Shown: in pieces, positions 1 through 64,000 of the stretch
Numbering within the stretch: the stretch's first letter is position 1
How the letters are laid out: each line of letters begins with the position of its first letter
Virus record (IMG/VR): IMGVR_UViG_3300009609_000001
Span: 36,268 to 100,267 of that record
Source of the DNA: a virus
Direction: 5' to 3' (one strand)
DNA: 64,000 nucleotides
Notes under the pieces: model-generated
What the model saw: the letters and a program-made list of their open reading frames with translations, nothing else
The model's database searches: none
Told to the model about the DNA's origin: nothing
Position numbers and translations under genes: made by a program

Positions 1-80
1 GCCGGCTTCGTCGAGTGCCAGTTCCAGCACCGGCGCGGCGCTCTTGCGGGCCTCTACGCGAGCTGTAATTTCGGCGTCGG

Positions 81-755
81 TCATGTTGCCTCCATAGCAA
101 TCAGCGAACCGGCTGGCTTGCCGGTGGGGCGGCGGCGCTCAAACTTCCGCGTTCCAACGCCGCCGGCAATCAGTGCTTCCACGATCTTCTTGACGCTGGT
201 TCGCTTGTTCCAGGGCATCGTTACTTCAAACGGGACGCTCTCGTCCCCGTTAGTGCAACAGCCGCCGAACTTCTCGCGCACAGTCATTGTGGCCGTGCCA
301 TCATCGTTGAACCGCAGTCCGCCGAACCTGTACCAGTCCTCGTTGGTTTTCCAGAACGCTTTTTTGACCTTCAAGTCAAATTGATGCTTGCCGCCTTCCC
401 AGAGGTCGTGTTCGCTCAGGCCGACGATGCAGTAGTAGCGCTCGTTGCTCATGCGGCAAGTTCGCTCCGTGCCAATCTCGCGGAGCAGTAGCCCGTGCCA
501 GTCGGGATCGAACTTGTCCACCACAAAGCCAACGGTGAAATCGTGAATCCCGCTCGTCTGGCAAATTACCAAGTCGCCGGGTTTGATCTTGTCATACTCG
601 CGGTGCTCAAAATGGACGTACTCCCGGCCAGCGGAGCGGTCGTGGAAGTCCAGTTGATACGCGCCGCGAGCCAACACAAGCATCGTCTGAAGCTCGCGAA
701 TGATGGTCAGCAGGATTCGCTCTTTGTCGGACATTTCGGGTGGGGCGATTCTCAT
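81..755 (-). CDS. Hypothetical phage protein
   Basis: Long ORF in the tightly packed minus-strand operon; ATG at 755 overlaps the upstream stop. Confidence 0.7.
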   Translation of the reverse strand: MRIAPPEMSDKERILLTIIRELQTMLVLARGAYQLDFHDRSAGREYVHFEHREYDKIKPGDLVICQTSGIHDFTVGFVVDKFDPDWHGLLLREIGTERTCRMSNERYYCIVGLSEHDLWEGGKHQFDLKVKKAFWKTNEDWYRFGGLRFNDDGTATMTVREKFGGCCTNGDESVPFEVTMPWNKRTSVKKIVEALIAGGVGTRKFERRRPTGKPAGSLIAMEAT

Positions 756-985
756 GCGTCGTCCTCCAGGGTTATCAAGCAGCCGAACCGACATCCATTG
801 CACCACTCGCCTGGAACGCCGCCGCCCTCGCATGGAATCGGCCCGTTCTTATCGAATTCGCTTTTCGCAGCCGCCGTCATTTGGTCCCACGGCTTGAATA
901 GTTCGGGGTCCGCAAAGCACTGCGCCTCTAGTTCTGCCTTGCGGCGAATCGTGCTGAGCCGGAACTTGTTGGCCTTAGTAGTCAT
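752..985 (-). CDS. Small Cys-containing hypothetical protein
   Basis: Overlapping start/stop packing. Confidence 0.6.
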   Translation of the reverse strand: MTTKANKFRLSTIRRKAELEAQCFADPELFKPWDQMTAAAKSEFDKNGPIPCEGGGVPGEWCNGCRFGCLITLEDDA

Positions 986-1649
986 CGCGTAGCCTTTCCG
1001 CGTCTTTCTTCAGTGCCGATATGCTCATTTCCAGGCTGTCACGCGGCGGCTTGTTCATCCATCCCAGCATGGTGGCAATGCTCTTGACGGTACGCCACTC
1101 TTCGTCATACCAGCGCTTCCAGCCTTCAGCCGCTTCGCGTGCGTTCCCCGGCACCGTGCCGTCCGGGAATTGCAGCCGGCACACGGGCGGGTCGAGTTCG
1201 GATTCAAGCGCGGCGATGCGGGCTTTTAGCGTGCGGTTCTCCTCCCAGACGGCCGTAACGTCGGCGCTGTTCTTCTCGAAGATGTCGCACGCCTCATTGA
1301 TTCGCTTGTTCTGTTCCTCAAGTTGCTTTATGCGTCCCTTGTCCTCCGAAGCCGCCTTACAGTACCCCTGCAAGTGCCGGAACTTATCTTCGTTCAGCAG
1401 CCGCAACTGTTTGATCTCCGCAGCCGCCAGCGTGAACACGTCCTGCTCTTGCACGCCGGTCACGCCCAGCGCTTCCCAGAGCTTGTCCAAGCCGGCGTGG
1501 TATTGCTCCGGGCTGATGTCGAATTTGGAACGCATTGTTTCGTCTCTCATTGGCAAAGCATCCTGATTGTGTTCTTGAGCCGCAGGAACGCGAGATACCA
1601 CATTAGCTCTTGCTTCTCGGCGGCCGTGCAGCCGTTGGATTTGCACCAT
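975..1649 (-). CDS. Coiled-coil hypothetical protein (true start probably internal)
   Basis: Heptad-like stretches such as RIKQLEEQNKR and LKARIAALESEL. Confidence 0.6.
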   Translation of the reverse strand: MVQIQRLHGRREARANVVSRVPAAQEHNQDALPMRDETMRSKFDISPEQYHAGLDKLWEALGVTGVQEQDVFTLAAAEIKQLRLLNEDKFRHLQGYCKAASEDKGRIKQLEEQNKRINEACDIFEKNSADVTAVWEENRTLKARIAALESELDPPVCRLQFPDGTVPGNAREAAEGWKRWYDEEWRTVKSIATMLGWMNKPPRDSLEMSISALKKDAERLRDDY

Positions 1650-1659
1650 TCACGGAAGG

Positions 1660-1923
1660 TCATGGCTCGATTCCAAAGGCTGGGTGCCGTGCATCGCAGC
1701 GTGAGCACCCAAGGTCGCTAAAGTCATAAATCGGCTTTCCGCAGTGCGGGCAAATCGGCTCATCTTCTTGCGGCTCGCACGATGCGGCCACGGCGCAGCA
1801 ACCATCACACGAACCTAATCCAATTGGACAATTGCACACACTGCACAAATCGTCGTCCGGCGTTCCGCCGCACCATGCCTCTTGCTCGATTCCCCAGTCG
1901 TGATGGCTACTCATGTTTTTCAT
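1660..1923 (-). CDS. Small Zn-finger protein
   Basis: Several CxxC pairs. Confidence 0.55.
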   Translation of the reverse strand: MKNMSSHHDWGIEQEAWCGGTPDDDLCSVCNCPIGLGSCDGCCAVAASCEPQEDEPICPHCGKPIYDFSDLGCSRCDARHPAFGIEP

Positions 1924-2098
1924 CCTTCCAGAGCGGTCGATTGTCGCTCTCTGGGTTACGCGGCACTTGGCCAGAGCCGGGGCAAACGCTCCGGCATGGC
2001 TTTGGGTAATCGTGCGTCGGGATCAACTGGTTGCGGGCGCTGAATAGCTCGCCGCAGTGCGGGCACATAACGAGCGTGCGTGTGTAGGGTTCGTTCAT
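1907..2098 (-). CDS. Small Zn-ribbon protein
   Basis: CPHCG...H...CPGSG. Confidence 0.6.
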   Translation of the reverse strand: MNEPYTRTLVMCPHCGELFSARNQLIPTHDYPKPCRSVCPGSGQVPRNPESDNRPLWKDEKHE

Positions 2099-2103
2099 TG
2101 CGT

Positions 2104-2463
2104 TTACTCCACAAGGTCAATGCAGGAATCGTCTGGCAACTTGCACGTATCGTCCAACAGAATGAAGCTGGTCGGCTGGCCCGGCGTCACGCGCACCAAC
2201 CGGCCGACTTCCCAGGTTGCAAACACTGGCGGCTTGTCGCCGGTTCCGCCGCAATCGGGGCAAACATCCGGCCCAACAATCTCGCCGCCGGAAACGTAGG
2301 CCGGTTGATAGCCGCCAGTCCCGTCGCACGCTGTGCACTTCTCAAGCGGCATGGCCACGTTCTTGCTGTCGCATAGCTTCTCGCCGCAAAGGCTGCAACG
2401 CTGGATGATTCGGCCACAGGCTTCGATGCGTGGGCCGGCGATGTGGGTTGTGCTAGTCATCAA
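2104..2463 (-). CDS. Protein with DnaJ-type CxxCxGxG Zn finger
   Basis: CTACDGTG and CPDCGGTG. Confidence 0.65.
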   Translation of the reverse strand: MMTSTTHIAGPRIEACGRIIQRCSLCGEKLCDSKNVAMPLEKCTACDGTGGYQPAYVSGGEIVGPDVCPDCGGTGDKPPVFATWEVGRLVRVTPGQPTSFILLDDTCKLPDDSCIDLVE

Positions 2464-2902
2464 TTCGCCTCCGCCATTTTTGCTTCCATCTTGTTCGCCA
2501 ACTCACGCAACGCCTGCGGCATTTCTAGGCGGCGCACGTCCGCAATCTTAGGACATGGGCCGCTGTAGCCGTGAAACTTGAACATTTCCTCGCCGCGCGG
2601 CAGACAGATCGTTCGGTTCTGCCTTGAGCAGCTTGCGGGCCTTGCGAATTACCTTCCGAATCATGGCATCGCTCGGGCGCTCGTGTTTGTTTGAGTACCG
2701 CATCATTGCTCCGGGTCGTGATACCACCAACTGATATGCAACGGGACGCAGGGCAGGAAGCAAATCCACATATCCACGCAATGCCCACTCGTTTTCCAGA
2801 ATGCGCCAACCCAGCAGTCGGCAAGCTTGAATTCAAATTGCCAGTGCCAGCCTTCAAAGACAAGTCGCCGGGTTATCGGGCCGTAGCCAAAGAGAAGTCG
2901 TT

Positions 2903-3247
2903 TCATTCAAAGTCTCCACGTTCAGGCTGCGCGTCGTTCTCGATTTCTGCGCTGCGTTCCGTCGCCTCATCCAACTCATCTTGAATATCCCAAATCGTGG
3001 CCGATATTTCCGACGCAGTTGGCGACGGGTCGTCAATCGACCTCCCAGCCGTGTGCTTATCGCAACCGCCGCTCACCATCTTGCTATAACGATGCGACTC
3101 CGGGTTAAGGCACAACGCCTGCATTTCCTGCCCGCCAATCTGCGCGGCGCATCGCTCACTCCAAAACTTGCAGCCGTCGCAAGTGCCACAGCCCACTGTC
3201 TGCATCGCTGATTTCCAGCTTGGGTCGAACATTGGATTAACCCTCAA
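2903..3247 (-). CDS. Cys-rich hypothetical protein
   Basis: CDGCKFW...C...C...C; operon packing. Confidence 0.55.
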   Translation of the reverse strand: MRVNPMFDPSWKSAMQTVGCGTCDGCKFWSERCAAQIGGQEMQALCLNPESHRYSKMVSGGCDKHTAGRSIDDPSPTASEISATIWDIQDELDEATERSAEIENDAQPERGDFE

Positions 3248-3488
3248 GTTGTTGTCGCTTTCTGAATTCGTGCATCGCCATTGGTTCGCTCAACTCGCCC
3301 TGTCGCTCCCGGCATCGGTCGCAAGCCGGCTGTCCGCCCCACTCTCCCTGCCAGTCATTCGGCAAGATCAAATCTTCGTACATCGGAATCCCGCTCGCGT
3401 GCGAATCGTCGCCGCACACTACGCACTCCGCGACGATCGGCCAGAGTTCGATGACTTGGACGCGGCCTCTTTCTTCCTTCGTTTCCAT
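3237..3488 (-). CDS. Small Zn-finger hypothetical protein
   Basis: CVVCG...CDRC. Confidence 0.55.
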   Translation of the reverse strand: METKEERGRVQVIELWPIVAECVVCGDDSHASGIPMYEDLILPNDWQGEWGGQPACDRCRERQGELSEPMAMHEFRKRQQLEG

Positions 3489-3542
3489 GCCAACCTCAAT
3501 CCTTCGCTGATGCGCCGTTGACGTTCAGTGATGGGGACACGG

Positions 3543-3743
3543 CTATTCTTCGTCATCCTCGTCGTCATCCTCGCCCTCGGCCAGTTCGTCCAAATCTTCC
3601 GCCAGCGCGTACAGGTCATCCGTGATTCGGTCGCACTCGTTCTCCTCGTCGTCGCTCATGTGCCGGCGTGTTTCTGCGCTCTGTAGATCGAACGCCACGG
3701 ATCGAAGCGCTCCAGCAGCAGACGTGATCTTTTGGTTTTTCAT
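3543..3743 (-). CDS. Small acidic hypothetical protein
   Basis: GGAGG RBS; very acidic C-terminus. Confidence 0.6.
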   Translation of the reverse strand: MKNQKITSAAGALRSVAFDLQSAETRRHMSDDEENECDRITDDLYALAEDLDELAEGEDDDEDDEE

Positions 3744-3778
3744 TCGGTTATCGCCTCCCCGGTTTCACAGTCGAACAT

Positions 3779-4066
3779 CTATCGTCCCTCCGTAATCGCA
3801 CGCGGTTCATCGTCAATCCAAATGTCAATCGGCAAGCCGCGCTGCTTCATATGCCAGTCCTTCGCGGCCAGGCTGGTGAAGTGAATCGGCACCGGCACCT
3901 TGCATTCTTCGTAGTTCTCTGCGGTCGGTCGCCGGCAGGAGACGCACAAGACAAGATGCCCTCGAGCGCGGGCCAGCGCGATGAAGGCGTCCCATAGCTC
4001 GGAATCGGCTGTGTATGTGCCGTCGTAATCGAGCGCGATGCGCAGGCGCTTGGCTGGTTCGGTCAT
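3779..4066 (-). CDS. Minimal HAD-superfamily phosphatase-like protein
   Basis: IALDYDGT motif I and WIDD motif IV. Confidence 0.75.
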   Translation of the reverse strand: MTEPAKRLRIALDYDGTYTADSELWDAFIALARARGHLVLCVSCRRPTAENYEECKVPVPIHFTSLAAKDWHMKQRGLPIDIWIDDEPRAITEGR

Positions 4067-4268
4067 TTCCTGCCGTCGCTTTCTTTTATGGTCGTCGCAC
4101 CGTGCTCGCGGAGAAACGATTCCGCCTCTTGCTGCGAGCCGCAGTCGATATGCAAGCCTTTGGTTTGAACCATGTCCACGCACCACAGGCCGTGTAATCC
4201 GATGTAGGCGCGGCCCACGTAGACGCCGCGCGCATCGAATGCGGTTAGTTCGGTGATGATCGGTTCAG

Positions 4269-4865
4269 TCATTGGATTCCCTTCTCTTTCAGCAGCCCCG
4301 ACAACTCGCGGGCTTGTTCCAGAGCGGCGATGCGGGATTCTGCGGCCTGCAACGCGAGAATCACCCGCTCGTCAAGCGGCATCATGCGACCATCGACGAT
4401 TGGACCAACACCACGCGAGCGGCAGGTGTCTGCGATGTTCGCCAGCGTGTTGCCGGCATTGCCGGAGTTGTCCATTTCGAACTGAATATCCTTTCGCAGC
4501 CTCTCGATTTCGCAAGCTAGGCACGGCTTTCCGGCCTGCTTGTCGCGATGGTCCGGGCAGAGATTGTTGGCGAGTGAGTTCCGACACTTCAGGGTCAGCC
4601 GCTTGTTTTCTTTTTCGACGGCTTCAAGCGATGTACGCTCCACCAGCACGTACTTATTTGGGTCAATCGGTTTGCCGCGAACAGACTGAATTGCCTTCTT
4701 CGTATAGTCGCTCAGACCAACACATCCGGGATCGCAAATCACGCTTTGCAGCACGTCACGTAGCCGCTCAATCTCCTGCGCCTCCAAGCCGTCGGGTGAA
4801 GGCGCCGCCGTCGCTACGGGCGGGGTGGTGTTGGGCGGGGTCAGGGCGGGTAGGGTTTGGGTCAT
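4269..4865 (-). CDS. Hypothetical phage protein (coiled coil plus Cys motif)
   Basis: CPDH...CLAC, EIERLR repeats; ATG at 4865. Confidence 0.6.
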   Translation of the reverse strand: MTQTLPALTPPNTTPPVATAAPSPDGLEAQEIERLRDVLQSVICDPGCVGLSDYTKKAIQSVRGKPIDPNKYVLVERTSLEAVEKENKRLTLKCRNSLANNLCPDHRDKQAGKPCLACEIERLRKDIQFEMDNSGNAGNTLANIADTCRSRGVGPIVDGRMMPLDERVILALQAAESRIAALEQARELSGLLKEKGIQ

Positions 4866-5497
4866 TTGATCCTCAAGGGTTCTATCTTTCGCAGTTGCTC
4901 GATGCGCTTCGTCGCGAGCGTCAAGAGCGTTTCTTCCGTGGCTTCCGGTTTGCAACTCGTTTCCGCAATCTCATCAGCCACGGAACGCCAAGCCCGCAAC
5001 AGCCGGTGCTTTCTCAGGCAGCCGGCGTAGTATCCCATGTGCGTACTGACGCATGCGCACGGCCTGAGGATTCCTTCCAGCCAGTCGATTGCGTCGCGCC
5101 CGCTCTCGAATCCGCCGGCCGATGCGATCTTCTTCCACCAGCCGGATTCCTTGAGCCAGTCCCGGAACGCCGCTGGTACGTGCGCTGGTATCGCTTTTTC
5201 CTTGGCTTCGATCAGTGCCGCAAACAGCATCGCATGCTCCTCCAGAAAGAAGTCTCTCCGCGTCAGTTTCCAAGCAGCGTCGATATCCTTTGACTCCCAG
5301 AACACCAGCAGGTTCGCCAGTAACTCCCGCTCCATGTCCGTGTCACAAGGCGTTCGTTTCTCCAGCAGTTTCCGATGCCGCCGCTGTTGCTCAATCGCCT
5401 GAAAGAACTTGAGCCGTTTGAGTTCGATCTTCTCCCAGGCTGCTTGGGCTTCCGGGTCGGCAAAGGTTGGTGTTGGGTTTGGCTTCGTTGCTTCCAT
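4862..5497 (-). CDS. DnaB-like helicase N-terminal domain protein (no ATPase domain)
   Basis: ERELLANLL...LTRRDFFLEEHAMLFAAL...YYAGCLRKHRLLR pattern. Confidence 0.7.
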   Translation of the reverse strand: MEATKPNPTPTFADPEAQAAWEKIELKRLKFFQAIEQQRRHRKLLEKRTPCDTDMERELLANLLVFWESKDIDAAWKLTRRDFFLEEHAMLFAALIEAKEKAIPAHVPAAFRDWLKESGWWKKIASAGGFESGRDAIDWLEGILRPCACVSTHMGYYAGCLRKHRLLRAWRSVADEIAETSCKPEATEETLLTLATKRIEQLRKIEPLRIK

Positions 5498-5725
5498 TCT
5501 TCACCAACCAACGGAAACTCAGGCGCGCACCACCACTAGCAAATACGTCTCCAGTAGCAGGTGTGCAAAACGCTCTTTGTGGTGATTTCAGCGGATCGTC
5601 GAAACGTATCCGCCGCGGAGTTCGCCCACCGGGTAGGGCAGCTTCCGTCCACGCCTGGCACAGCGCTATCCGCGTTACCGCCAACAGAGCGGCTATAATC
5701 CGGCGCACGGAAGGCCGGAATCCAC

Positions 5726-6463
5726 TTAGGAATTGGCCTCCACCTGCTTGGCTCGACTTCGCTTGTAACAGCGATTGCAAAGCCCTTTCCTGGTAGGTTT
5801 AGTTGGGATTCCACATGACGAGCACGGCGCCGCCGCCTTTGTTGGGCGCGGCGGTGCATCCATCAGCAATGCCATCGACGGGTCCACCCCGGCATAAATC
5901 CTCTTTTGCGTGCTGCTATACGACTTCCCGAGTTCTTTGCACCACGACTTTAGGCTTTGCTCTCGTCCGCCAATAACAATCCTTATCGTTCGGCGAGTGT
6001 TGTTTGACTGCTCAGCCGTGGTCGCCCACCTGCAATTTCCAGGCTCGTAATTGCCGTCGTTATTTACCCTCTCGATTGAGTGTCGTTCTGATGGGCGATT
6101 GCCCATGTCAGCAAGGAAGTTGGCAAACGAGTGCCGCCAGCGGTCGCAAACACTGATGCCGCGGCCGCCGTATCGATCGTATCCCTTGATGTTCTTTTTC
6201 TCACATCGCGCAATCATGCCAACCCAGACATGGTATTCAGGAGACTTAGAACGCCCATGCGTTCTGGTGCGCCCGCCAGAAATTTCGTTTCTTAGGCATC
6301 CGCAGCTCTTCTGCTGGCCAGAAACCATGTCCTCTCCACGAAATTCTCCTACAGTCCCGCAGGAGCAACGACAGATCCACCACGCCTTGCTTTTTCTCGT
6401 TTCGGCGTATCGAACTACCGTAAGCCGCCCGAATGTTTTTCCAGTGTGATCGATGCGCTTCAT
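5726..6463 (-). CDS. HNH homing endonuclease with C-terminal Zn finger
   Basis: GKTFGRLTV, CSCG, SCGC, YGGRGISVCDRW, SIERVNNDGNYEPGNCRWAT. Confidence 0.9.
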   Translation of the reverse strand: MKRIDHTGKTFGRLTVVRYAETRKSKAWWICRCSCGTVGEFRGEDMVSGQQKSCGCLRNEISGGRTRTHGRSKSPEYHVWVGMIARCEKKNIKGYDRYGGRGISVCDRWRHSFANFLADMGNRPSERHSIERVNNDGNYEPGNCRWATTAEQSNNTRRTIRIVIGGREQSLKSWCKELGKSYSSTQKRIYAGVDPSMALLMDAPPRPTKAAAPCSSCGIPTKPTRKGLCNRCYKRSRAKQVEANS

Positions 6464-6969
6464 TAGTTGCCTCTTACGGAGTTAAGCAATTGCACCCAGG
6501 CATGGACTTCTCCCCACGAAATGGCGCCTTGCTCCCTGTGCCTCAATTTGTTGATCGTGTTCAAGTCGAATAGCTCGCGATCTTCGATGAACTTTATTGC
6601 ACACTGCACCACGGCTGGCAGCCAAGACAGAATAGAGTCGTGGCACTGCCGACACGTCACCAGAAAGTTTTCCTTACAGCACCACTCGCTAGACTTTGAC
6701 CTCCTCGCAATCTCGTGAATGTCGAGAGTCCGTTTCTCGCGGCAGACGTGGCAGCGGTCGAAAGCCGCTCCCCACTCCGCGCGTTCCCTGAGCGCATCGG
6801 CGCTGGGATATGTCGGGCGGCGGCGGACAAGGGCACTTCGTTTCATGTCTTCCAGCACTCGCCGAACTGTTGCGACCACAGCCGGCGGGTTTCCAGGGCG
6901 GAGGATGAGGGGTACTTTTTCAAAAGATGTTCTTTCGCTTCTCGCGGCCCTTTGCGCAAATCTCGACAT
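6463..6969 (-). CDS. HNH-fold nuclease-like protein
   Basis: CHVC...DIHEI...ENFLVTCRQCH. Confidence 0.6.
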   Translation of the reverse strand: MSRFAQRAARSERTSFEKVPLILRPGNPPAVVATVRRVLEDMKRSALVRRRPTYPSADALRERAEWGAAFDRCHVCREKRTLDIHEIARRSKSSEWCCKENFLVTCRQCHDSILSWLPAVVQCAIKFIEDRELFDLNTINKLRHREQGAISWGEVHAWVQLLNSVRGN

Positions 6970-9160
6970 ACTCTTCGTTGTTGAGGTATCCTGCCTGGCG
7001 ACTGGCTTTGACCGCGTTCACCAGCACGTCCAGAGCATCATTGGTTTCCGCCTTGCCGATATCCGACAACAGCGCTTTGGCCACTTCGCGGAACGGCTGC
7101 GGGACTGGCTTGCCTTGCTTCACCAAATCAAAAGCGTTCTTGACCTCGATAGGCGTCATGTCGCGAGCATCGACGCCCGATCGACATAGCGCCCGAAGTT
7201 GATTAGGGGTCGGCCCGGATTTCTTCCAACACTCCCCTGGAATGCGGTTTGTGTGGGCAACCTCTTCCCGGCTCAGCCCCTCTTCTTTCAACTGGCCGAT
7301 CATTCGTCCGGCCTGGCGCTTGGTTGGTTCCCAGCCGGTGAAGTCCATCCCCAGCATGTGCAAGAACTTGATTTGCCCTTCGGTCGCCATCGACGGGTCG
7401 CGCTGTTCATAATTCGCGGTCCCTACTTCGTGCGTGGAATACTTCACATCGGCGTCAAGTTTCGCCCGCCTCTCGGCTTCCTCGATTCTCTTTTGACGCT
7501 CCGCCTCTCTCGCCAGCCTCAGCCGTTCTTTCTCTTCTGCGTCCTCTCGCTTGGCTTGCTCGATAGCCGCCTCTGGATCGTCAACTCCGCCAGTCAAGGC
7601 AATCTGTTCTGCGCGGGCGACGATTTCATCCGGCAAGCCATCGGCATAGATTTGCACCGTTGATGCGCAGTCTGCCAGGCCAGTCACGCCCACCAGATCG
7701 ATGATCAGGCAGTTGGCCTTTTCACTCTTGGCGATCGCCGCCAATCTCTCTTCCGGGGTGTCGAGTCCATTGATGCAGTTGCGCAGCGGCCGGCTGCCGC
7801 GCCCCTTCATTTGCTCGGCCAGAGATGAGGCTGCTTTACTGACGGGCCGGAAGATCGTCACGCAAGCGATATCAGGATCGTTGTAGCCCTCGCGACATAG
7901 GCCACATACTGAAAGGAATTGGAACTTGTCGCCCTTGTGGTCGCGGTAGACAAATCGCCTGGACTGCTCCGGGATCTCCCCGTGCAGGCAATGGGCTTGT
8001 ATTCCTAATTTCGTGACGTTCTCTTTCTTGAGGAAGTCGCCGCACTCTTTGCACTTGGCCCCGTCGCCAACCAGAAGGGTTGGATACCATCGCTTGCTCG
8101 CGCATGATGGGCATTCAACCTCACTGCGGGCGTTGATGTAATCCGCGACGTTCTGCGCCATCGCCACCGACGGAGAGAATACCAGCGTCTTGCGGTCGCC
8201 AACCATGTCGAGCATCGGCTCGCACAACTTGGCCAACTGACCCTCGATGGCGCAGGCAACCTCCCTGTCCCACTTGCTTTGATCGGTCCCGCATTCATCT
8301 TTCAATCGGCGGAAGTCCAGCGACTCGACTTGTACGAATCGCTGGAGATACGGTACGGCATAGCCGGCTTTGACCGCGCGGGTGAAAGGGTAATCGAGAG
8401 AGATTCCAGGAAAGAGTTTGTAGCCGATGTTTACATTGTCGCGCCGCTTCGGGGTAGCGGTCACACCGGATCGTCTGGATTGCGGATTCTGCTCAAACCA
8501 TTCAACGATGTGCCCGACCGACTTCATCCCCATACTGAATTTATGCGCCTCGTCGCAGGCCAGCAGCCAGTTGTCCCGCCAGTCGAATTTGTACAGCCGC
8601 GAGACCCGCTTCATCTTGTGGTCGCAGCGGTAGTCTGAATTGTGCTCCGCGATGCCGTCTGCGATTTCTTGTAAATCTCCTTCCGCTTGCAGGGCAGCAA
8701 TCACGCGCCGGGCCGCGGCCTTGGTCAGCAGCCCGATTTCATTCAACCCGAACTTGCGAAGCTCTTCCCGCTGTTCTTCCGTGGCGAGTTCGTGCGTCAT
8801 CAGGCTTTGCCGACTGGCAATCACGATCTGCGGAATGAAGCCGGGCTTGATTTCCTGAGACGCCATTTCGATCTCAAGCGTGAAGTCCGACCCCAGAACG
8901 TCCTCTACTTCCTGCGCGAACTGGCGGACCAACTCTTGTTCGTAACTCAGAACCATGCACCGATAATTCGGCCCGCGTTCCAGCCAACGCTTGAACTTCA
9001 AGCAGGTCATAATCGTTTTGCCGGCCCCCGTAAAAGCTCGTGTGAGCGTCCCGATGGTCCCGGAGTCCCATAGGTCAAAGGACTTATTTACGTCCTCGAC
9101 CTGATAGTCTCGCGGAACGATCCCGCTGGCGATGGCTTCCGCGCCGAAGAGTCCCATCAT
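6920..9160 (-). CDS. SF2 DEAH helicase (ResIII/IRC3-like) with inserted Zn ribbon
   Basis: TGAGKT, DEAH, TATP, EGYNDP, QMKGRGSR; CPSC...CKEC insert. Confidence 0.9.
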   Translation of the reverse strand: MMGLFGAEAIASGIVPRDYQVEDVNKSFDLWDSGTIGTLTRAFTGAGKTIMTCLKFKRWLERGPNYRCMVLSYEQELVRQFAQEVEDVLGSDFTLEIEMASQEIKPGFIPQIVIASRQSLMTHELATEEQREELRKFGLNEIGLLTKAAARRVIAALQAEGDLQEIADGIAEHNSDYRCDHKMKRVSRLYKFDWRDNWLLACDEAHKFSMGMKSVGHIVEWFEQNPQSRRSGVTATPKRRDNVNIGYKLFPGISLDYPFTRAVKAGYAVPYLQRFVQVESLDFRRLKDECGTDQSKWDREVACAIEGQLAKLCEPMLDMVGDRKTLVFSPSVAMAQNVADYINARSEVECPSCASKRWYPTLLVGDGAKCKECGDFLKKENVTKLGIQAHCLHGEIPEQSRRFVYRDHKGDKFQFLSVCGLCREGYNDPDIACVTIFRPVSKAASSLAEQMKGRGSRPLRNCINGLDTPEERLAAIAKSEKANCLIIDLVGVTGLADCASTVQIYADGLPDEIVARAEQIALTGGVDDPEAAIEQAKREDAEEKERLRLAREAERQKRIEEAERRAKLDADVKYSTHEVGTANYEQRDPSMATEGQIKFLHMLGMDFTGWEPTKRQAGRMIGQLKEEGLSREEVAHTNRIPGECWKKSGPTPNQLRALCRSGVDARDMTPIEVKNAFDLVKQGKPVPQPFREVAKALLSDIGKAETNDALDVLVNAVKASRQAGYLNNEEYVEICAKGREKRKNIF

Positions 9161-10140
9161 GTCTTTACCCCCGCGACCTGATCGGCCTTGTACTTGGGCA
9201 GGTAGCCGAGTTCGCTACAGTACGCGCAGGCATCGCCCTTGCTGTTGACCCCATCCTCGCAAGCCGGACAGAGAACCGAACGCGCCGAACGAAGGGTTGC
9301 GCAGCCGGCCTTGACCGATGCCAGCGATGAACCAATCCGGCCGTCCGCGCTGGTCCAGTGCGTATGGGGTACGTTGTCCTCAAAGAACTTCGTCAGAGAC
9401 CGGCAGAACGACTCGATCAGCTTGTTGTCGGCCTCCATCTTCGAGACCGTGGAAGGCTCATCCTCCGGTTCGTTTTCTTCGTCCAGGTCCGCTTTGGCGA
9501 TGGATTCCTTAATGGCCTTGCCGACGCTCTTAGCGGCTCCGCTTGTGATTTTTTTTGCGGCGGCCTTTCGTTTCTTTGCCGGGAGACTGGCGAGGGCTGC
9601 TAGGTCTTTAGCTGTCGCCTTCACTTCTCCAGACAAAACCGCGATCTTGATTTCCTCGCCGGCTGCTTCAGCGGCGGCGTCAACTGCTTTCGCGAACGCT
9701 GTATTGTTGTGAACTGTCCTTTCCGAAATACCCTCTTTTTCCGCGATTTTTGCGGCAGTCGAGCATTCTGCAACGGTTGCAGAATGCTTCCCGCCGATTG
9801 GCTTTTTCGGTGCTTCGCGGTACTTCTTCCCAATCAAGTAACGCCGCTGCTCCTCCGTTACATTCCGCTTGCTCAATTGATGGTCGATGATCCAATTGTG
9901 AGCGGACTGCCGATCCTCAAATGTTATCTTCACAGGCGCGGGCATTTTCAATTCTGGATGCCGCGCCTTGATGGCATAGCGACGATGCCCGTCCAGAAGC
10001 GTGTTGTGGTGATTGGCCCAAACAACGAGCGGTTCAAAGATTGCGCCGTCGGAGAGAATCTGCGATTCAAGCTCGCCAGAATCTTCGTTTGGTACGGATG
10101 GAATGAGGGCCGAGAATTCCGGGTCTATCTTGATCTTCAT
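9157..10140 (-). CDS. ParB-like N-terminal domain protein with HTH and C-terminal Zn finger
   Basis: IDPEFSALIP...LLDGHRRY; IAEKEGISERTV; CPAC...CAYC. Confidence 0.8.
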   Translation of the reverse strand: MKIKIDPEFSALIPSVPNEDSGELESQILSDGAIFEPLVVWANHHNTLLDGHRRYAIKARHPELKMPAPVKITFEDRQSAHNWIIDHQLSKRNVTEEQRRYLIGKKYREAPKKPIGGKHSATVAECSTAAKIAEKEGISERTVHNNTAFAKAVDAAAEAAGEEIKIAVLSGEVKATAKDLAALASLPAKKRKAAAKKITSGAAKSVGKAIKESIAKADLDEENEPEDEPSTVSKMEADNKLIESFCRSLTKFFEDNVPHTHWTSADGRIGSSLASVKAGCATLRSARSVLCPACEDGVNSKGDACAYCSELGYLPKYKADQVAGVKT

Positions 10141-10480
10141 CGTCGACCACTCCCTTCGCCACGATCCCTTCGTGTCCGATCCATCGCCCCGGCTACGGCG
10201 CCAGGGCTGTCCAAAACGCCTCAAACCTCCCCCGAATCCACTCCCAGCGCCCCGTAGAACAAATCCGTCGAGATGTGCTCCGGTACTTTCAGGTCCAGTC
10301 GAATTGCGCCGCGAATGACCGGGTTCACAATGCCATCCTCTGCCGCCAACTTGATCGCTTTCTTCTCCGCCGTCGCAAAGCCGCGGGCCTCGATCACGTA
10401 GCGAGCGACAATGGGAACGTCCATAATGCGACGCTCGTTAGTTCGCGAGCCGATCATTACTTCAATGCGTTTGGTCCGTT

Positions 10481-10948
10481 TCATTTCAATTTCCCCAACC
10501 CCACCAGCCGCTTCTCGATCGCCAACAACAGGTCCATGCCCAGCAGTTCCCAGCCTTGGCAGTAGTCCCAATGGACGCCCCTGACGTTGGCAATCCGTTC
10601 CGCCAACTGATGCAGCGGCGTGGCCTCGTGCTCAGCTTGCGCCAGCTCTTCGGCTTCGCGTTCGGCGGCCTCTTGCTGCTCTTTGGCGAGCCGCGCCGCT
10701 TCGGCGTCCGCGAGGTGCTTGTCGATAGTGGCGGGGTCGGTGCTGACGATGTAGTTATCGAAGCCGACTTGTTTGCCGGTGGCTCGCGTGAACAGATCGG
10801 TGCCACCATCCGTATGTTTGGCTAACAAATTGTTCGACGTACTCCAATGCCGTAGCAATTCGATGACTTCCCACACGTCGCCTTTCGAGTCCAGGAACCG
10901 CGTGCCCACGGGCAAGTCGTATTTGGGTGGTTTGGTGGTCATGTTCAA
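10481..10948 (-). CDS. Hypothetical protein
   Basis: Operon packing. Confidence 0.6.
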   Translation of the reverse strand: MNMTTKPPKYDLPVGTRFLDSKGDVWEVIELLRHWSTSNNLLAKHTDGGTDLFTRATGKQVGFDNYIVSTDPATIDKHLADAEAARLAKEQQEAAEREAEELAQAEHEATPLHQLAERIANVRGVHWDYCQGWELLGMDLLLAIEKRLVGLGKLK

Positions 10949-11232
10949 CTTCTCAAAGCGTTGTCGAGCCGCCCAATCAGCGTGAGCTTCGCGGCCACGT
11001 ATCGCGGATTTGTCGGCGCGTCCTCAAATCCTTCGGGTAGTTGCTCGACAAGTTGATTGCGCCACAACTGGACAATCTCCCGAAGCTCCCGCAACTTCTC
11101 GCGCAGTGCCGCAATCTCGCCCTCGAAGTCCCTGCCAAGAATCGCGGCTTCAATCTGCGACCAATGCTTGTGCGTTCGCGCGCATTCCTCGGTCAGCCAA
11201 CCGGGATTGGGCTTGAAAACTTCAACTTGCAT
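10945..11232 (-). CDS. Hypothetical coiled-coil protein
   Basis: Operon packing. Confidence 0.55.
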   Translation of the reverse strand: MQVEVFKPNPGWLTEECARTHKHWSQIEAAILGRDFEGEIAALREKLRELREIVQLWRNQLVEQLPEGFEDAPTNPRYVAAKLTLIGRLDNALRS

Positions 11233-11238
11233 TGATTG

Positions 11239-11463
11239 TTACTCCCCGTGGATCGCTTCCGACGCCAACTCCGTCGCCTCAATCGCCTCTTTGAGCTGCG
11301 TCTCAAGTCGCTCGCGGATGTTCGCTGGGAACGCATCCGGCAGGGCTTCCAGGACGGTTTGCACGTTGCCAACCGCCATACGGCACTCGCTTAGCGCATG
11401 CACGACGCACGCGATCCTCGCCTGTAGGCTCTTGCTCTCCGGGAACTCGTGTCGCTTTGCCAT
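11239..11463 (-). CDS. Hypothetical protein
   Basis: GGGGAG RBS; operon packing. Confidence 0.6.
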   Translation of the reverse strand: MAKRHEFPESKSLQARIACVVHALSECRMAVGNVQTVLEALPDAFPANIRERLETQLKEAIEATELASEAIHGE

Positions 11464-11468
11464 GTTCG

Positions 11469-11747
11469 TTACTCCCCCGTGACGCTTGTGGCAGACTCGT
11501 TCTTTGCTTCAAAATGCGGGTCCACACCGAACTCTTCGCACAAGCGACATGCACTGGTGCTGCCCAGTCCGCAAAAGTATGCGACCTTGCCCCACGTCGA
11601 GCCGCAGAGAATTGGCGGGTCGTCCCCTGGCTTCCGGTTTCGATGAACCATTCTGGCGAGCGTCGAGACAACGCATCTGACGATTCGCCGCAGCCGCTCG
11701 TTGTCCCTGCGAAGTGAATCGATTTCGGCTTGTTCGTTTGCGATCAT
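11469..11747 (-). CDS. Hypothetical protein
   Basis: Operon packing. Confidence 0.6.
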   Translation of the reverse strand: MIANEQAEIDSLRRDNERLRRIVRCVVSTLARMVHRNRKPGDDPPILCGSTWGKVAYFCGLGSTSACRLCEEFGVDPHFEAKNESATSVTGE

Positions 11748-11934
11748 GTTCTCTGCCAGGCAATGGGGTGGGGGTTAAAGCCTCAACTCCGTTCCGTGTT
11801 TCTCGCGGCTACTTGCCCTTGCCGCCTTTAACCTTTTGCAACCAGCAGCCAATTAGGAATCCCACAAATCCACTAACTAGCGCGGCTGCAATCTCAGCTC
11901 GAATTAGTTGCTCAAGCGTGTAGTAGTTCATGGG

Positions 11935-12261
11935 CTAGCCCTCAAGCGAATAGACGGGCCAGTCCTCTACGCCTACGCCGTATTCGTTGAGCGCGTTTGC
12001 AATCTCAGATTCCATGCCTTCCAGGTCGCACCAGCGCACGTCGCACAGACCGGGGATTTCGACGATGTAATCCGAGTCGGCGTCGTCGGGGTATTCCTTC
12101 TTCGCGGTGGCCAAGAGCGCCTCAACGTCCGCCTTGGTGACGGTAGCTGGTGTGACCGTCTCAATGCGAGTCAAGACGCATACGCTCTTTCCGGCCACTT
12201 CGATAACCTGTCGAACCTTCTCGCCGGTGGTGGCAGTAAACGTCAGTTTCTTGCGTGCCAT
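11935..12261 (-). CDS. Hypothetical acidic protein downstream of an internal promoter
   Basis: GGGAG RBS before ATG at 12261. Confidence 0.65.
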   Translation of the reverse strand: MARKKLTFTATTGEKVRQVIEVAGKSVCVLTRIETVTPATVTKADVEALLATAKKEYPDDADSDYIVEIPGLCDVRWCDLEGMESEIANALNEYGVGVEDWPVYSLEG

Positions 12262-12285
12262 TGGATAGCTCCCAAGGTGGTGAAC

Positions 12286-12342
12286 GTCAAGGTTCTTTAC
12301 TATCGACTCTGGTCGCAAGAATGTCAAGGGTCTTTACTATCG
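12286..12342 (-). promoter_or_regulatory. Sigma70-like promoter overlapped by two 20-bp direct repeats
   Basis: Minus strand TTGACA-N17-GATAGT; repeats gtcaagg(t/g)tctttactatcg at 12286-12305 and 12323-12342. Confidence 0.7.
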
Positions 12343-12346
12343 CAAA

Positions 12347-12664
12347 TCAGGCCGGCGGGAGAATGTGCCGGTAGTCGCTCAAGCCGAACGCCCTGCCCAG
12401 CGGCTCAAGCAAATCCTCAGACGGACAACCGCCGCCGCGCAGCCAGTGCTGGATGGTTGGCTTGCCAATTTCGACGCCTTGCTCGGCAAGCGCCTTGGCA
12501 ACGTCGGCGGTCTGCCAGCCGCGCGCGTCCATGAGGGATCGTAGGTGCACGCCGAAGCGCACGGGGAACCGCTTCAAGTCTTTGCGCGTTGGCTGCTTGC
12601 GCCGGTTCGGCATCGTCGCGGTCGCTCCAGGTGTGCGACGATTATCGCCAGAAATGAGGGGCAT
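12347..12664 (-). CDS. XRE-family HTH regulator
   Basis: LRSLMDARGWQTADVAKAL...TIQHWLRG...P. Confidence 0.75.
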   Translation of the reverse strand: MPLISGDNRRTPGATATMPNRRKQPTRKDLKRFPVRFGVHLRSLMDARGWQTADVAKALAEQGVEIGKPTIQHWLRGGGCPSEDLLEPLGRAFGLSDYRHILPPA

Positions 12665-12671
12665 GTGCAAA

Positions 12672-12968
12672 TTATCCTTTCTTCGCGGGGTCGAATGGCT
12701 CTTCCTTGGCGACGCGCAGGTAATCCGGGAAGCATTCCGGCATCGCCTCATGCAACGCATACTGGCCCGGCGCACGATGGCAAGCCAACGTCAGCACCTT
12801 GCGGTATGCGGTCGGCGATGTTGGCTGCGTCCACCAGCCGATTTGGAATCTGGTCACGATTTCCGCCTGCGCGAGACACCAGCAGCGCCCGGTATTGCTG
12901 TTGCCGCCACGGTTGTAGAAATCGTTTACGCAGCCAACGCAATACCTCAGTTTATCGTGTGTTTCCAT
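12672..12968 (-). CDS. Cys-rich hypothetical protein
   Basis: GAGGAG RBS; CVGC...C...CH. Confidence 0.6.
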
Positions 12969-13468
12969 GTTCTCCTCTTCACTACATGCCCAATAGTCGA
13001 TCGACCAACTTGATACTCTGCGGCAAGTGCCGCGCCATTCTCACCAAGCGAAAATCTCATCCGTATTTCGGCGACTTGCGATTCCGTTAACCGCGACTGG
13101 CAGTGACGTTCTCCATGAGCTACGCGACCCTTGCGCATGGCATCGTGGCTATTGTCGAGCTTCGTTCCCTCAAAGATGTGCCGAGGGTTTACGCAGAGAC
13201 GAACATCGCACGAGTGACAGCCTTCACCGTTTGGCAATCGCCCGTGCGTCAGAAAAAACGCAATCCGGTGAGCGGTTGTCGGTTTCAAGTTGAAGCTGAA
13301 CTGTCCATAGCCAGTCTTTTTGAAGACTGCTGCCTGCCATAACCAGCACGCATCGTCACCGCCAGACGCATCAACCTTGCTCCAGAATCGCGCGGCAATG
13401 CGATCAAGTTTGCCACGGCAGTAGGGCAACTTGGCGTCGTGCGTCGTGTCGATTGCGGCGAGGGGCAT
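12947..13468 (-). CDS. HNH endonuclease with C-terminal HTH
   Basis: [37 protein letters not shown]. Confidence 0.9.
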
Positions 13469-13469
13469 A

Positions 13470-13778
13470 TCAAACCTCCGGGGGTTTAAGCACGGTTTTG
13501 GCGTATTCCACGATCATCTTCCATGCCTTTTCGGATAGCGGGCTGGGCGTCGAAATTAGGACCATTTCATCGCCGTCGTGAACGTGCCATTCGATTCGCT
13601 CACGCTTTGGCTTGGCGAGCAGCTTTCCGCGCGCGAAATCGGACACTGCGACTTTTTCCTTTGCGGCTGCTGCGTTCAGTTGGTCCATTTCCTCTTGGGT
13701 CAGCCGGCAGGTCAGCACAACCGTTTTGGCGAAGCCGGGCTTCATCTTCGGGCGTCCGCGTTGGCGCTTCATCAGCAT
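13470..13778 (-). CDS. Ribbon-helix-helix (MobC/CopG-like) DNA-binding protein
   Basis: RGRP...[18 protein letters not shown]...VSDFAR. Confidence 0.65.
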
Positions 13779-14158
13779 GTCGGTTCCTTTGGCGGCGCGG
13801 GCAGGGGTTGCCATGCGGTCACTTCCCGCAGGCGGCCATTCACGGACCACCACGATTCTGTCAGCCAGCCGATTGCAATTCCATCAGCCGACGCCACGAG
13901 CACTTCGTCGTCGCCGGACGGCATCTGTTCCCCCACAGCGATCCAGCCCCCGGTTCGCTCGCGGGCTTCCGCCTCTTCCGAAGCATCGCATAGCTCAAGC
14001 GCGTGCCTGTACAGCAGAGCGTGCAGGTCTTTGCGAATCTGAAGCAAATCCGGGAACTCTGCCCCCGGTTCCTTCCATGCGTTGAACTCCGAGTGAAGGC
14101 GGCGAATCTCGGCGATTGCTTCGGTAAACGGTCCCGGCGGCAGGTTAGTCGGCGTCAT
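13772..14158 (-). CDS. DUF551-like protein
   Basis: WIAVGEQMP...EVLV...VTAWQPLPAPP. Confidence 0.75.
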   Translation of the reverse strand: MTPTNLPPGPFTEAIAEIRRLHSEFNAWKEPGAEFPDLLQIRKDLHALLYRHALELCDASEEAEARERTGGWIAVGEQMPSGDDEVLVASADGIAIGWLTESWWSVNGRLREVTAWQPLPAPPKEPTC

Positions 14159-14487
14159 ACCTTCCCCTCGATCTCTTTGTCGCAGTTGCAAAAGTCCGCC
14201 TCGTGGTCGAACGGCTCGGTCTCCTTGACCTTGACGGCGTACTCGCTCACGTCGGACCAGTCCATGTTGTTGCTAAACCAGTCGGCGAAGTCGTATTCAT
14301 CAAGGCTGCCAGCGCGCACGGAGCCGACGGTATCCTCTCGCTCGTCGGCGTAGTTCGCGTCGCGGTCATCGGCGATGATTTGCAGCGGCACGTCCCACCG
14401 CTCGCCATTGGAGAATGAGCATCGCATCATCGCCGTGGTGGCAAATCGCTTGTAGCCGAGGTCTTTTTGCTGGTAGGTTTTCGCCAT
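14155..14487 (-). CDS. Hypothetical acidic protein
   Basis: AAGGAG RBS. Confidence 0.65.
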   Translation of the reverse strand: MAKTYQQKDLGYKRFATTAMMRCSFSNGERWDVPLQIIADDRDANYADEREDTVGSVRAGSLDEYDFADWFSNNMDWSDVSEYAVKVKETEPFDHEADFCNCDKEIEGKV

Positions 14488-14843
14488 GTTGTCTCCTTTC
14501 AAATCCCGGCGCTGCGCCGTGTTGCCACGTTCTGGACGATGGGGACCGTCCAGGGACGCAGCGCCGGGGATGGGTCAATCTGTTGCGTGTGGCAAGCACA
14601 TTTCCTCATTTGCCAAGTCAATGACGCGATAAACGTGCATCGGGTTGAACGCGCCGCCGGATAGTATCTGGTCCGCCCATTGGTGAGCACTCGTCCAACT
14701 CGCCTTGTCATCATCGTTGAAATGCGCAGGCCAGCCGACGCACTGGAAGCCCCACATCATCCCCAGGATGAACGCAGCCTTGTCGCGGTCGGTTGCGTGT
14801 TCCGGGTAGGAGCGTTCGCCAATGGCTGGCTTGCTCATATGGT

Positions 14844-15065
14844 TCATTCCTTCGGCAATTCCGCCGCCAGCTTCACCATCTGTTCTTTGACGGCAAGCAC
14901 TTTTTCTAATCTCGCAAACACGGTTTCGCTGACCTCCAGTGTGGTCCATCTGTGCCGGCACTTTCTTGCGACGCAAATCCGCCTGCGTATCTGTGAGGTA
15001 TCGTTGCGGTGCGAGCGGCTGTTCTTTACTCGCGCGCCGGGTTTGCCGCACTTCGGGCACTTCAC
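14844..15065 (-). CDS. NrdR-type Zn-ribbon protein lacking the ATP cone
   Basis: MKCPKCG...V.NSR...IRRRIC...C.HRWTT.E. Confidence 0.75.
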   Translation of the reverse strand: MKCPKCGKPGARVKNSRSHRNDTSQIRRRICVARKCRHRWTTLEVSETVFARLEKVLAVKEQMVKLAAELPKE

Positions 15066-15250
15066 GGTTCACTCATCCTTGGGTAGCGAGTTGATTGCCG
15101 CCGCCAGCGCCGACCGCGCCTTACCAGCCGACTCGATTACGGCATCCGAATCGGATAGCCGGCAAAGATCTGCCAGGATCACGGACGCCTTTTCGAGCGT
15201 GCGCACCTCGCTCTTCTCGACGGTCAACTTACGGCTCTTGGTGTTCAGTC

Positions 15251-15691
15251 TCACGATTCGTCTCCCTTGGTGTTGGCTTGTCCTTCGTCTCCGAACGTAT
15301 CCGGCGCCGCATCGAGCGCCGGCTCGTCGGCGTGGCCATTCGTGGATGGCTTCTTCTCTCGCACGCGAACGCACTCCACCATTTCGCCGAACGCCAGGCA
15401 GCGAGTCGGATAGAAAGTGACACGCTTGCCGGTCCACTTGTCGGCCTCGGGACCGTACAGTTGCGCGATGCTATCCGCGTTCGTCTTATTGCACACGAGC
15501 TTCTTCGCGGTCTTTTCAAAGCGAATCACCATCTTCGCTTTCTTGCTGCCGTCGATCATTTGCAGCGATTCCTTGCTGACGGCCGAGATGGTCAGCGTCA
15601 CGTCCCTGCCCTTGAACTCGACCGCCGCCAAATAATCTGACGGAAACGCTAACTCACCGTTCAGAGTGACCTTACTCCTAGCCTTCGCCAT
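15251..15691 (-). CDS. Putative single-stranded DNA-binding protein
   Basis: FPSDYL...NKTNA..IAQLYG....WTGKRVT; acidic tail; next to exonuclease. Confidence 0.6.
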   Translation of the reverse strand: MAKARSKVTLNGELAFPSDYLAAVEFKGRDVTLTISAVSKESLQMIDGSKKAKMVIRFEKTAKKLVCNKTNADSIAQLYGPEADKWTGKRVTFYPTRCLAFGEMVECVRVREKKPSTNGHADEPALDAAPDTFGDEGQANTKGDES

Positions 15692-16559
15692 CGTCGCCCT
15701 CACTTTCTTCTGTGAATGCAGCCCCGCCGCCGATCGTCACCACGCTATCCCCTGCGTCCGCCAGCCAGCCGGGCATCTCCAGCGTTACCACTTCGTTGCA
15801 GCGGCCAGGCCAGATCCCGGTTTCGCAGCAGACCTTGTATTGCTCAAGAATCGCGTAGGCTTGCTGCCGGCCGTAGCGAATCAGCGCCGGCGATAGCTCG
15901 AACGCCATCACGTCATAGGGTGGTGTGCCCTCGACGGCGATGAAGGCGAACCGCTCCCGCTCGAATAGCTCCAAGTAGACAGCGGCTTGCAGGTTGTAGC
16001 CGAACGACAGAACCGTATTCGTGAACGTCCGCACGTCGGCGCTACGGACCTTTTTCAAATCGATCAAGGGGTCGGTCGTGAGCGCATCGCACCGGCCCTT
16101 CATGCGCACGCCGTTGACCAGCCCGACCTTGCTGATTTCGACGTGATCGATCTTGGCCGTCCACTCGCGCACGAACGGATGCTTGCGCAGCGACCGGATC
16201 ATGCCGATTAGGTTCGCGTGCTGGGCCACGGTCAGGATGATTTTCGTATCGTGCTCATCGCAGAAGCCGTCCCACTCCGCGCCGTAGCGCCTTCCCTGCC
16301 GCCAGACGGCGATGCGTTCAGCGGCAAGTTCTGGTTCAAGGAAGCAGGTATGCAGCGCGCTGCCCAGCGTCATATCGTCGGTGGTTTTCTTGACCAACTC
16401 GCGGTCCATCGCGGCTTTCAAGTGGGCCATGCTCGCGCGGCCCTCCTTGAGCACCGACTGCGACGGGATCGGCCAGCGCAGGTAGTCGGCGTGAGGGACG
16501 TGATGGTGCAGGCCATCCGCAATCGCCGTCGCCGGTTCAAGTTCAAGTTGCTGAGTCAT
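15678..16559 (-). CDS. RecE/exonuclease VIII-like PD-(D/E)XK nuclease
   Basis: SQSVLK, GSALH, KGRCD...DLK, YNLQAAVY. Confidence 0.85.
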   Translation of the reverse strand: MTQQLELEPATAIADGLHHHVPHADYLRWPIPSQSVLKEGRASMAHLKAAMDRELVKKTTDDMTLGSALHTCFLEPELAAERIAVWRQGRRYGAEWDGFCDEHDTKIILTVAQHANLIGMIRSLRKHPFVREWTAKIDHVEISKVGLVNGVRMKGRCDALTTDPLIDLKKVRSADVRTFTNTVLSFGYNLQAAVYLELFERERFAFIAVEGTPPYDVMAFELSPALIRYGRQQAYAILEQYKVCCETGIWPGRCNEVVTLEMPGWLADAGDSVVTIGGGAAFTEESEGDDGEG

Positions 16560-16837
16560 AGCGCTGTTTCCTTCCGTTGCTGATGCCGCACAAGCCAGTC
16601 CCGCATGATCTCCGGGCTGCCCCAACATCCTGCCGGCGCGTGCGAATCGAACCACAGCAAGATTTCGCGCAGCCGCACGAGGTTGTCGTTGTCCGCGCGA
16701 ATCACGGCCAAGCGAAGATCGTTGATAATCACCGCACGCAGGAAGCTGCCGGGCTGGATGCCATGCTCGATGTAGAGTTTCATCCCGTCGCGTAAGAGCG
16801 GCGGGAGCTTGTCGTAAGGCAGGCTCATGGTGTCCAT
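16556..16837 (-). CDS. Hypothetical phage protein
   Basis: PGSFLRAV..NDL...AD...CWGS pattern. Confidence 0.65.
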   Translation of the reverse strand: MDTMSLPYDKLPPLLRDGMKLYIEHGIQPGSFLRAVIINDLRLAVIRADNDNLVRLREILLWFDSHAPAGCWGSPEIMRDWLVRHQQRKETAL

Positions 16838-17373
16838 TTCAATTCATCCTCGCGCTCAATCTCTCAATCCCCTGCTCGAGCGCATCGGCCGCGATCCGGT
16901 AGGCATCGATGATCGGCGCTCCGTTGGACTTCAGTTCACACCGCGAGACAGGCTTGCCGTCCGCTCCAGACTCTTGCTCGATCACCACCAGCACAATGCA
17001 CACACCCGCTGCGCTGGCGGCTGTGCCCAGGTCGTTCAGTGCGAGTTGTACGGTGGCCGGGAGGGTCATTTCGGCAACGTCTCCCGTTCCTCTTTCACAG
17101 TCCGAACCATAATCGCCAGCGCCATCAGCCAGTCGTCGTAAATCGCCGCTGCATCCCAGCCGCTCGCCTGTGGCACGGGTCGCGGCAACAGCGCCCGCAA
17201 AAACCCGTCATCCTCATCAGGTGAGACTTCCGGCCCGTCGTGACGTGCGCGGCGACCGGAGCCCAGTAGCCCGGCGTCGTCCAGGCGTTGGCGGATTAGC
17301 TCGTCCGTCGCGGCCAGGAATCGCTCGGCGTCGTGGGCTTTGTCTTGCCAGCGGGTGCGGTCGGTGGAGGTAA

Positions 17374-17877
17374 TCATGTGGCGGTCTCCTCGCATTTCCA
17401 CTCGTATACCGGCTCGGTTTTCGTGCCGACCTGCACTCGCTTGCAAATGGCTCCGTCTTTCGTCGGGAACGCCATAACGCGAAGTCTGTACGCGTACCAC
17501 TCGTTGTGCGTGCGCTCGCCAGTTGCCGGGTTGATGGTCGATGTATTTTCTCCGCTGCAAATCAATGCGTAGGTACGTCGCTCGATTTCGTGGTAATCTT
17601 CCGGCGGCTTGTCCTTGTCGGTGTGCCAGCCACGCGAAGCCAGATCGCGGAATAGCGGAATCAATTCGTCGAAGCTCTTGACGTAAACCATGATCGCAAT
17701 GAACGGCTCGCGGCACGCCCACTGAGTTACGGAAACCTTTGGTTCAAACTGCGGGAACAGGTCGGCCACGGCATGTGCCATGCGCGCCACGTCCGACAGC
17801 AACTCGGCTTTGATGCGGAGCGCGTCAAGCTCGTCGAACTTGGCCTGGATAGCAGGAGGGACGGATTTACTTGCCAT
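17374..17877 (-). CDS. Hypothetical protein
   Basis: GGAG RBS; operon packing. Confidence 0.6.
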   Translation of the reverse strand: MASKSVPPAIQAKFDELDALRIKAELLSDVARMAHAVADLFPQFEPKVSVTQWACREPFIAIMVYVKSFDELIPLFRDLASRGWHTDKDKPPEDYHEIERRTYALICSGENTSTINPATGERTHNEWYAYRLRVMAFPTKDGAICKRVQVGTKTEPVYEWKCEETAT

Positions 17878-18691
17878 CGTTGTTCTCCAATTCCGCCGCC
17901 TTGAGCAGCAGTTGCCGTTGTAGGGCTTCGCAGTCGGTCGCGGCTTGACGTAGTTCGACGATTGCATCCGCATGGCCACGCCTGCGCAAATCGCTTGCCT
18001 TGTCGATGCGACTGCGAATGACGACTGCGCCGTTGCTGAGCGTGCTGAAGTGGACGCGGGTGGTTAGTTTGGTTGCCATGTTTGTTCTAAAAACGCCGCC
18101 GCCTTACTCGTGGTTCGTGCCTCACCTTTCGGTGATTCGGCTAGTTCGGCTTGCGGCTCTTGAGAGCCTATGGGCATTGCGCTTCGGGCTTCAACCTTTT
18201 GGGGCGGCGGCGTTGGTTCCTTTCGTTGGGCCTCCCGCAGAAGCGCCGCGGGTCGCTTGGGTCGTGGTGGCTAGTTCACAGCACACCGCTCATTGGCGAG
18301 CTTTACAGCCAGCCTGATTTGAGCGGCCGTCAGTCCCGCATTGCCGCGGTCAAGAGCGTTCGCAAAGCCAAGTAACTCACCAGCGGCTTGCGGCCATAAG
18401 ACTTTCCGCTCATGGTCGGTTGATGCCGGGAAGTCCGGTATCGGCTGTGCAAAAAAATCAGGATTGATAGTTGGTTTTTCTGGCGGCATCAGTGCGTGAC
18501 CTTTCCGATACAGGCGAGAATCCCGCGGCGCGCCAGGAATCGTTGCCTGGCCTGCGCCTCTTCAAGCGTCTGGAATTCGTCGATAGTCGCGCTGTCCACG
18601 TCGTCCGACCATCGCAGTTGGTAGAAGGGGAATTTCATCGTTTCGTTTTCCTTGTCCTTGCCCCGCGGCCATTGCGGGTGCGGGAGGGGGG

Positions 18692-19645
18692 TTAGGGTGC
18701 ATCGACGATTCCGCCACTTGCGGCCAAGTCATCGTAGGATTGCTTGTTAGCTCGGCACTTCCGGCAGAGGGTTTCACCTGCCGAGAACAACTTGAACGGC
18801 TCGCTGCATTCGTCGCATTGGGCCATAGGCTGGCGTGGTGTCAGCCGAACATGCTCGGCAACTTCATCGGGAACCGTGGGGCGGTTGGCTGGCGGTTGGC
18901 CACGGGCGCGAGACAGTTCCTTTATGTCCGATTCGTCCACTGCCGATGCGCGCCATTCGTCCAGTTTGCGGAGCGTCCTTTCTTCGCCACGCTCCAGCAG
19001 CAAATGCCACTGATAGGCGTCGGCCGGACTGGCGTTTCCACCGGCAGCAATGAGAGCGGCAGCCCTCTCTTGGTGCGTCATGCTGTTCCACCACGCCATA
19101 CCGGCCGCTTCATCGACCACACTTCCGCCAACGCAAACGTGTTCACGCTGCGGAAGTTCCTCATTCTCCGTGTCTGCCGTGAATTTGCCGCGCGCTACGG
19201 ACTCTACGATGGCTTCGGCCTGTGCGTTTCCTGCGTCACGGCACACGTCACACGACCCGTAGCCGATTTGGACCTTGCAGGTACGGCAGTAATCGTCGTC
19301 AAAGCATGGGTCATTGTCGGGGTCCGCCTGCGCGTCCTTGTAGGCCCGGTTGCACGGCTCGCACCAGTCGCCTTCCTTGACGCCGTGCTCGCAGACGCTG
19401 CCGCCAATCCAGGAGAACAGCGAGACAACATCGTCGCCGGATTGTTCCAAGCCAGTGTCGATGTATTCCCAGCGGACGTTCCTGCCTTGTTCGTCTTTGG
19501 AGTCGAACCACAGGCCATCTGGCTTGCGGTTCGTGTTCCTCTCGGTCTTGTCGAGGTGATAAATGGCTCCGTCCATCGGACCATCGACGCATTGAAGAAT
19601 CATGTAGTCCGTCCTTCCAGGGCAGCCGCGCCCACCGGCAGGCAT
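18692..19645 (-). CDS. Mosaic multi-Zn-finger hypothetical protein (start probably ATG near 19603)
   Basis: Three Cys clusters. Confidence 0.6.
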   Translation of the reverse strand: MPAGGRGCPGRTDYMILQCVDGPMDGAIYHLDKTERNTNRKPDGLWFDSKDEQGRNVRWEYIDTGLEQSGDDVVSLFSWIGGSVCEHGVKEGDWCEPCNRAYKDAQADPDNDPCFDDDYCRTCKVQIGYGSCDVCRDAGNAQAEAIVESVARGKFTADTENEELPQREHVCVGGSVVDEAAGMAWWNSMTHQERAAALIAAGGNASPADAYQWHLLLERGEERTLRKLDEWRASAVDESDIKELSRARGQPPANRPTVPDEVAEHVRLTPRQPMAQCDECSEPFKLFSAGETLCRKCRANKQSYDDLAASGGIVDAP

Positions 19646-19916
19646 CGAGAAAGATTTTCGACTTCGATCTCCAACCGCAAGGCATTGATTTCCTGCGCTA
19701 TGGGAGATGGCGTGAAATAGCCTTCCGGCTTGTCGATGCCAAGATGTTTGATCGCCCCGCGAAGCGTACTGTGGGCTTGCGAGTGAGCGTCTGGATAAGT
19801 CGGAAAGAAACTCGCGTAGCCGTTCTTTCTGGCCACGGCCACGATGGCGTTCTCCTGCGATGACAGTTCAGGAAAGCACCACTCAAGCCACCATTGCTTT
19901 GACATAAAGGTTCTCC

Positions 19917-19949
19917 AAAAAAGCCTGTCGCCGGACTTGCCGCACAGGC
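19917..19949 (-). terminator. Intrinsic terminator
   Basis: Minus strand GCCTGT...ACAGGC TTTTTT. Confidence 0.6.
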
Positions 19950-19976
19950 ACTTGGCAAAGCCAAGTCTCGAACGGT

Positions 19977-20264
19977 TTACGACTGGTAATTCATCGGCCA
20001 AGCGAACTCTTTCGCGGCCTCGATGCCGGCTTCTGCCATGATTGCCTTGAAGGTCATTTCGGCCACCTTGTCCATGTGACAGTCGAGGGCGGCCTTCGCG
20101 GCGGCCAGAGCCTCCGGCAGCTTGATCTTGCACCACGACCGAATACAGGCGGTGGCGGCTTCGTAATCGAGAACCTTCAGGCCGTTGGCTCGGACGTATT
20201 CGGCAGCGGCACGCATGGCGGTCTCTGCGGCAAGCGTTCCCAGGTTGTCGATGTTCGTTGTCAT
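19977..20264 (-). CDS. Hypothetical Ala-rich protein
   Basis: Follows promoter-like TTGACC...TAGACT at about 20316-20343. Confidence 0.65.
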   Translation of the reverse strand: MTTNIDNLGTLAAETAMRAAAEYVRANGLKVLDYEAATACIRSWCKIKLPEALAAAKAALDCHMDKVAEMTFKAIMAEAGIEAAKEFAWPMNYQS

Positions 20265-20374
20265 GTTCTTTTCCCTTTGCGTTTGATTCCCGCAAGTCTT
20301 GCTTGCGTGCGTATAGTCTAACAGATTAGATTATCGGGTCAAGCCCCCACGGGCATATAATCCAAAATACTTGA

Positions 20375-20938
20375 TTACCGTTTCCGCCGCTTATTCCCGC
20401 CGATTCCATCAACGAAATCATCCGGCGGAATCAGGTCGCGGTAGTCGCTTTTCCCTAGAGCCTTGGCAATCAGGTTCAAGTTCTCGACGCTGGGCGACGT
20501 GGTGCCGCCCATGTAATTGAAGATCGTCGCGCGACTGATGCCGGTTTGCTTGGCAATCTTCGTTGCGTCATCGCCGATGAGGTACTGCAAATAGAGCGCG
20601 AGTTGCCCGGCTGGCGTTTTGTGGTCCGGGTTGTTAGTGCGTTTGCGGCCCATGCGGCTTGCCTTGGTGGGAAGATGGTCCCCCACTCTACGTTCGCAGC
20701 CGCGCCGCCGCAACAATTTGTCTGCTCTGACTGCTTCCATCGCTTTCCTCTTGGCATCTCTCATGGCTTTGTCGCTCACAATTCCCGGCGCAGAAAAACC
20801 GATCATCGGGGTATCGGCTTGAAAGTCGAACGCAGAAGCGTCGCGCCTGCCCAGCGCCTTGCGGAACGCAGCCTGCGCAATGCGGGCATCTCTGCTTTTC
20901 CGCCGCAACGTCTCGGGCTTGGGTCGGGTTGTGCTCAT
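20375..20938 (-). CDS. XRE-family HTH regulator (HTH in C-terminal half; alternative start 20653)
   Basis: IAKQTGISRATIFNYMGGTTSPSVENLNLIAKALG. Confidence 0.8.
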   Translation of the reverse strand: MSTTRPKPETLRRKSRDARIAQAAFRKALGRRDASAFDFQADTPMIGFSAPGIVSDKAMRDAKRKAMEAVRADKLLRRRGCERRVGDHLPTKASRMGRKRTNNPDHKTPAGQLALYLQYLIGDDATKIAKQTGISRATIFNYMGGTTSPSVENLNLIAKALGKSDYRDLIPPDDFVDGIGGNKRRKR

Positions 20939-21361
20939 GGTGTTAGCCTCTTGAATTCAAACGCCTGAAAGTCAACCGACATAACTTGTGCGAACGCCTG
21001 CACGTCGGCCTTGTCGGCAAACTCGATAATCGCCGCGTGTCTCAGGAGCATCGGTTCCGGCTCGCCGGTGTCCCGATTCAGCGTGAGCAAGCTGCCGTCG
21101 TCAAAACGCCCGATGGACAGGATGCGGAAGTTGATCGGTTTCTCTCGCGTGGTGGTCGTGCTCATGGGCTTGTCGCTTTCTCCGCGTCAATCGCGGTCAA
21201 ACTCTCCACCCCCAGCACGTCGGCCACGTATGCCTCGTGGGCCAGGTCCATAGCCGTATACGCGCGCCGCTGGCAGACGAGCAGGGCTTCGCGGAACTTG
21301 GCGTGCTCGGCCAGGAACGCGGCTCGTGCTTCGGGGTAGCCGTAGGCTTCGGTGGTGTAGA

Positions 21362-22366
21362 TCATGGCGTCGGCTCCGGTTGGATGGCGGGGAACTCGTC
21401 CCACGTGCGACCGTCGAGCAGGCGGCCGGCGGCTTTTTTGCCAACGCGGAATATCGGACAGCGCTCGTCGTTCGATTCGAGCGGCGGGAACCAGACGCGA
21501 TCACGCTGATTCGCCGCATGGATTGCGGACACGCCGCGGCGCTGCGAGTCATCCTGATCCCCTGGTGCCCACTCGCCCCACTGCTTGAAGAAAAACGGCA
21601 CGCTAGCAGCTTCGCACTGGTCCCGCAGCGAGCGTGCCCAATCGGGGTGCATCGGGCGTGCGCCGTGGCCCGACTCGCCGCCAACGATTACCCACGAAAT
21701 TCCGGTCAAATCAATCTCGCCCAAATCCTCAAGCAGCGGTTCAATCGACAGGAACCGCACAGCGGCAAGCGTATGGCGCAAGTGGTCGATCCGATCGATT
21801 CGTTTGCGATCTTCCACGCTCACGCCCAGCCAGACGTTCGGCAGTGGCCAGGGTCCGGTATGCACGGCATCGGCGGCAATATCGCCATCCTCCACCATGT
21901 TTCCAGCGCAGACGGCAATGGCGAATTTCAGATCGACAGGCTCACCAGCGTATTTGCGTTCGCCCTGGAAATACCTTGCCATACGCTCGGCTCTTTTTGT
22001 GAGCACCTGAAACGTGTGCTGCGGACAAACGGCCATCACGCCGAAAACTCGATCGATGAACCAGTCGGGCACATCATCATGGAACAGGTCGCTCATGGAA
22101 TTGACGAACACCCGCTTTGGCTTTCGCCATTGCAGCGGAATCGACAGCGCCTCGGCGTTCAAGTTCACCTTGCCGGTCCACAGCACCTTGCCGTTCGTTT
22201 TCTTCGTCGTGCCGGAATACTTCGCCTGCCCCATCGCCTCAAGGCGGGCCGCGGTGCGCATGGCATAGCAGTTGTGGCAGCCCGGAGAAACGATCGAGCA
22301 TCCCGCGATTGGATTCCATGTTGCGTCGGTCCACTCGATTTGCGAATTAGCTGCCATCGTGTTCAC
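21362..22366 (-). CDS. Phage Gp37/Gp68 (DUF5131) family protein
   Basis: IEWTDATWNP..GC..VSPGC.NCYA, FVNSMSDLFH, WVIVGGESG, FFFKQWG. Confidence 0.92.
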   Translation of the reverse strand: MNTMAANSQIEWTDATWNPIAGCSIVSPGCHNCYAMRTAARLEAMGQAKYSGTTKKTNGKVLWTGKVNLNAEALSIPLQWRKPKRVFVNSMSDLFHDDVPDWFIDRVFGVMAVCPQHTFQVLTKRAERMARYFQGERKYAGEPVDLKFAIAVCAGNMVEDGDIAADAVHTGPWPLPNVWLGVSVEDRKRIDRIDHLRHTLAAVRFLSIEPLLEDLGEIDLTGISWVIVGGESGHGARPMHPDWARSLRDQCEAASVPFFFKQWGEWAPGDQDDSQRRGVSAIHAANQRDRVWFPPLESNDERCPIFRVGKKAAGRLLDGRTWDEFPAIQPEPTP

Positions 22367-22382
22367 CCGTTAGGTTCGGCGT

Positions 22383-23255
22383 TCATGGGGACTCGGCGAA
22401 TAGCGGGTGTCGCGTCTCTGCGTAGCTGGGTCCGTTCATCAAAAGGACTTCGACGGCTCGCGTGCTATTTTCTCCGCGATTTCCTAGCTGCCCGTGCGCC
22501 ATCGACTTCGCCACGTCAAACGTCCGTTTCGTCCATCCGCTGTAAAGACCATCCAACCGCTCGTGGTCGTAATAACTGACGACAACGCGCGCCGCATGGA
22601 ACCTTTCCAGCAACGCCGCCAGTCGCTCGTGGTCTGCGTCCGAAAAGTCGTGGACGTAGTTTCCTTTTTTCACCAAATACGGCGGGTCGCAATAAATCGC
22701 GGTGTCACCCGCGTCGTCAATCCGCTCAATGATTTCAAAGGCATCGCGGCAAAGGATCGTAACGGCCTGAAGGCGCTTGCGCCATGCCGGAATGCTTTGC
22801 ACTGCGGAATTCCAGCGGACTCCCTCATGCCCGCCACCAGTTGTGTATCGCACGCCCGGCTTGTGAATCGTGTCGCTCGTGCCGGAAACTCCATTCCTTC
22901 CGAACCACGAGACAACAAAATAGTCGAATGCTCTTTCAAGTGGAGACTCGCATTCGGCCTGAAGGCGCTCCCAAGAATCTGTCAATTGCTGCTCTGAGAA
23001 CAAAACACGACGCAAGCGCCGGTACAGTTTCGGACCATCGGCGCTTTGAATAACGCGAGCCAAATTGACCAAATCGCCATGCAAATCGTTTACTCTCTCG
23101 TGCGACGCGCGCGGCTTGTTAAGCAGGACGGACATCGAACCGCAGAATGGCTCCCAGTAGCCGACGTGCGGCCCAAGTTCGGCAACGATGTCAGCCGCGA
23201 GATTTCTCTTGCCGCCAAACCACGGTGCCAGGGCTGTGATAGTCGGTGCATTCAT
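22383..23255 (-). CDS. dam: D12-class DNA adenine methyltransferase
   Basis: WFGGK, EPFCGS, ND, DPPY. Confidence 0.9.
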   Translation of the reverse strand: MNAPTITALAPWFGGKRNLAADIVAELGPHVGYWEPFCGSMSVLLNKPRASHERVNDLHGDLVNLARVIQSADGPKLYRRLRRVLFSEQQLTDSWERLQAECESPLERAFDYFVVSWFGRNGVSGTSDTIHKPGVRYTTGGGHEGVRWNSAVQSIPAWRKRLQAVTILCRDAFEIIERIDDAGDTAIYCDPPYLVKKGNYVHDFSDADHERLAALLERFHAARVVVSYYDHERLDGLYSGWTKRTFDVAKSMAHGQLGNRGENSTRAVEVLLMNGPSYAETRHPLFAESP

Positions 23256-23454
23256 CGCTTGGCAAACTCCCTCAGCCGCTTAGCAATCTCCGCCTCAGGC
23301 ATGAGCCACAACGAAGCGCCGACCGCCTCTTGCAGCAGATCCCGCGCGGCGTCGGTCCCTTGCGGCAGGTTGCGGCTCTCGCGGATGATCTTGCAGCACT
23401 TGCCGATGCCGTCGATTTCGACGACCGCGGCGCAGGCTTGGGCTTCGGTGGGGG

Positions 23455-23856
23455 TTAGCATGCTTGCGATTCCTTTGCTCGTTGACGCCGCTCTTTCAAC
23501 CGCTCGCGCATCGCAATCCACCGCTTGGCATCTTCGCCGGGCCTGTATTCGTCCGTGTCGCTGTCGTACTCGGAATCCTCTGCGATGCACTCGTCGAGAT
23601 ATTCCCGCCAACCTCCCGGCCCCAGGCTGACTTCGTGCGCCTTGCCGAATTCCTTCCTGTCCACGTCGCACGCCATACAGCACTTCTCGTGGTTGGCTTC
23701 GCCCTCGAATACGTCGAAGTGGTCAACGTACTTTTCTCCTGGCTGGATTCTGCCGCCGCACGAGCTGCACTTATGCTGCTTGCGCGCCGTGCGTTCGGTT
23801 TCATTCCAGATGGTGCAGTATTCGTCGAAGTCAATCACGCACATGGTTCTCTCCAA
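23455..23856 (-). CDS. Zn-finger hypothetical protein
   Basis: ARKQHKCSSCG..IQPGEKY...CMAC. Confidence 0.7.
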   Translation of the reverse strand: MERTMCVIDFDEYCTIWNETERTARKQHKCSSCGGRIQPGEKYVDHFDVFEGEANHEKCCMACDVDRKEFGKAHEVSLGPGGWREYLDECIAEDSEYDSDTDEYRPGEDAKRWIAMRERLKERRQRAKESQAC

Positions 23857-24109
23857 AACAAGCCCGGCTTAGATACTCACCACCGGGCGAGGCTTTCCTA
23901 ACCGGCTTCATGCCCGCCGCTCACTCCAGCGGCTCCGTCCGATGCGTCTCCACACGCAGCGGTCCTGTCGTGATTCAACTCGCGCCGCAAGACGCTCAGG
24001 TCTCGCGGGGCTTGAACGCCGATTCGCACCCGGTCGCCCTGGATGCGCACGACGCAAATCGAAATATGGCTTCCGATGTCGATGAATTCCCCGGTACGAC
24101 GCGATAAAA

Positions 24110-24856
24110 CTAAGATGGGACACCTCCTTGCGATGGAAAATTGAGCGATGCAAACTCTCCGTACACCGTGCTGGCGGCAGCGTCATATGCCTTAGCAGCG
24201 GCAACCTCATCTGTGAACATTCCCAGGTGGATCGGCTTCTTGTCCTTGTGCAGACACGCTCGCCACTTGGCGCATTTTGAATTGAAGTGGACGCCCTTGA
24301 ACTTCGATGTTTTCGCGTCACGTCGCTTGCGAGTGTTTCGCATCTGCTGAACGCGGGTCGCCCAGCGGCAGTTATCCGGCTCATAATTGCCGTTCACATC
24401 CTTACGGTCGATTTCGAGATTCTCCGCGTAGCCGTTCGCATTGGCCCAATCGCGGAACGCCTCGAAACTAGCCTCCCACTCAGGACAGACACGGATTCCA
24501 CGCCCACCGTAATACTCGTAAGCCTGCGATGTCTCGCAATTGCACCTGTTTTTCATGTGGCACCAAATGCCATGCAATCGCGTTTTCGATTCTCCGTGGG
24601 TCTGAATATGCGATCCGATCTCAGTCGCCGCACACTCTCTTGAGCAATAAATACGCTCTGCGCTTGGCGAGAATCCAAACTCGCGTCCGCATGCCTTACA
24701 GGTTGCCTTAGACGGAGGATGTACACACTTGCGAGAGCAGTATTTGGCCGTTGCAAGACGCCCAACATGCACCGAGAATGGCGAACCGCACCGCTGGCAG
24801 GTTGTCTCAACCTGGGGATTCCGCTTGCGTTCTGAAAACAGCATTGTCTGTCTCAT
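24110..24856 (-). CDS. HNH endonuclease with N-terminal Zn repeats and C-terminal AP2 domain
   Basis: CxxC..YCSxxC twice; YGGRGI; IDRKDVNGNYEPDNCRW; SKFKGV...W...LG.F...AAKAYD. Confidence 0.9.
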   Translation of the reverse strand: MRQTMLFSERKRNPQVETTCQRCGSPFSVHVGRLATAKYCSRKCVHPPSKATCKACGREFGFSPSAERIYCSRECAATEIGSHIQTHGESKTRLHGIWCHMKNRCNCETSQAYEYYGGRGIRVCPEWEASFEAFRDWANANGYAENLEIDRKDVNGNYEPDNCRWATRVQQMRNTRKRRDAKTSKFKGVHFNSKCAKWRACLHKDKKPIHLGMFTDEVAAAKAYDAAASTVYGEFASLNFPSQGGVPS

Positions 24857-25615
24857 GCGGATTCCTCCAACAGCGACCTCTGCACGACGGGCGGCGGCTC
24901 AGCGTCGATGTGCATTACGATTCCCGTGATGTAGCTGGACCACGCCCACCCTCTGACTTGCTTCAGCGACTCAACGAAATTCTCGCGCGGAAATATGGCG
25001 GCAAGCGACATTAGCGCGCGAACGACGTTTAGCATCGCGCCGGCTTCATCTTGGCATTTCGCTGCCGCTTGCAGTGCTTCAAGTGCGGCGGACGAATCAC
25101 AGGTCGATTCATTTAGGGCTACGACGGGCGATTCCTTTTTCAGAGACCAAATTGCGAATAGGCAGTTGAGCGTTGCATATGGGCAGTGGATCGCCGGGCA
25201 TTCTTCAGCCAGTCGCAGCGAATTGATTGCCATTCGGATGCTGCTGTGCGCAGACTTGAGACCGGGCTTTTCGTATTTGCGAGGTCCAATCGCGTCGATG
25301 AGAAACGCCGATGGAGATTCTCTGGTGCGAGCATCGATAAGCACAAACTCGTTGTCCATCACATGCGACTCGAATGGTTTCCAGTAATCCATCACGCTGC
25401 CCCCATCGCCGCGTCCAATCGTTCCCCAATCTCCACACACTCCGCATCGCCGACCATGAAAAGCTCCCGGCAGGTCGTCGCCGCAGCTTCGCGCATGTGC
25501 TCCCGTTCGGCCAGCAACTCGCGGAGCATGGCGGCGGCTTCGTGGAGGTTTGATCCTGGCACGAATTCGCGCTGCGACCACGAGTTGATTTCGGTTAGGC
25601 GTTGGGGGGTCATCG

Positions 25616-26296
25616 TCAGTCCGTGAATTGGAATACTTCCTGCTCAAGCCGACGTGCGGCGATTTCGCAATAGCGCTCTTCAATCTCGATTCCAATGGCT
25701 TTGCGGCCCAGCAGCTTCGCGGCTTCCAGCGTTGTCCCGGTGCCAGCCTGCGGATCAATAACGCCGTGGTCGCCATACTGGTTGACCAGCCATTTGACGT
25801 GCTCTAGCCGCCGTGGGCTTGGGTGGGGCAGATTCTCATAGTCGATGCCGTCCGATGTTCCTTGACCCCTGCCGGTGTGCTGCCGCTTGTTGGAATTGTT
25901 CCTTGCCACAATTTCGCCGCTCAACACACGCAAGCCTTCCCGCGACGGCGGCGGCTCACCGAACACGTAGGCAATGTCTGAGCCAACCAGCACGCGCCCG
26001 CGATAGGATGGTCTCGCATACCGCAGCCAGCACGCGCGAATGAACGGCAGCGCCGGCGGCACAGCCAAGAGAAATCTGGGGTCGCTCGTGCATCCCATAT
26101 GGACGACGAGCGTTTTGACGGTCAAGGCATCGCACGTCTCGCGAAAAAGCTGCTGCGGGTCGGCAACTCCCGGAAAGACGGAGTTCGGCCATACCGGATC
26201 GCAAATGCAAACCGGCGGCTGCTGAATCGACGGCAGCACCTCACGGCAATCACCGCAATAAATCTCGATGCCGTTCCGTGAGTAGTAAGGGGTCAT
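25616..26296 (-). CDS. N6/N4 DNA methyltransferase-like protein with variant motifs
   Basis: GDCREVL, DPVW at motif IV, HP..R, DPQAGTGTT, GIEIEERYC. Confidence 0.8.
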   Translation of the reverse strand: MTPYYSRNGIEIYCGDCREVLPSIQQPPVCICDPVWPNSVFPGVADPQQLFRETCDALTVKTLVVHMGCTSDPRFLLAVPPALPFIRACWLRYARPSYRGRVLVGSDIAYVFGEPPPSREGLRVLSGEIVARNNSNKRQHTGRGQGTSDGIDYENLPHPSPRRLEHVKWLVNQYGDHGVIDPQAGTGTTLEAAKLLGRKAIGIEIEERYCEIAARRLEQEVFQFTD

Positions 26297-27137
26297 TCGC
26301 AGATCCTCACAACAATCGGCTCAGACTCCAGCTCGTCGACCAGCAGCACCGACAGCGGATAGCCGGTGTCGATGATGCTCAGCACGTCCAGGGCGGGTAC
26401 GAGCCGCTCGAGCTCGGCGTCTGCCAGGGCGTTGATGCGGGCGTTGTATTCGGATTCGGTCATCAGTTTCGTCCAGCCCTGCGACTTGCCAGCGAGCATT
26501 GCAGGTGCTCAATTGCCCGCTCCATTGCGTACTCTTGCAATTCAGGTTCGGGGACATTGACCCAGAGCGAACAATCGTCCACGCCTTCACGCTGAATAAT
26601 TCCGACCGTAACCAGCGCGACGCAGTTATCCGCCGCTACCTCGTGGGTAACTCCAATCGACTCTTGCACGTCGTCCGGTATGTCGTCCATTTCGTTCATG
26701 CGTTTCGCTCCCTCACGCACCCAAGCCAGGTAATCGCCGCGACGCAAAGGGCACAGAATCCGATAGCGGAGAGCATGGTCATACGACGCACTCCGATAGT
26801 AGTTCCCGCAACGTAATCCCCTCCTCGCGCGCCATCTTCTCGAAAGCCAGCCGCATCTTTTTCAACGCCCGCAGTTCCGATTTCTGAATTGCTCGCCGGC
26901 ACACGCCAAAGCGCTGCGCGAGCGATTCGTAGGTGACGGCGCCGGTTTGCTGGTACGGTCGCTCGACGATCAGCCCCCGCGCGGCCGACGACGAAGCGTG
27001 ATCGCCGGTCCGCGCGGGTACCCGTTCTTGGCCGACTTGCTCGTGTTTTGTCGCCGGCAGACGGTGCGCGTCAGGGTTGGGCAGGAAACCTGATTGCGAG
27101 CCGCTGCCGGCGGTTGTTGGGGTCGTGGGGACCATGC

Positions 27138-27854
27138 TCATACTGATTCCATGATTCGACGCCCTATCCACTCCGCGCACGCCGGGAACACGCTGTTGCC
27201 GATTCCTCTAATGCGCTCCACGTAATCGGGAAACCCTGCGCGGCTTCTAAGTCCGCGGGATGCAAGTAGGTGTGCCCGGTCTGCTGCTTGTACCAGTCGC
27301 GGAGATTCAGTGTCCCGCCTTTGGGCCTGCATGATTTGCCGCCCTTCCAGTCCGTGGCCGTTGGCGTCGGCAAGTTCGGCGAGCAAGAACACTCGTTCCC
27401 GCTCGTGGTCAGCCCCAAAGCAACAGGCGCGCAGTCGGAAGGGCAGGACAGCGTAACCAAGCGATTCAAGGCCAGCTCGGAATCTCCACCAAGGCCAGGG
27501 AGCATCGCGCCGGATGTGCGACGGATTCTCTCGGACCACAAGGCGCGGGCGAATCGCATCAACAATGCGGAGGAACTCACCGCCGAGGCTCGATTGACTT
27601 GCGACACCGTAACCGCGCGCTCCGCTGTTCTCTTGGCACGGGTCTCCGCCAGCGATGCAGTCAACTCTCCATTGCTCAATTGGCTCTGGCGGGAAGGTTC
27701 GCACGTCGTCCCATCGCCGCACGTTGGGCCAATGCTTTTCAAGGACTCGTCGGCAGTAAGGGTCGATTTCAACTTGCCACCTGCATTCCATGCCTGCGCG
27801 TTCTAACCCAAGGTCCATGCCGCCAATGCCAGCGAACAAACTGCCGAACGTCAC
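27138..27854 (-). CDS. dcm: C5 DNA cytosine methyltransferase (main subunit)
   Basis: FAGIGG, GGDPCQ, ENP, RERVF, GNSV; GTG start. Confidence 0.9.
   Translation of the reverse strand: MTFGSLFAGIGGMDLGLERAGMECRWQVEIDPYCRRVLEKHWPNVRRWDDVRTFPPEPIEQWRVDCIAGGDPCQENSGARGYGVASQSSLGGEFLRIVDAIRPRLVVRENPSHIRRDAPWPWWRFRAGLESLGYAVLPFRLRACCFGADHERERVFLLAELADANGHGLEGRQIMQAQRRDTESPRLVQAADRAHLLASRGLRSRAGFPDYVERIRGIGNSVFPACAEWIGRRIMESV
27164..27505 (-). CDS. Nested alternative-frame ORF, putative methyltransferase beta subunit
   Basis: LPTPTATDWKG...LHP...E..QGFP..W motif IX-like. Confidence 0.55.
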   Translation of the reverse strand: MLPGLGGDSELALNRLVTLSCPSDCAPVALGLTTSGNECSCSPNLPTPTATDWKGGKSCRPKGGTLNLRDWYKQQTGHTYLHPADLEAAQGFPITWSALEESATACSRRARSG

Positions 27855-28067
27855 CCGTCTACCCATCCAATCCCCGGCACGCACACATCCCCGCACGCTT
27901 CATGGATTGCTTGCCCCAACCGAACCATCGTGAATCCGTTCAAGTCGCGGCGCTGGTAACGGTCCCACAGGTAATCAATCGCGGCCTCAACTTCCGTCCC
28001 CCAGAACCGCACGATGTAGGTCTGTCCGTGCCGGCTGTATTCGGCTTCCAGGATTTCGTCGCCGTCG

Positions 28068-28664
28068 TCATCGCCTCCGAAGCGGGGTCCAATTGGCAGG
28101 CACGGTGCGTCGATGGTCAGCATTTGGTGGCCTCCGGTTTCGCAACTGCCGCGCGAAGGTCGGCCGCCAGTTCTGGAGCATGCCCGGTGAGTTTTTCCAG
28201 GGCGACGTGAAGCGGCCAGGTTTCAGGTTCGGCTGCTTCGCTTGATTGTTCCGGCGACTTGCGCGGCTCACGTCCAATTCCTTCTCTGCGGCTTTGGTTT
28301 CTTCGATGTGCCGCTCAAATTCGGCTTCGTCGATTGCGGCGATGCGCTGCCAGCGGTGGGAGTCTTTCCTGGAAACGCCGATTTGTTCGAGGGTAAAAGG
28401 TGTTCCCACGTGGGAACAGGTTTCACTCGGCCGCCCCCCGGTCGAGCGCTCCGTGTTGGCTAACGCATCACCAAGCCATCTGGCTGACCTCATCTTTAAT
28501 TCCGTGGCAAGGCTTTGGGTTTCCCCTGAAAGCCCGTTCATTTTGGCGAAGTGCCTTGCGGACTCCGCCAAGTCCATAATTTCCTTTGCCTTGTCGAAAC
28601 TGTTGCACTCGGCCAGGAGTCGCTTTGCGTTCCCCAGTTTTTTTACGATGGCAATTTCGTTCAT
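28068..28664 (-). CDS. Phage protein of the type often fused to methyltransferases; possible frame switch near the 3' end
   Basis: R..R.LG..L...GGRP...TLEQIGVSRKDSHRWQRIA. Confidence 0.65.
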   Translation of the reverse strand: MNEIAIVKKLGNAKRLLAECNSFDKAKEIMDLAESARHFAKMNGLSGETQSLATELKMRSARWLGDALANTERSTGGRPSETCSHVGTPFTLEQIGVSRKDSHRWQRIAAIDEAEFERHIEETKAAEKELDVSRASRRNNQAKQPNLKPGRFTSPWKNSPGMLQNWRPTFARQLRNRRPPNADHRRTVPANWTPLRRR

Positions 28665-29029
28665 CGGCGAAGTTCTCCGATGAGCGAATCGACCTCAGGC
28701 GTGTAGCGAAACCACTCTCCATGAAGGTGCAGGTGAGCCAGTTTCTTGTGGCACTCGTTTTCCAGGTGTCCCGCGCTGGCAATCGTCGCGATGAGTTTCA
28801 GCGGTCCTGGCGCGCCGGTTTGCAGGTCCGCAATGCGTGCCGGCGGGTCTGACGACACGCCGATCTTCACCGCATCGCCGCACAAGGCAAAGTAAAGGCT
28901 CTTGTTTACGTGAAGTCGGTCGGCACCCTTCGCCGGAAACAGCGCCCTTGCGTATGCCGCTTGTGCGCTGGCCAAGGCTATCGTCTCTCGCAGCCTAGCC
29001 ATCTCTGCTACTGCTTCGGCCGTGCTCAT
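28661..29029 (-). CDS. GIY-YIG (T5orf172-like) domain protein
   Basis: YF...VKIGVS.DP..R...LQTG...E..H.....GEWF. Confidence 0.85.
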   Translation of the reverse strand: MSTAEAVAEMARLRETIALASAQAAYARALFPAKGADRLHVNKSLYFALCGDAVKIGVSSDPPARIADLQTGAPGPLKLIATIASAGHLENECHKKLAHLHLHGEWFRYTPEVDSLIGELRR

Positions 29030-29136
29030 GCTTCCCATGCGTGCCGCCGCGCGGCCCAGCCGCGGAAAAGTTTTGCGGGCTTCGGTTTCGCCAGCGGGGC
29101 GATTAGAAGACCGACGATTTGCGTTACGTCGGCTGA

Positions 29137-29156
29137 TTGTACCTATAGCGGTACAA
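29137..29156 (-). promoter_or_regulatory. Palindromic operator inside the early-operon promoter
   Basis: TTGTACC-N6-GGTACAA within minus-strand TTGTAA-N16-TACAAT. Confidence 0.75.
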
Positions 29157-29194
29157 ATTACAAGTGGTCTATTTCCAGAAAAACAGAAACGGCT

Positions 29195-29401
29195 TTAACT
29201 CTGCCGCGGTCCGGGCTTGCGCGGGATTTTCTTGAACGCATCAAGCGATTTTTGCGGAATCAGATAGGTACGTTCGCCTAGCGTTTCCGCTTCGATGCGC
29301 CCATCGCGGATATACCTGCGCACGAGGCTTTCGGTAATGCCAAGCGCCTTGGCTGCCTCGACGGTGGAAAAAGACTTTTCGATAGTTGTTGCCACGGACA
29401 T
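29195..29401 (-). CDS. Excisionase-like/Cro-like HTH protein
   Basis: FSTVEAAKALGITESLVRRYIRDGRI.A...G..YLI. Confidence 0.85.
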   Translation of the reverse strand: MSVATTIEKSFSTVEAAKALGITESLVRRYIRDGRIEAETLGERTYLIPQKSLDAFKKIPRKPGPRQS

Positions 29402-29409
29402 GCTCCTAG

Positions 29410-29427
29410 TGTACCTTTGGCGGTACA
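29410..29427 (-). promoter_or_regulatory. Second copy of the operator, in the promoter of the HTH gene
   Basis: TGTACC-N6-GGTACA within minus-strand TTGAAA-N16-TACACT, 6 nt before ATG. Confidence 0.75.
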
Positions 29428-29535
29428 GATTTCAATACCTAACGGACTTCTCGGCACTGACGCCCCTCCCGGCCGGATGGCCGCGGCTTCTCCCGCTTCT
29501 GCGGTGGGCGTTAAACCTTTGCTCCGGTCCACAAA

Positions 29536-29619
29536 TGCGAGCGAGAGGACTTGAACCTCCACGGGATTACTCCCACGGCGACCTCAACGCCGCGCGTATG
29601 CCAATTCCGCCACGCTCGC
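29536..29619 (-). tRNA. trnL: tRNA-Leu(GAG), 84 nt, CCA not encoded
   Basis: Acceptor GCGAGCG/CGCTCGC-A, D arm TGGCGGAATTGGCATACGC, anticodon loop TTGAGGT, long variable arm, T arm GGAGGTTCAAGTCCTCT. Confidence 0.95.
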
Positions 29620-29822
29620 CAATTCCTACGCCGCTTTGCGTTGATGATACCCTCAACTTTATTTCCTAAAGTTCGCTTAGCTTTTTGCTTGGCGCAGCCG
29701 CGCGCGTTAGGCAACGTCGAATGCGCACGCTATCGCGCTTAGGACTTGAGGAATTTTGCTTACAAACGCTCAAGCTCTAGTCAGTTTCTTGCCAATAAAA
29801 ACAAGTGGGCAGGAGAATCGAA

Positions 29823-30665
29823 ATGGACGACCGCACTTTGCTGCTGTTCGTCGGGGATTACCGTTTAGAGCGGGACGTGAGCGACGGCACGATTGCCTAT
29901 ATCCGGGTGACCGTGCGGCGCTTCTCGGATTGGCTCAAGAAACCGGCGACTCTGGACGACCTGGAAGACGATCTGGTCAACCGCTGGCTGGCGTCGCTCT
30001 TGGACGATGGGCTAGCGCGGCCCAGCGTGAAGGGACATAGAGGCAACCTCTTGAGTCTCTGGCGGTGCGCATTCGAGCGCGAGCTTGTGAGGCTGCCGCC
30101 GCGCAGGGTGAGAAAAATCAAATGCCCGCGCACGCTCCCCGAGGCGTGGGAGATTCAGCAGCTTCAATCGCTGCTGACTGAGGCAGAGAAAATGCCTGGC
30201 TGCTTCCGCTATGTCCCGCTATCGTGGGCGGAATATCTGCGGGCGCTGATTCTGGTTGCTTGGGATTCCGGGCTTCGCCTGGGAGATTTGCTGACGCTCC
30301 GCTTCGATCAGGTTGGCACGGACGGCTCGCTGATCGTCCGCCAGAACAAGACGGGGGAGAGTATCCTGCGCAAGCTGCGGCCCGAGACGATGGCGGCCGT
30401 GCAAGCCACGGAACGGGCGCGGCGCGAATTGATCTTCGGCTTCGTCCACTCGCGGCAGGTGATGACCGTATTCAAGCGGCTGGTGAAACTTGCCGGGCTG
30501 CGCGGCGGCACGAGGAAAATCAGAAAGAGCGGCGCGTCGCACGTCCCCCGTGAAGAGGCTAAGGATTACCTGGGGCATCTGTCGGACCATTTGGCGCGCA
30601 GGCACTACATCGACCCGCGGCTAGGCGACCGGAAAGATCCGCCGCTTCCACCGAAGATCGCATAA
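29823..30665 (+). CDS. int: Tyrosine recombinase/integrase
   Basis: SGLRLGDL, NKTG, RKIR at the HxxR position, LGH, catalytic Y in RRHY; AGGAG RBS. Confidence 0.88.
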   Translation: MDDRTLLLFVGDYRLERDVSDGTIAYIRVTVRRFSDWLKKPATLDDLEDDLVNRWLASLLDDGLARPSVKGHRGNLLSLWRCAFERELVRLPPRRVRKIKCPRTLPEAWEIQQLQSLLTEAEKMPGCFRYVPLSWAEYLRALILVAWDSGLRLGDLLTLRFDQVGTDGSLIVRQNKTGESILRKLRPETMAAVQATERARRELIFGFVHSRQVMTVFKRLVKLAGLRGGTRKIRKSGASHVPREEAKDYLGHLSDHLARRHYIDPRLGDRKDPPLPPKIA

Positions 30666-30921
30666 TCGATTGGCGGCAGGTGCAAGCCCATCGCCAGCCC
30701 GTGCTCCTGCGCCAGCCCGGCGAACCCCGCGGCGACCGGGGAAGGATTGGTGAGCTTATCCCACTATCCACGCCACGGCGCGCCACACGGCCCGGCAGAC
30801 GACGACCGCGAGCCAGAGCGCCAGCGAGCCGAGAAGGGCACGGCGGTAGGACGGGTAGGGCATGGCTCACATGTTCACATACTTCTCGGCAGGATTGGAG
30901 GATTGGTGAGAATCCCCCAGA

Positions 30922-31254
30922 CTAGCCGGCCTCCAGGTCGATGAATCGCTCACGCCGAAACGGCACTTCCCGCTGATCCTCCATCAGCTCGCGGATGTGG
31001 CTAGCGGCAATGATGGCGTGGTCGCTCGCGTATCCGTCGGGGTTGATCTTGTCGGCTTCGATGCCGATGTTCTCCAGCAACGCTTGTGCGCGTGCCAGGA
31101 GTTTGACTTCAGCCGCCGTGAGCATGAGCCGCGCCGGCAACTTGCTAGGCGTAAAAATATCGCTCATGGATTGCGGCTTGTCAGGTCCGCGAAATGCGGG
31201 GTATGTATTCATCCGATTCGCCTTGGTGATTTTTGAAACAACGGTCAACGCCAC
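30922..31254 (-). CDS. Hypothetical protein
   Basis: ORF convergent on the integrase. Confidence 0.5.
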   Translation of the reverse strand: MALTVVSKITKANRMNTYPAFRGPDKPQSMSDIFTPSKLPARLMLTAAEVKLLARAQALLENIGIEADKINPDGYASDHAIIAASHIRELMEDQREVPFRRERFIDLEAG

Positions 31255-32110
31255 GATCCTGCCAAAGTGCAGGCTTCCGCCCTCTGCCCAGGGCGGTAGC
31301 GTGGACTCAGGAGGCTAGCTTTCGAGGATTCCCGTGTATTCGCCGGGGGCAGCGGCAAACACCGCGGGACCATGCGATTTTGTCAGGCGGACAGTCGTGC
31401 GAGGAGGGCTTTGTAACGCTGGCCCTCGCTGTAACGCAAAGGGTGCTGCCGGTCGCACCCTCCCAGGCGCGCCCGGCAGATAGGACGCACCGCGTCCGAC
31501 GCATCCCGTCGGGCGCGGTGTTTTTGTGCGCCGTCGGGTAGAATGGCGGGCATGGCAAACAATCAGGTTAAGCCGGGGCGGGGAGCGGTCTAGGCTGCAC
31601 AAAGCCATTCTGGTTAAAATAGCCGGGCCGGCACGCACAGGGTCATAAGTCCTGTACCGGCCCGGTAGAATGGTGGGCGCACTGCGCCAGCCGGCGATTA
31701 CGCGCCGGTCGCCGCGAACCTTACGGCCGCGGCCACCATCCCGCCCTTGCGGAGCCAGCCGCTACCAGAATAGCGGCTTTCTCCCGCGAGACGCGGGAGC
31801 CGGACGGCGCAAGGGCGTTTTTGTGGTGGATTGAAAAACCCGACCGCTGCGGTAACAGCGGCCGGGCCGTGAAGCGCGGCTATCCGACCTATTTACCCTC
31901 ATGACGGTACGGCCAATGGTGCCGCTAGTCGGGGTCACGCACTCCACTGTGTAGCCCTGTCCCCGCGTGGGGGCAGGGCAGCTTTTGTTGTCCCGAGATT
32001 CTTGGCCCAAAACAAGACGCGACTTTCCAGAAATAAAAACGGCCCGCGCAGACCGCTAGGACTGCCGGGCCGTTTGTGTTTCGGGATTGATTCGTCGATC
32101 CATCAGTTAC
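31255..32110. ncRNA. Candidate large structured non-coding RNA or structured DNA region
   Basis: About 850 nt without a convincing ORF and densely tiled by hairpins and multi-stem junctions. Confidence 0.5.
32037..32075. terminator. Probable bidirectional terminator
   Basis: AAACGGCCC...GGGCCGTTT with A-run before and T-rich run after. Confidence 0.65.
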
Positions 32111-32116
32111 CGCTTC

Positions 32117-32506
32117 CTATTTTGCGACGCTGTATTGGTGATTCTTCGCTGAGATTCTGACGGACGTTATCTTTCGCCTGCGCAGCAGACTGGATAGCGT
32201 GGCATAGACCACCTTTTTCGGATTCTCTGCCGACGTTTTAATCTGGTCGTGAAGGGCTTCAGCAATCGCCGCCGCGTTGCTTCCGGGTTTGGACTGCAAG
32301 TAGTCGATGACGATCTGCGTAATTGGCTGATTCTTCTTCCTGGGCTTCCTGGGCTTCTTGGCCACCGGCGCGCCGTTCGACTCTTTTGATCCGGCGAATT
32401 GGTTGAACAGATCCGGGTACTGCGTGAAAATGTCCCGTAATTGCCGGGCAGCTTTCGCGCGTTCCTCCGCGTCCCGAACCAATTTATCGATCCTGCTGCT
32501 TTCCAT
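32117..32506 (-). CDS. Putative winged-helix DNA-binding protein
   Basis: Coiled N-terminus, basic linker, IVIDYLQ...AAAIAEAL...VYATLSSL. Confidence 0.6.
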   Translation of the reverse strand: MESSRIDKLVRDAEERAKAARQLRDIFTQYPDLFNQFAGSKESNGAPVAKKPRKPRKKNQPITQIVIDYLQSKPGSNAAAIAEALHDQIKTSAENPKKVVYATLSSLLRRRKITSVRISAKNHQYSVAK

Positions 32507-32944
32507 TTTTGCGCTCGCTTCAAATTTGCCGGTTGACGAAAAATCACCGTTTCTATACCATTAAACGAAGAGCGGACGGGAACGCCTTTCGGCGAACGCG
32601 CCTACTCTATCGGTCGCCACCTCGCTAAGGTTGCGACCACTCTAGTGCCTTGACGTGAGAACCCAGGTTGATGTTGTGGTCGGCCTGGGTTTTCTCGTGC
32701 GCTCTCCGCACCACCCTGAAATCTATCGCGATGACAGCATCGTGACAATCTGACTTGCCTTGTGCAAGAGCAATGCACGCTGGGAATCGCGACGGAGTTC
32801 TGGCCCGAAGAGAAGCCCGCGCTGCCGGTTGAAATCCCGCTTGAGGCCAAGCCGTTTGACTTCGATTTCGCGGAACTGGAGTGGGTCGGCTAGCGGCGGC
32901 CGATGCGCCCCAGGAACGACTGGAGTTCCTGGGGCGTGTGCAGC

Positions 32945-33412
32945 CTACTGCTGACCATAATACAGAACATCCAATTGTGATGGCTCTGTATCTAGGGCGA
33001 AAGCCAGTTTTTCGATTGTGAAATCGGCCGGAGCATGCTGGCCCGACTCCAAGCGGCTGATGTGACTTTGTGGCAGCCCGGACTTTTCAGCCAGTTGTTC
33101 CTGTGTCATGCCGAGTTCTTTCCGCCGCCGGCGGATCATTTCCCCAACGTGGCGATGGTATGCTTCAACCTTGGCAATTGCGGTTGGAGGTACTCCCTCT
33201 TGTGGGTCCGCTGTTCCGTGGCGTTGGCGCAATTCGGGAGTACAAATCTCCTCGATGGCCCCCGCGATTTCCATTTGCTCGTCGCGGTCATCGGATTCCC
33301 GGAGAAGCTCCCACAGGCGATCAACGCGCTTTTTCTTTTTTGCCGAGAGCCTGAGATAGCATTGCACGAATTCCTGAACGGCTCCTCCATTGTTATCTGA
33401 TACAGTTTGCAT
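32945..33412 (-). CDS. XRE-family HTH regulator (HigA-like antitoxin or repressor)
   Basis: IRRRRKELGMTQEQLAEKSGLPQSHISRLESG. Confidence 0.9.
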   Translation of the reverse strand: MQTVSDNNGGAVQEFVQCYLRLSAKKKKRVDRLWELLRESDDRDEQMEIAGAIEEICTPELRQRHGTADPQEGVPPTAIAKVEAYHRHVGEMIRRRRKELGMTQEQLAEKSGLPQSHISRLESGQHAPADFTIEKLAFALDTEPSQLDVLYYGQQ

Positions 33413-33665
33413 AAAAATAATCCTCCCGGTTAGGCTGGTAGACTCCCGTTCCAAATTGGGTGATGTCCAGATCGGCAAGTGCGGGTCTGTCGCCGAAGTC
33501 CACCAACCGTTTGATGGTCTTTACGACGTGCCAATACTGAAAATCTGTAAGGAGCGCCCGTCCTTCGTCTTTTGCTTGCGACAACACAACCAGCGTAATT
33601 GGCTGGTTGCCTTCTACGTCATTTGCTTTGCTATCCCCGTCCCCCCGTCGTTCACCGTCTTCCAT
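33393..33665 (-). pseudogene. Possibly truncated RelE/HigB-like toxin
   Basis: Toxin position upstream of XRE gene; N-half RelE-like, expected C-terminal strands absent. Confidence 0.4.
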
Positions 33666-33732
33666 TGCTGCGTCCCTCGCATTTCTACCGAGTTCGAAAT
33701 ACTATTCGGTTCCATCGGCTTCCTTTCTCCAA

Positions 33733-33790
33733 CCAAATATACAACGATATGCAACACCAGACAAGTCGCCAAATATACAACGATATGCAA
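33733..33790. repeat. Two perfect 22-bp direct repeats (probable operators)
   Basis: ccaaatatacaacgatatgcaa at 33733-33754 and 33769-33790. Confidence 0.9.
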
Positions 33791-34335
33791 TCCTTGCAAG
33801 CGGTTTTTCCGCGAGAATCTGGCGGCAGTGCCAGCGAGCGGTGAGCCCCTTGTAACGAAACGAAATAGGCCGGTTTCAGGGGCTTACGTTACAAAGCCGT
33901 GCGAGGAGCGCAAATTCCCTGCGTCGTTTTCGGGGCGATCGTCGTGCGAATAAGATTGTCGCCAGCATCGTAAGCGTTGCATTCCCGCGAAAGCAGCACG
34001 GCCGGCATGCCACCGTCGTACTCGTACTCGCACTCGTGGACGTAAAAATAACCGTGGCCCTCTACTTCGGCGACCCCGGAAAAGCCGGCGACTGCGATCC
34101 AAGGCCGCGCTACTGCTCTGCGATTCCGCCACCGTCGTGCTGCTATTCGCGGCCGGCGTGTTCACGCTCAAGGATCTGGTATTCGAGGGCTGCGTCTGCT
34201 ACGCGCTGTCGGCGCTCAACTGCGCTGCGGGCCGGCTGCTGGTGCTGCTGCCGGGTGAGCCGTGGTGGCGGGATTGGCGTCGGGGGTAATGGTTGGTAGA
34301 ATAGGTTGAGTCACTTATATGTGGGTGCTTATATT

Positions 34336-34815
34336 ATGCGCAAACCGGCGCGCGAAAAGGACAGCGAAGCGGTGCGAGTCAAGATCGCCCAATGGTATCG
34401 ATCTGGGTGGACTCAAGCTCTTATGGCTAAAGAACTTGGGATGACTCAGCCAGCAGTTTCCCAGCATCTTGCGTCGATTCGCGCCGAGTGGAAACAGTCA
34501 CGACTGGAGGAGTTCGAGGCGGTAGCGGAAGTCGAGCTGGAAAAGCTCGACGCACGGGAGGCCGAGTTGATCGCTGCCTACGAGCGAACGCCGCTGGAAA
34601 ATCGCACCGTGGAGCTGGCGGCCAAGTTGTCGGATTCCGTGGTGAACATCGTAAAACGCCGTTGCGGCATCCGTGGCACGGACGCTCCGAAGAAACCTGA
34701 CGGCAGCCCAGTTGATGCCGATCCGATGGAGCCGCGTCAGGTGCTTCACGAGCGGCTGCGCACCAGGTTGAACGAGCTGATTAAGGCCGGGCTGGTGCGG
34801 CCGGGCAACAACTAA
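34336..34815 (+). CDS. Putative terminase small subunit (HTH)
   Basis: N-terminal HTH GWTQALMAKELGMTQPAVSQHL, helical core, first gene of the late arm. Confidence 0.7.
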   Translation: MRKPAREKDSEAVRVKIAQWYRSGWTQALMAKELGMTQPAVSQHLASIRAEWKQSRLEEFEAVAEVELEKLDAREAELIAAYERTPLENRTVELAAKLSDSVVNIVKRRCGIRGTDAPKKPDGSPVDADPMEPRQVLHERLRTRLNELIKAGLVRPGNN

Positions 34816-34854
34816 GGCATCATCAAACCGGAACCGTGGTTCCGGTTTCAAGTC

Positions 34855-34989
34855 TTGACGCTCTGGCTCATTCTTGCCAAAATGCCCACAGTTGCACGCT
34901 GGGCGCGAAAACTGCGCATACAGTCTCGGCGTGCAACCACCGAGCTTTTGAGAACCCCGGTCAGCACGCTGATCGGGGTTTTCTTTTTT
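34855..34989 (+). promoter_or_regulatory. Promoter, structured leader and intrinsic terminator
   Basis: TTGACG-N17-CAAAAT; 13-bp stem 34891-34937; terminator 34950-34989. Confidence 0.7.
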
Positions 34990-35004
34990 CTCAGGAGGTA
35001 AGTC

Positions 35005-35973
35005 ATGCTCGCGCGTACCGTGGAATTGCTGGATGCTGTTGATCGGGTGTTGCAAGCAGAGGAAGACTTCGAGGAGCCGGATCAAGGGTATTGGGACATC
35101 ATCGAGCACTGCCTGACCACATTCCGCGAAGGAGACCTTCCGGCGGCCTGTCGGCCAATCTCCGAGATTGTGGGCCGCATTGCCCCGGAACTGGATCGAG
35201 TTGACGCTGAGGGGATTCCGCTGGGACGGACGCGGTATTACGCGCTCCTCAAGCAGCTTGCGGCCGAGCGAAACAAGGCCGAGCCGCGGCAAAAGACCAT
35301 CGAACCGATCGAGATGTTGGTCGAGCAAGGGGTCAACCCCAAGCAAATATGCGCGATGTACGGGCTGGTCGATGCCTCGGGCCCGCGATTGGACTGGCTG
35401 CGACAAGAGCGCGAGAACCCCGGCACGGTGCTGGGCCCGGTCGTGCCGCATCCCGACGAAGCCAGCCGGCAGGAGGTCGAGGCGTTCCGCACAGCCCGCG
35501 AGGAGTTCCAGGGCAAGAATCCAGAGCGGCAGAAAGCCTCACGGGAACCGGAAGATCAGCCTTGCCACGAATCATGGGAGGAACTGTTCGCCCTGCGCCC
35601 CCCGGTCAGCATCCAGCAGCTTGCAGCCATGAAGTGCTGCACGCCGGCCGAAGTGGTGCGGATGGCGCGCAAGCTCAAGGCGGTCGAGCATTTGCCGATC
35701 GCCGAGCGAACGGCCGTCGAGCGAGCCGAGCGCGACAAGTCAGCCAAACCGGCCAAGAAAACAGCGAAAGCCGCCTCGCCGCCACCGGACGACCTTGAAG
35801 ACGACGATCCGGAAGATGGCTCAGGCACGGAAGGCGATGAGGTTCATGCGCGAATCGCGGAGTTGCACAAGGAAGGGACCGGCCCCAAAGAGATCGCGGA
35901 GTTACTCGGCGTTGATGGCCGGACCGTGGCGGCTGTGATTCGCAAGCTGGAAAAACAAGCCGTTGCGGTGTAA
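35005..35973 (+). CDS. Hypothetical protein with C-terminal HTH
   Basis: AGGAGG RBS; IAELHKEGTGPKEIAELLGV. Confidence 0.75.
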   Translation: MLARTVELLDAVDRVLQAEEDFEEPDQGYWDIIEHCLTTFREGDLPAACRPISEIVGRIAPELDRVDAEGIPLGRTRYYALLKQLAAERNKAEPRQKTIEPIEMLVEQGVNPKQICAMYGLVDASGPRLDWLRQERENPGTVLGPVVPHPDEASRQEVEAFRTAREEFQGKNPERQKASREPEDQPCHESWEELFALRPPVSIQQLAAMKCCTPAEVVRMARKLKAVEHLPIAERTAVERAERDKSAKPAKKTAKAASPPPDDLEDDDPEDGSGTEGDEVHARIAELHKEGTGPKEIAELLGVDGRTVAAVIRKLEKQAVAV

Positions 35974-37464
35974 GTGATGCTGCTCTCACCCGGACAGCTC
36001 GAAGACATTCTCGCGCTCAAGGACGATGAGCAGATCAAAGAGGATGTCAGAAAGGAGTTGACGTACCAATATTACAGCTTTCACCCTCGGGTTGATATTC
36101 CAGAGGATTTTGAGGAGCAGACGGCGTTTATTGAAGCGGACCCAAGCGTCGTCAAATTTGCCGTGGCGCTTGGTGGAACAGGATCCGGTAAGACAATTGC
36201 CGCCGCCGCCAAGACAGTCGATTTTCTGGCTTACAACAAGCCGCCCCGTCCGCGCTGCCCATTCTGGGTCATTGGAGAAACCTACGATCTAGCGTGTGGC
36301 GTATGCTGGAATGAAAAGCTCTTTAACATGATCCCGAAATCATGGGTGATTCATACTGCTTGGATTGACCGCGCTCGCAACTGGCCTGCGGCAGTTCTAC
36401 TCAAGGACGATCCGCTGTCAGCACACCCGGAGATCGGCTGGATTCTGGAATTCAAATCATACGCGCAGGGCCGTGAACGGATGCAGGCAGCGAGCATCGG
36501 GGGCTACTGGTTCAACGAAGAAGCCCCGTTCTCGATCATTGAGGAGGTTCAGGGTCGCTGCCGGGATTACGATTCCCCAGGTTGGGCCGACTTTACGCCG
36601 GTTGATATCCGCTCCCCCGAGTGGCAGGAAGCATACGAGAATCCGCCTGAAGGCTGGCAGTTCTTCCACCTGAACACGGAGCGCAACTCCTACATCAACC
36701 AGGAGTGGATACGTCGCTATCTGGCCAGGCTGCCGGAAGACGTGCGCGAGACGCGCCGCGTGGGCGCGTTCAGCAGTTTTCGCGGGCAGGTGTTCAAGGA
36801 GTGGAACAAGAAAATCCACGTCATCGAGCCGTTCGAGATTCCACACGATTGGCACCGGATACGCGGGTTGGATTTTGGCTTCAACAATCCATTCGTGTGT
36901 TTATGGTGCGCCAAGGACCACGACGGCCGCTATTACGTGTACGATGAGCACTATCAATCTGGCCAGCTCAACGCCTACCACGTCAAGAAAATCAAGGAAC
37001 GCGAGTGGAACGATAACAGCCCGTACTACGGACAGACCTACAGCGACCACGACGCCCAGGAGCGCGCGGAGCTGATGAACCTCGGGATCCACTGCACGCC
37101 GGCGCGCAAGAATGTTTTGCTTGGAATCGAACAGCTTCGATCTCTGTTGATGGTCCAGGCTGACGAACGGCCGATGCTGTACGTGTTCAAGCAGTGCGAA
37201 AACCTGATCCGCGAGTTCGGCAGCTACAAATGGCCGGAAGGGACAGACCGAAAGAATCCCAAGGAACTGCCTCTGCCGGTCAATGACCATTGTTTGGATG
37301 CGCTTCGCTACGTCACGCATTCCGACGCTATCCGCCTCTCCGGCCCGCCCACGGCCATGAAGCGAGTCTGGCAGCCCAAGGAAAGCCTGCGGTTCAAGCG
37401 GAGTGTGCGGGAGCGAGTCGCCTTCAACGGGAATGGAAAGAATGGAAACGGCCGAAAAGATTGA
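35974..37464 (+). CDS. terL: Terminase large subunit
   Basis: Walker A GGTGSGKT, WFNEE Walker B region, FTP coupling motif, nuclease GLDFG and NDHCLDALRY. Confidence 0.95.
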   Translation: MMLLSPGQLEDILALKDDEQIKEDVRKELTYQYYSFHPRVDIPEDFEEQTAFIEADPSVVKFAVALGGTGSGKTIAAAAKTVDFLAYNKPPRPRCPFWVIGETYDLACGVCWNEKLFNMIPKSWVIHTAWIDRARNWPAAVLLKDDPLSAHPEIGWILEFKSYAQGRERMQAASIGGYWFNEEAPFSIIEEVQGRCRDYDSPGWADFTPVDIRSPEWQEAYENPPEGWQFFHLNTERNSYINQEWIRRYLARLPEDVRETRRVGAFSSFRGQVFKEWNKKIHVIEPFEIPHDWHRIRGLDFGFNNPFVCLWCAKDHDGRYYVYDEHYQSGQLNAYHVKKIKEREWNDNSPYYGQTYSDHDAQERAELMNLGIHCTPARKNVLLGIEQLRSLLMVQADERPMLYVFKQCENLIREFGSYKWPEGTDRKNPKELPLPVNDHCLDALRYVTHSDAIRLSGPPTAMKRVWQPKESLRFKRSVRERVAFNGNGKNGNGRKD

Positions 37465-37925
37465 TGAATTGAGCGAGTTTCGCGACGCCATCCGTAGCGT
37501 TATCCGAGCCATTTGCATTAGCATCAAAGCAAATGAATGGCCGGAAACAAAGGAACACGATTGGCTCTTCGGTATATTCCTTGGCTTCGACATCGACGAT
37601 CAGTTTTTGCGCGAAGTAACAGAGAAGAACGGATGGAGCGAAGACGAGGTTGCTAGCCTGATGTGCTATCGGCGCGGAATACAGACACTCATGAAAAAGC
37701 AGTTGCCAGCATGATCGAGACTAAACCCTCCCGCGCCCAAGCGGATATCCGCGAGAAGGAAGCCCTGCTGGCGCGGCTGGAGCAACGCATCGCCGCTGGG
37801 GACCGCAACCCGCGGCTGGTGCTGATGGCCGAGAAGGTGCGGCAGGTTGTGCAACTGCTGCACGAGATGTGGTTGCTGAATCAGGAGGCGCGAAGGGGAT
37901 GAGTCGTAAAAGGTGAAACCGGCTT

Positions 37926-38264
37926 ATGCTTGACTGGATCGACAAATTGACGTGGTGGCAAATTCCACTTTTCGTGTTTGCAACCATAGTCCTATCCCGT
38001 GTGGCCATCGCGCCCTACTGGATGTACCAGAAGCATCAGCAACAGAGAAAAGCGCAGTTGTTTGAATCCGGTCCGACCACGACCCTGATCTGCAAGATCG
38101 AAGCAGCGCTCTCGGACTGGACTCCGGACGGCCGCGAGTGGGAGTTGATCAGGTATCTCCGCGGGACGGCTGACATGATCGAAGCTCGCGGCATGCGGAT
38201 ACAATGGCAAGATGAATTTAGAAGCAGCACCCCAAGGCAAAGCGCCCTTGGAAGCCCGGAGTAA
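37926..38264 (+). CDS. Hypothetical membrane-anchored protein
   Basis: Hydrophobic N-terminal segment. Confidence 0.5.
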   Translation: MLDWIDKLTWWQIPLFVFATIVLSRVAIAPYWMYQKHQQQRKAQLFESGPTTTLICKIEAALSDWTPDGREWELIRYLRGTADMIEARGMRIQWQDEFRSSTPRQSALGSPE

Positions 38265-38363
38265 ACCTGCTGGAAAGCAGTGGGATAGCCGGGCACTTTT
38301 GACATCGGAAACCGGAACAATTGTTCCGGTCAAAAGTTCTGTAACACGGCAATTATCGATAAA

Positions 38364-39569
38364 ATGGCCTACAAGAAATCCAAGCCCGACCAGAATCCAG
38401 CCGCGCGCATCAGCCAGGCTGCCGCCGCCGCGCGCAAGCTCTCCGGCCAGCGTCTGGAGCAAGTGCGCAAGCGGGTTGGCAATTATCTATCGAAGGGCTT
38501 GGACCGTGAGATTGCCCAGCGTTCCGTGCATCAGGGGACCTCGGAGTTAACCGGATCGCTCCGCCAGTATGCCAAGGGGGGCAAGCTCTCTGGGTCGCTA
38601 TTGAACAAGTTCGGCCCGCTGGGAAAGGCCATCGAATTCGTCCTGGGAGGTCCGAAGCGCCCCGGGGTGACAAACCAATCCGTCCAGGATGCGATTGACC
38701 TGCTCCGCCAAGTCGCGCCTGAGACGCTGGCCCCTGAGTATCGTTTGCCGCATCCGGCGCGTGGCCCACGGCCGATACCGGTTACTCCGGTTACGCCTCC
38801 TCCGGTCCAGCCGCAGCGCACACGCTCGCCGTCCGGAGTCCCCCTGCCGGAAGCCTCGCCGCAAGAGCCAGGCGGTCCGACAATTCTCCCAAAGCAGCTT
38901 CGCCAGCCGGATGAGCCTCCTCCGAGAATCCCGCAAGCGCAGCCTGTGCCGGCCGGTCAGGAAGAAGAGTTTGTCCCCGCCTCGCAAGTCTCCGGGATCC
39001 AGATGATTCCGGTGGACAACTCCAGCAACGTCTATTCCTTCGGGTACGATCCCCAAACGAAGGTCATGCGGGTTATTTATCTCGCCGCCTCGGTGCGTGG
39101 ATCGTCAGTCAGCGGAAACGTTGGCACGGCGCAAGGCAAGAGCCGCCGCCATCGACCACGCGGCGCGCTGGGGCGGACCGTGACGCAAGATCGCCGCGGC
39201 ATGGGGCCGGCTTACGATTACTACAACGTGCCGGCCAACATCTTCGAACGCTTCCAAGGGCAGGCCAGCAAGGGCAAGGCTGTGTGGGATTTACTGCGGG
39301 TTCGCGGTACAATCGAGGGCCACAGATACGAATATTCCTTGGTGGCAGCGGGTCAATCGAATATCCTGGGAGCGCAGGGACAGGTAACAGGCTCGCTGTT
39401 GTACGTGCCTCGGCGGGCTGTGCGCGGCGGTTTTGTAGGCCGAATTGGACCTCGCGGCGTGCCGGGGAGATTGAAGAGCCTGTTGCCGACCGCGATGCGA
39501 CCGGGGATGCCTCGACCTCGGCCGCCGGGACAGCCTAACGATGGGACAAGGGGGTTGTATCGATGGTAG
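38364..39569 (+). CDS. KTSC-domain protein with Pro-rich linker
   Basis: MIPVDNSSNVYSFGYDPQTKVMRV.Y...YDYYNVP..IF..F....SKGK. Confidence 0.75.
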   Translation: MAYKKSKPDQNPAARISQAAAAARKLSGQRLEQVRKRVGNYLSKGLDREIAQRSVHQGTSELTGSLRQYAKGGKLSGSLLNKFGPLGKAIEFVLGGPKRPGVTNQSVQDAIDLLRQVAPETLAPEYRLPHPARGPRPIPVTPVTPPPVQPQRTRSPSGVPLPEASPQEPGGPTILPKQLRQPDEPPPRIPQAQPVPAGQEEEFVPASQVSGIQMIPVDNSSNVYSFGYDPQTKVMRVIYLAASVRGSSVSGNVGTAQGKSRRHRPRGALGRTVTQDRRGMGPAYDYYNVPANIFERFQGQASKGKAVWDLLRVRGTIEGHRYEYSLVAAGQSNILGAQGQVTGSLLYVPRRAVRGGFVGRIGPRGVPGRLKSLLPTAMRPGMPRPRPPGQPNDGTRGLYRW

Positions 39570-40143
39570 GAAGTAGACTTCCGACACCAAAGCAAGTGTC
39601 GGATACGAAGCAGTTCGTGTTGTGTATTTGCGGCACACGTGGCGCAACGCAAGTGGACAGCGAGTTTCGGGTGCTTACAAAACAACAGGCACTCGACCAG
39701 TTGCGTGGGCTTTTGTCGGATAAGCACGGATATTCGCTGGTGTTTGCTACAAGCCCAGGTGGCCTGCCACGCGGCGGCATGGGTTAGCCGTACGGCAACG
39801 GACGGCAAGACCTCACAATAACGTCGGATGAAACTTCCGGGGCCGCCACCAAATAAAGGTGAGATCGATGGTAGGAATGCCGGAAATTCGCACAATTGAC
39901 CCAATAGATACAGGGCACCGCAAGGGAGTTGCCGACGCATTGCGCGCTATCGCAGACAGAATCGAGCGAGGTGAAACCGGTGGAGTTGTGGTGCAAGAAA
40001 ACTTCACGTCTCCGTATGGAGTTGACAGGTACGGCGCATGCCAAGATGCCGTGCTGATCGGATCAGCGATCCTGATAACCAACTTGGAATTCCTGCCGCA
40101 GCATTTTGCGCGCTTGTGTGAATCGCTGAGGCTCAAGAGGTGA

Positions 40144-41898
40144 ATGATGAACGCACAACACCCCGCTGGTGAAGAAATCCAGGCAGGCGAACACGTGGGC
40201 CTCGATACCGATGGGAAGCTCAAGGAGATCGACAACTCTCGCCGGCTCAAGATTCTCCGCGCCGATCGGCAACTGTTGGTCGAGTGCTTCGCGGCGCTGC
40301 GGCAGTTCCGCTACCTGAACCTGCCCAAGATTCAATCCGTGCCGGCCGATGCCGAGGTTGTGGACATCCGCGAAGATTGGGATTCTCGCTCCCTGAGCAT
40401 CCTGCTGCGACACCCGTCGTTTGAACGCGTGCCAGACGGGGCGTGCATTCCGTACATCGAGAATGAGTACGTGACCGCCTTCGAGAACATCCCGCTGGAA
40501 AAGTCGCTGCTGGTCGTTCGGCACGCTCCCGGCGCTCCGGATTCATTTCGCGAGTCCGTGGCAGAGATTTCAAAAACCGTTGGTCAGCACATCGTTTTGA
40601 TGCCGCACGGGTATGAGATTGAATCTCTGGACGACGAAAAGCTGGCAGAGATTGGCTTGCAGCGCGTAGATCAGCCCAGCGGTGCAACCTACGGCAAGTC
40701 GCCAGTTACCCTATTCGCGGAGTTGCGGGCCGAAAACGAATCCTTGCGGAAAGAGTTCCGGCTGTTCGCGCTGGCCGTGTGCGAAATGCACGGTGGATTG
40801 GTCGCCATTGACGATCGCACGATGCACGCGATTAGTCCAACCGATACGCTGATGGTCCACGCAGACGAAGCGAACCGGCGGGTTGTGTACAGTCGGAGCG
40901 AGCAAACGACCAGGGGCTTTCCGCCCACGTCTCCAGAGCTGCGCCGGATGCAAGTCGATCAGGCGCGGGAAAGCGTCGGATTGCCGCCGATCGAATGGCC
41001 AGATGCACCGTTGCCCTACGATGCCGCGCAATTCGAGCGCGACTACGCCACGGCTTCCGGGCTGACCATTGAACAGAATCGAGAGCTGGGCCTGCGCGTC
41101 GAGCCGTGCGACTGCGGAGAGGGCGGGTGCAAGGGCTTCAAGATGGCGCATTCTCCGCCCGACGCCGGGATTGCTCTGGTCAACGCCATGAGCCACGCCA
41201 CGCGGCGGATTGCCCGGCGGCTCGTGGCGGAGCGCGAGCAGGCGGCGCAAGAGGCGATTCTGAAATCCGACGGCGGCACAACGGCCGTTCCGCCGATCGA
41301 CTCGCCGTGGGACACCTCGCGCAACATCCGTTCCGCCGTGGAACGTGCCGAGGCACGGCTCGTGAGGCAGCAAGTCAGCCTCACTGCGGAGCAAGCGGCT
41401 GCGGCGTACAAAGGCGATACGCGGCCAATTCCCGGTCGAATTGGCACACTGGGCATCATCAAGACCGATACGCCAGGCGAGCCGGTCGTGACGCGCCCCT
41501 TTAATGATCGTAGTATCCCGGATCCTGGCATTGTCCCGTGGGCAGAACAGCCGATGTTGAAGGCCGCGCCGTGGGCCGAAGAAATGTTGGCGGATGCGTT
41601 CAAGTCTGGGGAAGCGAGCCCTGCGTCACCATGCGAACCGCTGGCCGCTCGCTCAACGGAACATTCAATAGAAACCAGCGTAGGCGCAGCAGGTGAAGTT
41701 CGGTTGCCCTGTCCTAGTCGCGCAGGTCTCCTGGGGTCTGAGCGCGCGACATCAGCGAATCCCCGCGGGATGCGGTTCGAATCCGCCGATACGCTGGCTG
41801 ATAATCCCTGCCCCGAGTGCAAAGGCAGCGGAATCTATCAAGGGTTTAGCGTAGAAGAAAAGTGCAAAAACTGCGGAGGAACAGGAGCAGTATGTTAG
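40144..41898 (+). CDS. Large mosaic hypothetical protein with C-terminal CxxCxGxG Zn finger
   Basis: CPECKGSG...CKNCGGTG. Confidence 0.7.
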   Translation: MMNAQHPAGEEIQAGEHVGLDTDGKLKEIDNSRRLKILRADRQLLVECFAALRQFRYLNLPKIQSVPADAEVVDIREDWDSRSLSILLRHPSFERVPDGACIPYIENEYVTAFENIPLEKSLLVVRHAPGAPDSFRESVAEISKTVGQHIVLMPHGYEIESLDDEKLAEIGLQRVDQPSGATYGKSPVTLFAELRAENESLRKEFRLFALAVCEMHGGLVAIDDRTMHAISPTDTLMVHADEANRRVVYSRSEQTTRGFPPTSPELRRMQVDQARESVGLPPIEWPDAPLPYDAAQFERDYATASGLTIEQNRELGLRVEPCDCGEGGCKGFKMAHSPPDAGIALVNAMSHATRRIARRLVAEREQAAQEAILKSDGGTTAVPPIDSPWDTSRNIRSAVERAEARLVRQQVSLTAEQAAAAYKGDTRPIPGRIGTLGIIKTDTPGEPVVTRPFNDRSIPDPGIVPWAEQPMLKAAPWAEEMLADAFKSGEASPASPCEPLAARSTEHSIETSVGAAGEVRLPCPSRAGLLGSERATSANPRGMRFESADTLADNPCPECKGSGIYQGFSVEEKCKNCGGTGAVC

Positions 41899-41972
41899 AA
41901 TGTCGGGCGGGCCGCAGCCTGCAATGCTGCGGACACCGCCCTAAACACTGTCACCTTCTTAGGAGGCGAGCA

Positions 41973-42695
41973 ATGCCTGAAAAGCATTCTACAGCGACAC
42001 GCCAAAGGCCACAGCGCGGAGATTTGACCGGGAGAAAGTTCCGGCTCTTGATGGTTATCAAGTATGTCGGCAGGGACAAAAACAGGAACAGCCTTTGGCT
42101 GTGCCATTGTGAATGCGGCAAAGAAACGATCACATGCTCGGCCTATTTGAAAAACGGCGACACTAAATCTTGCGGGTGCCTAAATTCCAAGACGACGGTA
42201 GCTAGGAACACCACGCATAATTTGTACGGCACTCCAGAGCACAGAAACTGGACGGCAATGATCGCAAGGTGCGAAAACCCAAACGTCAAGGTGTTCCACA
42301 ACTACGGTGGGCGAGGCATCCGCGTGTGTGAGCGATGGAGAACATCGTTCGCAGCGTTCTATCAAGACATGGGTCTAAGACCAACGGCTCAGCACACAGT
42401 GGATAGGTTCCCTGATCCAGACGGCAACTACGAACCGGACAACTGCCGATGGGCAACAAGGGCGGAACAAAGTCGCAATCAGAAAAGGAATCGCTTGCTC
42501 ACGTTTAATGGGAAGGTGCGATGCCTTCAGGATTGGGCCACCTTGAGCGGAATTAGTGCAGCGTCGATTTCCAAGCGACTCAAGAAAGGCTGGACAGTCG
42601 AGCAGGCACTATCGACTCCGACCAGAGGAAAGCCCGGATCGGGCCTGAACCAGACCGAAGATTGCCGCGCGTGCGGCGGGAGCGGCGTGAAGTGA
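41973..42695 (+). CDS. HNH homing endonuclease
   Basis: WLCHCECG, SCGC, YGGRGIRVCERW, VDR..GNYEPDNCRWAT; AGGAGG RBS. Confidence 0.9.
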   Translation: MPEKHSTATRQRPQRGDLTGRKFRLLMVIKYVGRDKNRNSLWLCHCECGKETITCSAYLKNGDTKSCGCLNSKTTVARNTTHNLYGTPEHRNWTAMIARCENPNVKVFHNYGGRGIRVCERWRTSFAAFYQDMGLRPTAQHTVDRFPDPDGNYEPDNCRWATRAEQSRNQKRNRLLTFNGKVRCLQDWATLSGISAASISKRLKKGWTVEQALSTPTRGKPGSGLNQTEDCRACGGSGVK

Positions 42696-42964
42696 CTGGC
42701 CAGTGCATCTCCTGCCGACTCGAACTTGCCGCCGGCATCTCGCTGGGCGGCGACCTGCTGCACTTCTGCGCCGTCTGCTGGAAGGAAATGACACCCGCCG
42801 AACGCTCCGCAGCGCAGGCCGCCTACTGGCAGTACGTGGCATCCTGCCGGCAAGCGTACCATCAGGAACAAATCGCCGCCGCCACGTCGGCGCTATACGA
42901 CTTGGTACGGGAATGCGTCCAGCAAGCCCGCGCGGAAAACGGCTTTCCGTGGGAGAGGAACTAA
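42692..42964 (+). CDS. Small Zn-finger protein
   Basis: GTG overlapping upstream stop; CISC...CAVC. Confidence 0.6.
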   Translation: MTGQCISCRLELAAGISLGGDLLHFCAVCWKEMTPAERSAAQAAYWQYVASCRQAYHQEQIAAATSALYDLVRECVQQARAENGFPWERN

Positions 42965-42984
42965 ATCGGTAGGAACCCCTGAAA

Positions 42985-43173
42985 ATGTCGATCGGTTTAC
43001 AAGAACAGAAGATCCGCAACAAGTCGCTCACGGACGAGGCCATCAAGTTTCTCTCCGACGAGTTGGGCAGAATCCTGGTGCCGGGCTATCATGGTTCGGT
43101 CGAGGTCTGCGTATGTGTCCAGGACGGAATAGCGCAGGTCGTGAAGAAACGGATCGAGAAGCTCAAGAAGTAA
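42985..43173 (+). CDS. Small DUF2292/YezD-like protein, candidate RNA-binding late activator
   Basis: Helix then GYHGSVEV...QDG...V..RIEK; the hairpin motif starts 11 nt after its stop. Confidence 0.55.
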   Translation: MSIGLQEQKIRNKSLTDEAIKFLSDELGRILVPGYHGSVEVCVCVQDGIAQVVKKRIEKLKK

Positions 43174-43183
43174 ACTCCCTCGC

Positions 43184-43239
43184 GGTATCAGATTCCCTGA
43201 GCCACGCAAAGCCATTCACCCTGGCCGCGTGTGCTCATG
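43184..43239 (+). promoter_or_regulatory. Bulged-A hairpin copy 1 plus start-codon-sequestering stem (portal)
   Basis: GGTA TCAG ATTCC CTGA GCC; rival stem TGAGC-CACGC...GCGTG-T-GCTCA(TG). Confidence 0.85.
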
Positions 43240-44892
43240 CCATCCATCAACGGCAGTAAATCCCGCCGAGACGATCCCGCCGGCAAGCATCGCGGCATCC
43301 CGCCAAACTTCGGCCGCGGCGTCGTTCCCCACGTTGCTACGTTCGTCGGCTTCATCTCCAGTTTCTCCAAGAGCTACCGGCCCAGCGACGAGGCCCTGCG
43401 GCATTCCATCGAGCAAGCCCGCTACATGCGGAACGACACCTCGATTATGGAATGCCTGGAGGCCCGCCAACGCGCTACGGCGCTGCTGAATTGGCACATC
43501 GAGCCGGAAGACGAGAAAGACCCGGAGCAAGTCGAGCTGGTCGAGAACCTGACGCGGATCGTGGAATTGACGCCGCGCTTCACGGAGTATCGACGCTGGC
43601 TCCTGGAAGCCATTTGGTTCGGCCGAGTGGCCAGCCAGAACATCTACGGCTGGGACATCCGACCCAGGCAGAAGAAACGCCTGTACGTCCGCCGCTGGAT
43701 GCCGATTCACGGCGACAAGCTGGTATTTCGCTTCGACGACGGGACCGGGAAGTACAGCGACGATCAAATCGGCATCAAGTACACGCAATTCGTCGATGCC
43801 GAGGATTTCAGCGGGCGATTCGAACTGGAGCCGACCGACTACGGCATGGCCTACTTCCTAAAGCCCTGGGAGCGGTCGCTGCTCACGGTCCATCGGCACA
43901 TGATCGAGGATGGGGCTTACGAGGATCCCCAGAGCGCCGGCAGAATCCACGGCGTCGGAATTCGGGACAGAATCTACTGGACGTGGTATCAAAAGCAAGA
44001 AGTGCTGGGGATGCTGATAGAACTGATCGAGCGAACCGGCATGGGGTTCAACATCTGGTATTACCCGGCCGGGAATGATCAGGCTTATCAGGACACCGTA
44101 GAAGCCGCCAAGAATCAAAGCGGCCAGAATGCCGTGCTGATTCCCCGCACTCCAGGTGACCCGGCGCTAGACGGCTACGGATATGACCGCATCGAGCCGT
44201 CGGGAAGTGGAATCCAGAACCTCAAGGATGTGATTCACGAGTTCTTTGGCCACCAGATCAAGCGCTACATCCTGGGGCAAACGCTGTCGAGCGAAGCGGA
44301 CGCCACGGGGCTGGGGAGCGGCGTCGCTGATTTGCACTTGGAATCCTTTCTGCAAATCGTCAAATACGACGCCACGAACTTGGAAGAGTCGATCACCACG
44401 GACCTGATCGAGCATCTCAAGCGGTTCAACTTCCCGGGGTCAAGTCATTTCCGGGTGAAGTTCAAGATCGACACGGAAGCCGCCGACGTGCAAGCCAAGC
44501 TGCAAGCCGTGTTCACCGCCTGGCAGATGGGCGCCGCTGTCCGCACGGCCGACGTGTTCGACATGATTGGCTTGTCGGTCCCTGGCCCGGATGATCAGGT
44601 ATTGGCCAATCCGCAGTTGCAACAGCAGCCGGCGCAGGAAGGGCAAGAGCCGCCGAAGTCTCCGCATCAAGCCGTCCTGGAAGCCCATTTGAACGAAGAG
44701 CCGAACGCGCACGGGGAATCTCCGCAGCAGGCGTTGCTTGAGGTCCTGACGCCCAGCAACAGCCCGGCGTCGGACGTGGCAGGCAAGGTGGTTCCACGGG
44801 GAGTAACGCGGCGGAGCGGGAATTGGAATATTACCCAGTACAATCGCAGCGGCTGGTCACGGGCGCTGAAGTTGTGGGGCGTGAGCATCTAA
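43237..44892 (+). CDS. Portal protein (Mu gp29/DUF935-like)
   Basis: LLEAIWFG, ERTG, IKRYILGQTLSSE...GLGSGVADLH. Confidence 0.85.
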   Translation: MPSINGSKSRRDDPAGKHRGIPPNFGRGVVPHVATFVGFISSFSKSYRPSDEALRHSIEQARYMRNDTSIMECLEARQRATALLNWHIEPEDEKDPEQVELVENLTRIVELTPRFTEYRRWLLEAIWFGRVASQNIYGWDIRPRQKKRLYVRRWMPIHGDKLVFRFDDGTGKYSDDQIGIKYTQFVDAEDFSGRFELEPTDYGMAYFLKPWERSLLTVHRHMIEDGAYEDPQSAGRIHGVGIRDRIYWTWYQKQEVLGMLIELIERTGMGFNIWYYPAGNDQAYQDTVEAAKNQSGQNAVLIPRTPGDPALDGYGYDRIEPSGSGIQNLKDVIHEFFGHQIKRYILGQTLSSEADATGLGSGVADLHLESFLQIVKYDATNLEESITTDLIEHLKRFNFPGSSHFRVKFKIDTEAADVQAKLQAVFTAWQMGAAVRTADVFDMIGLSVPGPDDQVLANPQLQQQPAQEGQEPPKSPHQAVLEAHLNEEPNAHGESPQQALLEVLTPSNSPASDVAGKVVPRGVTRRSGNWNITQYNRSGWSRALKLWGVSI

Positions 44893-44906
44893 CCAGGGAT
44901 TCAAAC

Positions 44907-45290
44907 ATGGAACGCAGGTCTTTCTTTGGAATGTGCATCGCGGCGATGGGTGGACTGCTTGGGACGCGCTCTGCCAAGCCGGAATTCAAGGGATCGGTTG
45001 TTGAGTGGCAGGGCGAGACCGGCACCCTGTCAAAGCCGCTGGAATCAGCCAAGCCGCTGGAATCAGCCGACCCATTTGAGGTAGTCGATGTCATGTACAT
45101 CGGCGAAGTTTTTGATGCCAATGGCGAAAGTGTCGATTGCATCACGCTACCGGTTCGCCGGATCGACGTGGATCGTTTTGGACGGGCCAGCAATTGGATG
45201 CGCGAAAATCTGACGACGACACCAAGTCGCGAGTGTCCTAAGCACGGAGATTTGATTTACGCAAAGCCGATCGGCGACAAGACAGCGTAA
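44907..45290 (+). CDS. Protein with twin-arginine-like signal peptide
   Basis: MERRSFFG plus hydrophobic stretch; 18-bp tandem repeat at 45033-45068. Confidence 0.6.
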   Translation: MERRSFFGMCIAAMGGLLGTRSAKPEFKGSVVEWQGETGTLSKPLESAKPLESADPFEVVDVMYIGEVFDANGESVDCITLPVRRIDVDRFGRASNWMRENLTTTPSRECPKHGDLIYAKPIGDKTA

Positions 45291-45349
45291 GCCGCACCCA
45301 TAACCTTATATGTTGTGCAAGTTTTTGACCCACAAGGGGGGTATTGGCG

Positions 45350-48300
45350 ATGGGAGTGCTGACCGTCTCCGAAGCAATCCGCGTGCTCTACAAGCGGATC
45401 ACTCCCGCCGTTGGCCAGAAGGAGTTCTGGTCCAATGAACCGCGCGATGCCGGTGGAAAGTGGACGACTCCGGCACATGAGGCTGTGGCACGACCAAAGG
45501 ACGACGACGAGCATTTTAAGTTGAGCGATCGCCCGTCGCCAAAGTTCGAGCCGCTTGTCGAGGATCCTCCTCGGGACGAGAAACAGCCGCCACCACAACA
45601 CGAACCACTCCCGGGTCAGAAGGAGATGTTCGGCGCGACGGTGTCTGCAAAGACCAAGCCGGCCACCAACGAAGCCCTCTGCGCCCGCATCAAGTCCGGC
45701 GACAGCGGGGCCGAGGATGCCCTGCTGAAACAGAATCAGGGTCTGGTCTACAGCATTGCCCGGCGATACACGCGCACCCCCGGCGATCTTGAGGACTTGG
45801 CCCAGGAAGGAAATATCGGCCTTCTGGAAGCCGCCCGGCGCTTCGACCCTGAGAAGGCCAAGCATTTTTCGACCTATGCCAACCTCTGGGTGCTGGCCAA
45901 GGTGGGAAACTACGCCAAGAAATCCTGGAAGCAGTCCACCACGCAAGTAGGTGGCGACGACGACGAAAGTTCTATCGACGATCTAGCCGTGGACACCGGG
46001 GACACCTCGCCTGGATCTGGACTGGAAACATCGGAGTCACAAGACAAGCTGCGCGCCGCGGTGGCAACGCTTCCTGAGCGAGAAGCCCTGGCGGTCCGAC
46101 TGCGGTTTGGTCTTGAAGGTAACGAACCGCACGAGTTCGAAGAGATCGGAGACAAGTTGGGCATCTCTCGGCAACGGGCGCACCAGATCACCGAGAAGGC
46201 GATGGAGAAGCTTCGCCGCACGATGAAATACCGGCGCGTGGCGGACGTGCTCAAGGCGCTATATGCGAAGAAGCACAAGCCCGCAGCCAATCAGGCGTCG
46301 ATGTGGGGAGAAGAACAAGAGAAGCTCCATCCCCGCGATGAGGGCGGGAAGTGGACGCACGCGCAAATGAGCGTCGCCAAGAAAGCCGTCGAGCACATGA
46401 AGGGCAAGTTGCACGGCCCGAAGAGTAAAGAGGACCTTGTGTTTGCGGCCGGCGATCACTACTTCAACGATTCCGAGGCACGAAAGCACTTTGATTCACA
46501 CAAGCATTTTCAGGAGGGCGTGAAGGCGCATTTGGAAACGTCGGAGCAACAGGCTGCGCCAGAACAGTCGGCGGCAAAAGAGCCGCACGAAATGACGCTG
46601 GACGAGTGGGTCCAATCGATGATTGGCAAGCCATATAGAAACGGCACCACGGGAGAAAATGCGGTCTATAACGAATTGGACTTGGCCCGCCTCAATCAAC
46701 TGCACGAGAATCATGTCGCCACCGAACTGATTCACGGGGGAACGGTTCTGCCCGAAGTGCTGGCCGATTATCCCGACCTGCAGCCGAAGGCCACCGAGAA
46801 GCCTCAAAACATCACCGGTAGATACTCCCGCACCCTCTCCACCCGCGACGCCCTGCGCAAGGTCATGTACGCCTCATACCGCGGGAGCGCATTCGTCGTT
46901 CCAAAGATGGTATCCCTACAGCCGCCAAAACCTGGCGTTGGCCAAAAGCACTTCGGATTCGCAGGCGATTCGGGAGTGCATCAGCCGCCGCAGGACCCGG
47001 AGTTCGAAAAGCTCCATCCTCGTGGAAAAGGCGACAAGGGCGGCCAGTTCGCCGAGAAGCCGGAAGGCGAGAAGGCAAAGGACGATGCCGAGAAGAAAAC
47101 CGAGAAGCCGGCAGCAGAATCAGCGCCACACCCTCTGGCGGCCAAGCATGCCGAGGCCAAGAAGCACGTCACGGTCCCTGGATCAGTCACGCTGTTGAAG
47201 CACGGTTCGGAGTTTCACGCCTTCGGGGACGATGCGGCCAAGCTGGCGGAACATGGCATTGGCGACGGTCAACACGCTCACTTCGGTATGGGGGAGTTAA
47301 ATCGGCACTTGACGAATCTGACGGGCAAAGGCCAGCGTGTGGCGATCGCCGAACCTCGCGGGAAAGAGCCGGTCGCCGAACCTCCAAAGCCGCCGAAACC
47401 GGAGCCGATTCCGGCCGAGCGCCCCCCTGCGATAGCACCGCCTGCCAAAGCCGCGCCAGCTCGCCGCGTTGCACCAGCGCCGGCCGTCAAGGCACAGGCG
47501 ACAAATCCACCACAGCAGCATCCCAGCGTCCAGCAAGCTCTGCGCGACCTGGAACAAAAGCACGGACTGAGGAAGTCTCCGCCGCATCAATCGGACGTTC
47601 AACTTGCGCCGGAATCGCCATCCAAGCCGCAATCCGTCAAGGAAATCATCGCATCCGTTCACGCCAAGCATGGATTGCCACCGCGAGCGAAGCCGGCACC
47701 ATCCAAGCCGCCAACCTCAATGACCCTGGCCGACATCGCCGCATGGAACAAAGCCGGACACTTGAAGATTCCGTCAAGCGTCACGTTGGCTGGCATCCAA
47801 GAACGCATGGCCAGCCGGCAATACGAGCCCGTCACCATCGCCAAGCAGAAAGACGGCACGCTGGCGGTCATCGGCGGAGCGGAAAGCCTGCTGGCTGCGG
47901 CCAAGAATCACGAGAAGCAAGTCGCCGTACGACTTTCGGACAATGCCCACAAGCACTTCGCACAGAACTCTCCCAAACCAAAGGTAGATCCGGAGAAGAT
48001 TGCCAAGGGAGTGAGCGCCATCAAAAGCCGCCTGATGAGCATTTCTGACCATTCCCCGATTCACGAGCGGGTGCATCAATCGCTTGGAACGAAGTCCGTC
48101 CGGGAAGTCGAGCAGCGATTGGACGCCGCGGCGCAATCCGGCGACATGAGCACACTAAAGGCAGTCGAGCAAGCCATCTGGCCGGATCGATACCCGAAGT
48201 CCACAAAACAAACGCTGTCCGACCTGTTCAAGAAATCCCATCAGCCGTCGTCGGAAACTCCAACCCCAGCACCGCACGAGACCCCCTCGGCATACGAGGA

Positions 48301-50077
48301 TTGGCTGCCATCTGAATTTCACCAGAACATTGCCAGCATTTCTCAAGAGCACGGCATCGACCCGGGCGACCTGCGCGAAGCAGTGGATGACCTGCACCGG
48401 GAATCCGTTGATGGCTGGCGAGAGCGTTTGAACATGTTCAACGCCTACCAAAGCAAAGGCATGACCCCCAGCAGCCTCAATGCCTGGCAGGAGTCCGGCA
48501 AGGACTTGGAAGAGTACCCCGGCATGGATGAAGCGGTAGCCAGATTCTCCGGGACGTGGGGCGAGCACGGCGGGTATGGCGCTGGCCAATTCAACGTCGG
48601 CAAGTCCAGAACCAGCGCTGCCGTAGACAGCCCAACAGAGCAATTCGTCGCCATGATGCTGGCGGGCCGGCCGCGGAAGCCGGTCAAGGACGAGGGGATG
48701 ATTCGCACGGCCGCCGCACAAGTTAAATCAGCGCAGCAGTATCGTCCGGCTAGTGGCGAGCAAGTTCCGTTCTCGCGCGAAGGCCGGAAAGAGCGATACC
48801 TGCGGGACCTTTGTGAGCATGTGAACAAAGCGGCCGGTGACTGCCACCCAAATCCCAGCGATCCGCAACGAAAAGCCGGAAACTTTCGCAAGGGCCACGT
48901 ATGGGTGCATGGCCTGCCCATCAGCATCGAAACCGCTAAGGGATTCAAGCGCTGGCCCGGGGGACCGCCTCTGGCTGCGCACTACGGCTACATCAAGGGG
49001 ACCAGCAGCCGCGACGACCAGCAGCTTGATGTATTCGTTGGCCCCGTGCCGTCGAGCCAAATCGTATTCCTGATCGACCACCGCAGAAAGAGCGGGCGAT
49101 TCGACGAGACGAAGGTCCTCATTGGTTTTTCCAGCCGAGAGCAAGCCGTCAAGGCGTATCTCTCGTCCTATCCTCCGGGCCGCAGGGCATTCCCGTTGAC
49201 CAAAATGACGATCTGGCAATTCAAGGCCTGGCTCAAGGAGGGCGACCAGCGTACCCCGGTCGAGCGACAGGTGAGCAAGTTCGCGCGGTCGCCAGCGGAC
49301 GTGCTCAAGCAGCTTTACAAAAAGATCAAGCCAGCCACCGGGCAGATCGGACTATTCGCTCCGCATCCCGCCAAAGCCTCAGTGCAGCATACCGCCACGG
49401 TCGCGCTGCCCGAGCCCAACTTCACCGGCGTTATCAAAGACAGCCTCGGCCGCGAGCAACACTACGTTGACGGCGTGCATGTGGCCGGGCCGCAAGATGC
49501 GGAGACGCCGAAGCCGGTCAAAAAGATCGAGCCAAAGCCTCGGCAGAAGTCCATGTTCGACGATGACGTGCAATGGGTCGAGGTCAACAACACCCACGTC
49601 GCGATTGAGCCGGATGGAAAGATCGTCCACGGTCCGGAAGGCATGGAAGGCAAGCAGATCGACGAGATCGAGAAGGTGGAGGAGCCAACGGATGTTATGG
49701 CCGAATCGTCGGAAGACACCGTAACGGAACCATCGCCATCTCCCTGGAAACTCTCCCGGGGCGACTTTCACAAGCAGCAGAAGCCGGGCTACGACGTTGC
49801 CGCCACGAACCGCGAACACAGGGAATCGGTCGAGCAAGCCCTGGCAGAAGGAAAGGATGTTCCCGCTGAGGCATATCGGGATTACGCTGATTTGAAGCCA
49901 AAGGCCAAGACGGTTGAGGAGGCGATTCGGGGCGTGGTGGCTCCGAAACCGATAGCGAGCGCTGCGGAACCAAGTACAATAGGATTGGAAGGCGGTCAAG
50001 AGCGTGCGCGAGGCACTGGTGGGGATTTCCTCCGTATGACGCAAAAACCGTTGACAAGTCAGCCGCAAAAAGCCTAG
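45350..50077 (+). CDS. Large polyvalent protein (sigma-70, MutS-I-like, ParB-like and InPase-like domains)
   Basis: DLAQEGNIGLLEAARRFDP...FSTYA; EEIGDKLGISRQRAHQI; EFHAFGDDA...GQRVAIAE; AGNFRKGH...HYGYIKGT...DVFVGP...FDE.KV. Confidence 0.85.
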   Translation: MGVLTVSEAIRVLYKRITPAVGQKEFWSNEPRDAGGKWTTPAHEAVARPKDDDEHFKLSDRPSPKFEPLVEDPPRDEKQPPPQHEPLPGQKEMFGATVSAKTKPATNEALCARIKSGDSGAEDALLKQNQGLVYSIARRYTRTPGDLEDLAQEGNIGLLEAARRFDPEKAKHFSTYANLWVLAKVGNYAKKSWKQSTTQVGGDDDESSIDDLAVDTGDTSPGSGLETSESQDKLRAAVATLPEREALAVRLRFGLEGNEPHEFEEIGDKLGISRQRAHQITEKAMEKLRRTMKYRRVADVLKALYAKKHKPAANQASMWGEEQEKLHPRDEGGKWTHAQMSVAKKAVEHMKGKLHGPKSKEDLVFAAGDHYFNDSEARKHFDSHKHFQEGVKAHLETSEQQAAPEQSAAKEPHEMTLDEWVQSMIGKPYRNGTTGENAVYNELDLARLNQLHENHVATELIHGGTVLPEVLADYPDLQPKATEKPQNITGRYSRTLSTRDALRKVMYASYRGSAFVVPKMVSLQPPKPGVGQKHFGFAGDSGVHQPPQDPEFEKLHPRGKGDKGGQFAEKPEGEKAKDDAEKKTEKPAAESAPHPLAAKHAEAKKHVTVPGSVTLLKHGSEFHAFGDDAAKLAEHGIGDGQHAHFGMGELNRHLTNLTGKGQRVAIAEPRGKEPVAEPPKPPKPEPIPAERPPAIAPPAKAAPARRVAPAPAVKAQATNPPQQHPSVQQALRDLEQKHGLRKSPPHQSDVQLAPESPSKPQSVKEIIASVHAKHGLPPRAKPAPSKPPTSMTLADIAAWNKAGHLKIPSSVTLAGIQERMASRQYEPVTIAKQKDGTLAVIGGAESLLAAAKNHEKQVAVRLSDNAHKHFAQNSPKPKVDPEKIAKGVSAIKSRLMSISDHSPIHERVHQSLGTKSVREVEQRLDAAAQSGDMSTLKAVEQAIWPDRYPKSTKQTLSDLFKKSHQPSSETPTPAPHETPSAYEDWLPSEFHQNIASISQEHGIDPGDLREAVDDLHRESVDGWRERLNMFNAYQSKGMTPSSLNAWQESGKDLEEYPGMDEAVARFSGTWGEHGGYGAGQFNVGKSRTSAAVDSPTEQFVAMMLAGRPRKPVKDEGMIRTAAAQVKSAQQYRPASGEQVPFSREGRKERYLRDLCEHVNKAAGDCHPNPSDPQRKAGNFRKGHVWVHGLPISIETAKGFKRWPGGPPLAAHYGYIKGTSSRDDQQLDVFVGPVPSSQIVFLIDHRRKSGRFDETKVLIGFSSREQAVKAYLSSYPPGRRAFPLTKMTIWQFKAWLKEGDQRTPVERQVSKFARSPADVLKQLYKKIKPATGQIGLFAPHPAKASVQHTATVALPEPNFTGVIKDSLGREQHYVDGVHVAGPQDAETPKPVKKIEPKPRQKSMFDDDVQWVEVNNTHVAIEPDGKIVHGPEGMEGKQIDEIEKVEEPTDVMAESSEDTVTEPSPSPWKLSRGDFHKQQKPGYDVAATNREHRESVEQALAEGKDVPAEAYRDYADLKPKAKTVEEAIRGVVAPKPIASAAEPSTIGLEGGQERARGTGGDFLRMTQKPLTSQPQKA

Positions 50078-50080
50078 TAT
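50051..50080 (+). promoter_or_regulatory. Sigma70-like promoter for the capsid operon
   Basis: TTGACA-N18-TAGTAT. Confidence 0.65.
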
Positions 50081-50100
50081 TACGGCTGAGAAACCGAAAA

Positions 50101-50157
50101 GGTATTGGACCAACCAAGCCCGCCGTCCCGCAAAGGGACGAGCGGGCTTTTTTATTT
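50101..50157 (+). promoter_or_regulatory. Bulged-A hairpin copy 2 overlapping an intrinsic terminator
   Basis: GGTA TTGG ACCAA CCAA GCC; AAGCCCGC...GCGGGCTT TTTTATTT. Confidence 0.9.
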
Positions 50158-50165
50158 GCCGAACG

Positions 50166-51464
50166 ATGCCTGCAACCTTAGCTCCAATTCGCACGCCTCC
50201 TCTGGACGAATACTCCGTCGAGCACGACGTGCCGATCTTCACGGAGCACACCATCGAGGTCGAGGGCGACAGCGGCGAGAAAGAGTCCGACTGCTACGGG
50301 CTGAAGGAACTCCAGTACATCACCGACAACCTGAACAACCGCATCGAGGATACCGGCGACTTCGTGCCGATCGTCGTCGGGCACACCGACCCGGAAGATA
50401 AATCGGTCAAGCCGCCTGTCGTGGGGTTCGCCGGCCCGTACAAGATCGGGCGTTTCGGCCGAACGAAACCGCGATGGGCCATCTTTGCTGAAAATTGGTG
50501 GACGCGCAAGGATCCCGCCACGGTCGAGCTAATCAAGCAGCATCCGCGGCGCTCCGTCGAGCTGTGGCGAGAGGATCGCTACGAGGATCGGTTCTTTGAC
50601 CCGATCAGCCTCCTGGGCGCAGACACGCCTCGTCTGGACCTGGGATTGATGTTCAGCCGAACCAGCGGCAAGAAGATTCGCCGCTACTCCGCCGTGGCAC
50701 CCAGCGGCACCAATACTTTCGCTCCGACGTTCGGGGATGAAAAGAAGAAGCTCAATTACGCCGGCCCAGAGCCGGACGACATTTCCTCCGAGGAGGGCGA
50801 TATGCCTAGCGTCGATGAAATCGTTCAGGCCCTGGAACAAACCGACGTTTTTCAGTGGGCGCGCGGGAAGATGGCCGAGGAATCCGGCGTTGGTGGCGAT
50901 GCCGATGACGCTGCGCCTCCTGAGGCTCCGCCTGCCGCCCCGCCACCAGCCAATCCGCCGCCCGGCGATCAGGAGAACATGAACATGCCCTACGCCAGAA
51001 CCGGCGACAAGGACCGCTACGCCCGCCTGGAGCGTGAGTTGCGGGAAACGAAAGACTTGTACGCCAAGACGGACCGCGAGAACAAGGCCCTCAAGGATCG
51101 TCTCGACGCCAAGGACCAGGAAACGACTCGCGCCGTCCGATACGCCCGCCTGCAAGAGCTTTCCATGCAGCACGTCCTTGACCCCGAAGAGGAAATCGAG
51201 GAAGTGCTGGCGATGGACGACAAGACGTGGGACAAGCATCAGGATCGCATCCTGAACCGCTACGAGCGAATCCCCGCCGGCCGCGTGCTGCCCTACGAGC
51301 GCCCCGCGATGCTCAAGAGCGAAGCCGCTGATTCGGCCGCGGAGAAGGAAATCGCCGAAGAGGCCGCGAACCTGGTCACTTCCAAGCGGAACGCTGGCGA
51401 GAAGATCACCTACTCGGCCGCCCGTGAACTCGTTGTCCAGCAGCGCAAACAAAAGCGAGCCTAA
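50166..51464 (+). CDS. Prohead protease/scaffold (Mu gpI-like)
   Basis: VPIVVGHT...RRSVEL...ISLLG..P, then acidic/Pro linker and coiled coil; precedes capsid genes. Confidence 0.75.
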   Translation: MPATLAPIRTPPLDEYSVEHDVPIFTEHTIEVEGDSGEKESDCYGLKELQYITDNLNNRIEDTGDFVPIVVGHTDPEDKSVKPPVVGFAGPYKIGRFGRTKPRWAIFAENWWTRKDPATVELIKQHPRRSVELWREDRYEDRFFDPISLLGADTPRLDLGLMFSRTSGKKIRRYSAVAPSGTNTFAPTFGDEKKKLNYAGPEPDDISSEEGDMPSVDEIVQALEQTDVFQWARGKMAEESGVGGDADDAAPPEAPPAAPPPANPPPGDQENMNMPYARTGDKDRYARLERELRETKDLYAKTDRENKALKDRLDAKDQETTRAVRYARLQELSMQHVLDPEEEIEEVLAMDDKTWDKHQDRILNRYERIPAGRVLPYERPAMLKSEAADSAAEKEIAEEAANLVTSKRNAGEKITYSAARELVVQQRKQKRA

Positions 51465-51484
51465 GTTCGCAAACTGAACCTTTT

Positions 51485-51538
51485 GGTATCGGACCAACCG
51501 AGCCTGTAACACCCTCCATTCAGGAGTAACAGGCAATG
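51485..51538 (+). promoter_or_regulatory. Bulged-A hairpin copy 3 plus RBS-sequestering stem
   Basis: GGTA TCGG ACCAA CCGA GCC; GCCTGT...CTCC-attca-GGAG..ACAGGC then ATG. Confidence 0.9.
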
Positions 51539-51940
51539 TCCGGTATCCCAGGTTTTCAAGGCGTGGCTGGCGGCGACATCAACACCAGCCGCTTCGTCAA
51601 GATTTCCACCGCCGCCAACAAGACGCTCTTGGAAGCAGGCGCTAGCGAGCGTTGCTTCGGCATCTCCCAGGAAGGCACGGCGCTGGCCCCGATCCCCAGC
51701 GCAAGCGGACTAGCGGCCGTCGCCGGCAATCCGATCCACGTCTACATCCCCGGCCAGTTCTGCTTGCTGAAGATCGGCTCCGGTGGGTGTGTCGCTGGTG
51801 ATCAGCTTGCTCCAGGAACCGACGGCAAGGGCGTCATCAACACCACGGACAAGCGCTGGACCGGTGCAATCGCCTTGGAAACCGCGTCCGAAGACGAGTT
51901 GGCGCTGGTCTACGTGATGGCCGGATTCAACGCGGCGTAA
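51536..51940 (+). CDS. Capsid cement/decoration protein (DUF2190-like)
   Basis: Small Gly/Ala-rich beta protein, AGD.L....DGKG...GAIALE.A; directly before the capsid gene. Confidence 0.75.
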   Translation: MSGIPGFQGVAGGDINTSRFVKISTAANKTLLEAGASERCFGISQEGTALAPIPSASGLAAVAGNPIHVYIPGQFCLLKIGSGGCVAGDQLAPGTDGKGVINTTDKRWTGAIALETASEDELALVYVMAGFNAA

Positions 51941-51970
51941 CCCCCGAACAACCAATTTTTTCGACTTCTG

Positions 51971-52025
51971 GGTACTGAATCACTCAGGCCCGTGAAAGCC
52001 CCTAACAAGGAGTTGACACGTGGCT
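51971..52025 (+). promoter_or_regulatory. Bulged-A hairpin copy 4 plus RBS/start-sequestering stem (capsid)
   Basis: GGTA CTGA ATCAC TCAG GCC; GGCC-CGTG...CCT-aaca-AGG...CACG-t-GGCT. Confidence 0.85.
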
Positions 52026-53066
52026 GCTTACCCATCCGGTAGTAACACCTTCGTATTGAGCCACGACGCGACCCAGAACATGGTCGTGGACTTCGCCCGC
52101 AACATCGAGGATTTTGCGGTCAATGAGTACGTGCAAATTCGCAAGGTCGATAAGGTCGCCGGCTACTGGCTGCAAATGACAGTCGAGGAAGCCGGTCGCA
52201 TCCTGAACACGAACCTGGCCGACTTCGAGTGGGCGGATGGCACGGTCGATCCGGAAGCCAACGACGGAACCGAGTCGTTCGAGTTCCTGTCCTACCTGGC
52301 CAAGCGCTATCGCTTTGGATTCAACATGGGCTACCTGGCCAGTGGTCAGGCCGGCTGGGATATCATCGCCCAACACTCCAGCATCAAGGCCCGTCAGGCG
52401 ATGACGGCGCGCACCCAGAAGGTCGCCACGCTGTTGCAGACTTCCGGAAACTACGACTCCACGCACACCTCGGCGGTCGCGTCCATCACCGGCGTATCCG
52501 GAAAGTGGGACGTATCCACAACGGCGCGGTCTGACATCAAGCGGTCGCTCGATTACGCGGCGGACATCATCTACCGGGATACGCTCGGCGCGGTCAGCAA
52601 GAAGGACCTGAACCTGGTCGTTTCACCGGGCTGCTTGCGGAAGATGAGCGTCTCGCAAGAGATCGTCGATCTGCTCAAGGGTTCTCCCAGCGCCTACGGA
52701 TGGCTGCAAGGCGCACTGGCTGGAGAGAAGGTGGACTACGACGTTCCCAAGGAGCTGTACGGCTACCGCCTGGTGGTCGAGGGAGCGGTCAAGGTCACTT
52801 CCCGCAAGGGCGCCACCCGCGCCACGAGCTATGTCTGGAGTGACACGTCGCCAGCGCTCATCAGCCGCGTAGGCGCGTTGGAAGCCAAGATTCCTTCGCA
52901 GGCCCCCAGCTTCTCGACCTGCACGCTGTTCATGCAAGAGGAAATGACGGTCGAGACCCGCGATGAACCGGACAACCGGCGCACGAAGGGCCGCGTGGTG
53001 GAATGCTACGACACGAAGCTGACCGCGCCTTCGAGCGGGTTTTTGTTCACGTCGGCTGTGGCCTAA
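52020..53066 (+). CDS. Major capsid protein
   Basis: 348 aa, position, C-terminal SGFLFTSAV; AAGGAG RBS and GTG start. Confidence 0.85.
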   Translation: MAAYPSGSNTFVLSHDATQNMVVDFARNIEDFAVNEYVQIRKVDKVAGYWLQMTVEEAGRILNTNLADFEWADGTVDPEANDGTESFEFLSYLAKRYRFGFNMGYLASGQAGWDIIAQHSSIKARQAMTARTQKVATLLQTSGNYDSTHTSAVASITGVSGKWDVSTTARSDIKRSLDYAADIIYRDTLGAVSKKDLNLVVSPGCLRKMSVSQEIVDLLKGSPSAYGWLQGALAGEKVDYDVPKELYGYRLVVEGAVKVTSRKGATRATSYVWSDTSPALISRVGALEAKIPSQAPSFSTCTLFMQEEMTVETRDEPDNRRTKGRVVECYDTKLTAPSSGFLFTSAVA

Positions 53067-53084
53067 TTGCTTGGGGCAGCGGCA

Positions 53085-53579
53085 ATGGCATACGCAACCG
53101 AAGCGCAGTTGAAAGAGAGATTTGACAACCGCTTGCTTGGCCAACTTGGATCGGATTCGGGACAAGCCTGGGACGCCAACTGCTCAACCAACATCGCGGC
53201 CGCCCTGGACGACGCCAGCGGAATGATTGAGGCCGCCCTGTTGATGGGGGGTCGATACACCACGGCTGATTTATCCGGACTGACCGGAAACTCGGCCAAG
53301 TACCTGGTTCGAATCACTTGCGATATTGCCATCTCCATGCTGATGGAGCGGCGCAAGTATTCCGACGACGACGCGCGGGTTCACGCGCTGGAAAAGACCG
53401 AGGAACACTTGGAAATGCTTCGCAAGGGGTCGCACATTTTCAACATTCCCGCGGTGGTCGCGGCTGGCAGCATTCACGGCGAAGTCGGTCCCACGATGGT
53501 CGAGCTGGAAAACTCCTCGCTGATTCGCTACCGCACCAAGCATTATTACCCACGATCCAGAACACCCGGCGACAGGTAG
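53085..53579 (+). CDS. Head-tail adaptor (Mu gp36/DUF1320-like)
   Basis: MAYAT...L..RF...AALDDASG.I...L..GRY...LVRITCDIA. Confidence 0.85.
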   Translation: MAYATEAQLKERFDNRLLGQLGSDSGQAWDANCSTNIAAALDDASGMIEAALLMGGRYTTADLSGLTGNSAKYLVRITCDIAISMLMERRKYSDDDARVHALEKTEEHLEMLRKGSHIFNIPAVVAAGSIHGEVGPTMVELENSSLIRYRTKHYYPRSRTPGDR

Positions 53580-53586
53580 GTGATAC

Positions 53587-54084
53587 ATGCCTCTCGGTAC
53601 AGGCTCCATGACGGTTCACGTCGCCGGCCCGGCGCATTTGCAAGTGGCAACGCCAGCCTCCGGGGCACTCGAAGACCTGGGGTACTCTCGCAACGGCGTG
53701 GACGTGACCTTCCGCGGGTATTACGACGATGTGCCTTCGGACTTGATGGGCGGGGAACTTGGCCCGCCGTTGGATGTGCAGTATTTCGGCGAGACGGCCG
53801 ACATCCAATGCCAACTGACCAGTTACCAAACCAGCGTCTACAACAAGGTCCAAGCACAGCTTGCGGCCGGAACTGCTGGCACTCCGGGAACCCCCGGAAC
53901 ATTGATGTTCTCGGAATTGAAGGCGTTCCGTCTGCGGATTACGTCCACCATTGAAATCCTGAACTTCGTCAACGTCGTCTTCCGTCAGCCGCGGGAAATC
54001 AACAAGGGAACGCGGTTCAGCCAAGCAGTCGTGGTGGCCACGGCTTACGAAAACGACTCCGGGGTCTTGTACAACGCGACGTAG
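53587..54084 (+). CDS. Putative tail tube protein
   Basis: VAGPA...DLGYSRNGV.V; precedes chaperone and tape measure. Confidence 0.7.
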   Translation: MPLGTGSMTVHVAGPAHLQVATPASGALEDLGYSRNGVDVTFRGYYDDVPSDLMGGELGPPLDVQYFGETADIQCQLTSYQTSVYNKVQAQLAAGTAGTPGTPGTLMFSELKAFRLRITSTIEILNFVNVVFRQPREINKGTRFSQAVVVATAYENDSGVLYNAT

Positions 54085-54085
54085 C

Positions 54086-54553
54086 ATGTGGAACTGGCTC
54101 AAATCGCTCTTCCGGCGGCACGACAGCCGGGAAATCTTCTCCTTCTGGGATGGCGTGCGCGAGCGCCGCGCAGACCCGATCACGCTCTATCGCGGATTGT
54201 CCAGTCACAAAGATTACAACCTGGAAAACGACATCCCCGCCACGGTTGAAGGCGATCCGACTGCTCACGCCCTCACGGTTCGCGTCGTCCGGGAAGTGTT
54301 TGACGTACCCGGCTGGTCGGAAGATAGCCCAGGATTGACCGAACGGGAAACCGTCGAGTTACTTTGGCAGTTTGACGGCTACCTTGAATCGCTAAAAAAA
54401 AGTACCAATCTGACGCTGATCTCGCGGCCTGCTATGGAGCCGCCGCCCTCGGAATCCTCTCTCACGAGCAGCGAGTCGGACTCTGGCTCAACATCTCACG
54501 AAGCCAAATCCGACAAGCCTACGGAGTGCTTGGAGCCGTTAGCAGTGCCCTAA
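54086..54553 (+). CDS. Tail assembly chaperone (0 frame)
   Basis: A8 slippery run 54394-54401 encoding LKKS. Confidence 0.75.
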   Translation: MWNWLKSLFRRHDSREIFSFWDGVRERRADPITLYRGLSSHKDYNLENDIPATVEGDPTAHALTVRVVREVFDVPGWSEDSPGLTERETVELLWQFDGYLESLKKSTNLTLISRPAMEPPPSESSLTSSESDSGSTSHEAKSDKPTECLEPLAVP

Positions 54554-54690
54554 AGGATTCGGTCGGTGCCGAGTGGTTCAAGGCCATCTCTGAGACCGAA
54601 GAAGAGGGCACGGCGATGTACAACGTCCATTCCGCCATGTCTGAAATGATGGGCGATCGCAACGGCCATCCCCTGGGAGGCCATCGGTAA
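54086..54690 (+). CDS. Tail assembly chaperone, -1 frameshift product
   Basis: -1 frame is open from the A8 run to TAA at 54688-54690, which overlaps the next ATG. Confidence 0.75.
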
Positions 54691-56807
54691 TGCCTGCCCC
54701 TCTCATTCCCATCATCGCCCGTGTGCTGACGGCGATCCTGCCACGCGCAGGGGCTGCTTTGGCTGGCCGGGCTGCCGTCGCTGGCGCAGGTGAGGCAGCC
54801 GCCGGAACCGCAGCACGAGCCACGGCAGGCCGCACGTTGGCATCCCACGGGACAAGCAAGGCCGTATTGGGAACCGGCGAAGCGGAACTTGCCGCAGCCA
54901 GAAAGGCCAGGATCGGCAGAACCTTCCGGATGCCGACAAAGGCGGATACCTCCGGAATCACAAAGCACGTCAGCGACAGCAACAATCAGAGTTTCATCGA
55001 CAAGATTCAGAATGCTCGCGATTTGCTGAAGCAGGTTGCGCCGCAAGTTTTGGCCCAGAAAGACACGGCGGCATTTACACCTCCGGCCGCCACGCCGACG
55101 CCCGCCCCACCAACGACTCCCGCCCCTCAGCCGACAGTTCTCCCTCGTCCGCCGATTCAGGCTCCGACTCCGCCAGGTCAACCAATTGAACAGCGAGCCG
55201 GAGCGCCGCCGGTTCAGCCGCAGCGGCCAATTATAATCCAGCGACAACCTCAAACATTGCCAACTGCGCAGGCTCCATCCGCGCCGGTACAGGCTCCGCC
55301 GGTCCAACCGTCCGCCCCAAAACCCCAGCCAGCACCACAACCAACCGCCTCTAAGATTCTGCATTCCCCGCGCGCCAAAGCTCCGGGCTTCATGGACCAA
55401 CTGAGGAAGTTCGCCACCAAGGCGGGGAACTTTGCTCAAGACGCTGGGTTGTACGATCCTTCTCGGGCAGCGCGAGGACCCGGCGAATCAATCCTTCGCG
55501 GTGCGCATACCTACCTGACGACGACGCCCGAGCAACGGGCCGCCGAGAAGATCAGCCCCGTCAAAGATTTCGCGATGGGCTGGCTGCGAAGCTGGCGGCG
55601 CCCACCGGTCCCACGGAAAGGAAAGAAAGAGGACGAGGGCAAGTCGCCATTCAAGAAGGTCAAGCCTCCGCCAATCGCCGGTACGATTCCACCCAAGCCG
55701 CGCAGCCGAGAAGAGTACGAGCCGGAGAAGTCTCCGCGCACAATCGAAGAGCTGCACAAGGAGATGCTGGCGCTGTACCAGCGTGGCGTCACCAAGGGCA
55801 AGGAAGCCGACGCCATCCTGGATGAACTCAAGCGCGCCGAGGCCCTGCAAGCCAAGGCCGATGGCAAGGGCCCGCTCTCACAACCCAGCAAGGGAGCAAT
55901 CACGCTCGGCGGCCGGACAGCTCCGCAAGCGCCTCCGACGCCAAAGCCCCCACCGGTTCCGGCTGTCCAGCCGGCTCCCGGAGGAAACCTGTCGAGCGGC
56001 AACCTCGCCTCCGCCTTGGCTGCGAACACCTCGGCCGTGCATGGCCTGACTTCGGCGATGCAGTCCCAACCCAAGCAGAGATTCGCCACCGGCGGAATGG
56101 TTCCCGGCGCTGGCCGCGGAGATAAGGTCTCGGCGCTCCTGGAGCCTGGAGAATGGGTGCTGACCCGCGATCAGGTGAAGCGCATCGGGGAAATGAACCT
56201 GCGCAACCAGCGGTTCCAGCACGGCGGCCCGGTACAGAAGTTCGCCGGCGGTGGGCCAGTCAGCGGCGCGGCAGATATCGACGTGCCCGGGCGGCATTTG
56301 AGCGACGCCTTCTCCGGAGCGCTGGATCGCGGCAAGCAGGCCCTGAGCGGACCGGGGGGCTTTATCTCGGCCGTGATGAGCACCCCGCCGGCCTTGAAGC
56401 GATTCAGTCAGGATGTGCTACAGTCGAGCGAATCGCTGCGAAGGTTTGACGGCCGGATGAGTATTGCGTTTTCCAAGTTGGAATATGGGCGACTGAGAAG
56501 GGAAGTTGAAACGGCCGGGGCAACTTCGGGAAGCGCTGCGGTATTGGCGTCAGCCGTGGATAGCATGGAAAACGATCTGCAAGGCATCATGCTCATAGCG
56601 AGGATCGCCACAAACTATCTTGCGGTAATCGCAGCCCAATCGGTTGGTCTTCTGGCGAAAATTGCCAGTAAAACAATTGGGCCGGCCATGTTAACCGTGC
56701 TGGCAGAGATCGAGAAAAACACTAGGGACTCGAACGCCAAGGCGGGAATTCCGGTCGTGGAATTCTTAAAGAAAGCGGCTGAGTACAACAAAAAAAACAG
56801 GCCCTAG
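54690..56807 (+). CDS. Tape-measure-like protein, Pro-rich
   Basis: Follows the chaperone; FATGGMVPG.G.GD.V.ALL.PGE.VL motif. Confidence 0.7.
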   Translation: MPAPLIPIIARVLTAILPRAGAALAGRAAVAGAGEAAAGTAARATAGRTLASHGTSKAVLGTGEAELAAARKARIGRTFRMPTKADTSGITKHVSDSNNQSFIDKIQNARDLLKQVAPQVLAQKDTAAFTPPAATPTPAPPTTPAPQPTVLPRPPIQAPTPPGQPIEQRAGAPPVQPQRPIIIQRQPQTLPTAQAPSAPVQAPPVQPSAPKPQPAPQPTASKILHSPRAKAPGFMDQLRKFATKAGNFAQDAGLYDPSRAARGPGESILRGAHTYLTTTPEQRAAEKISPVKDFAMGWLRSWRRPPVPRKGKKEDEGKSPFKKVKPPPIAGTIPPKPRSREEYEPEKSPRTIEELHKEMLALYQRGVTKGKEADAILDELKRAEALQAKADGKGPLSQPSKGAITLGGRTAPQAPPTPKPPPVPAVQPAPGGNLSSGNLASALAANTSAVHGLTSAMQSQPKQRFATGGMVPGAGRGDKVSALLEPGEWVLTRDQVKRIGEMNLRNQRFQHGGPVQKFAGGGPVSGAADIDVPGRHLSDAFSGALDRGKQALSGPGGFISAVMSTPPALKRFSQDVLQSSESLRRFDGRMSIAFSKLEYGRLRREVETAGATSGSAAVLASAVDSMENDLQGIMLIARIATNYLAVIAAQSVGLLAKIASKTIGPAMLTVLAEIEKNTRDSNAKAGIPVVEFLKKAAEYNKKNRP

Positions 56808-56894
56808 GATAACGGACGCCAAGCTTGGCTTCATCGCAATGGCCACCGCCAAAAGAACATACGCCGCGACGACCCCCGAAATAGTTTTTTTCAT
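56766..56894 (-). CDS. Possible 42-aa membrane peptide
   Basis: MKKTISGVVAAYVLLAVAIAMKPSLASVILGPVFFVVLSRFL. Confidence 0.35.
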   Translation of the reverse strand: MKKTISGVVAAYVLLAVAIAMKPSLASVILGPVFFVVLSRFL

Positions 56895-56898
56895 GTGA

Positions 56899-57030
56899 CT
56901 ACCCAAGTCCATATTGAAGAAGGTCGAGAACCGCGCCAATAACAGGCAGTAATTTCGGGGTCACCAGTAGGCCAGTTGCCAATAGCGCCCAAGAAGAAAT
57001 AGCCAGGATTGACAACCATCGGGGTTTCAT
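56899..57030 (-). CDS. Possible 43-aa membrane peptide
   Basis: MKPRWLSILAISSWALLATGLLVTPKLLPVIGAVLDLLQYGLG. Confidence 0.4.
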   Translation of the reverse strand: MKPRWLSILAISSWALLATGLLVTPKLLPVIGAVLDLLQYGLG

Positions 57031-58836
57031 GTGTCAACGACTCTAAAGTACAACGGCGTGCAAATCAAGAACTGCACGCTCAAGGACTTCCGCCAAAAGC
57101 TGGAATACGATCCCAGCGGCACAGACCCAGAACTAAATCGGTTTCGCATCAGGGTCAACGGGTATGTTTATTTGCATTCCTCTGCCACGGCCGCGATTAA
57201 CGTAAACGAGGATGGTGCCGCCGTTCCTAAGCCGCAAGTCACCGTTCCCCGTGGACAGACCAGCGCCGTTGGCATCTTCAAGCTGGCTCGCAAGTTGCTG
57301 ATGGAGCCTCGGCGCGACTTGGAACTCCTTTTTAATGGCCAGTCGGTGCTGGTGGCCCAGCCCACAACCTCCCCTGGAGACGTAAAAAACGGCATCGGGG
57401 ACGTGGACAACGGCCCCAAGCCGATGTCCTGTGAGATTGTAAAGGTTGTCGGGAAGAAATCTATCAGAATCGAGTTTGAAATCGAATGTGCCCTGGTCGA
57501 GTGTGATTCCAACCGCAATACCCGTGGGGTGCTCTCCAACCGCTGGGGGCAGACTGACGATTACGACGAGAATTTCTACACGACGCGGACCACGACCGGG
57601 AGACTGCGGATCGCCAGCCAGTATTTGGGCGCGATGGGTCCGCACTCCTTCCGCTCCTGGGTGATGCCGCCACTATCGAAGGGCTTCAGGCGTCATTCCA
57701 TGAACTTCGTGGCCACGCCAGATCAGTTGGTGCTAGAGTACCAAATCGTTGACCGCCAGATTGACGCCGCTCCGCCAGCGCCCGGAGTCACCTGGAGCGG
57801 AACGCATAGCATGAGCACGGCGGATCAGCTCCGCATCCTGGAAGAGGTCAACCTGACGATTCATGGCCCGCCGGGGCAGCCGGACAAAAAACCGCTCATC
57901 AGCATTGCCGCCGACGTGGCTATGGACAAGCTCGATATTTTGAGCAAGCAGAACGGGGAAGAATTCATTCTCGAACAGGCGTCAATCGTCGATCATATCG
58001 ATACTGCTCAAGTTGAAGTGCGGATTCAGATCGCCCGAGTCCCCAAGGATCCGATGGCATTGCTGAATTTCGACACAACGAAACTTGGTCTCTGGCCATC
58101 GCCGGTTAATCAGGGAGCTTATGATCGGCTGAAGTCGGCGATTCCCACCGCCTTCGGCGTGAACAGCCCTGGCGGGATCCTTGTCAGCCATCTGCAGACG
58201 CAATGCGACAACGCACATGCCATGCCCGCACAAGGCGAAAAGGACCCCTCGGAGAAAAAGAAGGCAAAGATCGAGGCCACCACAATTGCGACCTATGAGG
58301 GCTCGAAGGGGACGCTTACGACAAGCAGCCTTCAGGCCAGGAGTTACTCCTCGGCCCATCGAAAATTCCCCTACACCCACTACGAAATGTCCGCATCGTA
58401 CTTGACCAGCATGAATCGGATTCAACTTCCGATTGCCAGGTCGAACAACGATAGGGAGAAGGATTCGGCTGCAATCGTTACGCTGTCCCCGGCCACGAGT
58501 AAACTGATCGTCGAGGTGCAGGCTGAGCGCGCCGGAAAGTGGCCGGACATTCCTGATTCGTTAGATATGAGCGATGAGACAGGAAACCGGTATTGGCTCC
58601 TGAAATCCAAGGTGACTCCAGAGACCCCACGGCTGGGAGTGAATGCCCAGCGGGACCAGACCGTATTTGCGGTGAAATGCCACTACGAGTACGGAACAAC
58701 TCGCCGGGCGACTAAGATAGAGGCCGGCCAACAACCCGCCTTCGCGAAGAACCTGTTTTCGCACACCGTTCCGGCGTCGGCCTTCTTGACGGACATTTTC
58801 GATCTGAGATCTGGTGCAAGTCTCACGAGAAGATAG
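57031..58836 (+). CDS. Putative tail-tip/distal tail protein
   Basis: Beta-rich 601-aa ORF after the tape measure gene. Confidence 0.6.
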   Translation: MSTTLKYNGVQIKNCTLKDFRQKLEYDPSGTDPELNRFRIRVNGYVYLHSSATAAINVNEDGAAVPKPQVTVPRGQTSAVGIFKLARKLLMEPRRDLELLFNGQSVLVAQPTTSPGDVKNGIGDVDNGPKPMSCEIVKVVGKKSIRIEFEIECALVECDSNRNTRGVLSNRWGQTDDYDENFYTTRTTTGRLRIASQYLGAMGPHSFRSWVMPPLSKGFRRHSMNFVATPDQLVLEYQIVDRQIDAAPPAPGVTWSGTHSMSTADQLRILEEVNLTIHGPPGQPDKKPLISIAADVAMDKLDILSKQNGEEFILEQASIVDHIDTAQVEVRIQIARVPKDPMALLNFDTTKLGLWPSPVNQGAYDRLKSAIPTAFGVNSPGGILVSHLQTQCDNAHAMPAQGEKDPSEKKKAKIEATTIATYEGSKGTLTTSSLQARSYSSAHRKFPYTHYEMSASYLTSMNRIQLPIARSNNDREKDSAAIVTLSPATSKLIVEVQAERAGKWPDIPDSLDMSDETGNRYWLLKSKVTPETPRLGVNAQRDQTVFAVKCHYEYGTTRRATKIEAGQQPAFAKNLFSHTVPASAFLTDIFDLRSGASLTRR

Positions 58837-58875
58837 CTCGCCATTATGCAAAACCTGCTAAACTAACCGCCAACT

Positions 58876-58927
58876 GGTATCGGACACACCGAGCCGCGCG
58901 TTCCCTCCGGGGACGTGCGGCTTTTTT
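58876..58927 (+). promoter_or_regulatory. Bulged-A hairpin copy 5 overlapping an intrinsic terminator
   Basis: GGTA TCGG ACACA CCGA GCC; GAGCCGCGCGTTCCC-TCC-GGGGACGTGCGGCTT TTTT. Confidence 0.9.
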
Positions 58928-58941
58928 CATGGAGATAGACC

Positions 58942-59370
58942 ATGAGCGCCACAACCATCGAAGCAGAAGTCCTGGAAGCCTCGTCCGCCAAGACCGCCAG
59001 CAGCACGGGCACGACGGCGATCGGGGGCCGCGGCGAGTTCCGAGCAGCGGAGTTTGAGCTTGACGTGACGGTATCCGACACGGACGCCGGCGACACCCTT
59101 GATGTTTTCATTCAAACCACGATCGACGGGACCAACTGGCTGGATGTCGTGCATTTCACCCAGGTCATCGGAACGGATACCGCCAAACGGTTCGTCGCCA
59201 AGATCGTAGGCACGCTGGCGGAAGCCATGTACGAAGTCGCCTCAGCCTTGGCCGCCGGTTCCGTTCGCCACATCCTTGGAAAACGCTACCGGGCGCGATG
59301 GGACTTGGTGGACGCCGGTGCCGACAACGCGAGCTTTACCTTTTCGATCACTGCGAACTTCATCCCCTGA
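58942..59370 (+). CDS. Putative virion structural protein
   Basis: LDV....TLDVFIQT..DG.NW.D...F.Q...RYRARW beta-sandwich pattern. Confidence 0.65.
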   Translation: MSATTIEAEVLEASSAKTASSTGTTAIGGRGEFRAAEFELDVTVSDTDAGDTLDVFIQTTIDGTNWLDVVHFTQVIGTDTAKRFVAKIVGTLAEAMYEVASALAAGSVRHILGKRYRARWDLVDAGADNASFTFSITANFIP

Positions 59371-60974
59371 TGGCAGTCAATCTGACAACGCTGTTCACTC
59401 GCTGGGGCAAGATGCTCTTTGCCCTGAACACGCTCAACACTGCGCGTCTGACCACGGTTCCGGATGAAATCCAGGATGTACTCGACGAGTTCGCCTCGGC
59501 CTCGGCGGCCATTCTCTCCACGGTTGACAATCTTCCCGATGCCATTCCCGCCTGGCAGTCAGGGACCGGCAGCATCGCCACGGAGCTACAGGCTTCATTT
59601 CAGGCCCTACTGGTGCAAATGGTCAAGGATGACAACGTGCAACCCGATGACGCACTGCTGACGGCCTACGACGAGCTATTGCGGCAAATGGACGCCAGCA
59701 GCGACACGGTAGACGCCAGCGTGGTTGCGGGCACGGCGACGGCGGACGCTGGGAATACCGGGACCGGCGCCTTTCTGGTTTCCGTAAAACGTGGCGATGG
59801 GCGCAGCGAAGAGAACCTCTACGCGGAAGATGTCCGCTTCATTTGCACGGCGCGCGGAGAATCGGCGACGTTCAGCTTCGCCGGGGAACCCACGGTCGAT
59901 TACCTCTCTGAGCAATGGCCAGATGGCTCGGGCTGCTCGGGCAGCGTGACCGTCATTACCTCAGACGACAGCCTGGCTGACAATGGCGGCTTTGAGGACG
60001 AAGACGATATTTCTGACGTGCCCGATGGTTGGGAAGTGATCGTCGGCACTCCTGGGACCACGTTTCGAATTACGGAGCCCGAAGTTCAAACGGTTGTGAT
60101 TTCCGGGACTCCCACACTGGGAACCTATGCCCTGGTGTTCACCAACGCTGCCGGAAAGGTGCAAATCACTGGCCCACTCGATTTCGACGCTGACGGTGGG
60201 ACCGTGCAAGCAGCCCTAAATGCCCTGATTGGCGCGGAAGGCTGGACGATTGACACCACGGGGACCAGCCCAAACTACACGCACACGATCACCATGCTGG
60301 ACGGACCCGGAGGCAACGTCACTCAGCTTAGCAGCATGGCCTCGGCCACGTTCAATGGCACGATCGGCCACGCGACGACAACCGTTGGTGGGGAATCCTT
60401 CCGTGGCTCGAAGTCCCTGGAGTTCATCGGCGGGGCCACGCTCAATGCGATTCAGATTCCACTGGCAGATCTGACGGCCGCGACCGCCTATGCCTGCAAC
60501 ATCTGGGCGAAGGTGAGTTCCGTTCCCGGCGCGGGGGACTTTCGCATCTGCCTTTGGGATGGCTCGGCGGTCGTCAACGATGATCAGGGCGTAGCCAACA
60601 GCCTGACTGTCAACTGCCCCGGTTTGACAACGAACTGGGCCGCCCAGAAGGTGATGTTCCAGACCCCGTCCGTTATGCCGCCAGTCTTGTATCTGCGGAT
60701 CGAACTGACGACCGCGCTTTCCGGCGGGGTGTCTCTGTACCTGGACGAGCTGGCGTTCGATGCGGCAGATTTGTTGTACATTGGCGGGCCAAATGCTAAA
60801 CTGTTCTCCGGTTCAACCCAATGGGAAGTAGCGGACGCCTTTACGCTGGCAATGACGAACGACCGGGCGGGAGAATTCCAGACAGGAGTGTTTCGCGCAA
60901 TTCAATCTCCGGAAAGATTGTTGCCAAGCAACGCGGCGGCTGGTGAAACGATCAGCGACGCGCTGGTCAGCTAG
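59370..60974 (+). CDS. Putative virion/tail protein with carbohydrate-binding-like module
   Basis: NGGFE...PDGW, EVQTV.ISG.PT.GT, LYLDEL; ATG overlaps upstream TGA. Confidence 0.65.
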   Translation: MAVNLTTLFTRWGKMLFALNTLNTARLTTVPDEIQDVLDEFASASAAILSTVDNLPDAIPAWQSGTGSIATELQASFQALLVQMVKDDNVQPDDALLTAYDELLRQMDASSDTVDASVVAGTATADAGNTGTGAFLVSVKRGDGRSEENLYAEDVRFICTARGESATFSFAGEPTVDYLSEQWPDGSGCSGSVTVITSDDSLADNGGFEDEDDISDVPDGWEVIVGTPGTTFRITEPEVQTVVISGTPTLGTYALVFTNAAGKVQITGPLDFDADGGTVQAALNALIGAEGWTIDTTGTSPNYTHTITMLDGPGGNVTQLSSMASATFNGTIGHATTTVGGESFRGSKSLEFIGGATLNAIQIPLADLTAATAYACNIWAKVSSVPGAGDFRICLWDGSAVVNDDQGVANSLTVNCPGLTTNWAAQKVMFQTPSVMPPVLYLRIELTTALSGGVSLYLDELAFDAADLLYIGGPNAKLFSGSTQWEVADAFTLAMTNDRAGEFQTGVFRAIQSPERLLPSNAAAGETISDALVS

Positions 60975-61170
60975 AATCAAAAACGGTGCAAAATGGTGAT
61001 CTCCTTGAAGCTTGGCGTGATCCGACAAGATTCTCAGGGAGAGTACCGTTATGCCACGAAAAGGACAGCCGCGCACAAATCGTTTTTGGAAAAGAAAGCG
61101 ACCGCTATTCGCGCGAGGTTGGCGGTTGCCGGTTAGAAGAATCGGCCACGGCCGACGAAAGTAAGGAACG

Positions 61171-61416
61171 ATGTCGATTCACGAGATGTACGGCCGCATG
61201 GCGGAGGAAAACCAGCGACTTGCGCAGGAGTACAAAAACCTCCTGGGATTGCTGGACAGCGTGCGGACCGGCAAGGTCGATCCAGCGAGAATCGAAATCA
61301 ACATGGCCGCCGACTCGTGGACGCTGCTGCCAGATAAACCGGTCGCGGAAAAGTCAGAGAACGGCGAGTGGAAGAAACGTGATCCAGTCACCGGAGCGGA
61401 GTTAGCACCGAACTAA
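61171..61416 (+). CDS. Small hypothetical protein
   Basis: AAGGA RBS. Confidence 0.6.
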   Translation: MSIHEMYGRMAEENQRLAQEYKNLLGLLDSVRTGKVDPARIEINMAADSWTLLPDKPVAEKSENGEWKKRDPVTGAELAPN

Positions 61417-61431
61417 ACTTAACTGCCTTTC

Positions 61432-61490
61432 GGTATCGGATTCCACCGAGCCGCAGAGTCCCAACGGATTCTGACGGCTCGTTTCTTTTT
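61432..61490 (+). promoter_or_regulatory. Bulged-A hairpin copy 6 overlapping an intrinsic terminator
   Basis: GGTA TCGG ATTCCA CCGA GCC; CGAGCCG-CAGAGTCC...GGATTCTG-A-CGGCTCG TTTCTTTTT. Confidence 0.9.
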
Positions 61491-61501
61491 GGAATTCGAT
61501 C

Positions 61502-62716
61502 ATGGCTCTTACCGCTTCCAACGGCTTGGCGATGGCTGGCACGACAGCCCAGCGTCCCGGATCTGCGGAGACCGGTCAGCCGTATTTCGATACCACCATC
61601 ATGGGCTGGATCGTGTGGAACGGCACGACCTGGCAAGATGCCGCCGATTCTGCCTCGGCTGATGCCGCAATTGGCTCAATCACAGGCGGAGACTCGTCCC
61701 TTGCAATCGCCGGCCTGGCAGCCTCCGGGAGCGGTGCCGGTGGGTCCGTACCAATTTCCGGGTCAGTCGGCGGAACGCATACAACGGGCACTGGTGGGGC
61801 TGGTGGGGCATCTGGAATCACGGCTGGAGCTGGCGGCGCGGCGAGCGGCGCGGCTGGTGTCGGCGGGGCCGGCGCGGCAGCGAACCTTACTGCTGGTGCT
61901 GGCGGCGCTGCGTCAAATGCGGCGAGCGGAAACGCTGGAGCCGGTGGTGCATCTACCGTCTTGGCTGGCGCAGGCGGGGCCGCGACCGGGACTGGCGCTG
62001 CCGCTGGCGGAGCTGGTGGTCTGGCGAGCGTAACAGCCGGCGCTGGTGGCGCAGCAGCGGGAACGTCTGCCGCGGGCGCGGGCGGCGCAGCTTCCCTTGT
62101 CTCCGGCGCTGGTGGCGCGAAGAGCGGCACAGGAACGGCCAACGGCGGCGCAGGCGGGACAGTCTCGATCACTGGCGGCGCTGGAGGGGCAACGGCGTCA
62201 ACCGATGCAGGATCGCTTGGTGGGGCTGGCGCACCTATTTCGATCACTGCCGGAGCTGGTGGGGCTTGCTCTGCGGGAACCGGCGCAGGTGGTGTCGGCG
62301 GCACGATCACGCTGGCTCCCGGAGCCGGCGGTACGTCAGCCGGCGGAAATGCTGGTGCGCCGGGTCGAGTCAAGGTTGGCGGCGCTGGCCTGTTCGCGTT
62401 TGCCAATGCTCAGACGATCGACATGGCCGACGCCACGGTGCAACTCACGCTGGTTCCCGGAGTCCCAGCCGGCACGCTACTGACTTCCACGGTGCTGTAC
62501 ATCGACGCCAACTCTGGCGCGACCGAAGACCTGGAGTTGCCGCACGAAGCGGACTCGAACGGCTTGGTGCTGATTGTCAAGAACACGGGTGGGGAAGACA
62601 TCGTGGTGAAAGACGATTCTGGAGTCACGACCATTTGCACGATCAGCACCACGGAAAGCGCCGTCCTGTTCTGCGACGGCACAACTTGGAGCGGATTCGT
62701 CGGACAAACAACGTAA
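61502..62716 (+). CDS. Gly/Ala-rich repeat fibre/adhesin-like protein
   Basis: GTTAQRP...YFDT...WNGT.W N-terminal domain, roughly 20-aa GAGG repeats, beta C-terminal domain. Confidence 0.75.
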   Translation: MALTASNGLAMAGTTAQRPGSAETGQPYFDTTIMGWIVWNGTTWQDAADSASADAAIGSITGGDSSLAIAGLAASGSGAGGSVPISGSVGGTHTTGTGGAGGASGITAGAGGAASGAAGVGGAGAAANLTAGAGGAASNAASGNAGAGGASTVLAGAGGAATGTGAAAGGAGGLASVTAGAGGAAAGTSAAGAGGAASLVSGAGGAKSGTGTANGGAGGTVSITGGAGGATASTDAGSLGGAGAPISITAGAGGACSAGTGAGGVGGTITLAPGAGGTSAGGNAGAPGRVKVGGAGLFAFANAQTIDMADATVQLTLVPGVPAGTLLTSTVLYIDANSGATEDLELPHEADSNGLVLIVKNTGGEDIVVKDDSGVTTICTISTTESAVLFCDGTTWSGFVGQTT

Positions 62717-62813
62717 TTATGTGGTTTTGAAACAAACTAGACATGATAAAATGACCCCGCGATGTTGTAAGCATCCGGGGTCGTGGCCAAAACCTGAAAG
62801 GAAGGTTTCGACG

Positions 62814-63479
62814 ATGATTAGGGTACGCGAGGAAGCGTGTGGCGTAAAGCAGGGAGACAAGTTCGAGCGACTTGAGGTAATCGGCTGTCCGTTCAGCAAT
62901 GGAAAAGGCAGGTGGTGGGCTGTTTGTTTGTGCGAATGCGGAAACGTTATCGTCTCAGACGTGCAGAACCTGAAAAAGCCAAACCATACAACGTCTTGCG
63001 GTTGTAGACATAAAGAAATCACCAGGAGCCAAAAGCCGAACCTTAAGCACGGAAAAACGGATCACCCGCTTTACTCTGTTTGGATTGGAATGCGCCGGCG
63101 ATGCACAGACGAAAAAGATCAGGAGCACTTTAGGCGATACGGAGGTCGGGGCATCTCGGTTTGCGACGAATGGCAGGACTTCGAGGCATTTTACCAATGG
63201 GCAATTGCGAACGGATGTAAGCCCGGCCTGACCATCGACAGGCGAGATAACGACGGAAATTACGAACCAGGAAATTGCCGCTGGGCGACGGATGTTGAGC
63301 AGTCAAGAAACATAAGCACTAATGTGCTCATTGCTGCGTTTGGCGAAACAAAGTGCGTAAGTGCGTGGGTCGAAGATGAACGATGTGTCGTGAAGCATCA
63401 CACCCTGCTAGGCAGAGTCCACGCAAACAAAATGACCGCTGAGCAGTGCATTACACAGCCGTCTCGAAACCGACGGTAA
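62814..63479 (+). CDS. HNH homing endonuclease
   Basis: CLCECG, SCGC, YGGRGISVCDEW, IDRRDNDGNYEPGNCRWAT. Confidence 0.9.
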   Translation: MIRVREEACGVKQGDKFERLEVIGCPFSNGKGRWWAVCLCECGNVIVSDVQNLKKPNHTTSCGCRHKEITRSQKPNLKHGKTDHPLYSVWIGMRRRCTDEKDQEHFRRYGGRGISVCDEWQDFEAFYQWAIANGCKPGLTIDRRDNDGNYEPGNCRWATDVEQSRNISTNVLIAAFGETKCVSAWVEDERCVVKHHTLLGRVHANKMTAEQCITQPSRNRR

Positions 63480-63490
63480 ACACATTTCTC

Positions 63491-63549
63491 GGTATCAGAC
63501 CAACTGAGCCGACGGACTTCCGCAAGGAGGTTCGCCGGCTTTTTTGTTT
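63491..63549 (+). promoter_or_regulatory. Bulged-A hairpin copy 7 overlapping an intrinsic terminator
   Basis: GGTA TCAG ACCAA CTGA GCC; GAGCCG.CGGACTTCC-GCAA-GGAGGTTCG.CGGCTT TTTT. Confidence 0.9.
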
Positions 63550-63564
63550 AACAAGGAGTCTTCG

Positions 63565-64000
63565 ATGCCAACCCTAACGCTTTTCGGTCATGACCTGTCA
63601 GGAACAACGGCCCAGCGACCAACTAACGTAGAAATTTCTCAGCCGTACTTCGATACCGATCTTGGCCAATTGATGGTCTGGAATGGAACCGCCTGGCAGG
63701 CCGCGGCTGATGCGTCCGATTCAGTGGTCGATTCGATCACAGGCAATGATGCCACATTGGACATTGCCGGAAAGGCCGGAACCGCAGCAACCGGTGGTGC
63801 AGGCGGGGCCGTGCCGATCGCCGGTGGAGTCGGCGGAACTCATACGACTGGAACCGGTGGCGCGGGCGGGCTTGTGACCGCCTCGGGCGGTGTGGGTGGC
63901 GCGGCGTCTGCCGCTGCCGGTATCGGCGGCGCGGGCGGCGCTTCTACCGCATCTGGTGGAGCCGGCGGTGCTTCGACTCATGCCTCTGCCGGAAACGGCG
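63565..64000 (+). CDS. Second Gly-rich fibre protein, paralogue of 61502-62716 (runs off the window; absent from the ORF track)
   Basis: AAGGAG RBS; MPTLTLFGHDLSGTTAQRP...QPYFDTDLGQLMVWNGTAWQ...GGTHTTGTGGAGG. Confidence 0.85.
   Translation, partial: MPTLTLFGHDLSGTTAQRPTNVEISQPYFDTDLGQLMVWNGTAWQAAADASDSVVDSITGNDATLDIAGKAGTAATGGAGGAVPIAGGVGGTHTTGTGGAGGLVTASGGVGGAASAAAGIGGAGGASTASGGAGGASTHASAGNG

Follow-up and report, generated by a model that had tools for sequence, protein, structure and literature searches.

A gene-free, hairpin-rich island between the integrase and repressor genes of a phage that probably infects Pirellulales

The window analysed here is a 64,000-nt stretch of DNA taken from an IMG/VR virus record of 100,267 nt (bases 36268-100267), and this record has direct terminal repeats. 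Genes are encoded on the minus strand left of ~29.4 kb and on the plus strand from ~34.3 kb onward. Between these two blocks lie a tRNA-Leu(GAG) gene, a tyrosine recombinase (integrase) gene, two ORFan genes and an HTH repressor-like gene, and the large terminase gene is found to the right of the repressor (Table 1). The two minus-strand ORFan genes enclose a gene-free island of 904 nt with a GC content of 63%. The island starts ~550 nt from the end of the recombinase gene and 1.6 kb from the tRNA gene, and it is located close to where GC skew and gene orientation turn. The recombinase is of the generic Xer-like type, and none of the integron-integrase-specific models gave a match to it.

The nearest terminases are at most 59% identical to that of the phage, and those with a named source sit in Pirellulales or Planctomycetota MAGs, so that the phage probably infects a member of Pirellulales. 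Identity between the phage tRNA-Leu and the tRNAs of five candidate host genomes is only ~80%; therefore, the true host is not among these five. A search for relatives of the flanking proteins left both as ORFans, and one other contig, of 100,285 nt, encodes identical flanking proteins. The sole relatives of the 96-aa protein are giant proteins of 2,377, 2,386 and 799 aa. One segment of ~40 residues matches eight times in both the 2,377-aa and the 799-aa protein, and the phage protein is therefore read as a stand-alone copy of a repeat module.

Table 1. Features of the locus, numbered by position in the window. Energies are in kcal/mol. The fourth column gives the stems of the preliminary description as they were reproduced.
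Feature	Position	Strand	Stem reproduced	Basis or remarks
tRNA-Leu(GAG)	29536-29619	minus		ARAGORN
Xer-like tyrosine recombinase (integrase) gene	29805-30665	plus		
Left flank, 96-aa ORFan gene	30922-31212	minus		codon log-odds; length counted from its ATG
Island, gene-free and rich in hairpins, between two minus-strand ORFan genes	31213-32116			codon log-odds, family searches, folding
H0 hairpin	31262-31311	strand-neutral		z -4.0; 3' arm contains GGCGGTAGCGTG
Candidate extended -10 (TGnCAAAAT) for the 96-aa gene	31377-31385	minus		relaxed promoter scan; low confidence
H3 hairpin	31444-31481	minus		-27.0 vs -22.5 on plus; 2 G-U on minus; weak U tail
T1, predicted intrinsic terminator, 15-bp GC-rich hairpin and T5	31487-31526	plus	31487-31521 (15 bp, then T5)	-29.5 vs -25.6 on minus
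P1, T5-GTGCGCC-N6-TAGAAT-GGCGGGC	31521-31551	plus		-10 at 31539-31544; putative start at A31552
Leaderless mini-ORF, 13 codons	31552-31593	plus		MANNQVKPGRGAV, then stop; read from the sequence
G-run, candidate antiterminator	31575-31583	plus		folding; pairs with 31739-31747 (T2 5' arm)
t3, hairpin 31623-31665 with tail CUAUUUUAA	31613-31665	minus	31623-31665	-28.2 vs -25.4 on plus
P2, second copy, GGTAGAATGG(T)GGGC	31664-31678	plus		-10 at 31666-31671; putative start near 31679; medium confidence
Four-way junction, closing stem and three hairpins	31670-31739	strand-neutral	31670-31739	-40.8 and -41.7
T2, three-way junction (10-bp basal stem, two 8-bp hairpins), then T5	31742-31824	plus	31742-31817 (10 bp enclosing two 8-bp hairpins, then T5)	-48.6
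t2, predicted terminator, 13 bp, U5 on minus	31834-31867	minus	31838-31867	-25.3 vs -18.6 on plus
T3, predicted terminator, 11-bp hairpin and AGCUUUUGUUG	31954-31990	plus	31954-31979 (11 bp)	-24.0 vs -19.5 on minus
T4/t1, predicted bidirectional terminator	32026-32086	both	32037-32075	z -5.2; closes the 129-aa gene on minus
Right flank, 129-aa ORFan gene, downstream of the HTH repressor gene	32117-32506	minus		codon log-odds
HTH repressor-like gene	32945-33478	minus		
Large terminase gene	35974-37464			right of repressor

The preliminary description of this DNA had regarded the region as free of ORFs, and the codon statistics agree with it. All ORFs of at least 30 aa inside the island scored negative or near-zero in codon log-odds, compared with +29 to +57 for the neighboring genes, and none of them matched Pfam or PHROGs. 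A gene-free region of this length had also been called unusual. The region is indeed long, but it is not unique, since it is the third-longest gap in a crude gene map, after gaps of 1417 and 1036 nt.

Further features were noted between the island and the end of the repressor gene. An sRNA-like unit at 32533-32693 on the plus strand, which diverges from the 129-aa gene, consists of a putative promoter, TTGACG-N17-TACCAT, and ~125 nt with three hairpins (z -5.0). Its last hairpin is a predicted terminator (32661-32690, then UUUUCUCG), and no Rfam family matched the unit. A 43-aa acidic ORF (VQEQCTLGIATEFWPEEKPALPVEIPLEAKPFDFDFAELEWVG) at 32762-32893 on the plus strand, antisense-adjacent to the repressor, has the top per-codon coding score of the neighborhood (0.47), and no family match was found for it. 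A 15-bp hairpin (32894-32945, z -4.8) is located between this ORF and the convergent repressor gene, which ends at 32945 on the minus strand, and U-tracts are absent on both sides of it. Genome-wide, only one plus-strand window of 150 nt is more structured than the one at 32884.

Folding of the island was far stronger than chance. The folding check proposed in the preliminary description gave a whole-region z of -7.87 for the plus strand and -9.21 for the minus strand against dinucleotide shuffles. Folding was also calculated in 150-nt windows over all 100 kb, with energy regressed on GC content. After this correction, the lowest 900-nt mean z of the whole 100,267-nt genome starts at window 31234 on both strands, and among the 25 best windows of each strand, 8 (plus) and 7 (minus) come from the island. 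Unit-sized pieces of the island fold well alone (z -4.2 to -5.2), and the long-range helices of the global fold are missing from the centroid structure. All seven stems that had been listed were reproduced in place. The structures of the island are thermodynamic predictions throughout.

Simple hairpins followed by a U-tract were scanned on both strands of the whole genome. At a dG of -15 or below, 54 hairpin terminators were found, 7 of them in the island, where 0.49 are expected. At -22 or below, the island holds 5 of the 13 found genome-wide (0.12 expected, Poisson p ~2e-7). The five strongest are T1 and T3 on the plus strand, T4/t1 on both strands and t2 on the minus strand. Their dG values range from -24 to -29.5, and with the branched T2 and with t3, which is weaker, the terminator-like elements number seven. 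A GC-rich hairpin with a U-rich tract, the hallmark of an intrinsic (Rho-independent) terminator, was predicted at T1, T3, T4, t1 and t2.

Most wobble pairs had been described as G-U on the plus strand. This is correct for T1, T3 and some small hairpins, but minus-strand folding is favored for the stems at 31838-31867, 31444-31481 and 31623-31665, of which the first and the last also carry their U-runs on that strand. T1 and T3 are better on the plus strand by 4-4.5 kcal/mol through G-U pairs. Conversely, t2 is better on the minus strand by 6.7 kcal/mol, three of its G-U pairs being A-C mismatches on the plus strand, and H3 and t3 likewise favor the minus strand. In T1, T3, t2 and t3, the preferred strand is the one that carries the strong U-tract. 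The four-way junction, T2, T4 and H0 are strand-neutral, and their strand assignment depends on P2 and the U-tracts only. The alternating strand preference argues against a single large RNA and fits a mosaic of short units on both strands.

The only notable direct repeat of the island is a 15-nt sequence, GGTAGAATGG(C/T)GGGC, with one copy at 31537 and the other at 31664. These copies form the core of the candidate promoters P1 and P2, of which P2 shares the 15-mer without the upstream element and without the ATG. Both have a -10 hexamer with a 5/6 match, whereas the -35 matches at only 1-3 of 6 positions (against TTGACA-like sequences at 16-18 nt spacing). A relaxed promoter scan found no convincing -35 for P2 or for any minus-strand promoter, and the minus-strand candidates were weak. 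The hexamer TAGAAT occurs 6 times in the 100-kb genome, while ~21 copies are expected by an estimate from base composition. Five of the six belong to the plus strand and are intergenic or placed where genes end. This pattern suggests that stray occurrences of the -10 hexamer are selected against. Three of the six match GGTAGAAT(G/A)G, all of them in gene-free DNA and on the plus strand; the third of these, at 34297, has the form TTGGCG-N17-TAGAAT and stands 34 nt ahead of the ATG at 34336, where the first gene of the packaging operon begins.

The host side was searched by blastn of the island against 401 Pirellulales genomes at E <=1e-3. Eleven matches were obtained, and 7 of them fell on 31508-31564, a segment with the T1 tail, P1 and the ATG. 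Other weak matches, at 31677-31742, sit in long GC-rich ORFs and are judged to be compositional. The aligned host copies consist of a T-run, C(A/G)TGCGC, N4-6, GGGTAGAATGGCGGGN and an ATG. This ATG always follows TAGAAT at a distance of 7 nt, and the ORFs that it begins are 29-121 aa long and mostly hydrophobic. The pattern GGTAGAATGGNGGGNATG has 10 occurrences in the 401 Pirellulales genomes compared with 0 for the reversed control, and 4 of the 46 matches of the 15-mer in IMG/VR have an ATG directly after it. A cassette was defined here, not taken from a curated family, as a T-run, (C)RTGCGC, N4-6, GGTAGAATGG(C/T)GGGN and an ATG exactly 7 nt past TAGAAT. P1 fits this leaderless promoter cassette of Pirellulales throughout, and T1 doubles as its upstream part. 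Because of the host cassette copies, the motif count and the 15-mer matches with ATG, P1 is probably a working promoter of host type, with a putative start at ~31552.

In the hosts, the exact GGTAGAATGGNGGGNATG core is present in 6 of the 401 genomes. The cassette with its GC hairpin, T-run, C(A/G)TGCGC, N4-6, GGTAGAATGG(C/T)GGGN and ATG was found at loci L018, L231-L234, L238 and L240-L248, where it precedes unrelated small leaderless ORFs that are mostly membrane-like. The cassette could represent a promoter type specific to a lineage, or else a promoter that is mobile. In one genome (G005), at least 13 near-identical copies of an element carry GGTAGAATGG ~45 nt from one end, after TAGTAGTTGATCTACCGCTCAATGTCAGGTTTG (loci L033, L035, L037-L041, L043, L044, L046, L050, L052 and L053). 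This element resembles the end of an IS, with a promoter that faces outward or inward.

Known RNA families and regulatory elements were searched in the island and its surroundings. The Rfam check that had been proposed found no family at gathering score, as Rfam 15 gave 0 matches at gathering thresholds over the whole window. On the island at E up to 10, GOLLD, ROOL and tRNA were absent, and the best match was JUMPstart (RF01707) with 21 bits against a gathering score of 35 (E 0.13). This match agrees with an exact E. coli-type ops 12-mer, GGCGGTAGCGTG, at 31292-31303 on the plus strand, which is unique within the window and has a JUMPstart-like AGTGCA box 19 nt upstream. The spacing of this box is the usual one, and the ops motif is upstream of serial plus-strand terminators, as in JUMPstart/ops elements that act with RfaH. 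Such an element was rejected, however, since the score is below the gathering score, no NusG/RfaH homologue (PF02357) was found in the phage genome and the motif is a hairpin arm. The exact 12-mer is probably a chance occurrence, and no use of ops is known from the host clade.

A tRNA or the remnant of a tRNA array at the four-way junction was also rejected: ARAGORN was negative by default and made only implausible calls when relaxed, and RF00005 was not found. A CsrA sponge of the CsrB/RsmZ type was rejected because GGA, with 14 plus-strand and 15 minus-strand copies in the 904 nt, is about as frequent as base composition predicts and is mostly base-paired; RsmW matched the island with an E of 1.5. 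A link to a retron or DGR was excluded by the absence of a reverse transcriptase from the phage.

The search for homologues proposed in the preliminary description was carried out by BLASTn and gave none in 50,697 phage records. Blastn over 401 Pirellulales genomes and a covariance-model search over 151 of them recovered the P1 promoter only. Terminase-relative loci from IMG/VR and Pirellulales MAGs (<=59% identity) had no nucleotide or covariance-model similarity to the island. Scans of IMG/VR and metagenomes for the 15-mer, the two-copy pattern and putative seed patterns gave chance matches only.

Together, these data are explained best by short transcription units. The hairpins and their excess over chance, the U-tracts, the strand preferences, the lack of coding signal and the match of P1 to a host promoter are observed. 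In this reading, short transcription units of both strands would tile the island, each ended by an intrinsic terminator. On the plus strand, transcription from the integrase side would halt at T1. P1 (~31552) and P2 (~31679) would yield structured RNAs of ~270 and ~145 nt that end at the branched T2, with T3 and T4 as back-stops. On the minus strand, the repressor-side operon would halt at t1, while t2 and t3 would end further short units. The net effect would be to insulate the convergent transcription of the integrase and repressor sides and to produce a few abundant structured small RNAs. We give roughly even credence to this composite of promoter-to-terminator RNA units and bidirectional insulation, placed between an integration module (tRNA-Leu, integrase) and an immunity module (129-aa gene, HTH repressor). 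The unit at 32533-32693 is of like design; therefore, such cassettes recur in this module, which supports the composite reading. Among the possibilities named in the preliminary description, several small RNAs fit best, given seven terminator-like hairpins on two strands, patchy strand preference and promoters directly after terminators.

Prophage small RNAs made from a constitutive promoter and a nearby terminator include lambda 6S RNA (PR'-tR') and StxS of Shiga-toxin phages (PMC7547250). The island resembles them in having a promoter followed by an intrinsic terminator within 150-300 nt, which would give a short structured RNA in the regulatory region of a temperate phage, and read-through would need antitermination. 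It differs from them in that no sequence or model match was found and several units occur on both strands. In addition, late genes are not directly downstream of the island and a Q-like factor was not identified. The CI RNA of P4 and the C4 RNA of P1/P7 (RF01695) are comparable as structured small RNAs with serial terminators in a temperate immunity region. In contrast, the island has no match to this model and no repeated complementary target sites, and a protein repressor gene is encoded next door.

Part of the P1 unit could act as a switch. The ATG that follows P1 opens 13 codons in the phage, compared with 29-121 aa in the host copies. The P1-to-T2 transcript (31552-31826) folds with a z of -4.2, and within this predicted transcript, the G-run and 31739-31747 pair with a probability of 0.82 compared with 0.085 for the T2 basal stem. 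When the mini-ORF and 12 nt were masked to mimic a ribosome, the G-run helix was lost and the probability of T2 rose to 0.56. Dinucleotide shuffling of the first 54 nt depressed T2 equally in 4% of cases (p ~0.04, post hoc), with a shuffle median of 0.90. The efficiency of T2 as a terminator is uncertain, because its basal stem is disfavored at equilibrium in the predicted P1 and P2 transcripts alike.

An attenuator reading of these values would have the G-run and T2 compete for segment 31739-31747. Where T2 does not stop it, transcription would continue toward T3 and T4 and run antisense into the 129-aa/repressor operon. The arrangement shares with leader-peptide attenuators of the trp and pyrBI type a short 5' ORF and an internal segment that can pair with the 5' arm of the terminator. 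Unlike them, it would act on a leaderless mRNA, a distance of 155 nt that includes two stable domains separates the competing segments, and codon log-odds found no plus-strand gene beyond T2 to regulate. An attenuator-like switch in the P1 transcript is thus suggestive only. It is improbable that ribosome occupancy of the mini-ORF decides whether transcription stops at T2 and that read-through, by convergent interference with the immunity operon, plays a role in the lysis-lysogeny decision.

Other explanations of the island were weighed against the composite reading. It could be a pure transcriptional insulator, in which stacked terminators separate integrase-side and repressor-side transcription and the short RNAs are functionless by-products. 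The seven terminator-like elements, 3-4 per strand, stand exactly between opposed transcription flows, as an insulator requires. Short blastn and duplex folding of all phage translation starts gave no outlier in complementarity to the island, and no conservation was found in phage records, terminase-relative loci, IMG/VR and metagenome scans or Pirellulales genomes, which is also consistent with RNAs that lack a function. One or two bidirectional terminators would suffice for insulation, however, and the host-type promoter P1 and the second copy of its core point into the island, and neither the four-way junction nor the left-hand hairpins are terminators. Insulation as the whole explanation is unlikely, though it deserves some weight. 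The same orphan status, together with two ORFan neighbors, would suit decayed moron debris, that is, host-derived promoter-gene-terminator cassettes that have lost their genes and left remnants without present function, and the short mini-ORF behind a promoter that drives longer ORFs in hosts points the same way. But residual coding signal is absent in every frame, and folding stands far above the level of ordinary sequence in this genome, whereas decay would erode it. We consider such an origin distinctly unlikely.

A function at the DNA level was considered for attP arms, an Xer-like recombinase or resolution site, or an origin with single-stranded-DNA hairpins. The nearby end of the tyrosine recombinase gene, several inverted repeats with 5-6-nt spacers that resemble recombinase core sites, and the turning point of GC skew and gene orientation speak for it. 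The U-tracts and G-U asymmetries are features of the RNA level, though; apart from the promoter, attB-like identity is absent in the 401 Pirellulales genomes, and the complete tRNA-Leu next to the integrase is a more usual location for attP. The island does not resemble a replication origin: no DnaA box with <=1 mismatch and no relevant tandem or direct repeats were found, and the GC is 0.63. The structured single-strand origin of the preliminary description is likewise unsupported, with no iterons, DnaA boxes or AT-rich stretch, and a DNA-level site is very unlikely overall. The description had also proposed one large structured ncRNA, an analogue of GOLLD or ROOL of ~600-850 nt. Its length, the lack of ORFs, the multi-way junctions, the very low folding energy, the phage context and a tRNA gene not far away are shared with these RNAs. 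Neither GOLLD nor ROOL matched at E up to 10, however, and the strong internal terminators predicted on both strands would cut a single large transcript. These terminators and the strand preference, which flips along the region, indicate several short units instead. The long-range helices of the global fold are not retained in the centroid either, and a single large RNA is very unlikely.

Phage regulatory loci of this kind are known, and the island adds a new, orphan example. Because its sequences are orphans, generalization from it would be premature, and its value is that of a concrete target rather than a demonstrated new class. To our knowledge, almost nothing is known about gene regulation in Planctomycetota phages. 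If the island is transcribed, its units would be the first candidate regulatory RNAs of a Planctomycetota phage. It would also mark a host promoter type composed of a terminator, a T-run, GGTAGAATGGCGGGC and a leaderless ATG, which could aid the annotation of small genes and the development of expression tools in Pirellulales.

Follow-up and report, generated by a model that had tools for sequence, protein, structure and literature searches.

A repeated bulged-adenine hairpin with the anatomy of an RNA switch, and a rare portal-adjacent small protein as one candidate for its reader, in a phage probably infecting planctomycetes

The window analyzed here is a stretch of 64,000 nt comprising bases 36268–100267 of a complete IMG/VR virus record of 100,267 bp with terminal repeats of 123 bp. 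Relatives of its portal protein with 43–56% identity were found on IMG/VR contigs and in MAGs, the latter mostly from Planctomycetota (Pirellulales, Thermogutta, Fuerstiella); single contigs with portal relatives were binned as Chloroflexota and Gemmatimonadota. The host of the phage is probably a planctomycete.

A small open reading frame, referred to here as ORF62, occupies positions 42985–43173 of the plus strand, from an ATG at 42985 to a TAA at 43171–43173, and encodes a basic protein of 62 amino acids with a pI of 9.1. A weak Shine-Dalgarno-like AGGAA, read from the sequence, is located on the same strand at 42971–42975, 9 nt before the ATG, and other genes of the cluster show GGAG or AGGAG 6–9 nt upstream of their starts. 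The codon-usage log-odds of ORF62 amount to 0.505 per codon, compared with a mean of 0.381 (sd 0.173) for in-frame 62-codon segments of 11 long phage genes and a mean of -0.474 for out-of-frame ones. This score is higher than that of 80% of the in-frame segments and is reached by none of the out-of-frame segments; in addition, the GC content by codon position (0.55/0.29/0.77) is as in the portal gene. The coding score excludes ORF62 as a non-coding artefact, and the frame is very likely translated. The gene described by the sequence-only reading of this DNA is thus a real one: the motifs GYHGSVEV and VQDG and the basic tail, KKRIEKLKK, are all present, and the coding signal is that of the long phage genes.

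ORF62 is the last gene of a plus-strand, terminase-carrying unit that starts near 34855–34983, where a promoter-like site (34855–34883) and a leader terminator (34950–34983), both on the plus strand, are found 5' of the terminase-side genes. Between 34983 and 43184 there is no plus-strand terminator-like site with more than five stem pairs, which is why ORF62 can be said to close this unit. The gene that follows is a Mu-type portal gene (43231–44892, plus strand; PF06074, E = 1.3e-40 by hmmscan against Pfam), the first gene under the hairpin described below, so that the earlier placement of ORF62 at the head of the morphogenesis cluster was correct.

Directly 5' of ORF62, a plus-strand ORF of 100 codons (42662–42964) overlaps the 3' end of an HNH gene by 34 nt. 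Its product combines a basic N-terminus with a CxxC-x17-CxxC zinc ribbon, is without a match in Pfam, in NCBIfam or to PF10122, and is chemically closer to Mu Com than ORF62 is. Further downstream, between the portal and the protease genes, a protein of 1577 amino acids (45344–50077, plus strand) contains a sigma-70 region 2-like sequence, as read from its translation, and over residues 1148–1405 it shares homology with the C-terminal end of the portal-MuF fusion found in one of the relatives, L140.

Between ORF62 and the portal gene lies the first copy of a hairpin that we call P1, GGTATCAGATTCCCTGAGCC (43184–43203, plus strand), which consists of the pairs G-C, G-C and U-G, a bulged A, an upper stem of 4 bp and a 5-nt loop starting with A. 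The gap from the stop codon of ORF62, which ends at 43173, to the start of the hairpin at 43184 is 10 nt, where 11 nt had been counted before. Seven copies of P1 exist in the window, beginning at 43184, 50101, 51485, 51971, 58876, 61432 and 63491, all of them intergenic and on the plus strand, and no further copies are found elsewhere in the 100-kb genome. Their common pattern is GGTA, a 4-bp stem, a loop of 5–6 nt starting with A, the complementary stem and GCC. The six copies identified from sequence alone form all seven pairs without exception, and two of these pairs show double compensatory changes; when the partner is slid by one column as a control, pairing is about 50–55%. The covariance-model scores are 26–32 bits, with all seven copies included in the model. 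Since GGUA, the loop A and GCC stay constant through the compensatory changes of the stem, this conservation argues for a specific reader.

A larger stem downstream re-uses the 3' arm of each P1 (GAGCC or GGCC) as the beginning of its own 5' arm. This stem precedes a U-tract at four sites (50101, 58876, 61432 and 63491), and at 43184 and 51485 it lies over the start codon or the Shine-Dalgarno sequence. It is thermodynamically favoured over P1 by 3.4–14.5 kcal/mol, and forcing P1 to form removes 4–6 of the basal pairs that adjoin the U-tract. At the first copy, the second stem (43198–43237, plus strand) re-uses the GAGCC of P1 in its 5' arm, with the candidate portal starts GTG 43231 and ATG 43237 lying under its 3' arm. 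The free MFE of this site is -23.0 kcal/mol; enforcing P1 comes at a cost of +6.3 kcal/mol, and the 5 bp at the base of the stem come apart. Having no U-tract, this stem would occlude the start codon instead of terminating transcription. Because P1 shares its 3' arm with the downstream stem, a factor that stabilises P1 would be expected to lead to read-through. The P1 hairpins have the anatomy of a protein-dependent switch acting through termination or start occlusion, and as an RNA switch they are well supported; the RNA side of the model put forward from the sequence, with hairpins that share their 3' arm with a terminator or a start-occluding stem, holds.

The most divergent copy is GGTACTGAATCACTCAGGCC (51971–51990, plus strand), in which all four upper pairs are changed compensatorily. 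It has no terminator after it and a T-run just 5' of it, and forcing P1 at this site strips only a few basal pairs of a stem that reaches the start codon.

Other readings of the P1 sites were considered and rejected. As a promoter for the phage sigma domain, P1 would have conserved blocks only 9–10 nt apart and a terminator directly after them. A palindromic DNA operator is disfavoured by the symmetric compensatory changes together with the single orientation of the copies, both of which favour RNA. Attenuation by ribosome masking was dismissed on the distance between the upstream stop codon and P1, which is 10–39 nt at six sites, the seventh being more than 400 nt from the nearest long ORF.

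No Rfam family was found in the window. A scan of IMG/VR with the exact P1 pattern produced no more than one match on any contig, in line with chance, and the 36 matches in 401 Planctomycetota genomes, with at most two per genome, are likewise at chance level when compared with about 22 for the reversed control. A count of 10-mers for lineage-specific motifs in the relatives was swamped by GC-rich noise.

ORF62 had been likened by eye to the DUF2292/YezD small proteins, a resemblance that is not supported by Pfam, NCBIfam, hhalign or shuffle tests with the family HMM. Neither Pfam (hmmscan, E <= 1) nor NCBIfam contains a family that matches ORF62. PF10055, whose gathering score is 22 bits, does not match ORF62, and a six-frame search of the entire 100-kb genome with this model gave no hit at E <= 10, the B. 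subtilis control being positive; none of 11 members of the small-protein family described below match it either (0/11). As a genuine DUF2292 comparison set, we used a protein from the Planctomycetota genome L169 (51.9 bits) and one relative (P0005 and P0006). Against the alignment of these two sequences, which is a thin profile, hhalign gave a probability of 0.6% for ORF62 and of 1.0% for its family, and the family HMM scored them at 0.5 and 0.8 bits, which 11–12% of their own shuffles do as well.

What ORF62 and DUF2292/YezD have in common is their size and the pattern seen by eye, namely a helix, G-[SA]-V-x-V-x-V (a G-S-V-x-V strand), a Gly turn and a second strand; the first strand of ORF62 is however longer, and the likeness is without HMM or profile-profile support. 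Weak leads in the same direction came from the ESM Atlas, in which no named cluster is closer in features than DUF2292 (0.78, 180 shared features) and in which the tool's own model of ORF62 has a TM of 0.59 to a DUF2292 cluster, both values being below the reliability marks of that tool. The same model is closer to an unnamed cluster of 67-aa Planctomycetota proteins (TM 0.75), and DUF2292-labelled chains are not among the structure matches listed for the ORF62 model. That ORF62 might be a strongly diverged DUF2292/YezD protein is highly improbable, and judged from the sequence and profile comparisons it is not a DUF2292 protein. We found nothing in the literature on the function of DUF2292, so that membership would in any case be uninformative on mechanism. 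The expectation that this locus might give a function to the uncharacterised DUF2292 family falls together with the label on which it was built.

By single-sequence search, ORF62 is an orphan. A word-index protein search returned only ORF62 itself, and an exhaustive phmmer search of 1.84 billion representatives returned three long repeat proteins (spiralin-like, TPR and ankyrin) that were judged spurious. Searching 50,697 phage records with tblastn gave nothing below E = 7, a sequence search of the PDB gave nothing significant, and metagenome scans with ORF62 as well as with the L140-type subfamily yielded no relatives. The sole PHROG match is a weak one (E = 0.026) to a function-unknown PHROG.

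Small ORFs of the same layout are nevertheless present near the portal genes of relatives. In L143 the stop of such a gene (9685–9882) is located 19 nt before the portal start. In L119 (2120–2323, with a twin in L117) and in L134 (6621–6800) the gene lies one to two genes downstream of the portal, and in L140 (3840–4052) and L122 (12675–12848) it comes directly after the portal-MuF gene. The relatives' small ORFs are mutually similar (E = 1e-7 to 3e-6 in a small database), and a profile search of 5.8 billion proteins added P0012–P0015, which carry neither a Pfam domain nor a name. The resulting family comprises basic, unannotated proteins of 60–80 amino acids, with one predicted long helix and a beta-hairpin, encoded at most two genes from Mu-type portal genes in Planctomycetota-linked phages and prophages. 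The pI of the full-length members is 8.2–11, and that of the truncated P0016 is 4.6.

In a leave-one-out test, the HMM built from 10 members found ORF62 as the top non-member among 8,848 six-frame ORFs (14.8 bits, E = 0.012; runner-up 9.4 bits), with a 50-residue alignment free of gaps and a score that was not reached by any of 5000 shuffled versions of ORF62. The E-value between ORF62 and the family improved with depth, from 4 (single-sequence tblastn) to 0.056 (five seeds) and 0.012 (10 members), but it is not fully independent because the first seeds were noticed via their weak similarity to ORF62. The location agrees as well, ORF62 lying immediately 5' of a PF06074 portal gene like the member in L143. 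Taking profile and location together, ORF62 is probably a divergent member of this rare and unnamed family of portal-adjacent small proteins, the match itself being marginal.

The family is rare, and its distribution is patchy. Most of the portal relatives with 10-kb flanks lack it (L118, L125, L130, L131, L132, L136 and L144), and among 151 sampled Planctomycetota genomes it was detected in a single one, the genome of L143. IMG/VR scans with alignments of the subfamilies returned either nothing or only three contigs that were already in the set. The family genes tend to occupy the ends of operons; in L134 the gene is followed (6801–6945) by a compound hairpin of 90 nt, with -78 kcal/mol over 145 nt, that ends in U7.

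One check suggested with the earlier model was whether homologues of ORF62 are followed by similar hairpins. Its outcome is divided: gene and hairpin occur together in the window and in L140, and not in L143, L119/L117, L134 and L122, where a relaxed pattern detected no P1-like hairpin within several hundred nt of the family gene. As the searches found neither motif nor family in further lineages, the comparison covers only about five lineages, split about two to three. In L140 the order is family gene, promoter-like TTGACA-N18-AAGAAT and GGTACTTTACGAAAAAGGCC, which lies 74 nt after the family gene and overlaps a very strong terminator. This hairpin is the top match in L140 to the model made from the seven window copies (16.9 bits, E = 0.0013 for 12.8 kb; next match 10.3 bits), a score that is also the noise ceiling over 350 kb of relatives, where a 17-bit match falls inside a portal gene. 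Its covariation exists by construction because the filter used for its discovery required pairing. L122 and L140 are 78% identical over the module, and in L122 the upper-stem pairing of the equivalent hairpin is lost. The L140 module is placed before the homologue of the 50166 gene and after the homologue of the C-terminal domain of the polyprotein, and it shares CTTTTTTATTTGCC with the copy at 50101. The L140 hairpin corresponds in position to this second copy, so that in two distinct gene orders a small gene lies shortly before a P1-type hairpin.

Some features of this region deserve mention in their own right. L140:4053–4200 and L122:12849–13010, one of them on a MAG contig and the other in a complete IMG/VR phage, form a 78%-identical unit reaching from the family gene to the protease/scaffold homologue. 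In this unit, about 50 variable nt separate a promoter-like TTGACA-N17/18-AAGAAT from a terminator of the 20-bp class; the unit may represent a leader/attenuator, or else a small RNA about 100 nt long, and it has no match in Rfam. The identical 14-mer CTTTTTTATTTGCC ends the terminator before the protease/scaffold gene in the window (50140–50160), in L140 (4180–4200) and, with one mismatch, near 13000 in L122, a conservation that is unusually strong for a terminator tail, given that the proteins of the three phages are only about 40% identical. In addition, matches to the int-alpA RNA (Rfam RF02996) are found at L140:6557–6623 (41.7 bits) and L122:15361–15426 (36.1 bits), directly 5' of the homologue of the 52020 gene, a place at which the window has the hairpin copy 51971.

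The fold of ORF62 was predicted poorly by AF2 from the single sequence (pLDDT 59.5). With the family alignment, the model (pLDDT 73) shows a predicted helix at residues 3–30 and a beta-hairpin formed by residues 37–46 and 49–59. Foldseek searches of this model against the PDB and BFVD returned nothing at E <= 0.001, the best match of a wide VIA-align search (a Mu baseplate chain, Z 5.0) is below the noise level of 7–8 of that tool, and no known RNA-binding fold was recognised in the structure searches. A complex prediction of portal residues 1–500 with ORF62 scored 0.00, which counts neither way.

How ORF62 and the hairpins may belong together can be outlined as follows. ORF62 would bind the bulged-A P1, i.e. 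GGUA, the 4-bp stem, the loop starting with A, the matching stem and GCC. Once P1 is locked in this way, the GAGCC of its 3' arm would be unable to seed the downstream stem. At 50101, 58876, 61432 and 63491 the terminator stem would consequently be pulled 4–6 bp away from its U-tract, permitting read-through, and at 43184 and 51485 the stem over the start codon or the Shine-Dalgarno sequence would be opened. Being a product of the preceding operon, ORF62 would, by its accumulation, time the switch to the portal, protease/scaffold, capsid and fibre genes. The logic would be that of HutP, LicT/SacY or Mu Com, carried out by an unrelated protein. As a mechanism, a P1-binding activator or antiterminator is the best single guess and is coherent with the RNA switch; we consider it possible but put it forward only tentatively.

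The evidence for this binder role is circumstantial, since it consists in the position beside P1 here and in L140. In its favour, ORF62 lies just 5' of the first copy, and the family gene of L140 is likewise found 5' of a similar hairpin; moreover, regulators of known type that might take the role instead were not found in the six frames of the genome, neither ANTAR (PF03861), CAT_RBD (PF03123) and Com (PF10122) at E <= 1 nor NusG. Against it, the family members in L143, L119/L117, L134 and L122 are without such a hairpin nearby. With seven hairpins in the genome, a small unknown gene 5' of one of them is also unsurprising, and this position is the sole tie of ORF62 to the RNA. It is equally conceivable, if similarly uncertain, that the family is a small head-assembly or portal accessory, that its adjacency to the hairpin marks an operon boundary only, and that P1 is read by something else. 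Indeed, all lineages in which the family was found have it in the portal region, 5' of the portal in the window and L143 and 3' of it in L119/L117/L134, L140 and L122, and homologues are present without P1. Small unnamed genes are common in phage head modules, and subunit contacts are commonly made by a module of a helix and a beta-hairpin; the highest-scoring structures, at noise level with Z 5.0 at most, are baseplate, sheath and flagellar-rod chains. A distribution as patchy as the one observed, with most portal relatives lacking the gene and a single one of the 151 genomes having it, would however be unusual for a core structural part, and there is no similarity to known head-completion or connector families.

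The remaining explanation, that ORF62 is an unrelated accessory gene and that P1 is either read by another factor or acts on RNA polymerase in cis, seems to us no less possible, though not probable in itself. The phage encodes several candidates for such a reader, among them the 100-aa CxxC-x17-CxxC protein (42662–42964), whose four-cysteine ribbon is in the spacing class of Mu Com and whose N-terminus is basic, a KTSC protein (38364–39569), a 584-aa CxxCxGxG-finger protein (40144–41898) that weakly matches a Q-like antiterminator PHROG (E = 0.006), and the sigma-bearing polyprotein (45344–50077); a host protein may also be considered. Antiterminator RNAs acting in cis exist, e.g. HK022 put. 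These candidates, however, match no known RNA-binding antiterminator family (PF10122, ANTAR, CAT_RBD, NusG), and the conservation of GGUA, loop A and GCC again speaks for a specific reader. A host factor would predict P1-like sites in the host, and in the 401 Planctomycetota genomes, which may or may not include the true host, such sites are at chance level. The three readings, in which ORF62 is an activator, a head-assembly protein or an unrelated gene, are thus equally open, each being plausible without being probable. Carrying the activator reading one step further, ORF62 and its relatives might represent a new class of sequence-specific RNA-binding proteins of about 60 amino acids, built of a helix and a beta-hairpin, which by locking a bulged-A hairpin would disable the terminators and start-occluding stems at seven dispersed sites. 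The late genes of a Planctomycetota phage would then be switched on locally, one hairpin at a time, unlike in the processive antitermination of lambda N/Q, but we regard this as rather doubtful.

If ORF62 does bind P1, it would represent a new minimal RNA-binding fold and a new way of timing the virion genes of a temperate phage, in which one small protein acts at many intergenic hairpin/terminator modules. It would also give a first handle on gene regulation in Planctomycetota phages, where almost nothing is known, and synthetic biology would gain a compact, orthogonal part in the ORF62/P1 pair. Should ORF62 not bind, the DUF2292 label should still not be propagated, a rare portal-adjacent small-protein family is still delineated, and the search for the P1 reader shifts to the other candidates.

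Among known systems, lambda gpW, a small head-completion protein whose gene is located between those of terminase and portal, resembles ORF62 in that it is a protein of about 65 amino acids, encoded immediately 5' of the portal gene, with a mixed fold of alpha and beta-hairpin elements. ORF62 differs in having no Pfam match, in a model of one helix and a long hairpin instead of helix-hairpin-helix, and in belonging to a family that is also found downstream of the portal in relatives. On the RNA side, P1 is similar in shape to the operators of the MS2 and PP7 coat proteins, in which one bulged adenine in a short stem and a conserved A in a small loop make up a classic protein-recognition hairpin. 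Those proteins, however, are RNA-phage coat proteins that repress one gene and have no relation to ORF62 in sequence or fold, whereas activation is proposed here.

With HutP, LicT/SacY/BglG (RAT) and PyrR, the P1 sites share the principle that a weak hairpin uses nucleotides of the 5' arm of a terminator, which is blocked when the protein is bound, and in the case of hutP also a regulator gene located directly 5' of a target. In contrast to the LicT/SacY type, CAT_RBD and ANTAR are absent from the phage genome and ORF62 is predicted to be a single helix with a beta-hairpin; furthermore, the targets are dispersed through the virion operon and not confined to a single leader. Mu Com is a four-cysteine zinc ribbon (PF10122), whereas ORF62 has only two cysteines (CVC) and no match to this family, the Com-like ribbon of this phage belonging to the neighbouring 100-aa ORF. 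Com also acts at one site, and here there are seven, four of which are terminators. Nevertheless, in Mu com/mom as at this locus a phage protein of about 62 amino acids is encoded just 5' of an RNA stem that hides the start of the next gene, and the logic proposed for the first copy (43184–43237), in which an activator bound next to or inside the structure would free the start codon, is that of Com.

Follow-up and report, generated by a model that had tools for sequence, protein, structure and literature searches.

A short bulged hairpin fused to terminators and start-region stems ahead of phage late genes, a widespread and apparently undescribed on/off switch

Why should one short RNA hairpin recur before one virion gene after another in a single phage genome? 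The question is raised by a window of 64,000 nucleotides (positions 36,268 to 100,267 of the virus record IMGVR_UViG_3300009609_000001), in which an earlier note had reported seven such copies. Pattern searches found all seven again on the plus strand (Table 1), and they were also recovered by a scan of the whole genome (100,267 bp) constrained by structure. The motif has the form GGUA-4 bp-loop-4 bp-GCC, and its seven copies are confined to the plus strand and to the virion block. The pattern with a 5-nt loop, to which copy 6 is the exception as the sole copy with a 6-nt loop, gave six matches against 0.95 expected, a number reached in none of 100 shuffles. One extra GGT-A-4bp-loop-4bp-GCC match was returned by the structure-constrained scan, at 47983, inside a giant ORF and with a 7-nt loop whose first nucleotide is C. 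Under a covariance model trained on all seven, the copies scored 27.8–32.9 bits, while the next-best match in the genome reached 10 bits.

The intergenic placement described earlier holds for 7/7 copies, which begin 10–39 nt past the upstream stop codon and end 27–49 nt ahead of the downstream start. Likewise, each of the seven non-coding spacers identified in the virion block holds one copy, a count that rests on a hand-picked set of plus-strand ORFs between 43173 and 64000 and on judgement as to what is non-coding; four further gaps exceed 50 nt, and these coincide with alternative ORFs or with a start on the minus strand. The labelling of all downstream genes as structural was supported in part. 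The portal and the major capsid protein (twelve relatives with 44–55% identity) are supported, as is a head-tail adaptor in the same block, the 134-aa gene is scaffold-like by a weak match, and the two fibre-like genes have a virion-protein N-terminus in common. The 432-aa and 142-aa genes gave no match, to PHROG or Pfam for the former and in family searches for the latter.

Table 1. Coordinates of the hairpins, the helices that share nucleotides with them and the neighboring genes (positions in the window).
Feature	Coordinates	Strand	Description and basis
Hairpin copy 1	43184..43203	+	Before portal gene; pattern search, covariation, covariance model
Hairpin copy 2	50101..50120	+	Pattern search, covariation, covariance model
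Hairpin copy 3	51485..51504	+	Pattern search, covariation, covariance model
Hairpin copy 4	51971..51990	+	Pattern search, covariation, covariance model
Hairpin copy 5	58876..58895	+	Pattern search, covariation, covariance model
Hairpin copy 6 (6-nt loop)	61432..61452	+	Pattern search, covariation, covariance model
Hairpin copy 7	63491..63510	+	Pattern search, covariation, covariance model
Rival stem at copy 1	43199..43236	+	Shares GAGCC; over portal start region (GTG 43231, in-frame ATG 43237); without U-run
Intrinsic terminator at copy 2	50118..50153	+	Stem 50118-50147, U-run 50148-50153; begins with the GCC shared with copy 2; folding
Rival stem at copy 3	51502..51534	+	Shares GCC; encloses inner stem pairing Shine-Dalgarno; ends 1 nt before ATG 51536; folding
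Rival stem at copy 4	51988..52024	+	Shares GCC; includes GTG start 52020; folding
Intrinsic terminator at copy 5	58893..58927	+	Stem 58893-58921, U-run 58922-58927; shares GCC; folding
Terminator at copy 6	61447..61490	+	Stem 61447-61481, interrupted U-run 61482-61490; 6 nt in common; folding
Intrinsic terminator at copy 7	63508..63545	+	Stem 63508-63539, U-run 63540-63545; shares GCC; folding
Promoter-like site	50051..50080	+	Perfect -35 hexamer, 18-nt spacer, TAGTAT; ends 20 nt before copy 2; rated by consensus match only
62-aa ORF, DUF2292/YezD-like candidate trans-acting factor	42985..43173	+	Ends 10 nt before copy 1; position of the family gene in other phages
Portal gene	43231..44892	+	phrog_113, E 5e-37
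432-aa gene, scaffold/protease position	50166..51464	+	Position only
134-aa scaffold-like or decoration-like head gene	51536..51940	+	phrog_673, E 5e-9
Major capsid protein gene	52020..53066	+	phrog_1005
142-aa gene	58942..59370	+	Without family match
Fibre-like virion gene 1	61502..62716	+	phrog_20787 N-terminus
Fibre-like virion gene 2	63565..64000	+	Likely ATG 63565 preceded by AAGGAG; extends beyond window

The compensatory stem changes that had been claimed are borne out by the seven copies, in which 49/49 cells pair and both partners have changed in each of the four upper-stem pairs. Across phages, 26 distinct instances pair in 182/182 cells, 25 of which are double changes, and they have an invariant U-G wobble, a bulged purine and an A/C-rich loop. 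The GGU/GCC closing pairs and the bulged A, said to be invariant, are so inside this phage, whereas elsewhere the bulge may be a G or two nucleotides long and the closing triplets vary in concert. The pairs include G-U, and all copies are oriented with the adjacent genes, both of which argue for an RNA structure rather than duplex DNA, as had been proposed.

Each 3′ arm had been described as the 5′ arm of a larger rival hairpin as well. Folding confirms U-run terminators after copies 2, 5, 6, and 7 and start-region stems after copies 1, 3, and 4, and nucleotides are indeed shared (3–6 nt), but usually this is just the final GCC (6 nt at copy 6) and not the entire arm. By itself, the small hairpin is worth −4.3 to −6.4 kcal/mol, and enforcing it costs 2.7–14 kcal/mol; for example, the leader of copy 1 has a minimum free energy of −18.3 kcal/mol, compared with −15.6 kcal/mol when the small hairpin is enforced. 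The view that the small hairpin and the terminator or start-occluding stem are mutually exclusive, with a trans-acting stabiliser needed, is supported. The joint switch of transcription and translation envisaged in the earlier note is supported in its terminator arm and weaker in its translational arm, since at copy 3 the Shine-Dalgarno sequence stays paired in its inner stem despite the enforced small hairpin, a pairing that is independent of the toggle.

A U-run follows in 35 instances; 29 of these have a terminator stem that begins with the final 3 nt of the motif, and 30 have a stem that abuts the U-run. When the middle two stem base pairs were left free in a scan, a terminator was found at 14/14 complementary matches vs. 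0/28 non-complementary ones (Fisher p = 2e-11). With positions 1–2 and 19–20 left free, pairing occurred in 25/27 terminator-linked matches vs. 7/39 others (p = 1e-9), and the 3 nt preceding the U-run complement positions 18–20 in 24 of the 27 terminator-linked matches. The free-flank scans yielded five different triplet sets (e.g., GGU/GCC/GGC, GCU/GGC/GCC, and UCU/GGA/UCC), that is, a three-way covariation. Therefore, both competing helices are under selection, and the element is a real two-state switch.

The hairpin-terminator fusion was found in about 50 instances, nearly all of them in IMG/VR contigs with 30–67% GC, across which the hairpin core is nearly identical; a few are in bacterial assemblies and in the Streptococcus satellite Javan243. 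The six complete virus records with the motif have almost no other protein in common, and different capsid families are represented among the annotated motif-bearing phages. Where neighbors were annotated, the motif comes ahead of late genes, lying just upstream of small terminase, portal, scaffold/protease, capsid, or tail genes. Among the twelve loci encoding relatives of the major capsid protein, the sole motif variant was one carried by both L013 and L014, whose loci are near-identical, and no match to the small protein described below was found in the stretches examined. The motif matched no Rfam family, in agreement with the earlier note, and we likewise found neither a paper nor a solved structure that describes such a hairpin-terminator switch, which is widespread and apparently undescribed so far.

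In most other motif phages, a DUF2292/YezD-like gene of 45–130 aa ends just upstream of the hairpin, and in an all-against-all comparison a small ORF in this position was the sole family common to at least 5 of 14 sequence sets. The association of gene and RNA is also recovered from the protein side. A profile search with the small protein gave 10 matches in 201 Planctomycetota genomes, and all of the four best testable loci carry a match to the RNA model trained on the window, 50–130 nt downstream on the same strand. The family is DUF2292-like and comprises 1275 cluster representatives. In this phage, the gene in the corresponding position is the 62-aa ORF, whose sequence links it weakly to the family: left out of the family profile, it was the top match among 1959 ORFs (E 0.074), it went undetected once its two nearest look-alikes were also removed, it had no direct match to PF10055 (the Pfam DUF2292 model), and hhalign aligned it with the family in the right register (probability 31%, P 5e-4). 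Its fold, as predicted by AF2 (a helix at residues 3–30 and a beta-hairpin at 36–60, pLDDT 83), agrees with the family, since a member passing the Pfam DUF2292 cut-off has the same predicted topology. For this combination of helix and beta-hairpin, we found neither a solved relative nor a known RNA-binding precedent. Several copies are distant from the small gene, including six here and others in three further phage sequences (G002, L218, and L185), which argues for recognition in trans.

Taken together, we think it probable that a DUF2292/YezD-like protein, here the 62-aa product, clamps the hairpin and prevents termination, such that the late genes are read. Each copy would be a two-state RNA toggle. 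In the backward state, the GCC would pair with the 5′ GGU to form a 7-bp hairpin with the bulged purine and the invariant U-G wobble, whereas in the forward state it would pair with the GGC abutting the U-run and close the base of the intrinsic terminator or, at three copies, form part of a stem over the start region instead. Because the small hairpin alone is weak, the default would be termination or an occluded start. Bound to the small hairpin of the nascent transcript, the protein would clamp it and keep the three base pairs adjoining the U-run from forming, so that RNA polymerase reads on, and at the three non-terminator copies clamping would loosen the start region. Since the gene of the putative factor heads the virion block, the virion genes would be turned on only after the factor has accumulated, and seven local checkpoints would couple head, unknown-family, and fibre genes to one factor. 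The analysis shows the two rival helices and the selection on them, the tie to late genes, and the co-occurrence of gene and RNA; from these we infer the protein-RNA binding, the direction of its effect, and this timing logic. The upper 4-bp hairpin is compatible with a simultaneous terminator, and therefore the protein could instead recognize the terminator-form junction, reversing the sign of the effect. That the hairpins might also set the stoichiometry of head and fibre proteins is speculation.

There is some chance, albeit a low one, that the same toggle has another stabiliser, such as a host protein, another phage protein (e.g., a CsrA-like product), or a small ligand. The weak family membership of the 62-aa ORF leaves room for this, the phage does encode a CsrA-like ORF, and a core that is nearly the same at 30–67% GC would also suit a universally conserved partner. 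However, several copies have lost GGA, the recognition triplet of CsrA, through covariation, a hairpin of 20 nt offers little room for a ligand pocket, and the hosts span Streptococcus to Planctomycetota, making a lineage-specific host factor unlikely. Moreover, the small gene accompanies the hairpin in phages with nothing else in common, and their co-occurrence emerged from the protein-first search as well.

It is rather unlikely that the element is a tuned attenuator independent of any factor, in which either GGU:GCC pairing lowers the strength of each terminator to a fixed degree or RNA polymerase is a direct target of the hairpin, as it is of HK022 put RNA, with the transcript ratios of the operon being set in this way. 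Such a role would suit the stoichiometry idea of the earlier note, and since the small hairpin is transcribed and formed ahead of its rival, the toggle alone could make the terminators leaky, as its folding suggests. However, the conservation of the wobble, the purine bulge, and the loop in the 26 distinct instances exceeds what pairing needs, a purely structural leak leaves the partnership with the small gene unexplained, and a terminator that cannot be overridden makes little sense before the most abundant proteins, scaffold and capsid.

We consider it improbable that the hairpins are processing or stability signals, i.e., nuclease or protective sites that divide the late transcript into units of differing half-life. 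Their intergenic position, transcribed orientation, and adjoining stable hairpins recall the RNase III sites of T7, but this would explain neither the three-way covariation, in which the 5′ and 3′ triplets change together with the one preceding the U-run, nor why the partner is a canonical U-run terminator in about 90% of instances. Control in cis by translation is very unlikely. A ribosome at the upstream stop codon, often just 2–35 nt from the hairpin, could cover the GGU and choose between hairpin and terminator, with the small ORF as a leader peptide; however, the distance extends to 120–470 nt in some phages and is 50–130 nt in the Planctomycetota loci, the copies in the window follow six different genes that are unrelated to one another, and the small ORF belongs to a conserved family with a confidently predicted fold. 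A DNA-level site (operator, recombination site, or nicking hairpin) is scarcely credible, for although the motif is an inverted repeat with conserved sequence, its compensatory changes preserve pairing and not sequence, its G-U pairs are A-C mismatches on the opposite strand, and it always points along transcription and is fused to terminators.

The proposed protein-clamped hairpin has partial parallels among known systems. RAT, the target of the CAT-PRD proteins BglG, SacY, and LicT, is a short hairpin with a bulge that forms in the nascent transcript and shares its 3′ nucleotides with the 5′ arm of an intrinsic terminator, and the bound protein causes local read-through, with one site per terminator. 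The hairpin described here resembles it in the bulge, the nucleotides shared with an intrinsic terminator, the proposed stabilising protein, and the one site per terminator. However, RAT is about 29 nt long with its own consensus, and its CAT-domain binders are under sugar-phosphorylation control, whereas the motif described here mostly shares just 3 nt with its terminator, and its putative binder is a 45–130-aa protein with a helix and a beta-hairpin; no CAT domain was found in this phage by a search that detected it in control genomes. Lambda N and nut boxB resemble the proposed switch in that a small phage-encoded protein is combined with a small hairpin whose pentaloop is A-rich, and in that terminators are read through into later genes. 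Yet N needs just one or two nut sites, from which it acts processively together with boxA and Nus factors, and its boxB hairpin is separate from any terminator, whereas here each terminator has its own hairpin with shared nucleotides, and no boxA-like element was seen by eye in the motif flanks. For copies 1, 3, and 4, the best analogy is Com of phage Mu, a small phage protein that binds a hairpin at mom and opens an adjacent stem hiding a late-gene start region, although Com contains a zinc ribbon and its effect is confined to translation; a Com-family search found no match in this phage and was equally silent in the controls.

By its description, the motif is also like the “ABC-leader,” a candidate attenuator that precedes the alkanesulfonate transporter operon in bacilli and was predicted to be an antiterminator/terminator leader, with a protein factor not excluded by the authors (Naville and Gautheret, 2010, PMC2965389). 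That paper names no protein partner and does not mention phage.

Finally, the layout at copy 2 resembles that of lambdoid PR′-tR′ and Q, in which a terminator ahead of late genes lies no more than tens of nucleotides past a promoter. Q binds promoter DNA and rides with the polymerase, whereas here the conserved element is an RNA hairpin, and no member of the Q family was found in this phage by searches that detected it in controls. The promoter-like site upstream of copy 2 is the top sigma-70-type match in a 20-kb scan (10/12 positions), and the same order of promoter, hairpin, and terminator recurs in the related locus L013.

All seven bulged hairpins that the earlier note had described in the window (starting at 43184, 50101, 51485, 51971, 58876, 61432 and 63491; copies 1-7) were found by pattern searches at those positions on the + strand, in what is the final 64 kb of a complete virus record of 100,267 bp with 123-bp terminal repeats. 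A loose pattern with a 5-nt loop gave six matches against 0.95 expected, a number reached by none of the shuffles, and a structure-aware scan of the whole genome returned the seven copies and one unrelated match within a giant ORF. The covariance model R1, built from the seven copies as the earlier note had proposed, scores them at 27.8-32.9 bits, with the next genome match at 10 bits. The intergenic placement claimed for every copy held as well: from 43173 to the window end, each of seven spacers judged non-coding on a hand-picked set of + strand ORFs contains one copy, and the four remaining gaps longer than 50 nt coincide in part with alternative ORFs or a minus-strand start. Distances are 10-39 nt from the preceding stop codon to a copy and 27-49 nt from a copy to the next start, within a virion module with genes for the portal, a 1577-aa MuF-like giant protein, a 432-aa product without known family, a scaffold-like 134-aa product, the major capsid protein, an adaptor, a tape-measure-like protein and two fibre-like proteins.

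Two paralogous HNH endonuclease genes (phrog_374) flank this block; the former shortly precedes a small ORF encoding 62 amino acids, which terminates 10 nt ahead of copy 1, and the latter stops 11 nt before copy 7. The 1577-aa protein has DarB-like regions in addition to the MuF-like minor-head ones, and its residues 102-356 match PHROGs annotated as RNA polymerase sigma factor.

The stem covariation on which an RNA structure had been argued was confirmed, in that all 49 pair cells are standard and the four upper-stem pairs each change on both sides; within the phage, the GGU/GCC pairs and the bulged A are constant. The isolated hairpin is predicted by folding to be weak (-4.3 to -6.4 kcal/mol), and the minimum-free-energy fold of all leaders hands the 3' end of the copy to a bigger downstream hairpin, as expected from the rival hairpins proposed before. 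At 50101, 58876, 61432 and 63491 this rival is a G+C-rich stem with a U-run directly after it, that is, a canonical intrinsic terminator, and in these four copies both positions 1-3 and the three nucleotides before the U-run complement positions 18-20. At 43184, 51485 and 51971 the U-run of an intrinsic terminator is absent and the rival stem lies over the start region. The earlier note had suggested dual control of transcription and translation; the four terminators fit the transcriptional half, but the translational reading is weaker, because the inner stem that pairs with the Shine-Dalgarno sequence at 51485 survives when the small hairpin is enforced and is therefore independent of the toggle.

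Coordinates of the features discussed
Record	Feature	Coordinates	Strand
Window	CsrA-like reading frame	~23900-24130	minus
Window	tRNA-Leu (GAG) gene	29536-29619	minus
Window	HNH endonuclease gene, first	41862-42695	
Window	62-aa ORF	42985-43173	plus
Window	Stem over start region, copy 43184	43199-43236	
Window	1577-aa protein	45344-50077	
Window	Promoter-like site	50051-50080	
Window	Terminator with U-run, copy 50101	50118-50153	
Window	Stem over start region, copy 51485	51502-51534	
Window	Stem over start region, copy 51971	51988-52024	
Window	Terminator with U-run, copy 58876	58893-58927	
Window	Terminator with U-run, copy 61432	61447-61490	
Window	HNH endonuclease gene, second	62721-63479	
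Window	Terminator with U-run, copy 63491	63508-63545	
L013	Promoter-hairpin-terminator layout	5330-5560	
L165	Tandem duplication	7640-8440	
L166	20-mer without terminator	7449-7708	
L167	20-mer without terminator	7885-7904	
L218	Element with all three triplets changed	12326-12380	
L295	Javan243 module (MK448381.1 6450-6685)	2335-2570	

Beyond the window, exact-pattern scans of IMG/VR yielded about 50 instances of the hairpin-terminator class, nearly all of them in viral contigs of 30-67% GC and a few in bacterial assemblies. Four complete or near-complete records that were counted have one copy each, record G002 has four, and loci L218 and L185 have two or three. Where neighbours are annotated, the element is found just 5' of small terminase, portal, scaffold/protease, capsid or tail genes. 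The capsid proteins of the carrier phages belong to different PHROG families, and six complete records have almost no common protein by BLAST. In 12 loci related to this phage by their capsid proteins (44-55% identity) a strict GGTA copy is absent; among capsid relatives the model picked up a single variant, which has a promoter-like site and occurs in L013 and L014, two loci that are nearly identical.

Whether hairpin and terminator are jointly maintained can be read from searches in which paired positions were left free. With the middle two stem pairs free, 14 of 42 matches are complementary, and a terminator follows all 14, compared with none of the 28 non-complementary ones (p 2e-11). With positions 1-2 and 19-20 free, 66 distinct matches were obtained, 27 of which have a terminator starting at the 3' end of the motif; the free positions pair in 25 of these 27 versus 7 of the 39 others, about the chance level (p 1e-9). 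The three bases before the U-run complement positions 18-20 in 24 of the terminator-linked instances, so that the toggle arrangement appears in 24-25 of the 27 instances found with those positions unfixed. Five sets of hairpin 5' triplet, 3' triplet (positions 18-20) and triplet preceding the U-run occur: GGU/GCC/GGC, GCU/GGC/GCC, UCU/GGA/UCC, CUU/GGG/UCC and AGU/GCU/GGC. For example, one element of L218 has all three interacting triplets changed in concert (GCU/GGC/GCC), whereas the other two copies of that phage are GGU/GCC/GGC. In 26 distinct instances pairing extends to all 182 cells, U3-G18 is a wobble throughout, and the bulged base is A in 23 cases and G in the other three; the counts at positions fixed in the search pattern are non-independent evidence. 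Among 39 folded instances, 35 have a U-run; in 29 of these 35 exactly the last three nucleotides are shared, and in 30 the stem abuts the U-run. The three-way covariation of the triplets shows that the lower stem of the hairpin and the foot of the terminator are both selected, and is the signature of a switch.

Five bacterial assemblies hold only 0-2 structured copies each, which rules out a general terminator feature of the hosts. Exact 20-mer matches in bacterial genomes, those in Pirellulales and gammaproteobacteria included, appear mostly to be chance or coding cases, and a terminator follows few of them. Read in frame, the letters of the 20-mer can spell a short peptide rich in glycine and threonine, which recurs in some loci, and the commonest form of the 20-mer is also found without a terminator in L166, L167 and many other loci; L166 has a near-copy 240 nt upstream that looks like a protein repeat. 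Because of such coding look-alikes, plain pattern scans return spurious matches and have to be filtered for a terminator or for pairing.

In an all-against-all BLAST comparison of 14 sequence sets, the sole protein family common to at least five was a small ORF ending just 5' of the hairpin, and no other shared phage protein emerged as a candidate partner. A profile places a member of this family beside the motif in the majority of instances and at none of the loci lacking the terminator, and a low-GC subgroup has divergent versions of the small protein at the same place. The family is DUF2292/YezD-like: the member in L214 scores 24.2 bits against the PF10055 cut-off of 22, and 5 of 17 aligned members match at E up to 0.1. 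The family is large, its cluster representatives numbering 1275 at E up to 1e-3. Searching from the protein side, we obtained 10 matches of the family profile in 201 Planctomycetota genomes, and each of the best four testable loci is followed on its own strand, at a distance of 50-130 nt, by an R1 match, the covarying stems being new ones; the genes that come after these modules had no match in PHROG annotation. Among cultured phages, tblastn and blastn searches with family members and one module gave no match. A 30-nt query, in turn, hit five Streptococcus satellite records. In satellite phage Javan243 (MK448381.1), a 53-aa hypothetical protein (QBX08295.1) stops 2 nt before a hairpin of the UCU/GGG variant, the terminator comes next, and the module lies between the primase gene and a downstream operon; the same 16-nt core is matched in four more Javan satellite records. 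A contig of a Candidatus Scalindua MAG (L165) carries a tandem duplication whose period is 419 nt; a small-protein gene, an identical 20-nt hairpin and a terminator make up each repeat unit.

The 62-aa ORF is the corresponding candidate in the phage. It is not matched by PF10055 at the Pfam cut-off, and a homologue search with it returned itself alone. A family profile built without it (from alignments A1/A4 of the hairpin-linked proteins) ranks it top of 1959 ORFs of the genome at E 0.074, but no longer detects it once the members from L186 and L043 are also removed, and hhalign aligns it with the family in the correct register (probability 31%, P 5e-4). By sequence, the ORF is only a borderline family member. 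Its predicted fold, a long helix with a beta-hairpin (pLDDT 83), is that of the L214 protein, and in size, position and predicted fold it agrees with the family. In the Atlas, its neighbours by structure comprise hypothetical proteins of viruses and Planctomycetota and a DUF2292 cluster at TM 0.59. Among solved structures, Foldseek found no relative of the small protein at E up to 0.001, VIA-align reached a Z of 4.8 at best, and a sequence search gave no match. We consider that the ORF probably belongs to the hairpin-linked family.

The overall pattern fits a local protein-stabilised antiterminator. In such a mechanism, the factor would clamp the GGU:GCC pairs plus the bulge, wobble and loop, and the clamped hairpin would block the three G-C pairs beside the U-run, allowing RNA polymerase to continue. 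Six of the seven copies here are distant from the small gene, each with a different gene before it and a different gene after it, which argues against a simple 3' UTR or leader-peptide reading and for recognition in trans; nature offers no better case for such recognition than this phage. Further, of the sigma-70-type promoter matches in the 20-kb virion block, the best one, with a perfect -35 hexamer, an 18-nt spacer and TAGTAT, spans the stop codon of the 1577-aa gene and has its 3' end 20 nt before copy 50101. Since promoter-like site, hairpin and terminator are arranged similarly in L013, copy 50101 at least may be a gate close to its promoter, in the fashion of lambda PR'-tR'.

Taken together, we hypothesize, with doubt and confidence evenly balanced, that the DUF2292/YezD-like mini-proteins are antiterminators that bind RNA and form a large family so far unrecognised as such. 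Their operator would be a bulged hairpin of 20 nt, which competes for three base pairs with the foot of an intrinsic terminator. One 62-aa protein would here govern seven dispersed checkpoints, four transcriptional and three translational, and would thereby unite the whole virion module in one RNA-level regulon; phages and satellites from Streptococcus to Planctomycetota would share this switch. If true, this would for the first time assign a function to a domain of unknown function with over a thousand sequence clusters, account for the puzzling strong terminators immediately 5' of capsid genes, and supply synthetic gene control with a small orthogonal part. To our knowledge, late-gene timing is not known for most tailed phages beyond the lambdoid, T4 and T7 models. 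The proposed switch is compact: it needs an RNA element of 20 nt, a terminator and a protein about 50-60 aa long, and the phages that carry it differ widely in composition and in capsid lineage.

The earlier note had not recognised the motif as a described family, and the window indeed has no Rfam (release 15) match at gathering scores; over 43000-64000 at E up to 10, only weak terminator-driven matches (Xoo2, Trp_leader and others) appear, far under the cut-offs. In the literature on DUF2292/YezD and phage antitermination, and by sequence, we found no published description of the hairpin-terminator class, the sole lead being a survey that lists a candidate attenuator in bacilli (Naville and Gautheret, 2010, PMC2965389).

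Among known systems, RAT/BglG-SacY-LicT antitermination is similar in logic, and here, too, some nucleotides of the hairpin belong to the 5' arm of the terminator. However, the CAT RNA-binding domain (PF03123) is lacking from the 100-kb genome, whereas it was detected in four control genomes. Likewise, lambdoid Q (searched as PF06530) was detected in controls and not here, which places the switch outside the RAT/BglG and Q families. The logic of Mu Com acting on mom resembles that of the three start-region copies; the Com zinc-ribbon PF10122 gave no match, and its controls were silent as well. The same holds for ANTAR (PF03861), whose RNA is a dual hexaloop hairpin, in contrast to the single hairpin with a 5- or 6-nt loop here. 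CsrA is an unlikely binder, since GGA is not conserved in the motif. A CsrA-like reading frame without a canonical in-frame upstream start was spotted by eye in the six-frame translation, and a tRNA-Leu gene is also present.

Follow-up and report, generated by a model that had tools for sequence, protein, structure and literature searches.

Background

Some phages carry whole RNA polymerases (N4, phiKZ) or enzymes that modify RNA polymerase (T4 Alt) inside their virions. The vRNAP of phage N4 is a complete virion-delivered polymerase, and T4 Alt is a virion-delivered enzyme which modifies the RNA polymerase (RNAP) of the host. We know of no phage that brings a sigma factor in its virion. The stand-alone phage sigmas (PHROG 351 and 1740; those of SPO1, of cyanophages and of jumbo phages) are separate genes that are used within one infection. 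The closest described class of proteins is that of the phage-type polyvalent proteins (Iyer, Burroughs, Anand, de Souza and Aravind 2017, PMC5512222), large multi-domain proteins which are encoded amid virion genes and which, by prediction, enter the virion and are injected to jump-start transcription. The InPase domain is a hallmark restricted to this class, DNA-binding domains are common in it, and sigma factors are mentioned nowhere in the main text of that paper (PMC5512222). For DarB of phage P1 packaging in the head was demonstrated experimentally at about 40 copies per virion; the protein has an N-terminal capsid-targeting signal of 30 residues and its gene adjoins the portal and protease genes (PMC9024508). 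We found no paper in the literature on a sigma factor inside a phage cargo protein.

Here we analyse a gene of the phage record IMGVR_UViG_3300009609_000001 (IMG/VR), in which a compact sigma cassette is part of a much larger protein. All coordinates refer to the window, that is the whole stretch of 64,000 nt that was analysed (positions 36,268 to 100,267 of the record). Like the polyvalent proteins (PMC5512222), the product is large and multi-domain, is encoded among virion genes and has an InPase domain and low-complexity linkers, and packaging and injection to jump-start transcription would be predicted for it as well. The sigma cassette, the InPase domain and at least three further modules lie within 1,575 aa. 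In contrast to the phage-type polyvalent proteins it lacks LPD, MuF and zincin-peptidase domains. No peptidase family matched the protein; a zincin-like metallopeptidase for self-processing is frequent but not obligatory in phage-type polyvalent proteins. With P1 DarB it shares the giant size and a gene beside the portal and prohead-protease genes, and one relative of its sigma cassette (P0069) is DarB-like. However, DarB has no sigma module and the protein described here has no methyltransferase or helicase. The logic at entry would be the same as for T4 Alt and N4 vRNAP, but only a promoter-specificity subunit would be delivered.

The initial annotation had read the gene as a polyvalent head-module protein carrying a sigma factor. 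This reading fits the gene position, the InPase domain and the fusions of the closest sigma cassettes to ART-PolyVal or DarB-like modules. In our assessment the chances are about even that the product is a polyvalent capsid-cargo protein of the phage type and brings a sigma module into the host at entry; its packaging, its cleavage and its binding to RNAP are what we infer.

Gene and genomic setting

The gene lies at 45350..50077 on the + strand. From the sequence alone an ORF of ~1576 aa had been proposed here, between portal and protease genes and at the usual position of MuF. The ORF is real and forms one coding frame with an ATG start. The ATG at 45350 is the likely start (1,575 aa), with the Shine-Dalgarno sequence AAGGGGGG 8 nt before it; from the TTG at 45344 the product has 1,577 aa, and residue numbers throughout count from this TTG. 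All 1,576 codons are open with no interruption, the GC1/GC2/GC3 pattern is even along the whole ORF and an identical database protein (P0002, 1,575 aa) is recorded on 2 contigs. The phage record itself is complete, with 100,267 bp and terminal repeats.

The upstream neighbour is a Mu-type portal gene (43231..44892, + strand; PF06074, 140 bits; phrog_113). Downstream follows a protease-scaffold gene (50166..51464, + strand; 432 aa), whose N-terminal half is like Mu gpI and P2 gpO and whose C-terminal half is a coiled coil. Its product had no Pfam or PHROG match; the ESM-Atlas clusters were Mu-like_Pro, Phage_GPO and DUF2213, at 0.93-0.96 for features and a TM of 0.50-0.58 for structure. The next genes are a scaffold-like gene, the major head protein and a Mu gp36 adaptor. 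The proposed placement is thus borne out, with the portal upstream and the protease-scaffold and head genes downstream. Of the suggested MuF position the gene position stands and the domain does not: MuF had no match in the ORF or the whole phage, and Phage_Mu_F (PF04233) gave none at E up to 1 across the 100-kb record.

The gene belongs to the late structural block, and its ORF holds the only Sigma70_r2 match and the only above-cut-off Sigma70_r4 match of the record. A sigma encoded in the late structural block fits a use in the next infection. The late genes are preceded by a conserved element in six to seven copies, which resembles a small covarying hairpin plus terminator and shows no consistent -35/-10 pair. 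K-mer enrichment over 67 upstream regions yielded no private repeated promoter. The search for the T7-type RNAP family gave no match, though its control likewise stayed silent.

Sigma cassette and InPase domain

The compact sigma-70-family cassette spans 45641..46234 (+ strand; aa 100-297) and is composed of a partial region 1.2, region 2, an acidic 3.2-like linker and region 4. In Pfam, region 2 (45722-45928, + strand) matched Sigma70_r2 (PF04542) over aa 127-195 with 63.2 bits against a cut-off of 24, and region 4 (46058-46216, + strand) matched Sigma70_r4 (PF04545) over aa 239-291 with 50.2 bits against 24.1. NCBIfam TIGR02937 scored 101.8 bits (cut-off 42.9) and phrog_351 matched the sigma part with 151 bits. 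The best PDB matches of the cassette are SigA and RpoS (regions 2.1-2.3 and 3.2-4), and the group 1/2 sigmas (SigA/RpoD, RpoS) are the closest in sequence, across regions 2.1-2.3, 3.2 and 4. In its layout, sigma-2 plus sigma-4 joined by a short linker, the cassette matches the two-domain ECF sigmas (group 4). Compared with these groups it lacks region 1.1 and a sigma-3 domain: PF04539 gave no match for regions 3.0/3.1, and only ~42 residues separate region 2 from region 4. Unlike SigA/RpoD, RpoS and the ECF sigmas, it is embedded in a protein of 1,575 aa and its region 2.4 has diverged.

The core-binding motif of region 2.2 is intact (DLAQEGNIGL; family DLIQEGNxGL), and its Q406 and E407 are invariant in 8/8 members of the clade described below. 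Y430 and W434 (E. coli sigma-70 numbering) are kept, while W433 is replaced by L, Q437 by A and T440 by G; the W433/W434 pair is not kept in most clade members. Region 2.4 is the least conserved within the clade, with 0.39 compared to 0.60 in other sigmas. Given the divergence of region 2.4 and of part of region 2.3, promoter melting may be impaired. In region 4.2 the -35 recognition helix retains R584, R586 and Q589, and E585 is replaced by Q; a derived helix of the form S-(K/R)-Q-R-(A/V)-x-Q-I is found clade-wide. Judged by its sequence, this is a genuine sigma module with conserved determinants of core-RNAP binding.

The InPase domain (PF18823) lies at 48866..49237 (+ strand; aa 1175-1298) and scored 111.3 bits against a cut-off of 26.8. 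Its DGDxxD motif reads DDQQLD, so that the middle Asp is replaced by Gln and the adjacent Gly by Asp; the E of IE and FDE.K are kept. The relatives of this domain are LPD-type polyvalent proteins and proteins annotated as virion, internal-head or minor-head proteins. Sigma regions 2 and 4 and an InPase-like domain had all been named in the initial annotation. Each of these matches is well above its Pfam cut-off and the nucleotide ranges given for them were right.

Relatives of the cassette

Sigma relatives were sought among 1.84 billion representatives, and giant proteins were taken from the top 150 matches. Five of these matches (P0042, P0050, P0052, P0069 and P0112) are proteins of 2,095-3,434 aa with the same compact cassette. 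ART-PolyVal is fused in four of the five, P0069 resembles the antirestriction protein DarB (1,385 bits to phrog_10089) and P0052 has an M90-like match. The six long cassettes, our protein included, form an exclusive clade with a support of 0.86 when only region 2 and region 4 columns are used; with two shorter proteins added and all columns used the support is 0.92, both values being from FastTree only. By this sequence comparison the cassette belongs to a distinct clade inside giant multi-domain proteins with ART-PolyVal or DarB-like modules, and what is new here is that its closest relatives include five giant proteins which share an exclusive clade with it.

We found no other protein combining this sigma cassette with InPase, and the architecture is a singleton. 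A search of IMG/VR for related loci with P0050, P0052, P0042 and P0094 gave no match, and in an alignment-based scan of IMG/VR 0/80 sigma loci were in an ORF of more than 566 aa. Querying GTDB genomes with P0187 gave 79 loci; their similarity was confined to the ART-containing C-terminal part of P0187, and the sigma cassette was present in none of them. In JGI metagenomes the cargo protein had no relatives, and with P0187 the sigma cassette appeared only on its own TARA contig. Upstream of the relative on TARA contig L167, the one relative with a readable flank, lie genes for a methyltransferase and a Holliday-junction resolvase and not those of a head module. Compact sigma matches on gut-phage contigs were rejected, as these contigs carry sigma genes of normal size.

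Junction motifs

Junctions and low-complexity linkers separate the modules of the cargo protein. There are four junction copies, all on the + strand, in which a helix is followed by GQxxLF/W, and three of them also have HPRGxxGxF/W. Junction J1 (45359..45472; aa 6-43) comprises an amphipathic helix ending in LY, GQKEFW and PRDAGGKWT, and J2 (46235..46372; aa 298-343) a helix ending in LY, NQASMW and LHPRDEGGKWT. J3 (46841..47059; aa 500-572) is degenerate, with a helix, GQKHFGF and LHPRGKGDKGGQF, and carries the DNA repeat D13. In J4 (49289..49378; aa 1316-1345) a helix ending in LY precedes GQIGLF. J1 and J2 matched each other with an E of 2e-6, and J4 matched J1/J2 with an E of about 0.003. 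A further motif, GQKEMFG (Qxx[LM]F type; 45614..45634, + strand), closes a Pro-rich linker directly before the sigma cassette.

The junctions bracket the sigma cassette in the cargo protein, in P0042 and, as a variant form, in P0069. P0052 and P0112 have a junction on one side of the cassette only and P0050 has none beside it. HPR-type motifs are enriched, with 14 in 16.9 k residues and none in the 24.2 k and the 54.5 k residues of two control sets. The junction motif was absent from 12 InPase-bearing LPD polyvalent proteins. We also considered whether the junctions are common to the capsid and scaffold proteins of the phage and rejected this, the motifs being confined to the cargo ORF. J1 is a candidate capsid-targeting or processing signal. 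GQxxLF resembles the beta-clamp-binding motif and may tether released modules to the sliding clamp of the host, by analogy with T4 gp55/gp33 and gp45. It is possible, at somewhat less than even chances, that a dedicated clade of compact sigmas circulates among phage capsid-cargo proteins in junction-bracketed form, and that virions deliver ready-made sigma factors along with RNAP-modifying or DNA-protecting enzymes, the sigma capturing the core RNAP of the host while the DNA enters.

Proposed mechanism and alternatives

If the protein is delivered at entry, its synthesis would be late and the N-terminal junction motif would recruit it to the prohead, for which the signal of P1 DarB is a precedent. 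The neighbouring prohead protease would probably cleave it at the junctions or close to them, and it would be ejected together with the DNA. In the new host the freed cassette would bind core RNAP via region 2.2 (DLAQEGNIGL) and region 4, and its short 3.2-like linker would thread the polymerase in the manner of an ECF sigma linker. The cassette would then steer the polymerase to phage promoters with a primary-like -35 and a private -10, and the InPase and DNA-binding modules would assist on the incoming DNA. Against this reading stand the missing MuF and zincin-peptidase domains, the divergence of region 2.4 and of part of region 2.3, the 67 upstream regions with no private repeated promoter, and the upstream genes on TARA contig L167. 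If it holds, no earlier sigma factor is known to have been delivered by a virion. Packaging one would be a minimal route to seize host transcription ahead of phage gene expression, and the early promoters of such phages may escape host-based promoter prediction. The idea is directly testable with the 200-residue domain. The clade and the junction motif together offer a sequence handle for finding further cases, and the motif is a candidate portable tag for capsid targeting or processing.

A packaged cassette could also serve as a decoy, which binds the core RNAP of the host through regions 2.2 and 4, cannot open promoters and acts at entry as a competitive inhibitor of the host sigma factors, with host shut-off or a block of sigma-dependent defence as the outcome. 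We consider this rather unlikely. In its favour, the core-binding residues are conserved while, within the clade, region 2.4 varies most; the pair W433/W434 is not kept in most members, the 67 upstream regions contained no private promoter motif, and in four relatives the cassette is paired with an ADP-ribosyltransferase, a typical tool for inactivating or modifying RNAP. However, R584, R586 and Q589 of region 4.2 are kept, and the derived S-(K/R)-Q-R-(A/V)-x-Q-I helix shared by the clade would be hard to explain were DNA contact dispensable. The tryptophan pair is also missing from ECF and group-3 sigmas, which are functional, and variable readers of the -10 element are what one would expect if promoters differ from phage to phage.

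More doubtful still is a role in the producing cell, where the polyprotein or a fragment of it would drive late transcription in the same infection, the fusion to a head module being incidental and nothing being delivered. The position in the late block and the six to seven copies of the element before late genes would suit such a role, and stand-alone sigmas acting in the same infection are the rule, as the 0/80 IMG/VR sigma loci in an ORF >566 aa illustrate. Against it, a sigma that starts late transcription would not normally have its only gene within the late operon, the repeated element resembles a hairpin with a terminator and has no consistent -35/-10 pair, and the recurrent partners ART-PolyVal, DarB-like and InPase are hallmark domains of injected or packaged proteins. 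We find it improbable that the sigma fold was repurposed with no role at RNAP, its helix-turn-helix domains serving as DNA-binding or pilot modules on the genome end much like the ArdC-N, MutS-I or ParB domains of other polyvalent proteins. DNA-binding domains are common in that class (PMC5512222) and a possible MutS-I DNA binder occurs in the same protein, but the best-conserved stretch of the clade is the beta-prime-binding DLxQEG (Q and E in 8/8) and not the DNA-contacting helices. That the gene is an assembly chimera or a decaying fusion which is not expressed as one protein is hardly credible. Such an artefact would account for the singleton architecture, with sigma cassette and InPase joined in no other protein, yet the 1,576 open codons with uniform codon-position GC, the good Shine-Dalgarno sequence and ATG, the same protein on two contigs and the internal junction repeats that span the whole ORF all argue for an intact gene, and analogous fusions recur in unrelated giant proteins.

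Remaining segments of the protein

For the middle of the protein (aa 346-1170) there were no homologues among shorter proteins. The single-sequence AlphaFold models had a mean pLDDT of 51 and 44, and Foldseek and VIA found no significant structural match for the first of them (mean pLDDT 51), the MutS-I-like segment included. This segment (47165..47368, + strand; aa 608-675) had been proposed as MutS domain I-like and is a lead only. PF01624 is indeed the top Pfam match of the piece, on aa 611-672, but its 14.9 bits (E 0.033) fall under the cut-off of 20.6. The nearest ESM-Atlas clusters of the piece are MutS_I (0.87), and in the single-sequence model it folds as beta-beta-beta-alpha-beta-alpha with a pLDDT of about 70-77. 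The segment that was called ParB-like (47825..47938, + strand; aa 828-865) found no support: neither Pfam nor PHROG gave a match at E 10, its pLDDT is 41-45, and it reads IGGAESLL with the GxxR arginine motif absent. The suggested Pro/Lys-rich linkers are present and rich in Pro, Lys and Ala; one Pro/Ala/Lys-rich linker (47381..47818, + strand; aa 680-825) contains 20% P and 16% A and is predicted to be disordered. A small four-helix bundle was modelled at 47993..48178 (+ strand; aa 884-945) with a pLDDT of 80-88, and its best VIA Z of 7.1 is not significant for a helical bundle. Apart from the junctions the protein contains a pair of repeats on the + strand: C1 (46679..46819; aa 446-492) is helical and ends in DYPDL-PK, and it matches its partner C2 (49793..49933; aa 1484-1530) with an E of 3e-5.

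Coding frame and domain content

A single frame is open from 45344 (TTG) to 50077 on the plus strand in the ORF listing of the window, and residues are numbered from this TTG. The initial annotation had placed the start at the ATG at 45350, which is preceded by a AAGGGGGG Shine-Dalgarno sequence whose end lies 8 nt upstream. This ATG is the likely start because the database copy of the protein, P0002, has 1,575 aa. The codon-position GC content is uniform throughout the ORF (GC1 about 0.6-0.75, GC2 0.36-0.50, GC3 0.66-0.77) and thus the Pro-rich stretches are coding in the same frame. The ORF is real.

The sigma region 2, sigma region 4 and InPase domains previously read from the sequence were all recovered with Pfam: Sigma70_r2 at aa 127-195 (63.2 bits), Sigma70_r4 at aa 239-291 (50.2 bits) and InPase at aa 1175-1298 (window 48866-49237; 111.3 bits). 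Furthermore, the NCBIfam sigma-70 superfamily model scored 101.8 bits against a cut-off of 42.9, the ORF matched the PHROGs sigma family phrog_351 with 151 bits, and its C-terminal third matched PHROG families annotated as minor head protein, virion structural protein and DarB-like antirestriction. The proposed MutS domain I is a lead only: MutS_I was the top Pfam family when the segment was scanned alone, but its 14.9 bits (E 0.033) fall below the cut-off of 20.6. The nearest ESM-Atlas clusters to this segment are also MutS_I (0.87), and a single-sequence structure model gives it a beta-beta-beta-alpha-beta-alpha fold with moderate confidence. Such models of the ORF protein were generally poor. 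The ParB-like segment found no support, with no Pfam or PHROG match at E 10 and low model confidence.

The closest homologue of the InPase domain (53% identity) lies in a protein from a Pirellulaceae MAG that also has LPD1 and PF18798 domains. The family motif DGDxxD, retained in 12 InPase homologues, reads DDQQLD in the ORF (aa 1222-1229); judging from these residues, enzyme activity may be reduced, or the adjacent Asp may take over.

Anatomy of the sigma cassette

The PDB sequences that best match the sigma cassette (aa 100-297) are primary and group-2 sigmas (SigA, RpoS, HrdB), and the matches fall in two blocks, regions 1.2 (part) to 2.3 and regions 3.2 to 4.2. The sigma-3 domain is absent, and region 2 is joined to region 4 by an acidic linker of about 42 residues that resembles the GDDEDSHLGDFIED part of region 3.2. 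The motif that binds beta-prime, DLAQEGNIGL, is intact. In E. coli sigma-70 numbering, region 2.3 retains Y430 and W434 with W433 replaced by L, the diverged region 2.4 has A in place of Q437 and G in place of T440, and the recognition helix of region 4.2 retains R584, R586 and Q589, with Q instead of E585 and H instead of R588. From the two-block matches, the missing sigma-3 domain, the short linker and the motif residues it follows that the cassette combines the layout of an ECF sigma with a sequence like that of the primary sigmas.

Relatives of the cassette

An HMMER search with aa 95-345 against 1.84 billion representatives returned 83,363 hits. The best 150 include five giant proteins, encoded on contigs of 35-98 kb, in which the same compact cassette aligns as one stretch or as close consecutive stretches. 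Four carry ART-PolyVal: P0042 (3,434 aa, cassette 1592-1845), P0050 (2,095 aa, 938-1177), P0052 (3,017 aa, 2170-2429, with a weak M90-like peptidase match) and P0112/P0187 (3,105/3,655 aa, 2457-2684, with a weak GNAT match). The fifth, P0069 (2,899 aa, cassette 115-358), has DarB-like antirestriction, methyltransferase and helicase domains and matches the DarB-like phrog_10089 with 1,385 bits. It comes from a 98-kb contig of an ENA metagenome and its cassette is N-terminal. This fusion ties the cassette to the DarB family, whose founder is experimentally head-packaged: P1 DarB is present at about 40 copies per virion, has a 30-residue N-terminal targeting signal, and its gene adjoins the portal and protease genes (PMC9024508). 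The same cassette also occurs in two shorter proteins, P0094 (739 aa) and P0169 (290 aa).

In a FastTree phylogeny of 150 cassettes all seven polyvalent cassettes and P0169 form one clade (support 0.92), within which fusion to hallmark modules of packaged or injected proteins is recurrent. With only the columns of regions 2 and 4, the six long proteins stay an exclusive clade (0.86), joined weakly by P0094 and P0169 (0.42). The members share three derived characters: sigma-3 has been lost, region 2.4 is degenerate, and region 4.2 carries an S-(K/R)-Q-R-(A/V)-x-Q-I helix. Conservation within the clade peaks in regions 2.2-2.3 (0.61) and reaches its minimum in region 2.4 (0.39, compared to 0.60 in other sigmas). 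Homologue searches with the ORF found no other long protein with both cassette and InPase, and detected no homologues of its middle 825 residues (aa 346-1170) among shorter proteins. Scans of IMG/VR, GTDB genomes and JGI metagenomes yielded no further sigma-bearing cargo genes with readable flanks. On the one readable flank of a relative, that of the TARA contig that encodes P0187 (L167), the upstream genes are of phage replication type and not head genes.

Junction motifs

Four junction copies were found in the ORF (J1-J4; aa 6-43, 298-343, 500-572 and 1316-1345), each an amphipathic helix ending in LY followed by P-x-x-GQxx(L/M/F)(F/W). Three of the four add an acidic run and then (L)HPR(D/G)xxxG(K/Q)(W/F). 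J1 matches J2 with E 2e-6, and the members of a second, helical repeat pair (C1 and C2, aa 446-492 and 1484-1530) match each other with E 3e-5. Both motifs are absent from all other genes of the phage. The junction lies on both sides of the cassette in P0042, downstream in P0052 (a looser RDDHGQF precedes the cassette there), upstream only in P0112 and N-terminally in P0094; in P0069 a variant, NPWTxYxGPRGGxGWK, flanks the cassette on both sides, and no HPR-type motif was found next to the cassette of P0050. There are 14 HPR-type motifs in 16.9 k residues of sigma-bearing polyvalent proteins, compared to none in either the 24.2 k residues of InPase-only polyvalent proteins or the 54.5 k of other sigma hits; the GQxxLF counts for the same sets are 14, 3 and 1.

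Several top sigma hits (P0038, P0039, P0079, P0181; L002, 11433-12420) contain two or three tandem compact sigma modules per polypeptide. In P0038 (MBI1743839.1, Candidatus Acetothermia) a short RLHPRETKW linker, reminiscent of the HPR junction, spaces the modules.

Junction motifs occur at aa 24, 91, 316, 1333 and 1400 of the ORF and also in P0042, P0050, P0052 and P0112. We speculate that their forms GQ(K/R)S(L/M)F(D/E), GQIGLF and RQLSLFDE resemble the bacterial beta-sliding-clamp-binding motif, QL[SD]LF. If this resemblance is real, the modules, once released, would stay attached to the DNA-bound clamp in the way that gp55 and gp33 of T4 are tethered to gp45.

Genomic context

The window spans bases 36268-100267 of the 100,267-bp IMG/VR record, which has direct terminal repeats and is estimated to be complete. 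On a rough gene map, a plus-strand structural block runs from about 70.5 kb across the record end to 9.2 kb, and the remaining genes form a 60-kb minus-strand block. The ORF was thought to occupy the usual MuF position. The flanking genes agree with this, with a Mu-type portal upstream (43231-44892, plus strand; PF06074, 140 bits) and a protease-scaffold-like 432-aa protein downstream (50166-51464, plus strand), but a MuF domain is absent from the whole record. The 432-aa protein was recognized from ESM-Atlas features and predicted structure and has no Pfam or PHROG match. Its N-terminal half resembles Mu gpI protease, P2 gpO and DUF2213 clusters (features 0.93-0.96, TM 0.50-0.58) and its C-terminal half is a coiled coil; on these models it is a very divergent member of these prohead protease-scaffold families. 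A scaffold-like gene, the major head protein and a Mu gp36 adaptor follow 3' of it.

Between portal and cargo gene lies a 127-aa ORF (44908-45290, plus strand) with no family match, whose N-terminus, MERRSFFGMCIAAMGGLLG, is a Tat-like (twin-arginine) signal peptide; the gene may be a moron within the head module, with a secreted or membrane product. A 584-aa protein (40144-42695, plus strand) with a C-terminal CxxCxGxG-type zinc finger has no terminase match, and an HNH endonuclease gene follows and overlaps its end.

Proposed route and the decoy alternative

We infer a pathway in which the cargo protein would be loaded into the prohead, processed at its junctions by the protease encoded next to it and carried out with the DNA, after which the sigma cassette would capture host core RNAP. 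No Sigma70_r2 match, and no Sigma70_r4 match above cut-off, lies outside this ORF in the record; a sole sigma gene located within the late structural operon is more in keeping with use in the next cycle than with a late-sigma role. The main rival is a decoy, which would bind core RNAP but not open DNA. Both the variable region 2.4 and the ART partners fit a decoy, whereas the conserved −35 helix argues against it.

The pathway is drawn by analogy with P1 DarB and with T4 Alt and N4 vRNAP, which have been named as the transcription arm of phage polyvalent proteins; in the same work InPase was proposed to clear pyrophosphate and thereby aid early transcription (Iyer et al. 2017, PMC5512222). The word 'sigma' has zero occurrences in the main text of that paper and also in the NAD/ADPr virus survey, and the sigmas discussed in the jumbo-phage survey are stand-alone ones only. 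Full-text literature searching found nothing relevant on packaged or injected sigma factors or the HPR motif.

A repeated element of the late operon

K-mer enrichment in 67 upstream regions found no private phage promoter. A conserved GGTATYRGA...YYRAGCC element lies just 3' of the ORF stop codon (50051-50150, plus strand), with further copies at 43184, 51485, 58876, 61432 and 63491; the repeats have no consistent −35/−10 pair. A TTGACA-N18-TAGTAT promoter-like site (10/12 matches) overlaps the 3' end of the ORF. The small stem of the element shows compensatory changes (TCGG/CCGA, TCAG/CTGA, TTGG/CCAA), and most copies are followed by a strong terminator-like hairpin, a T-run and the start of the next gene. 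Judged by its sequence, the element resembles a nut/antitermination or attenuator site that recurs through the late operon.
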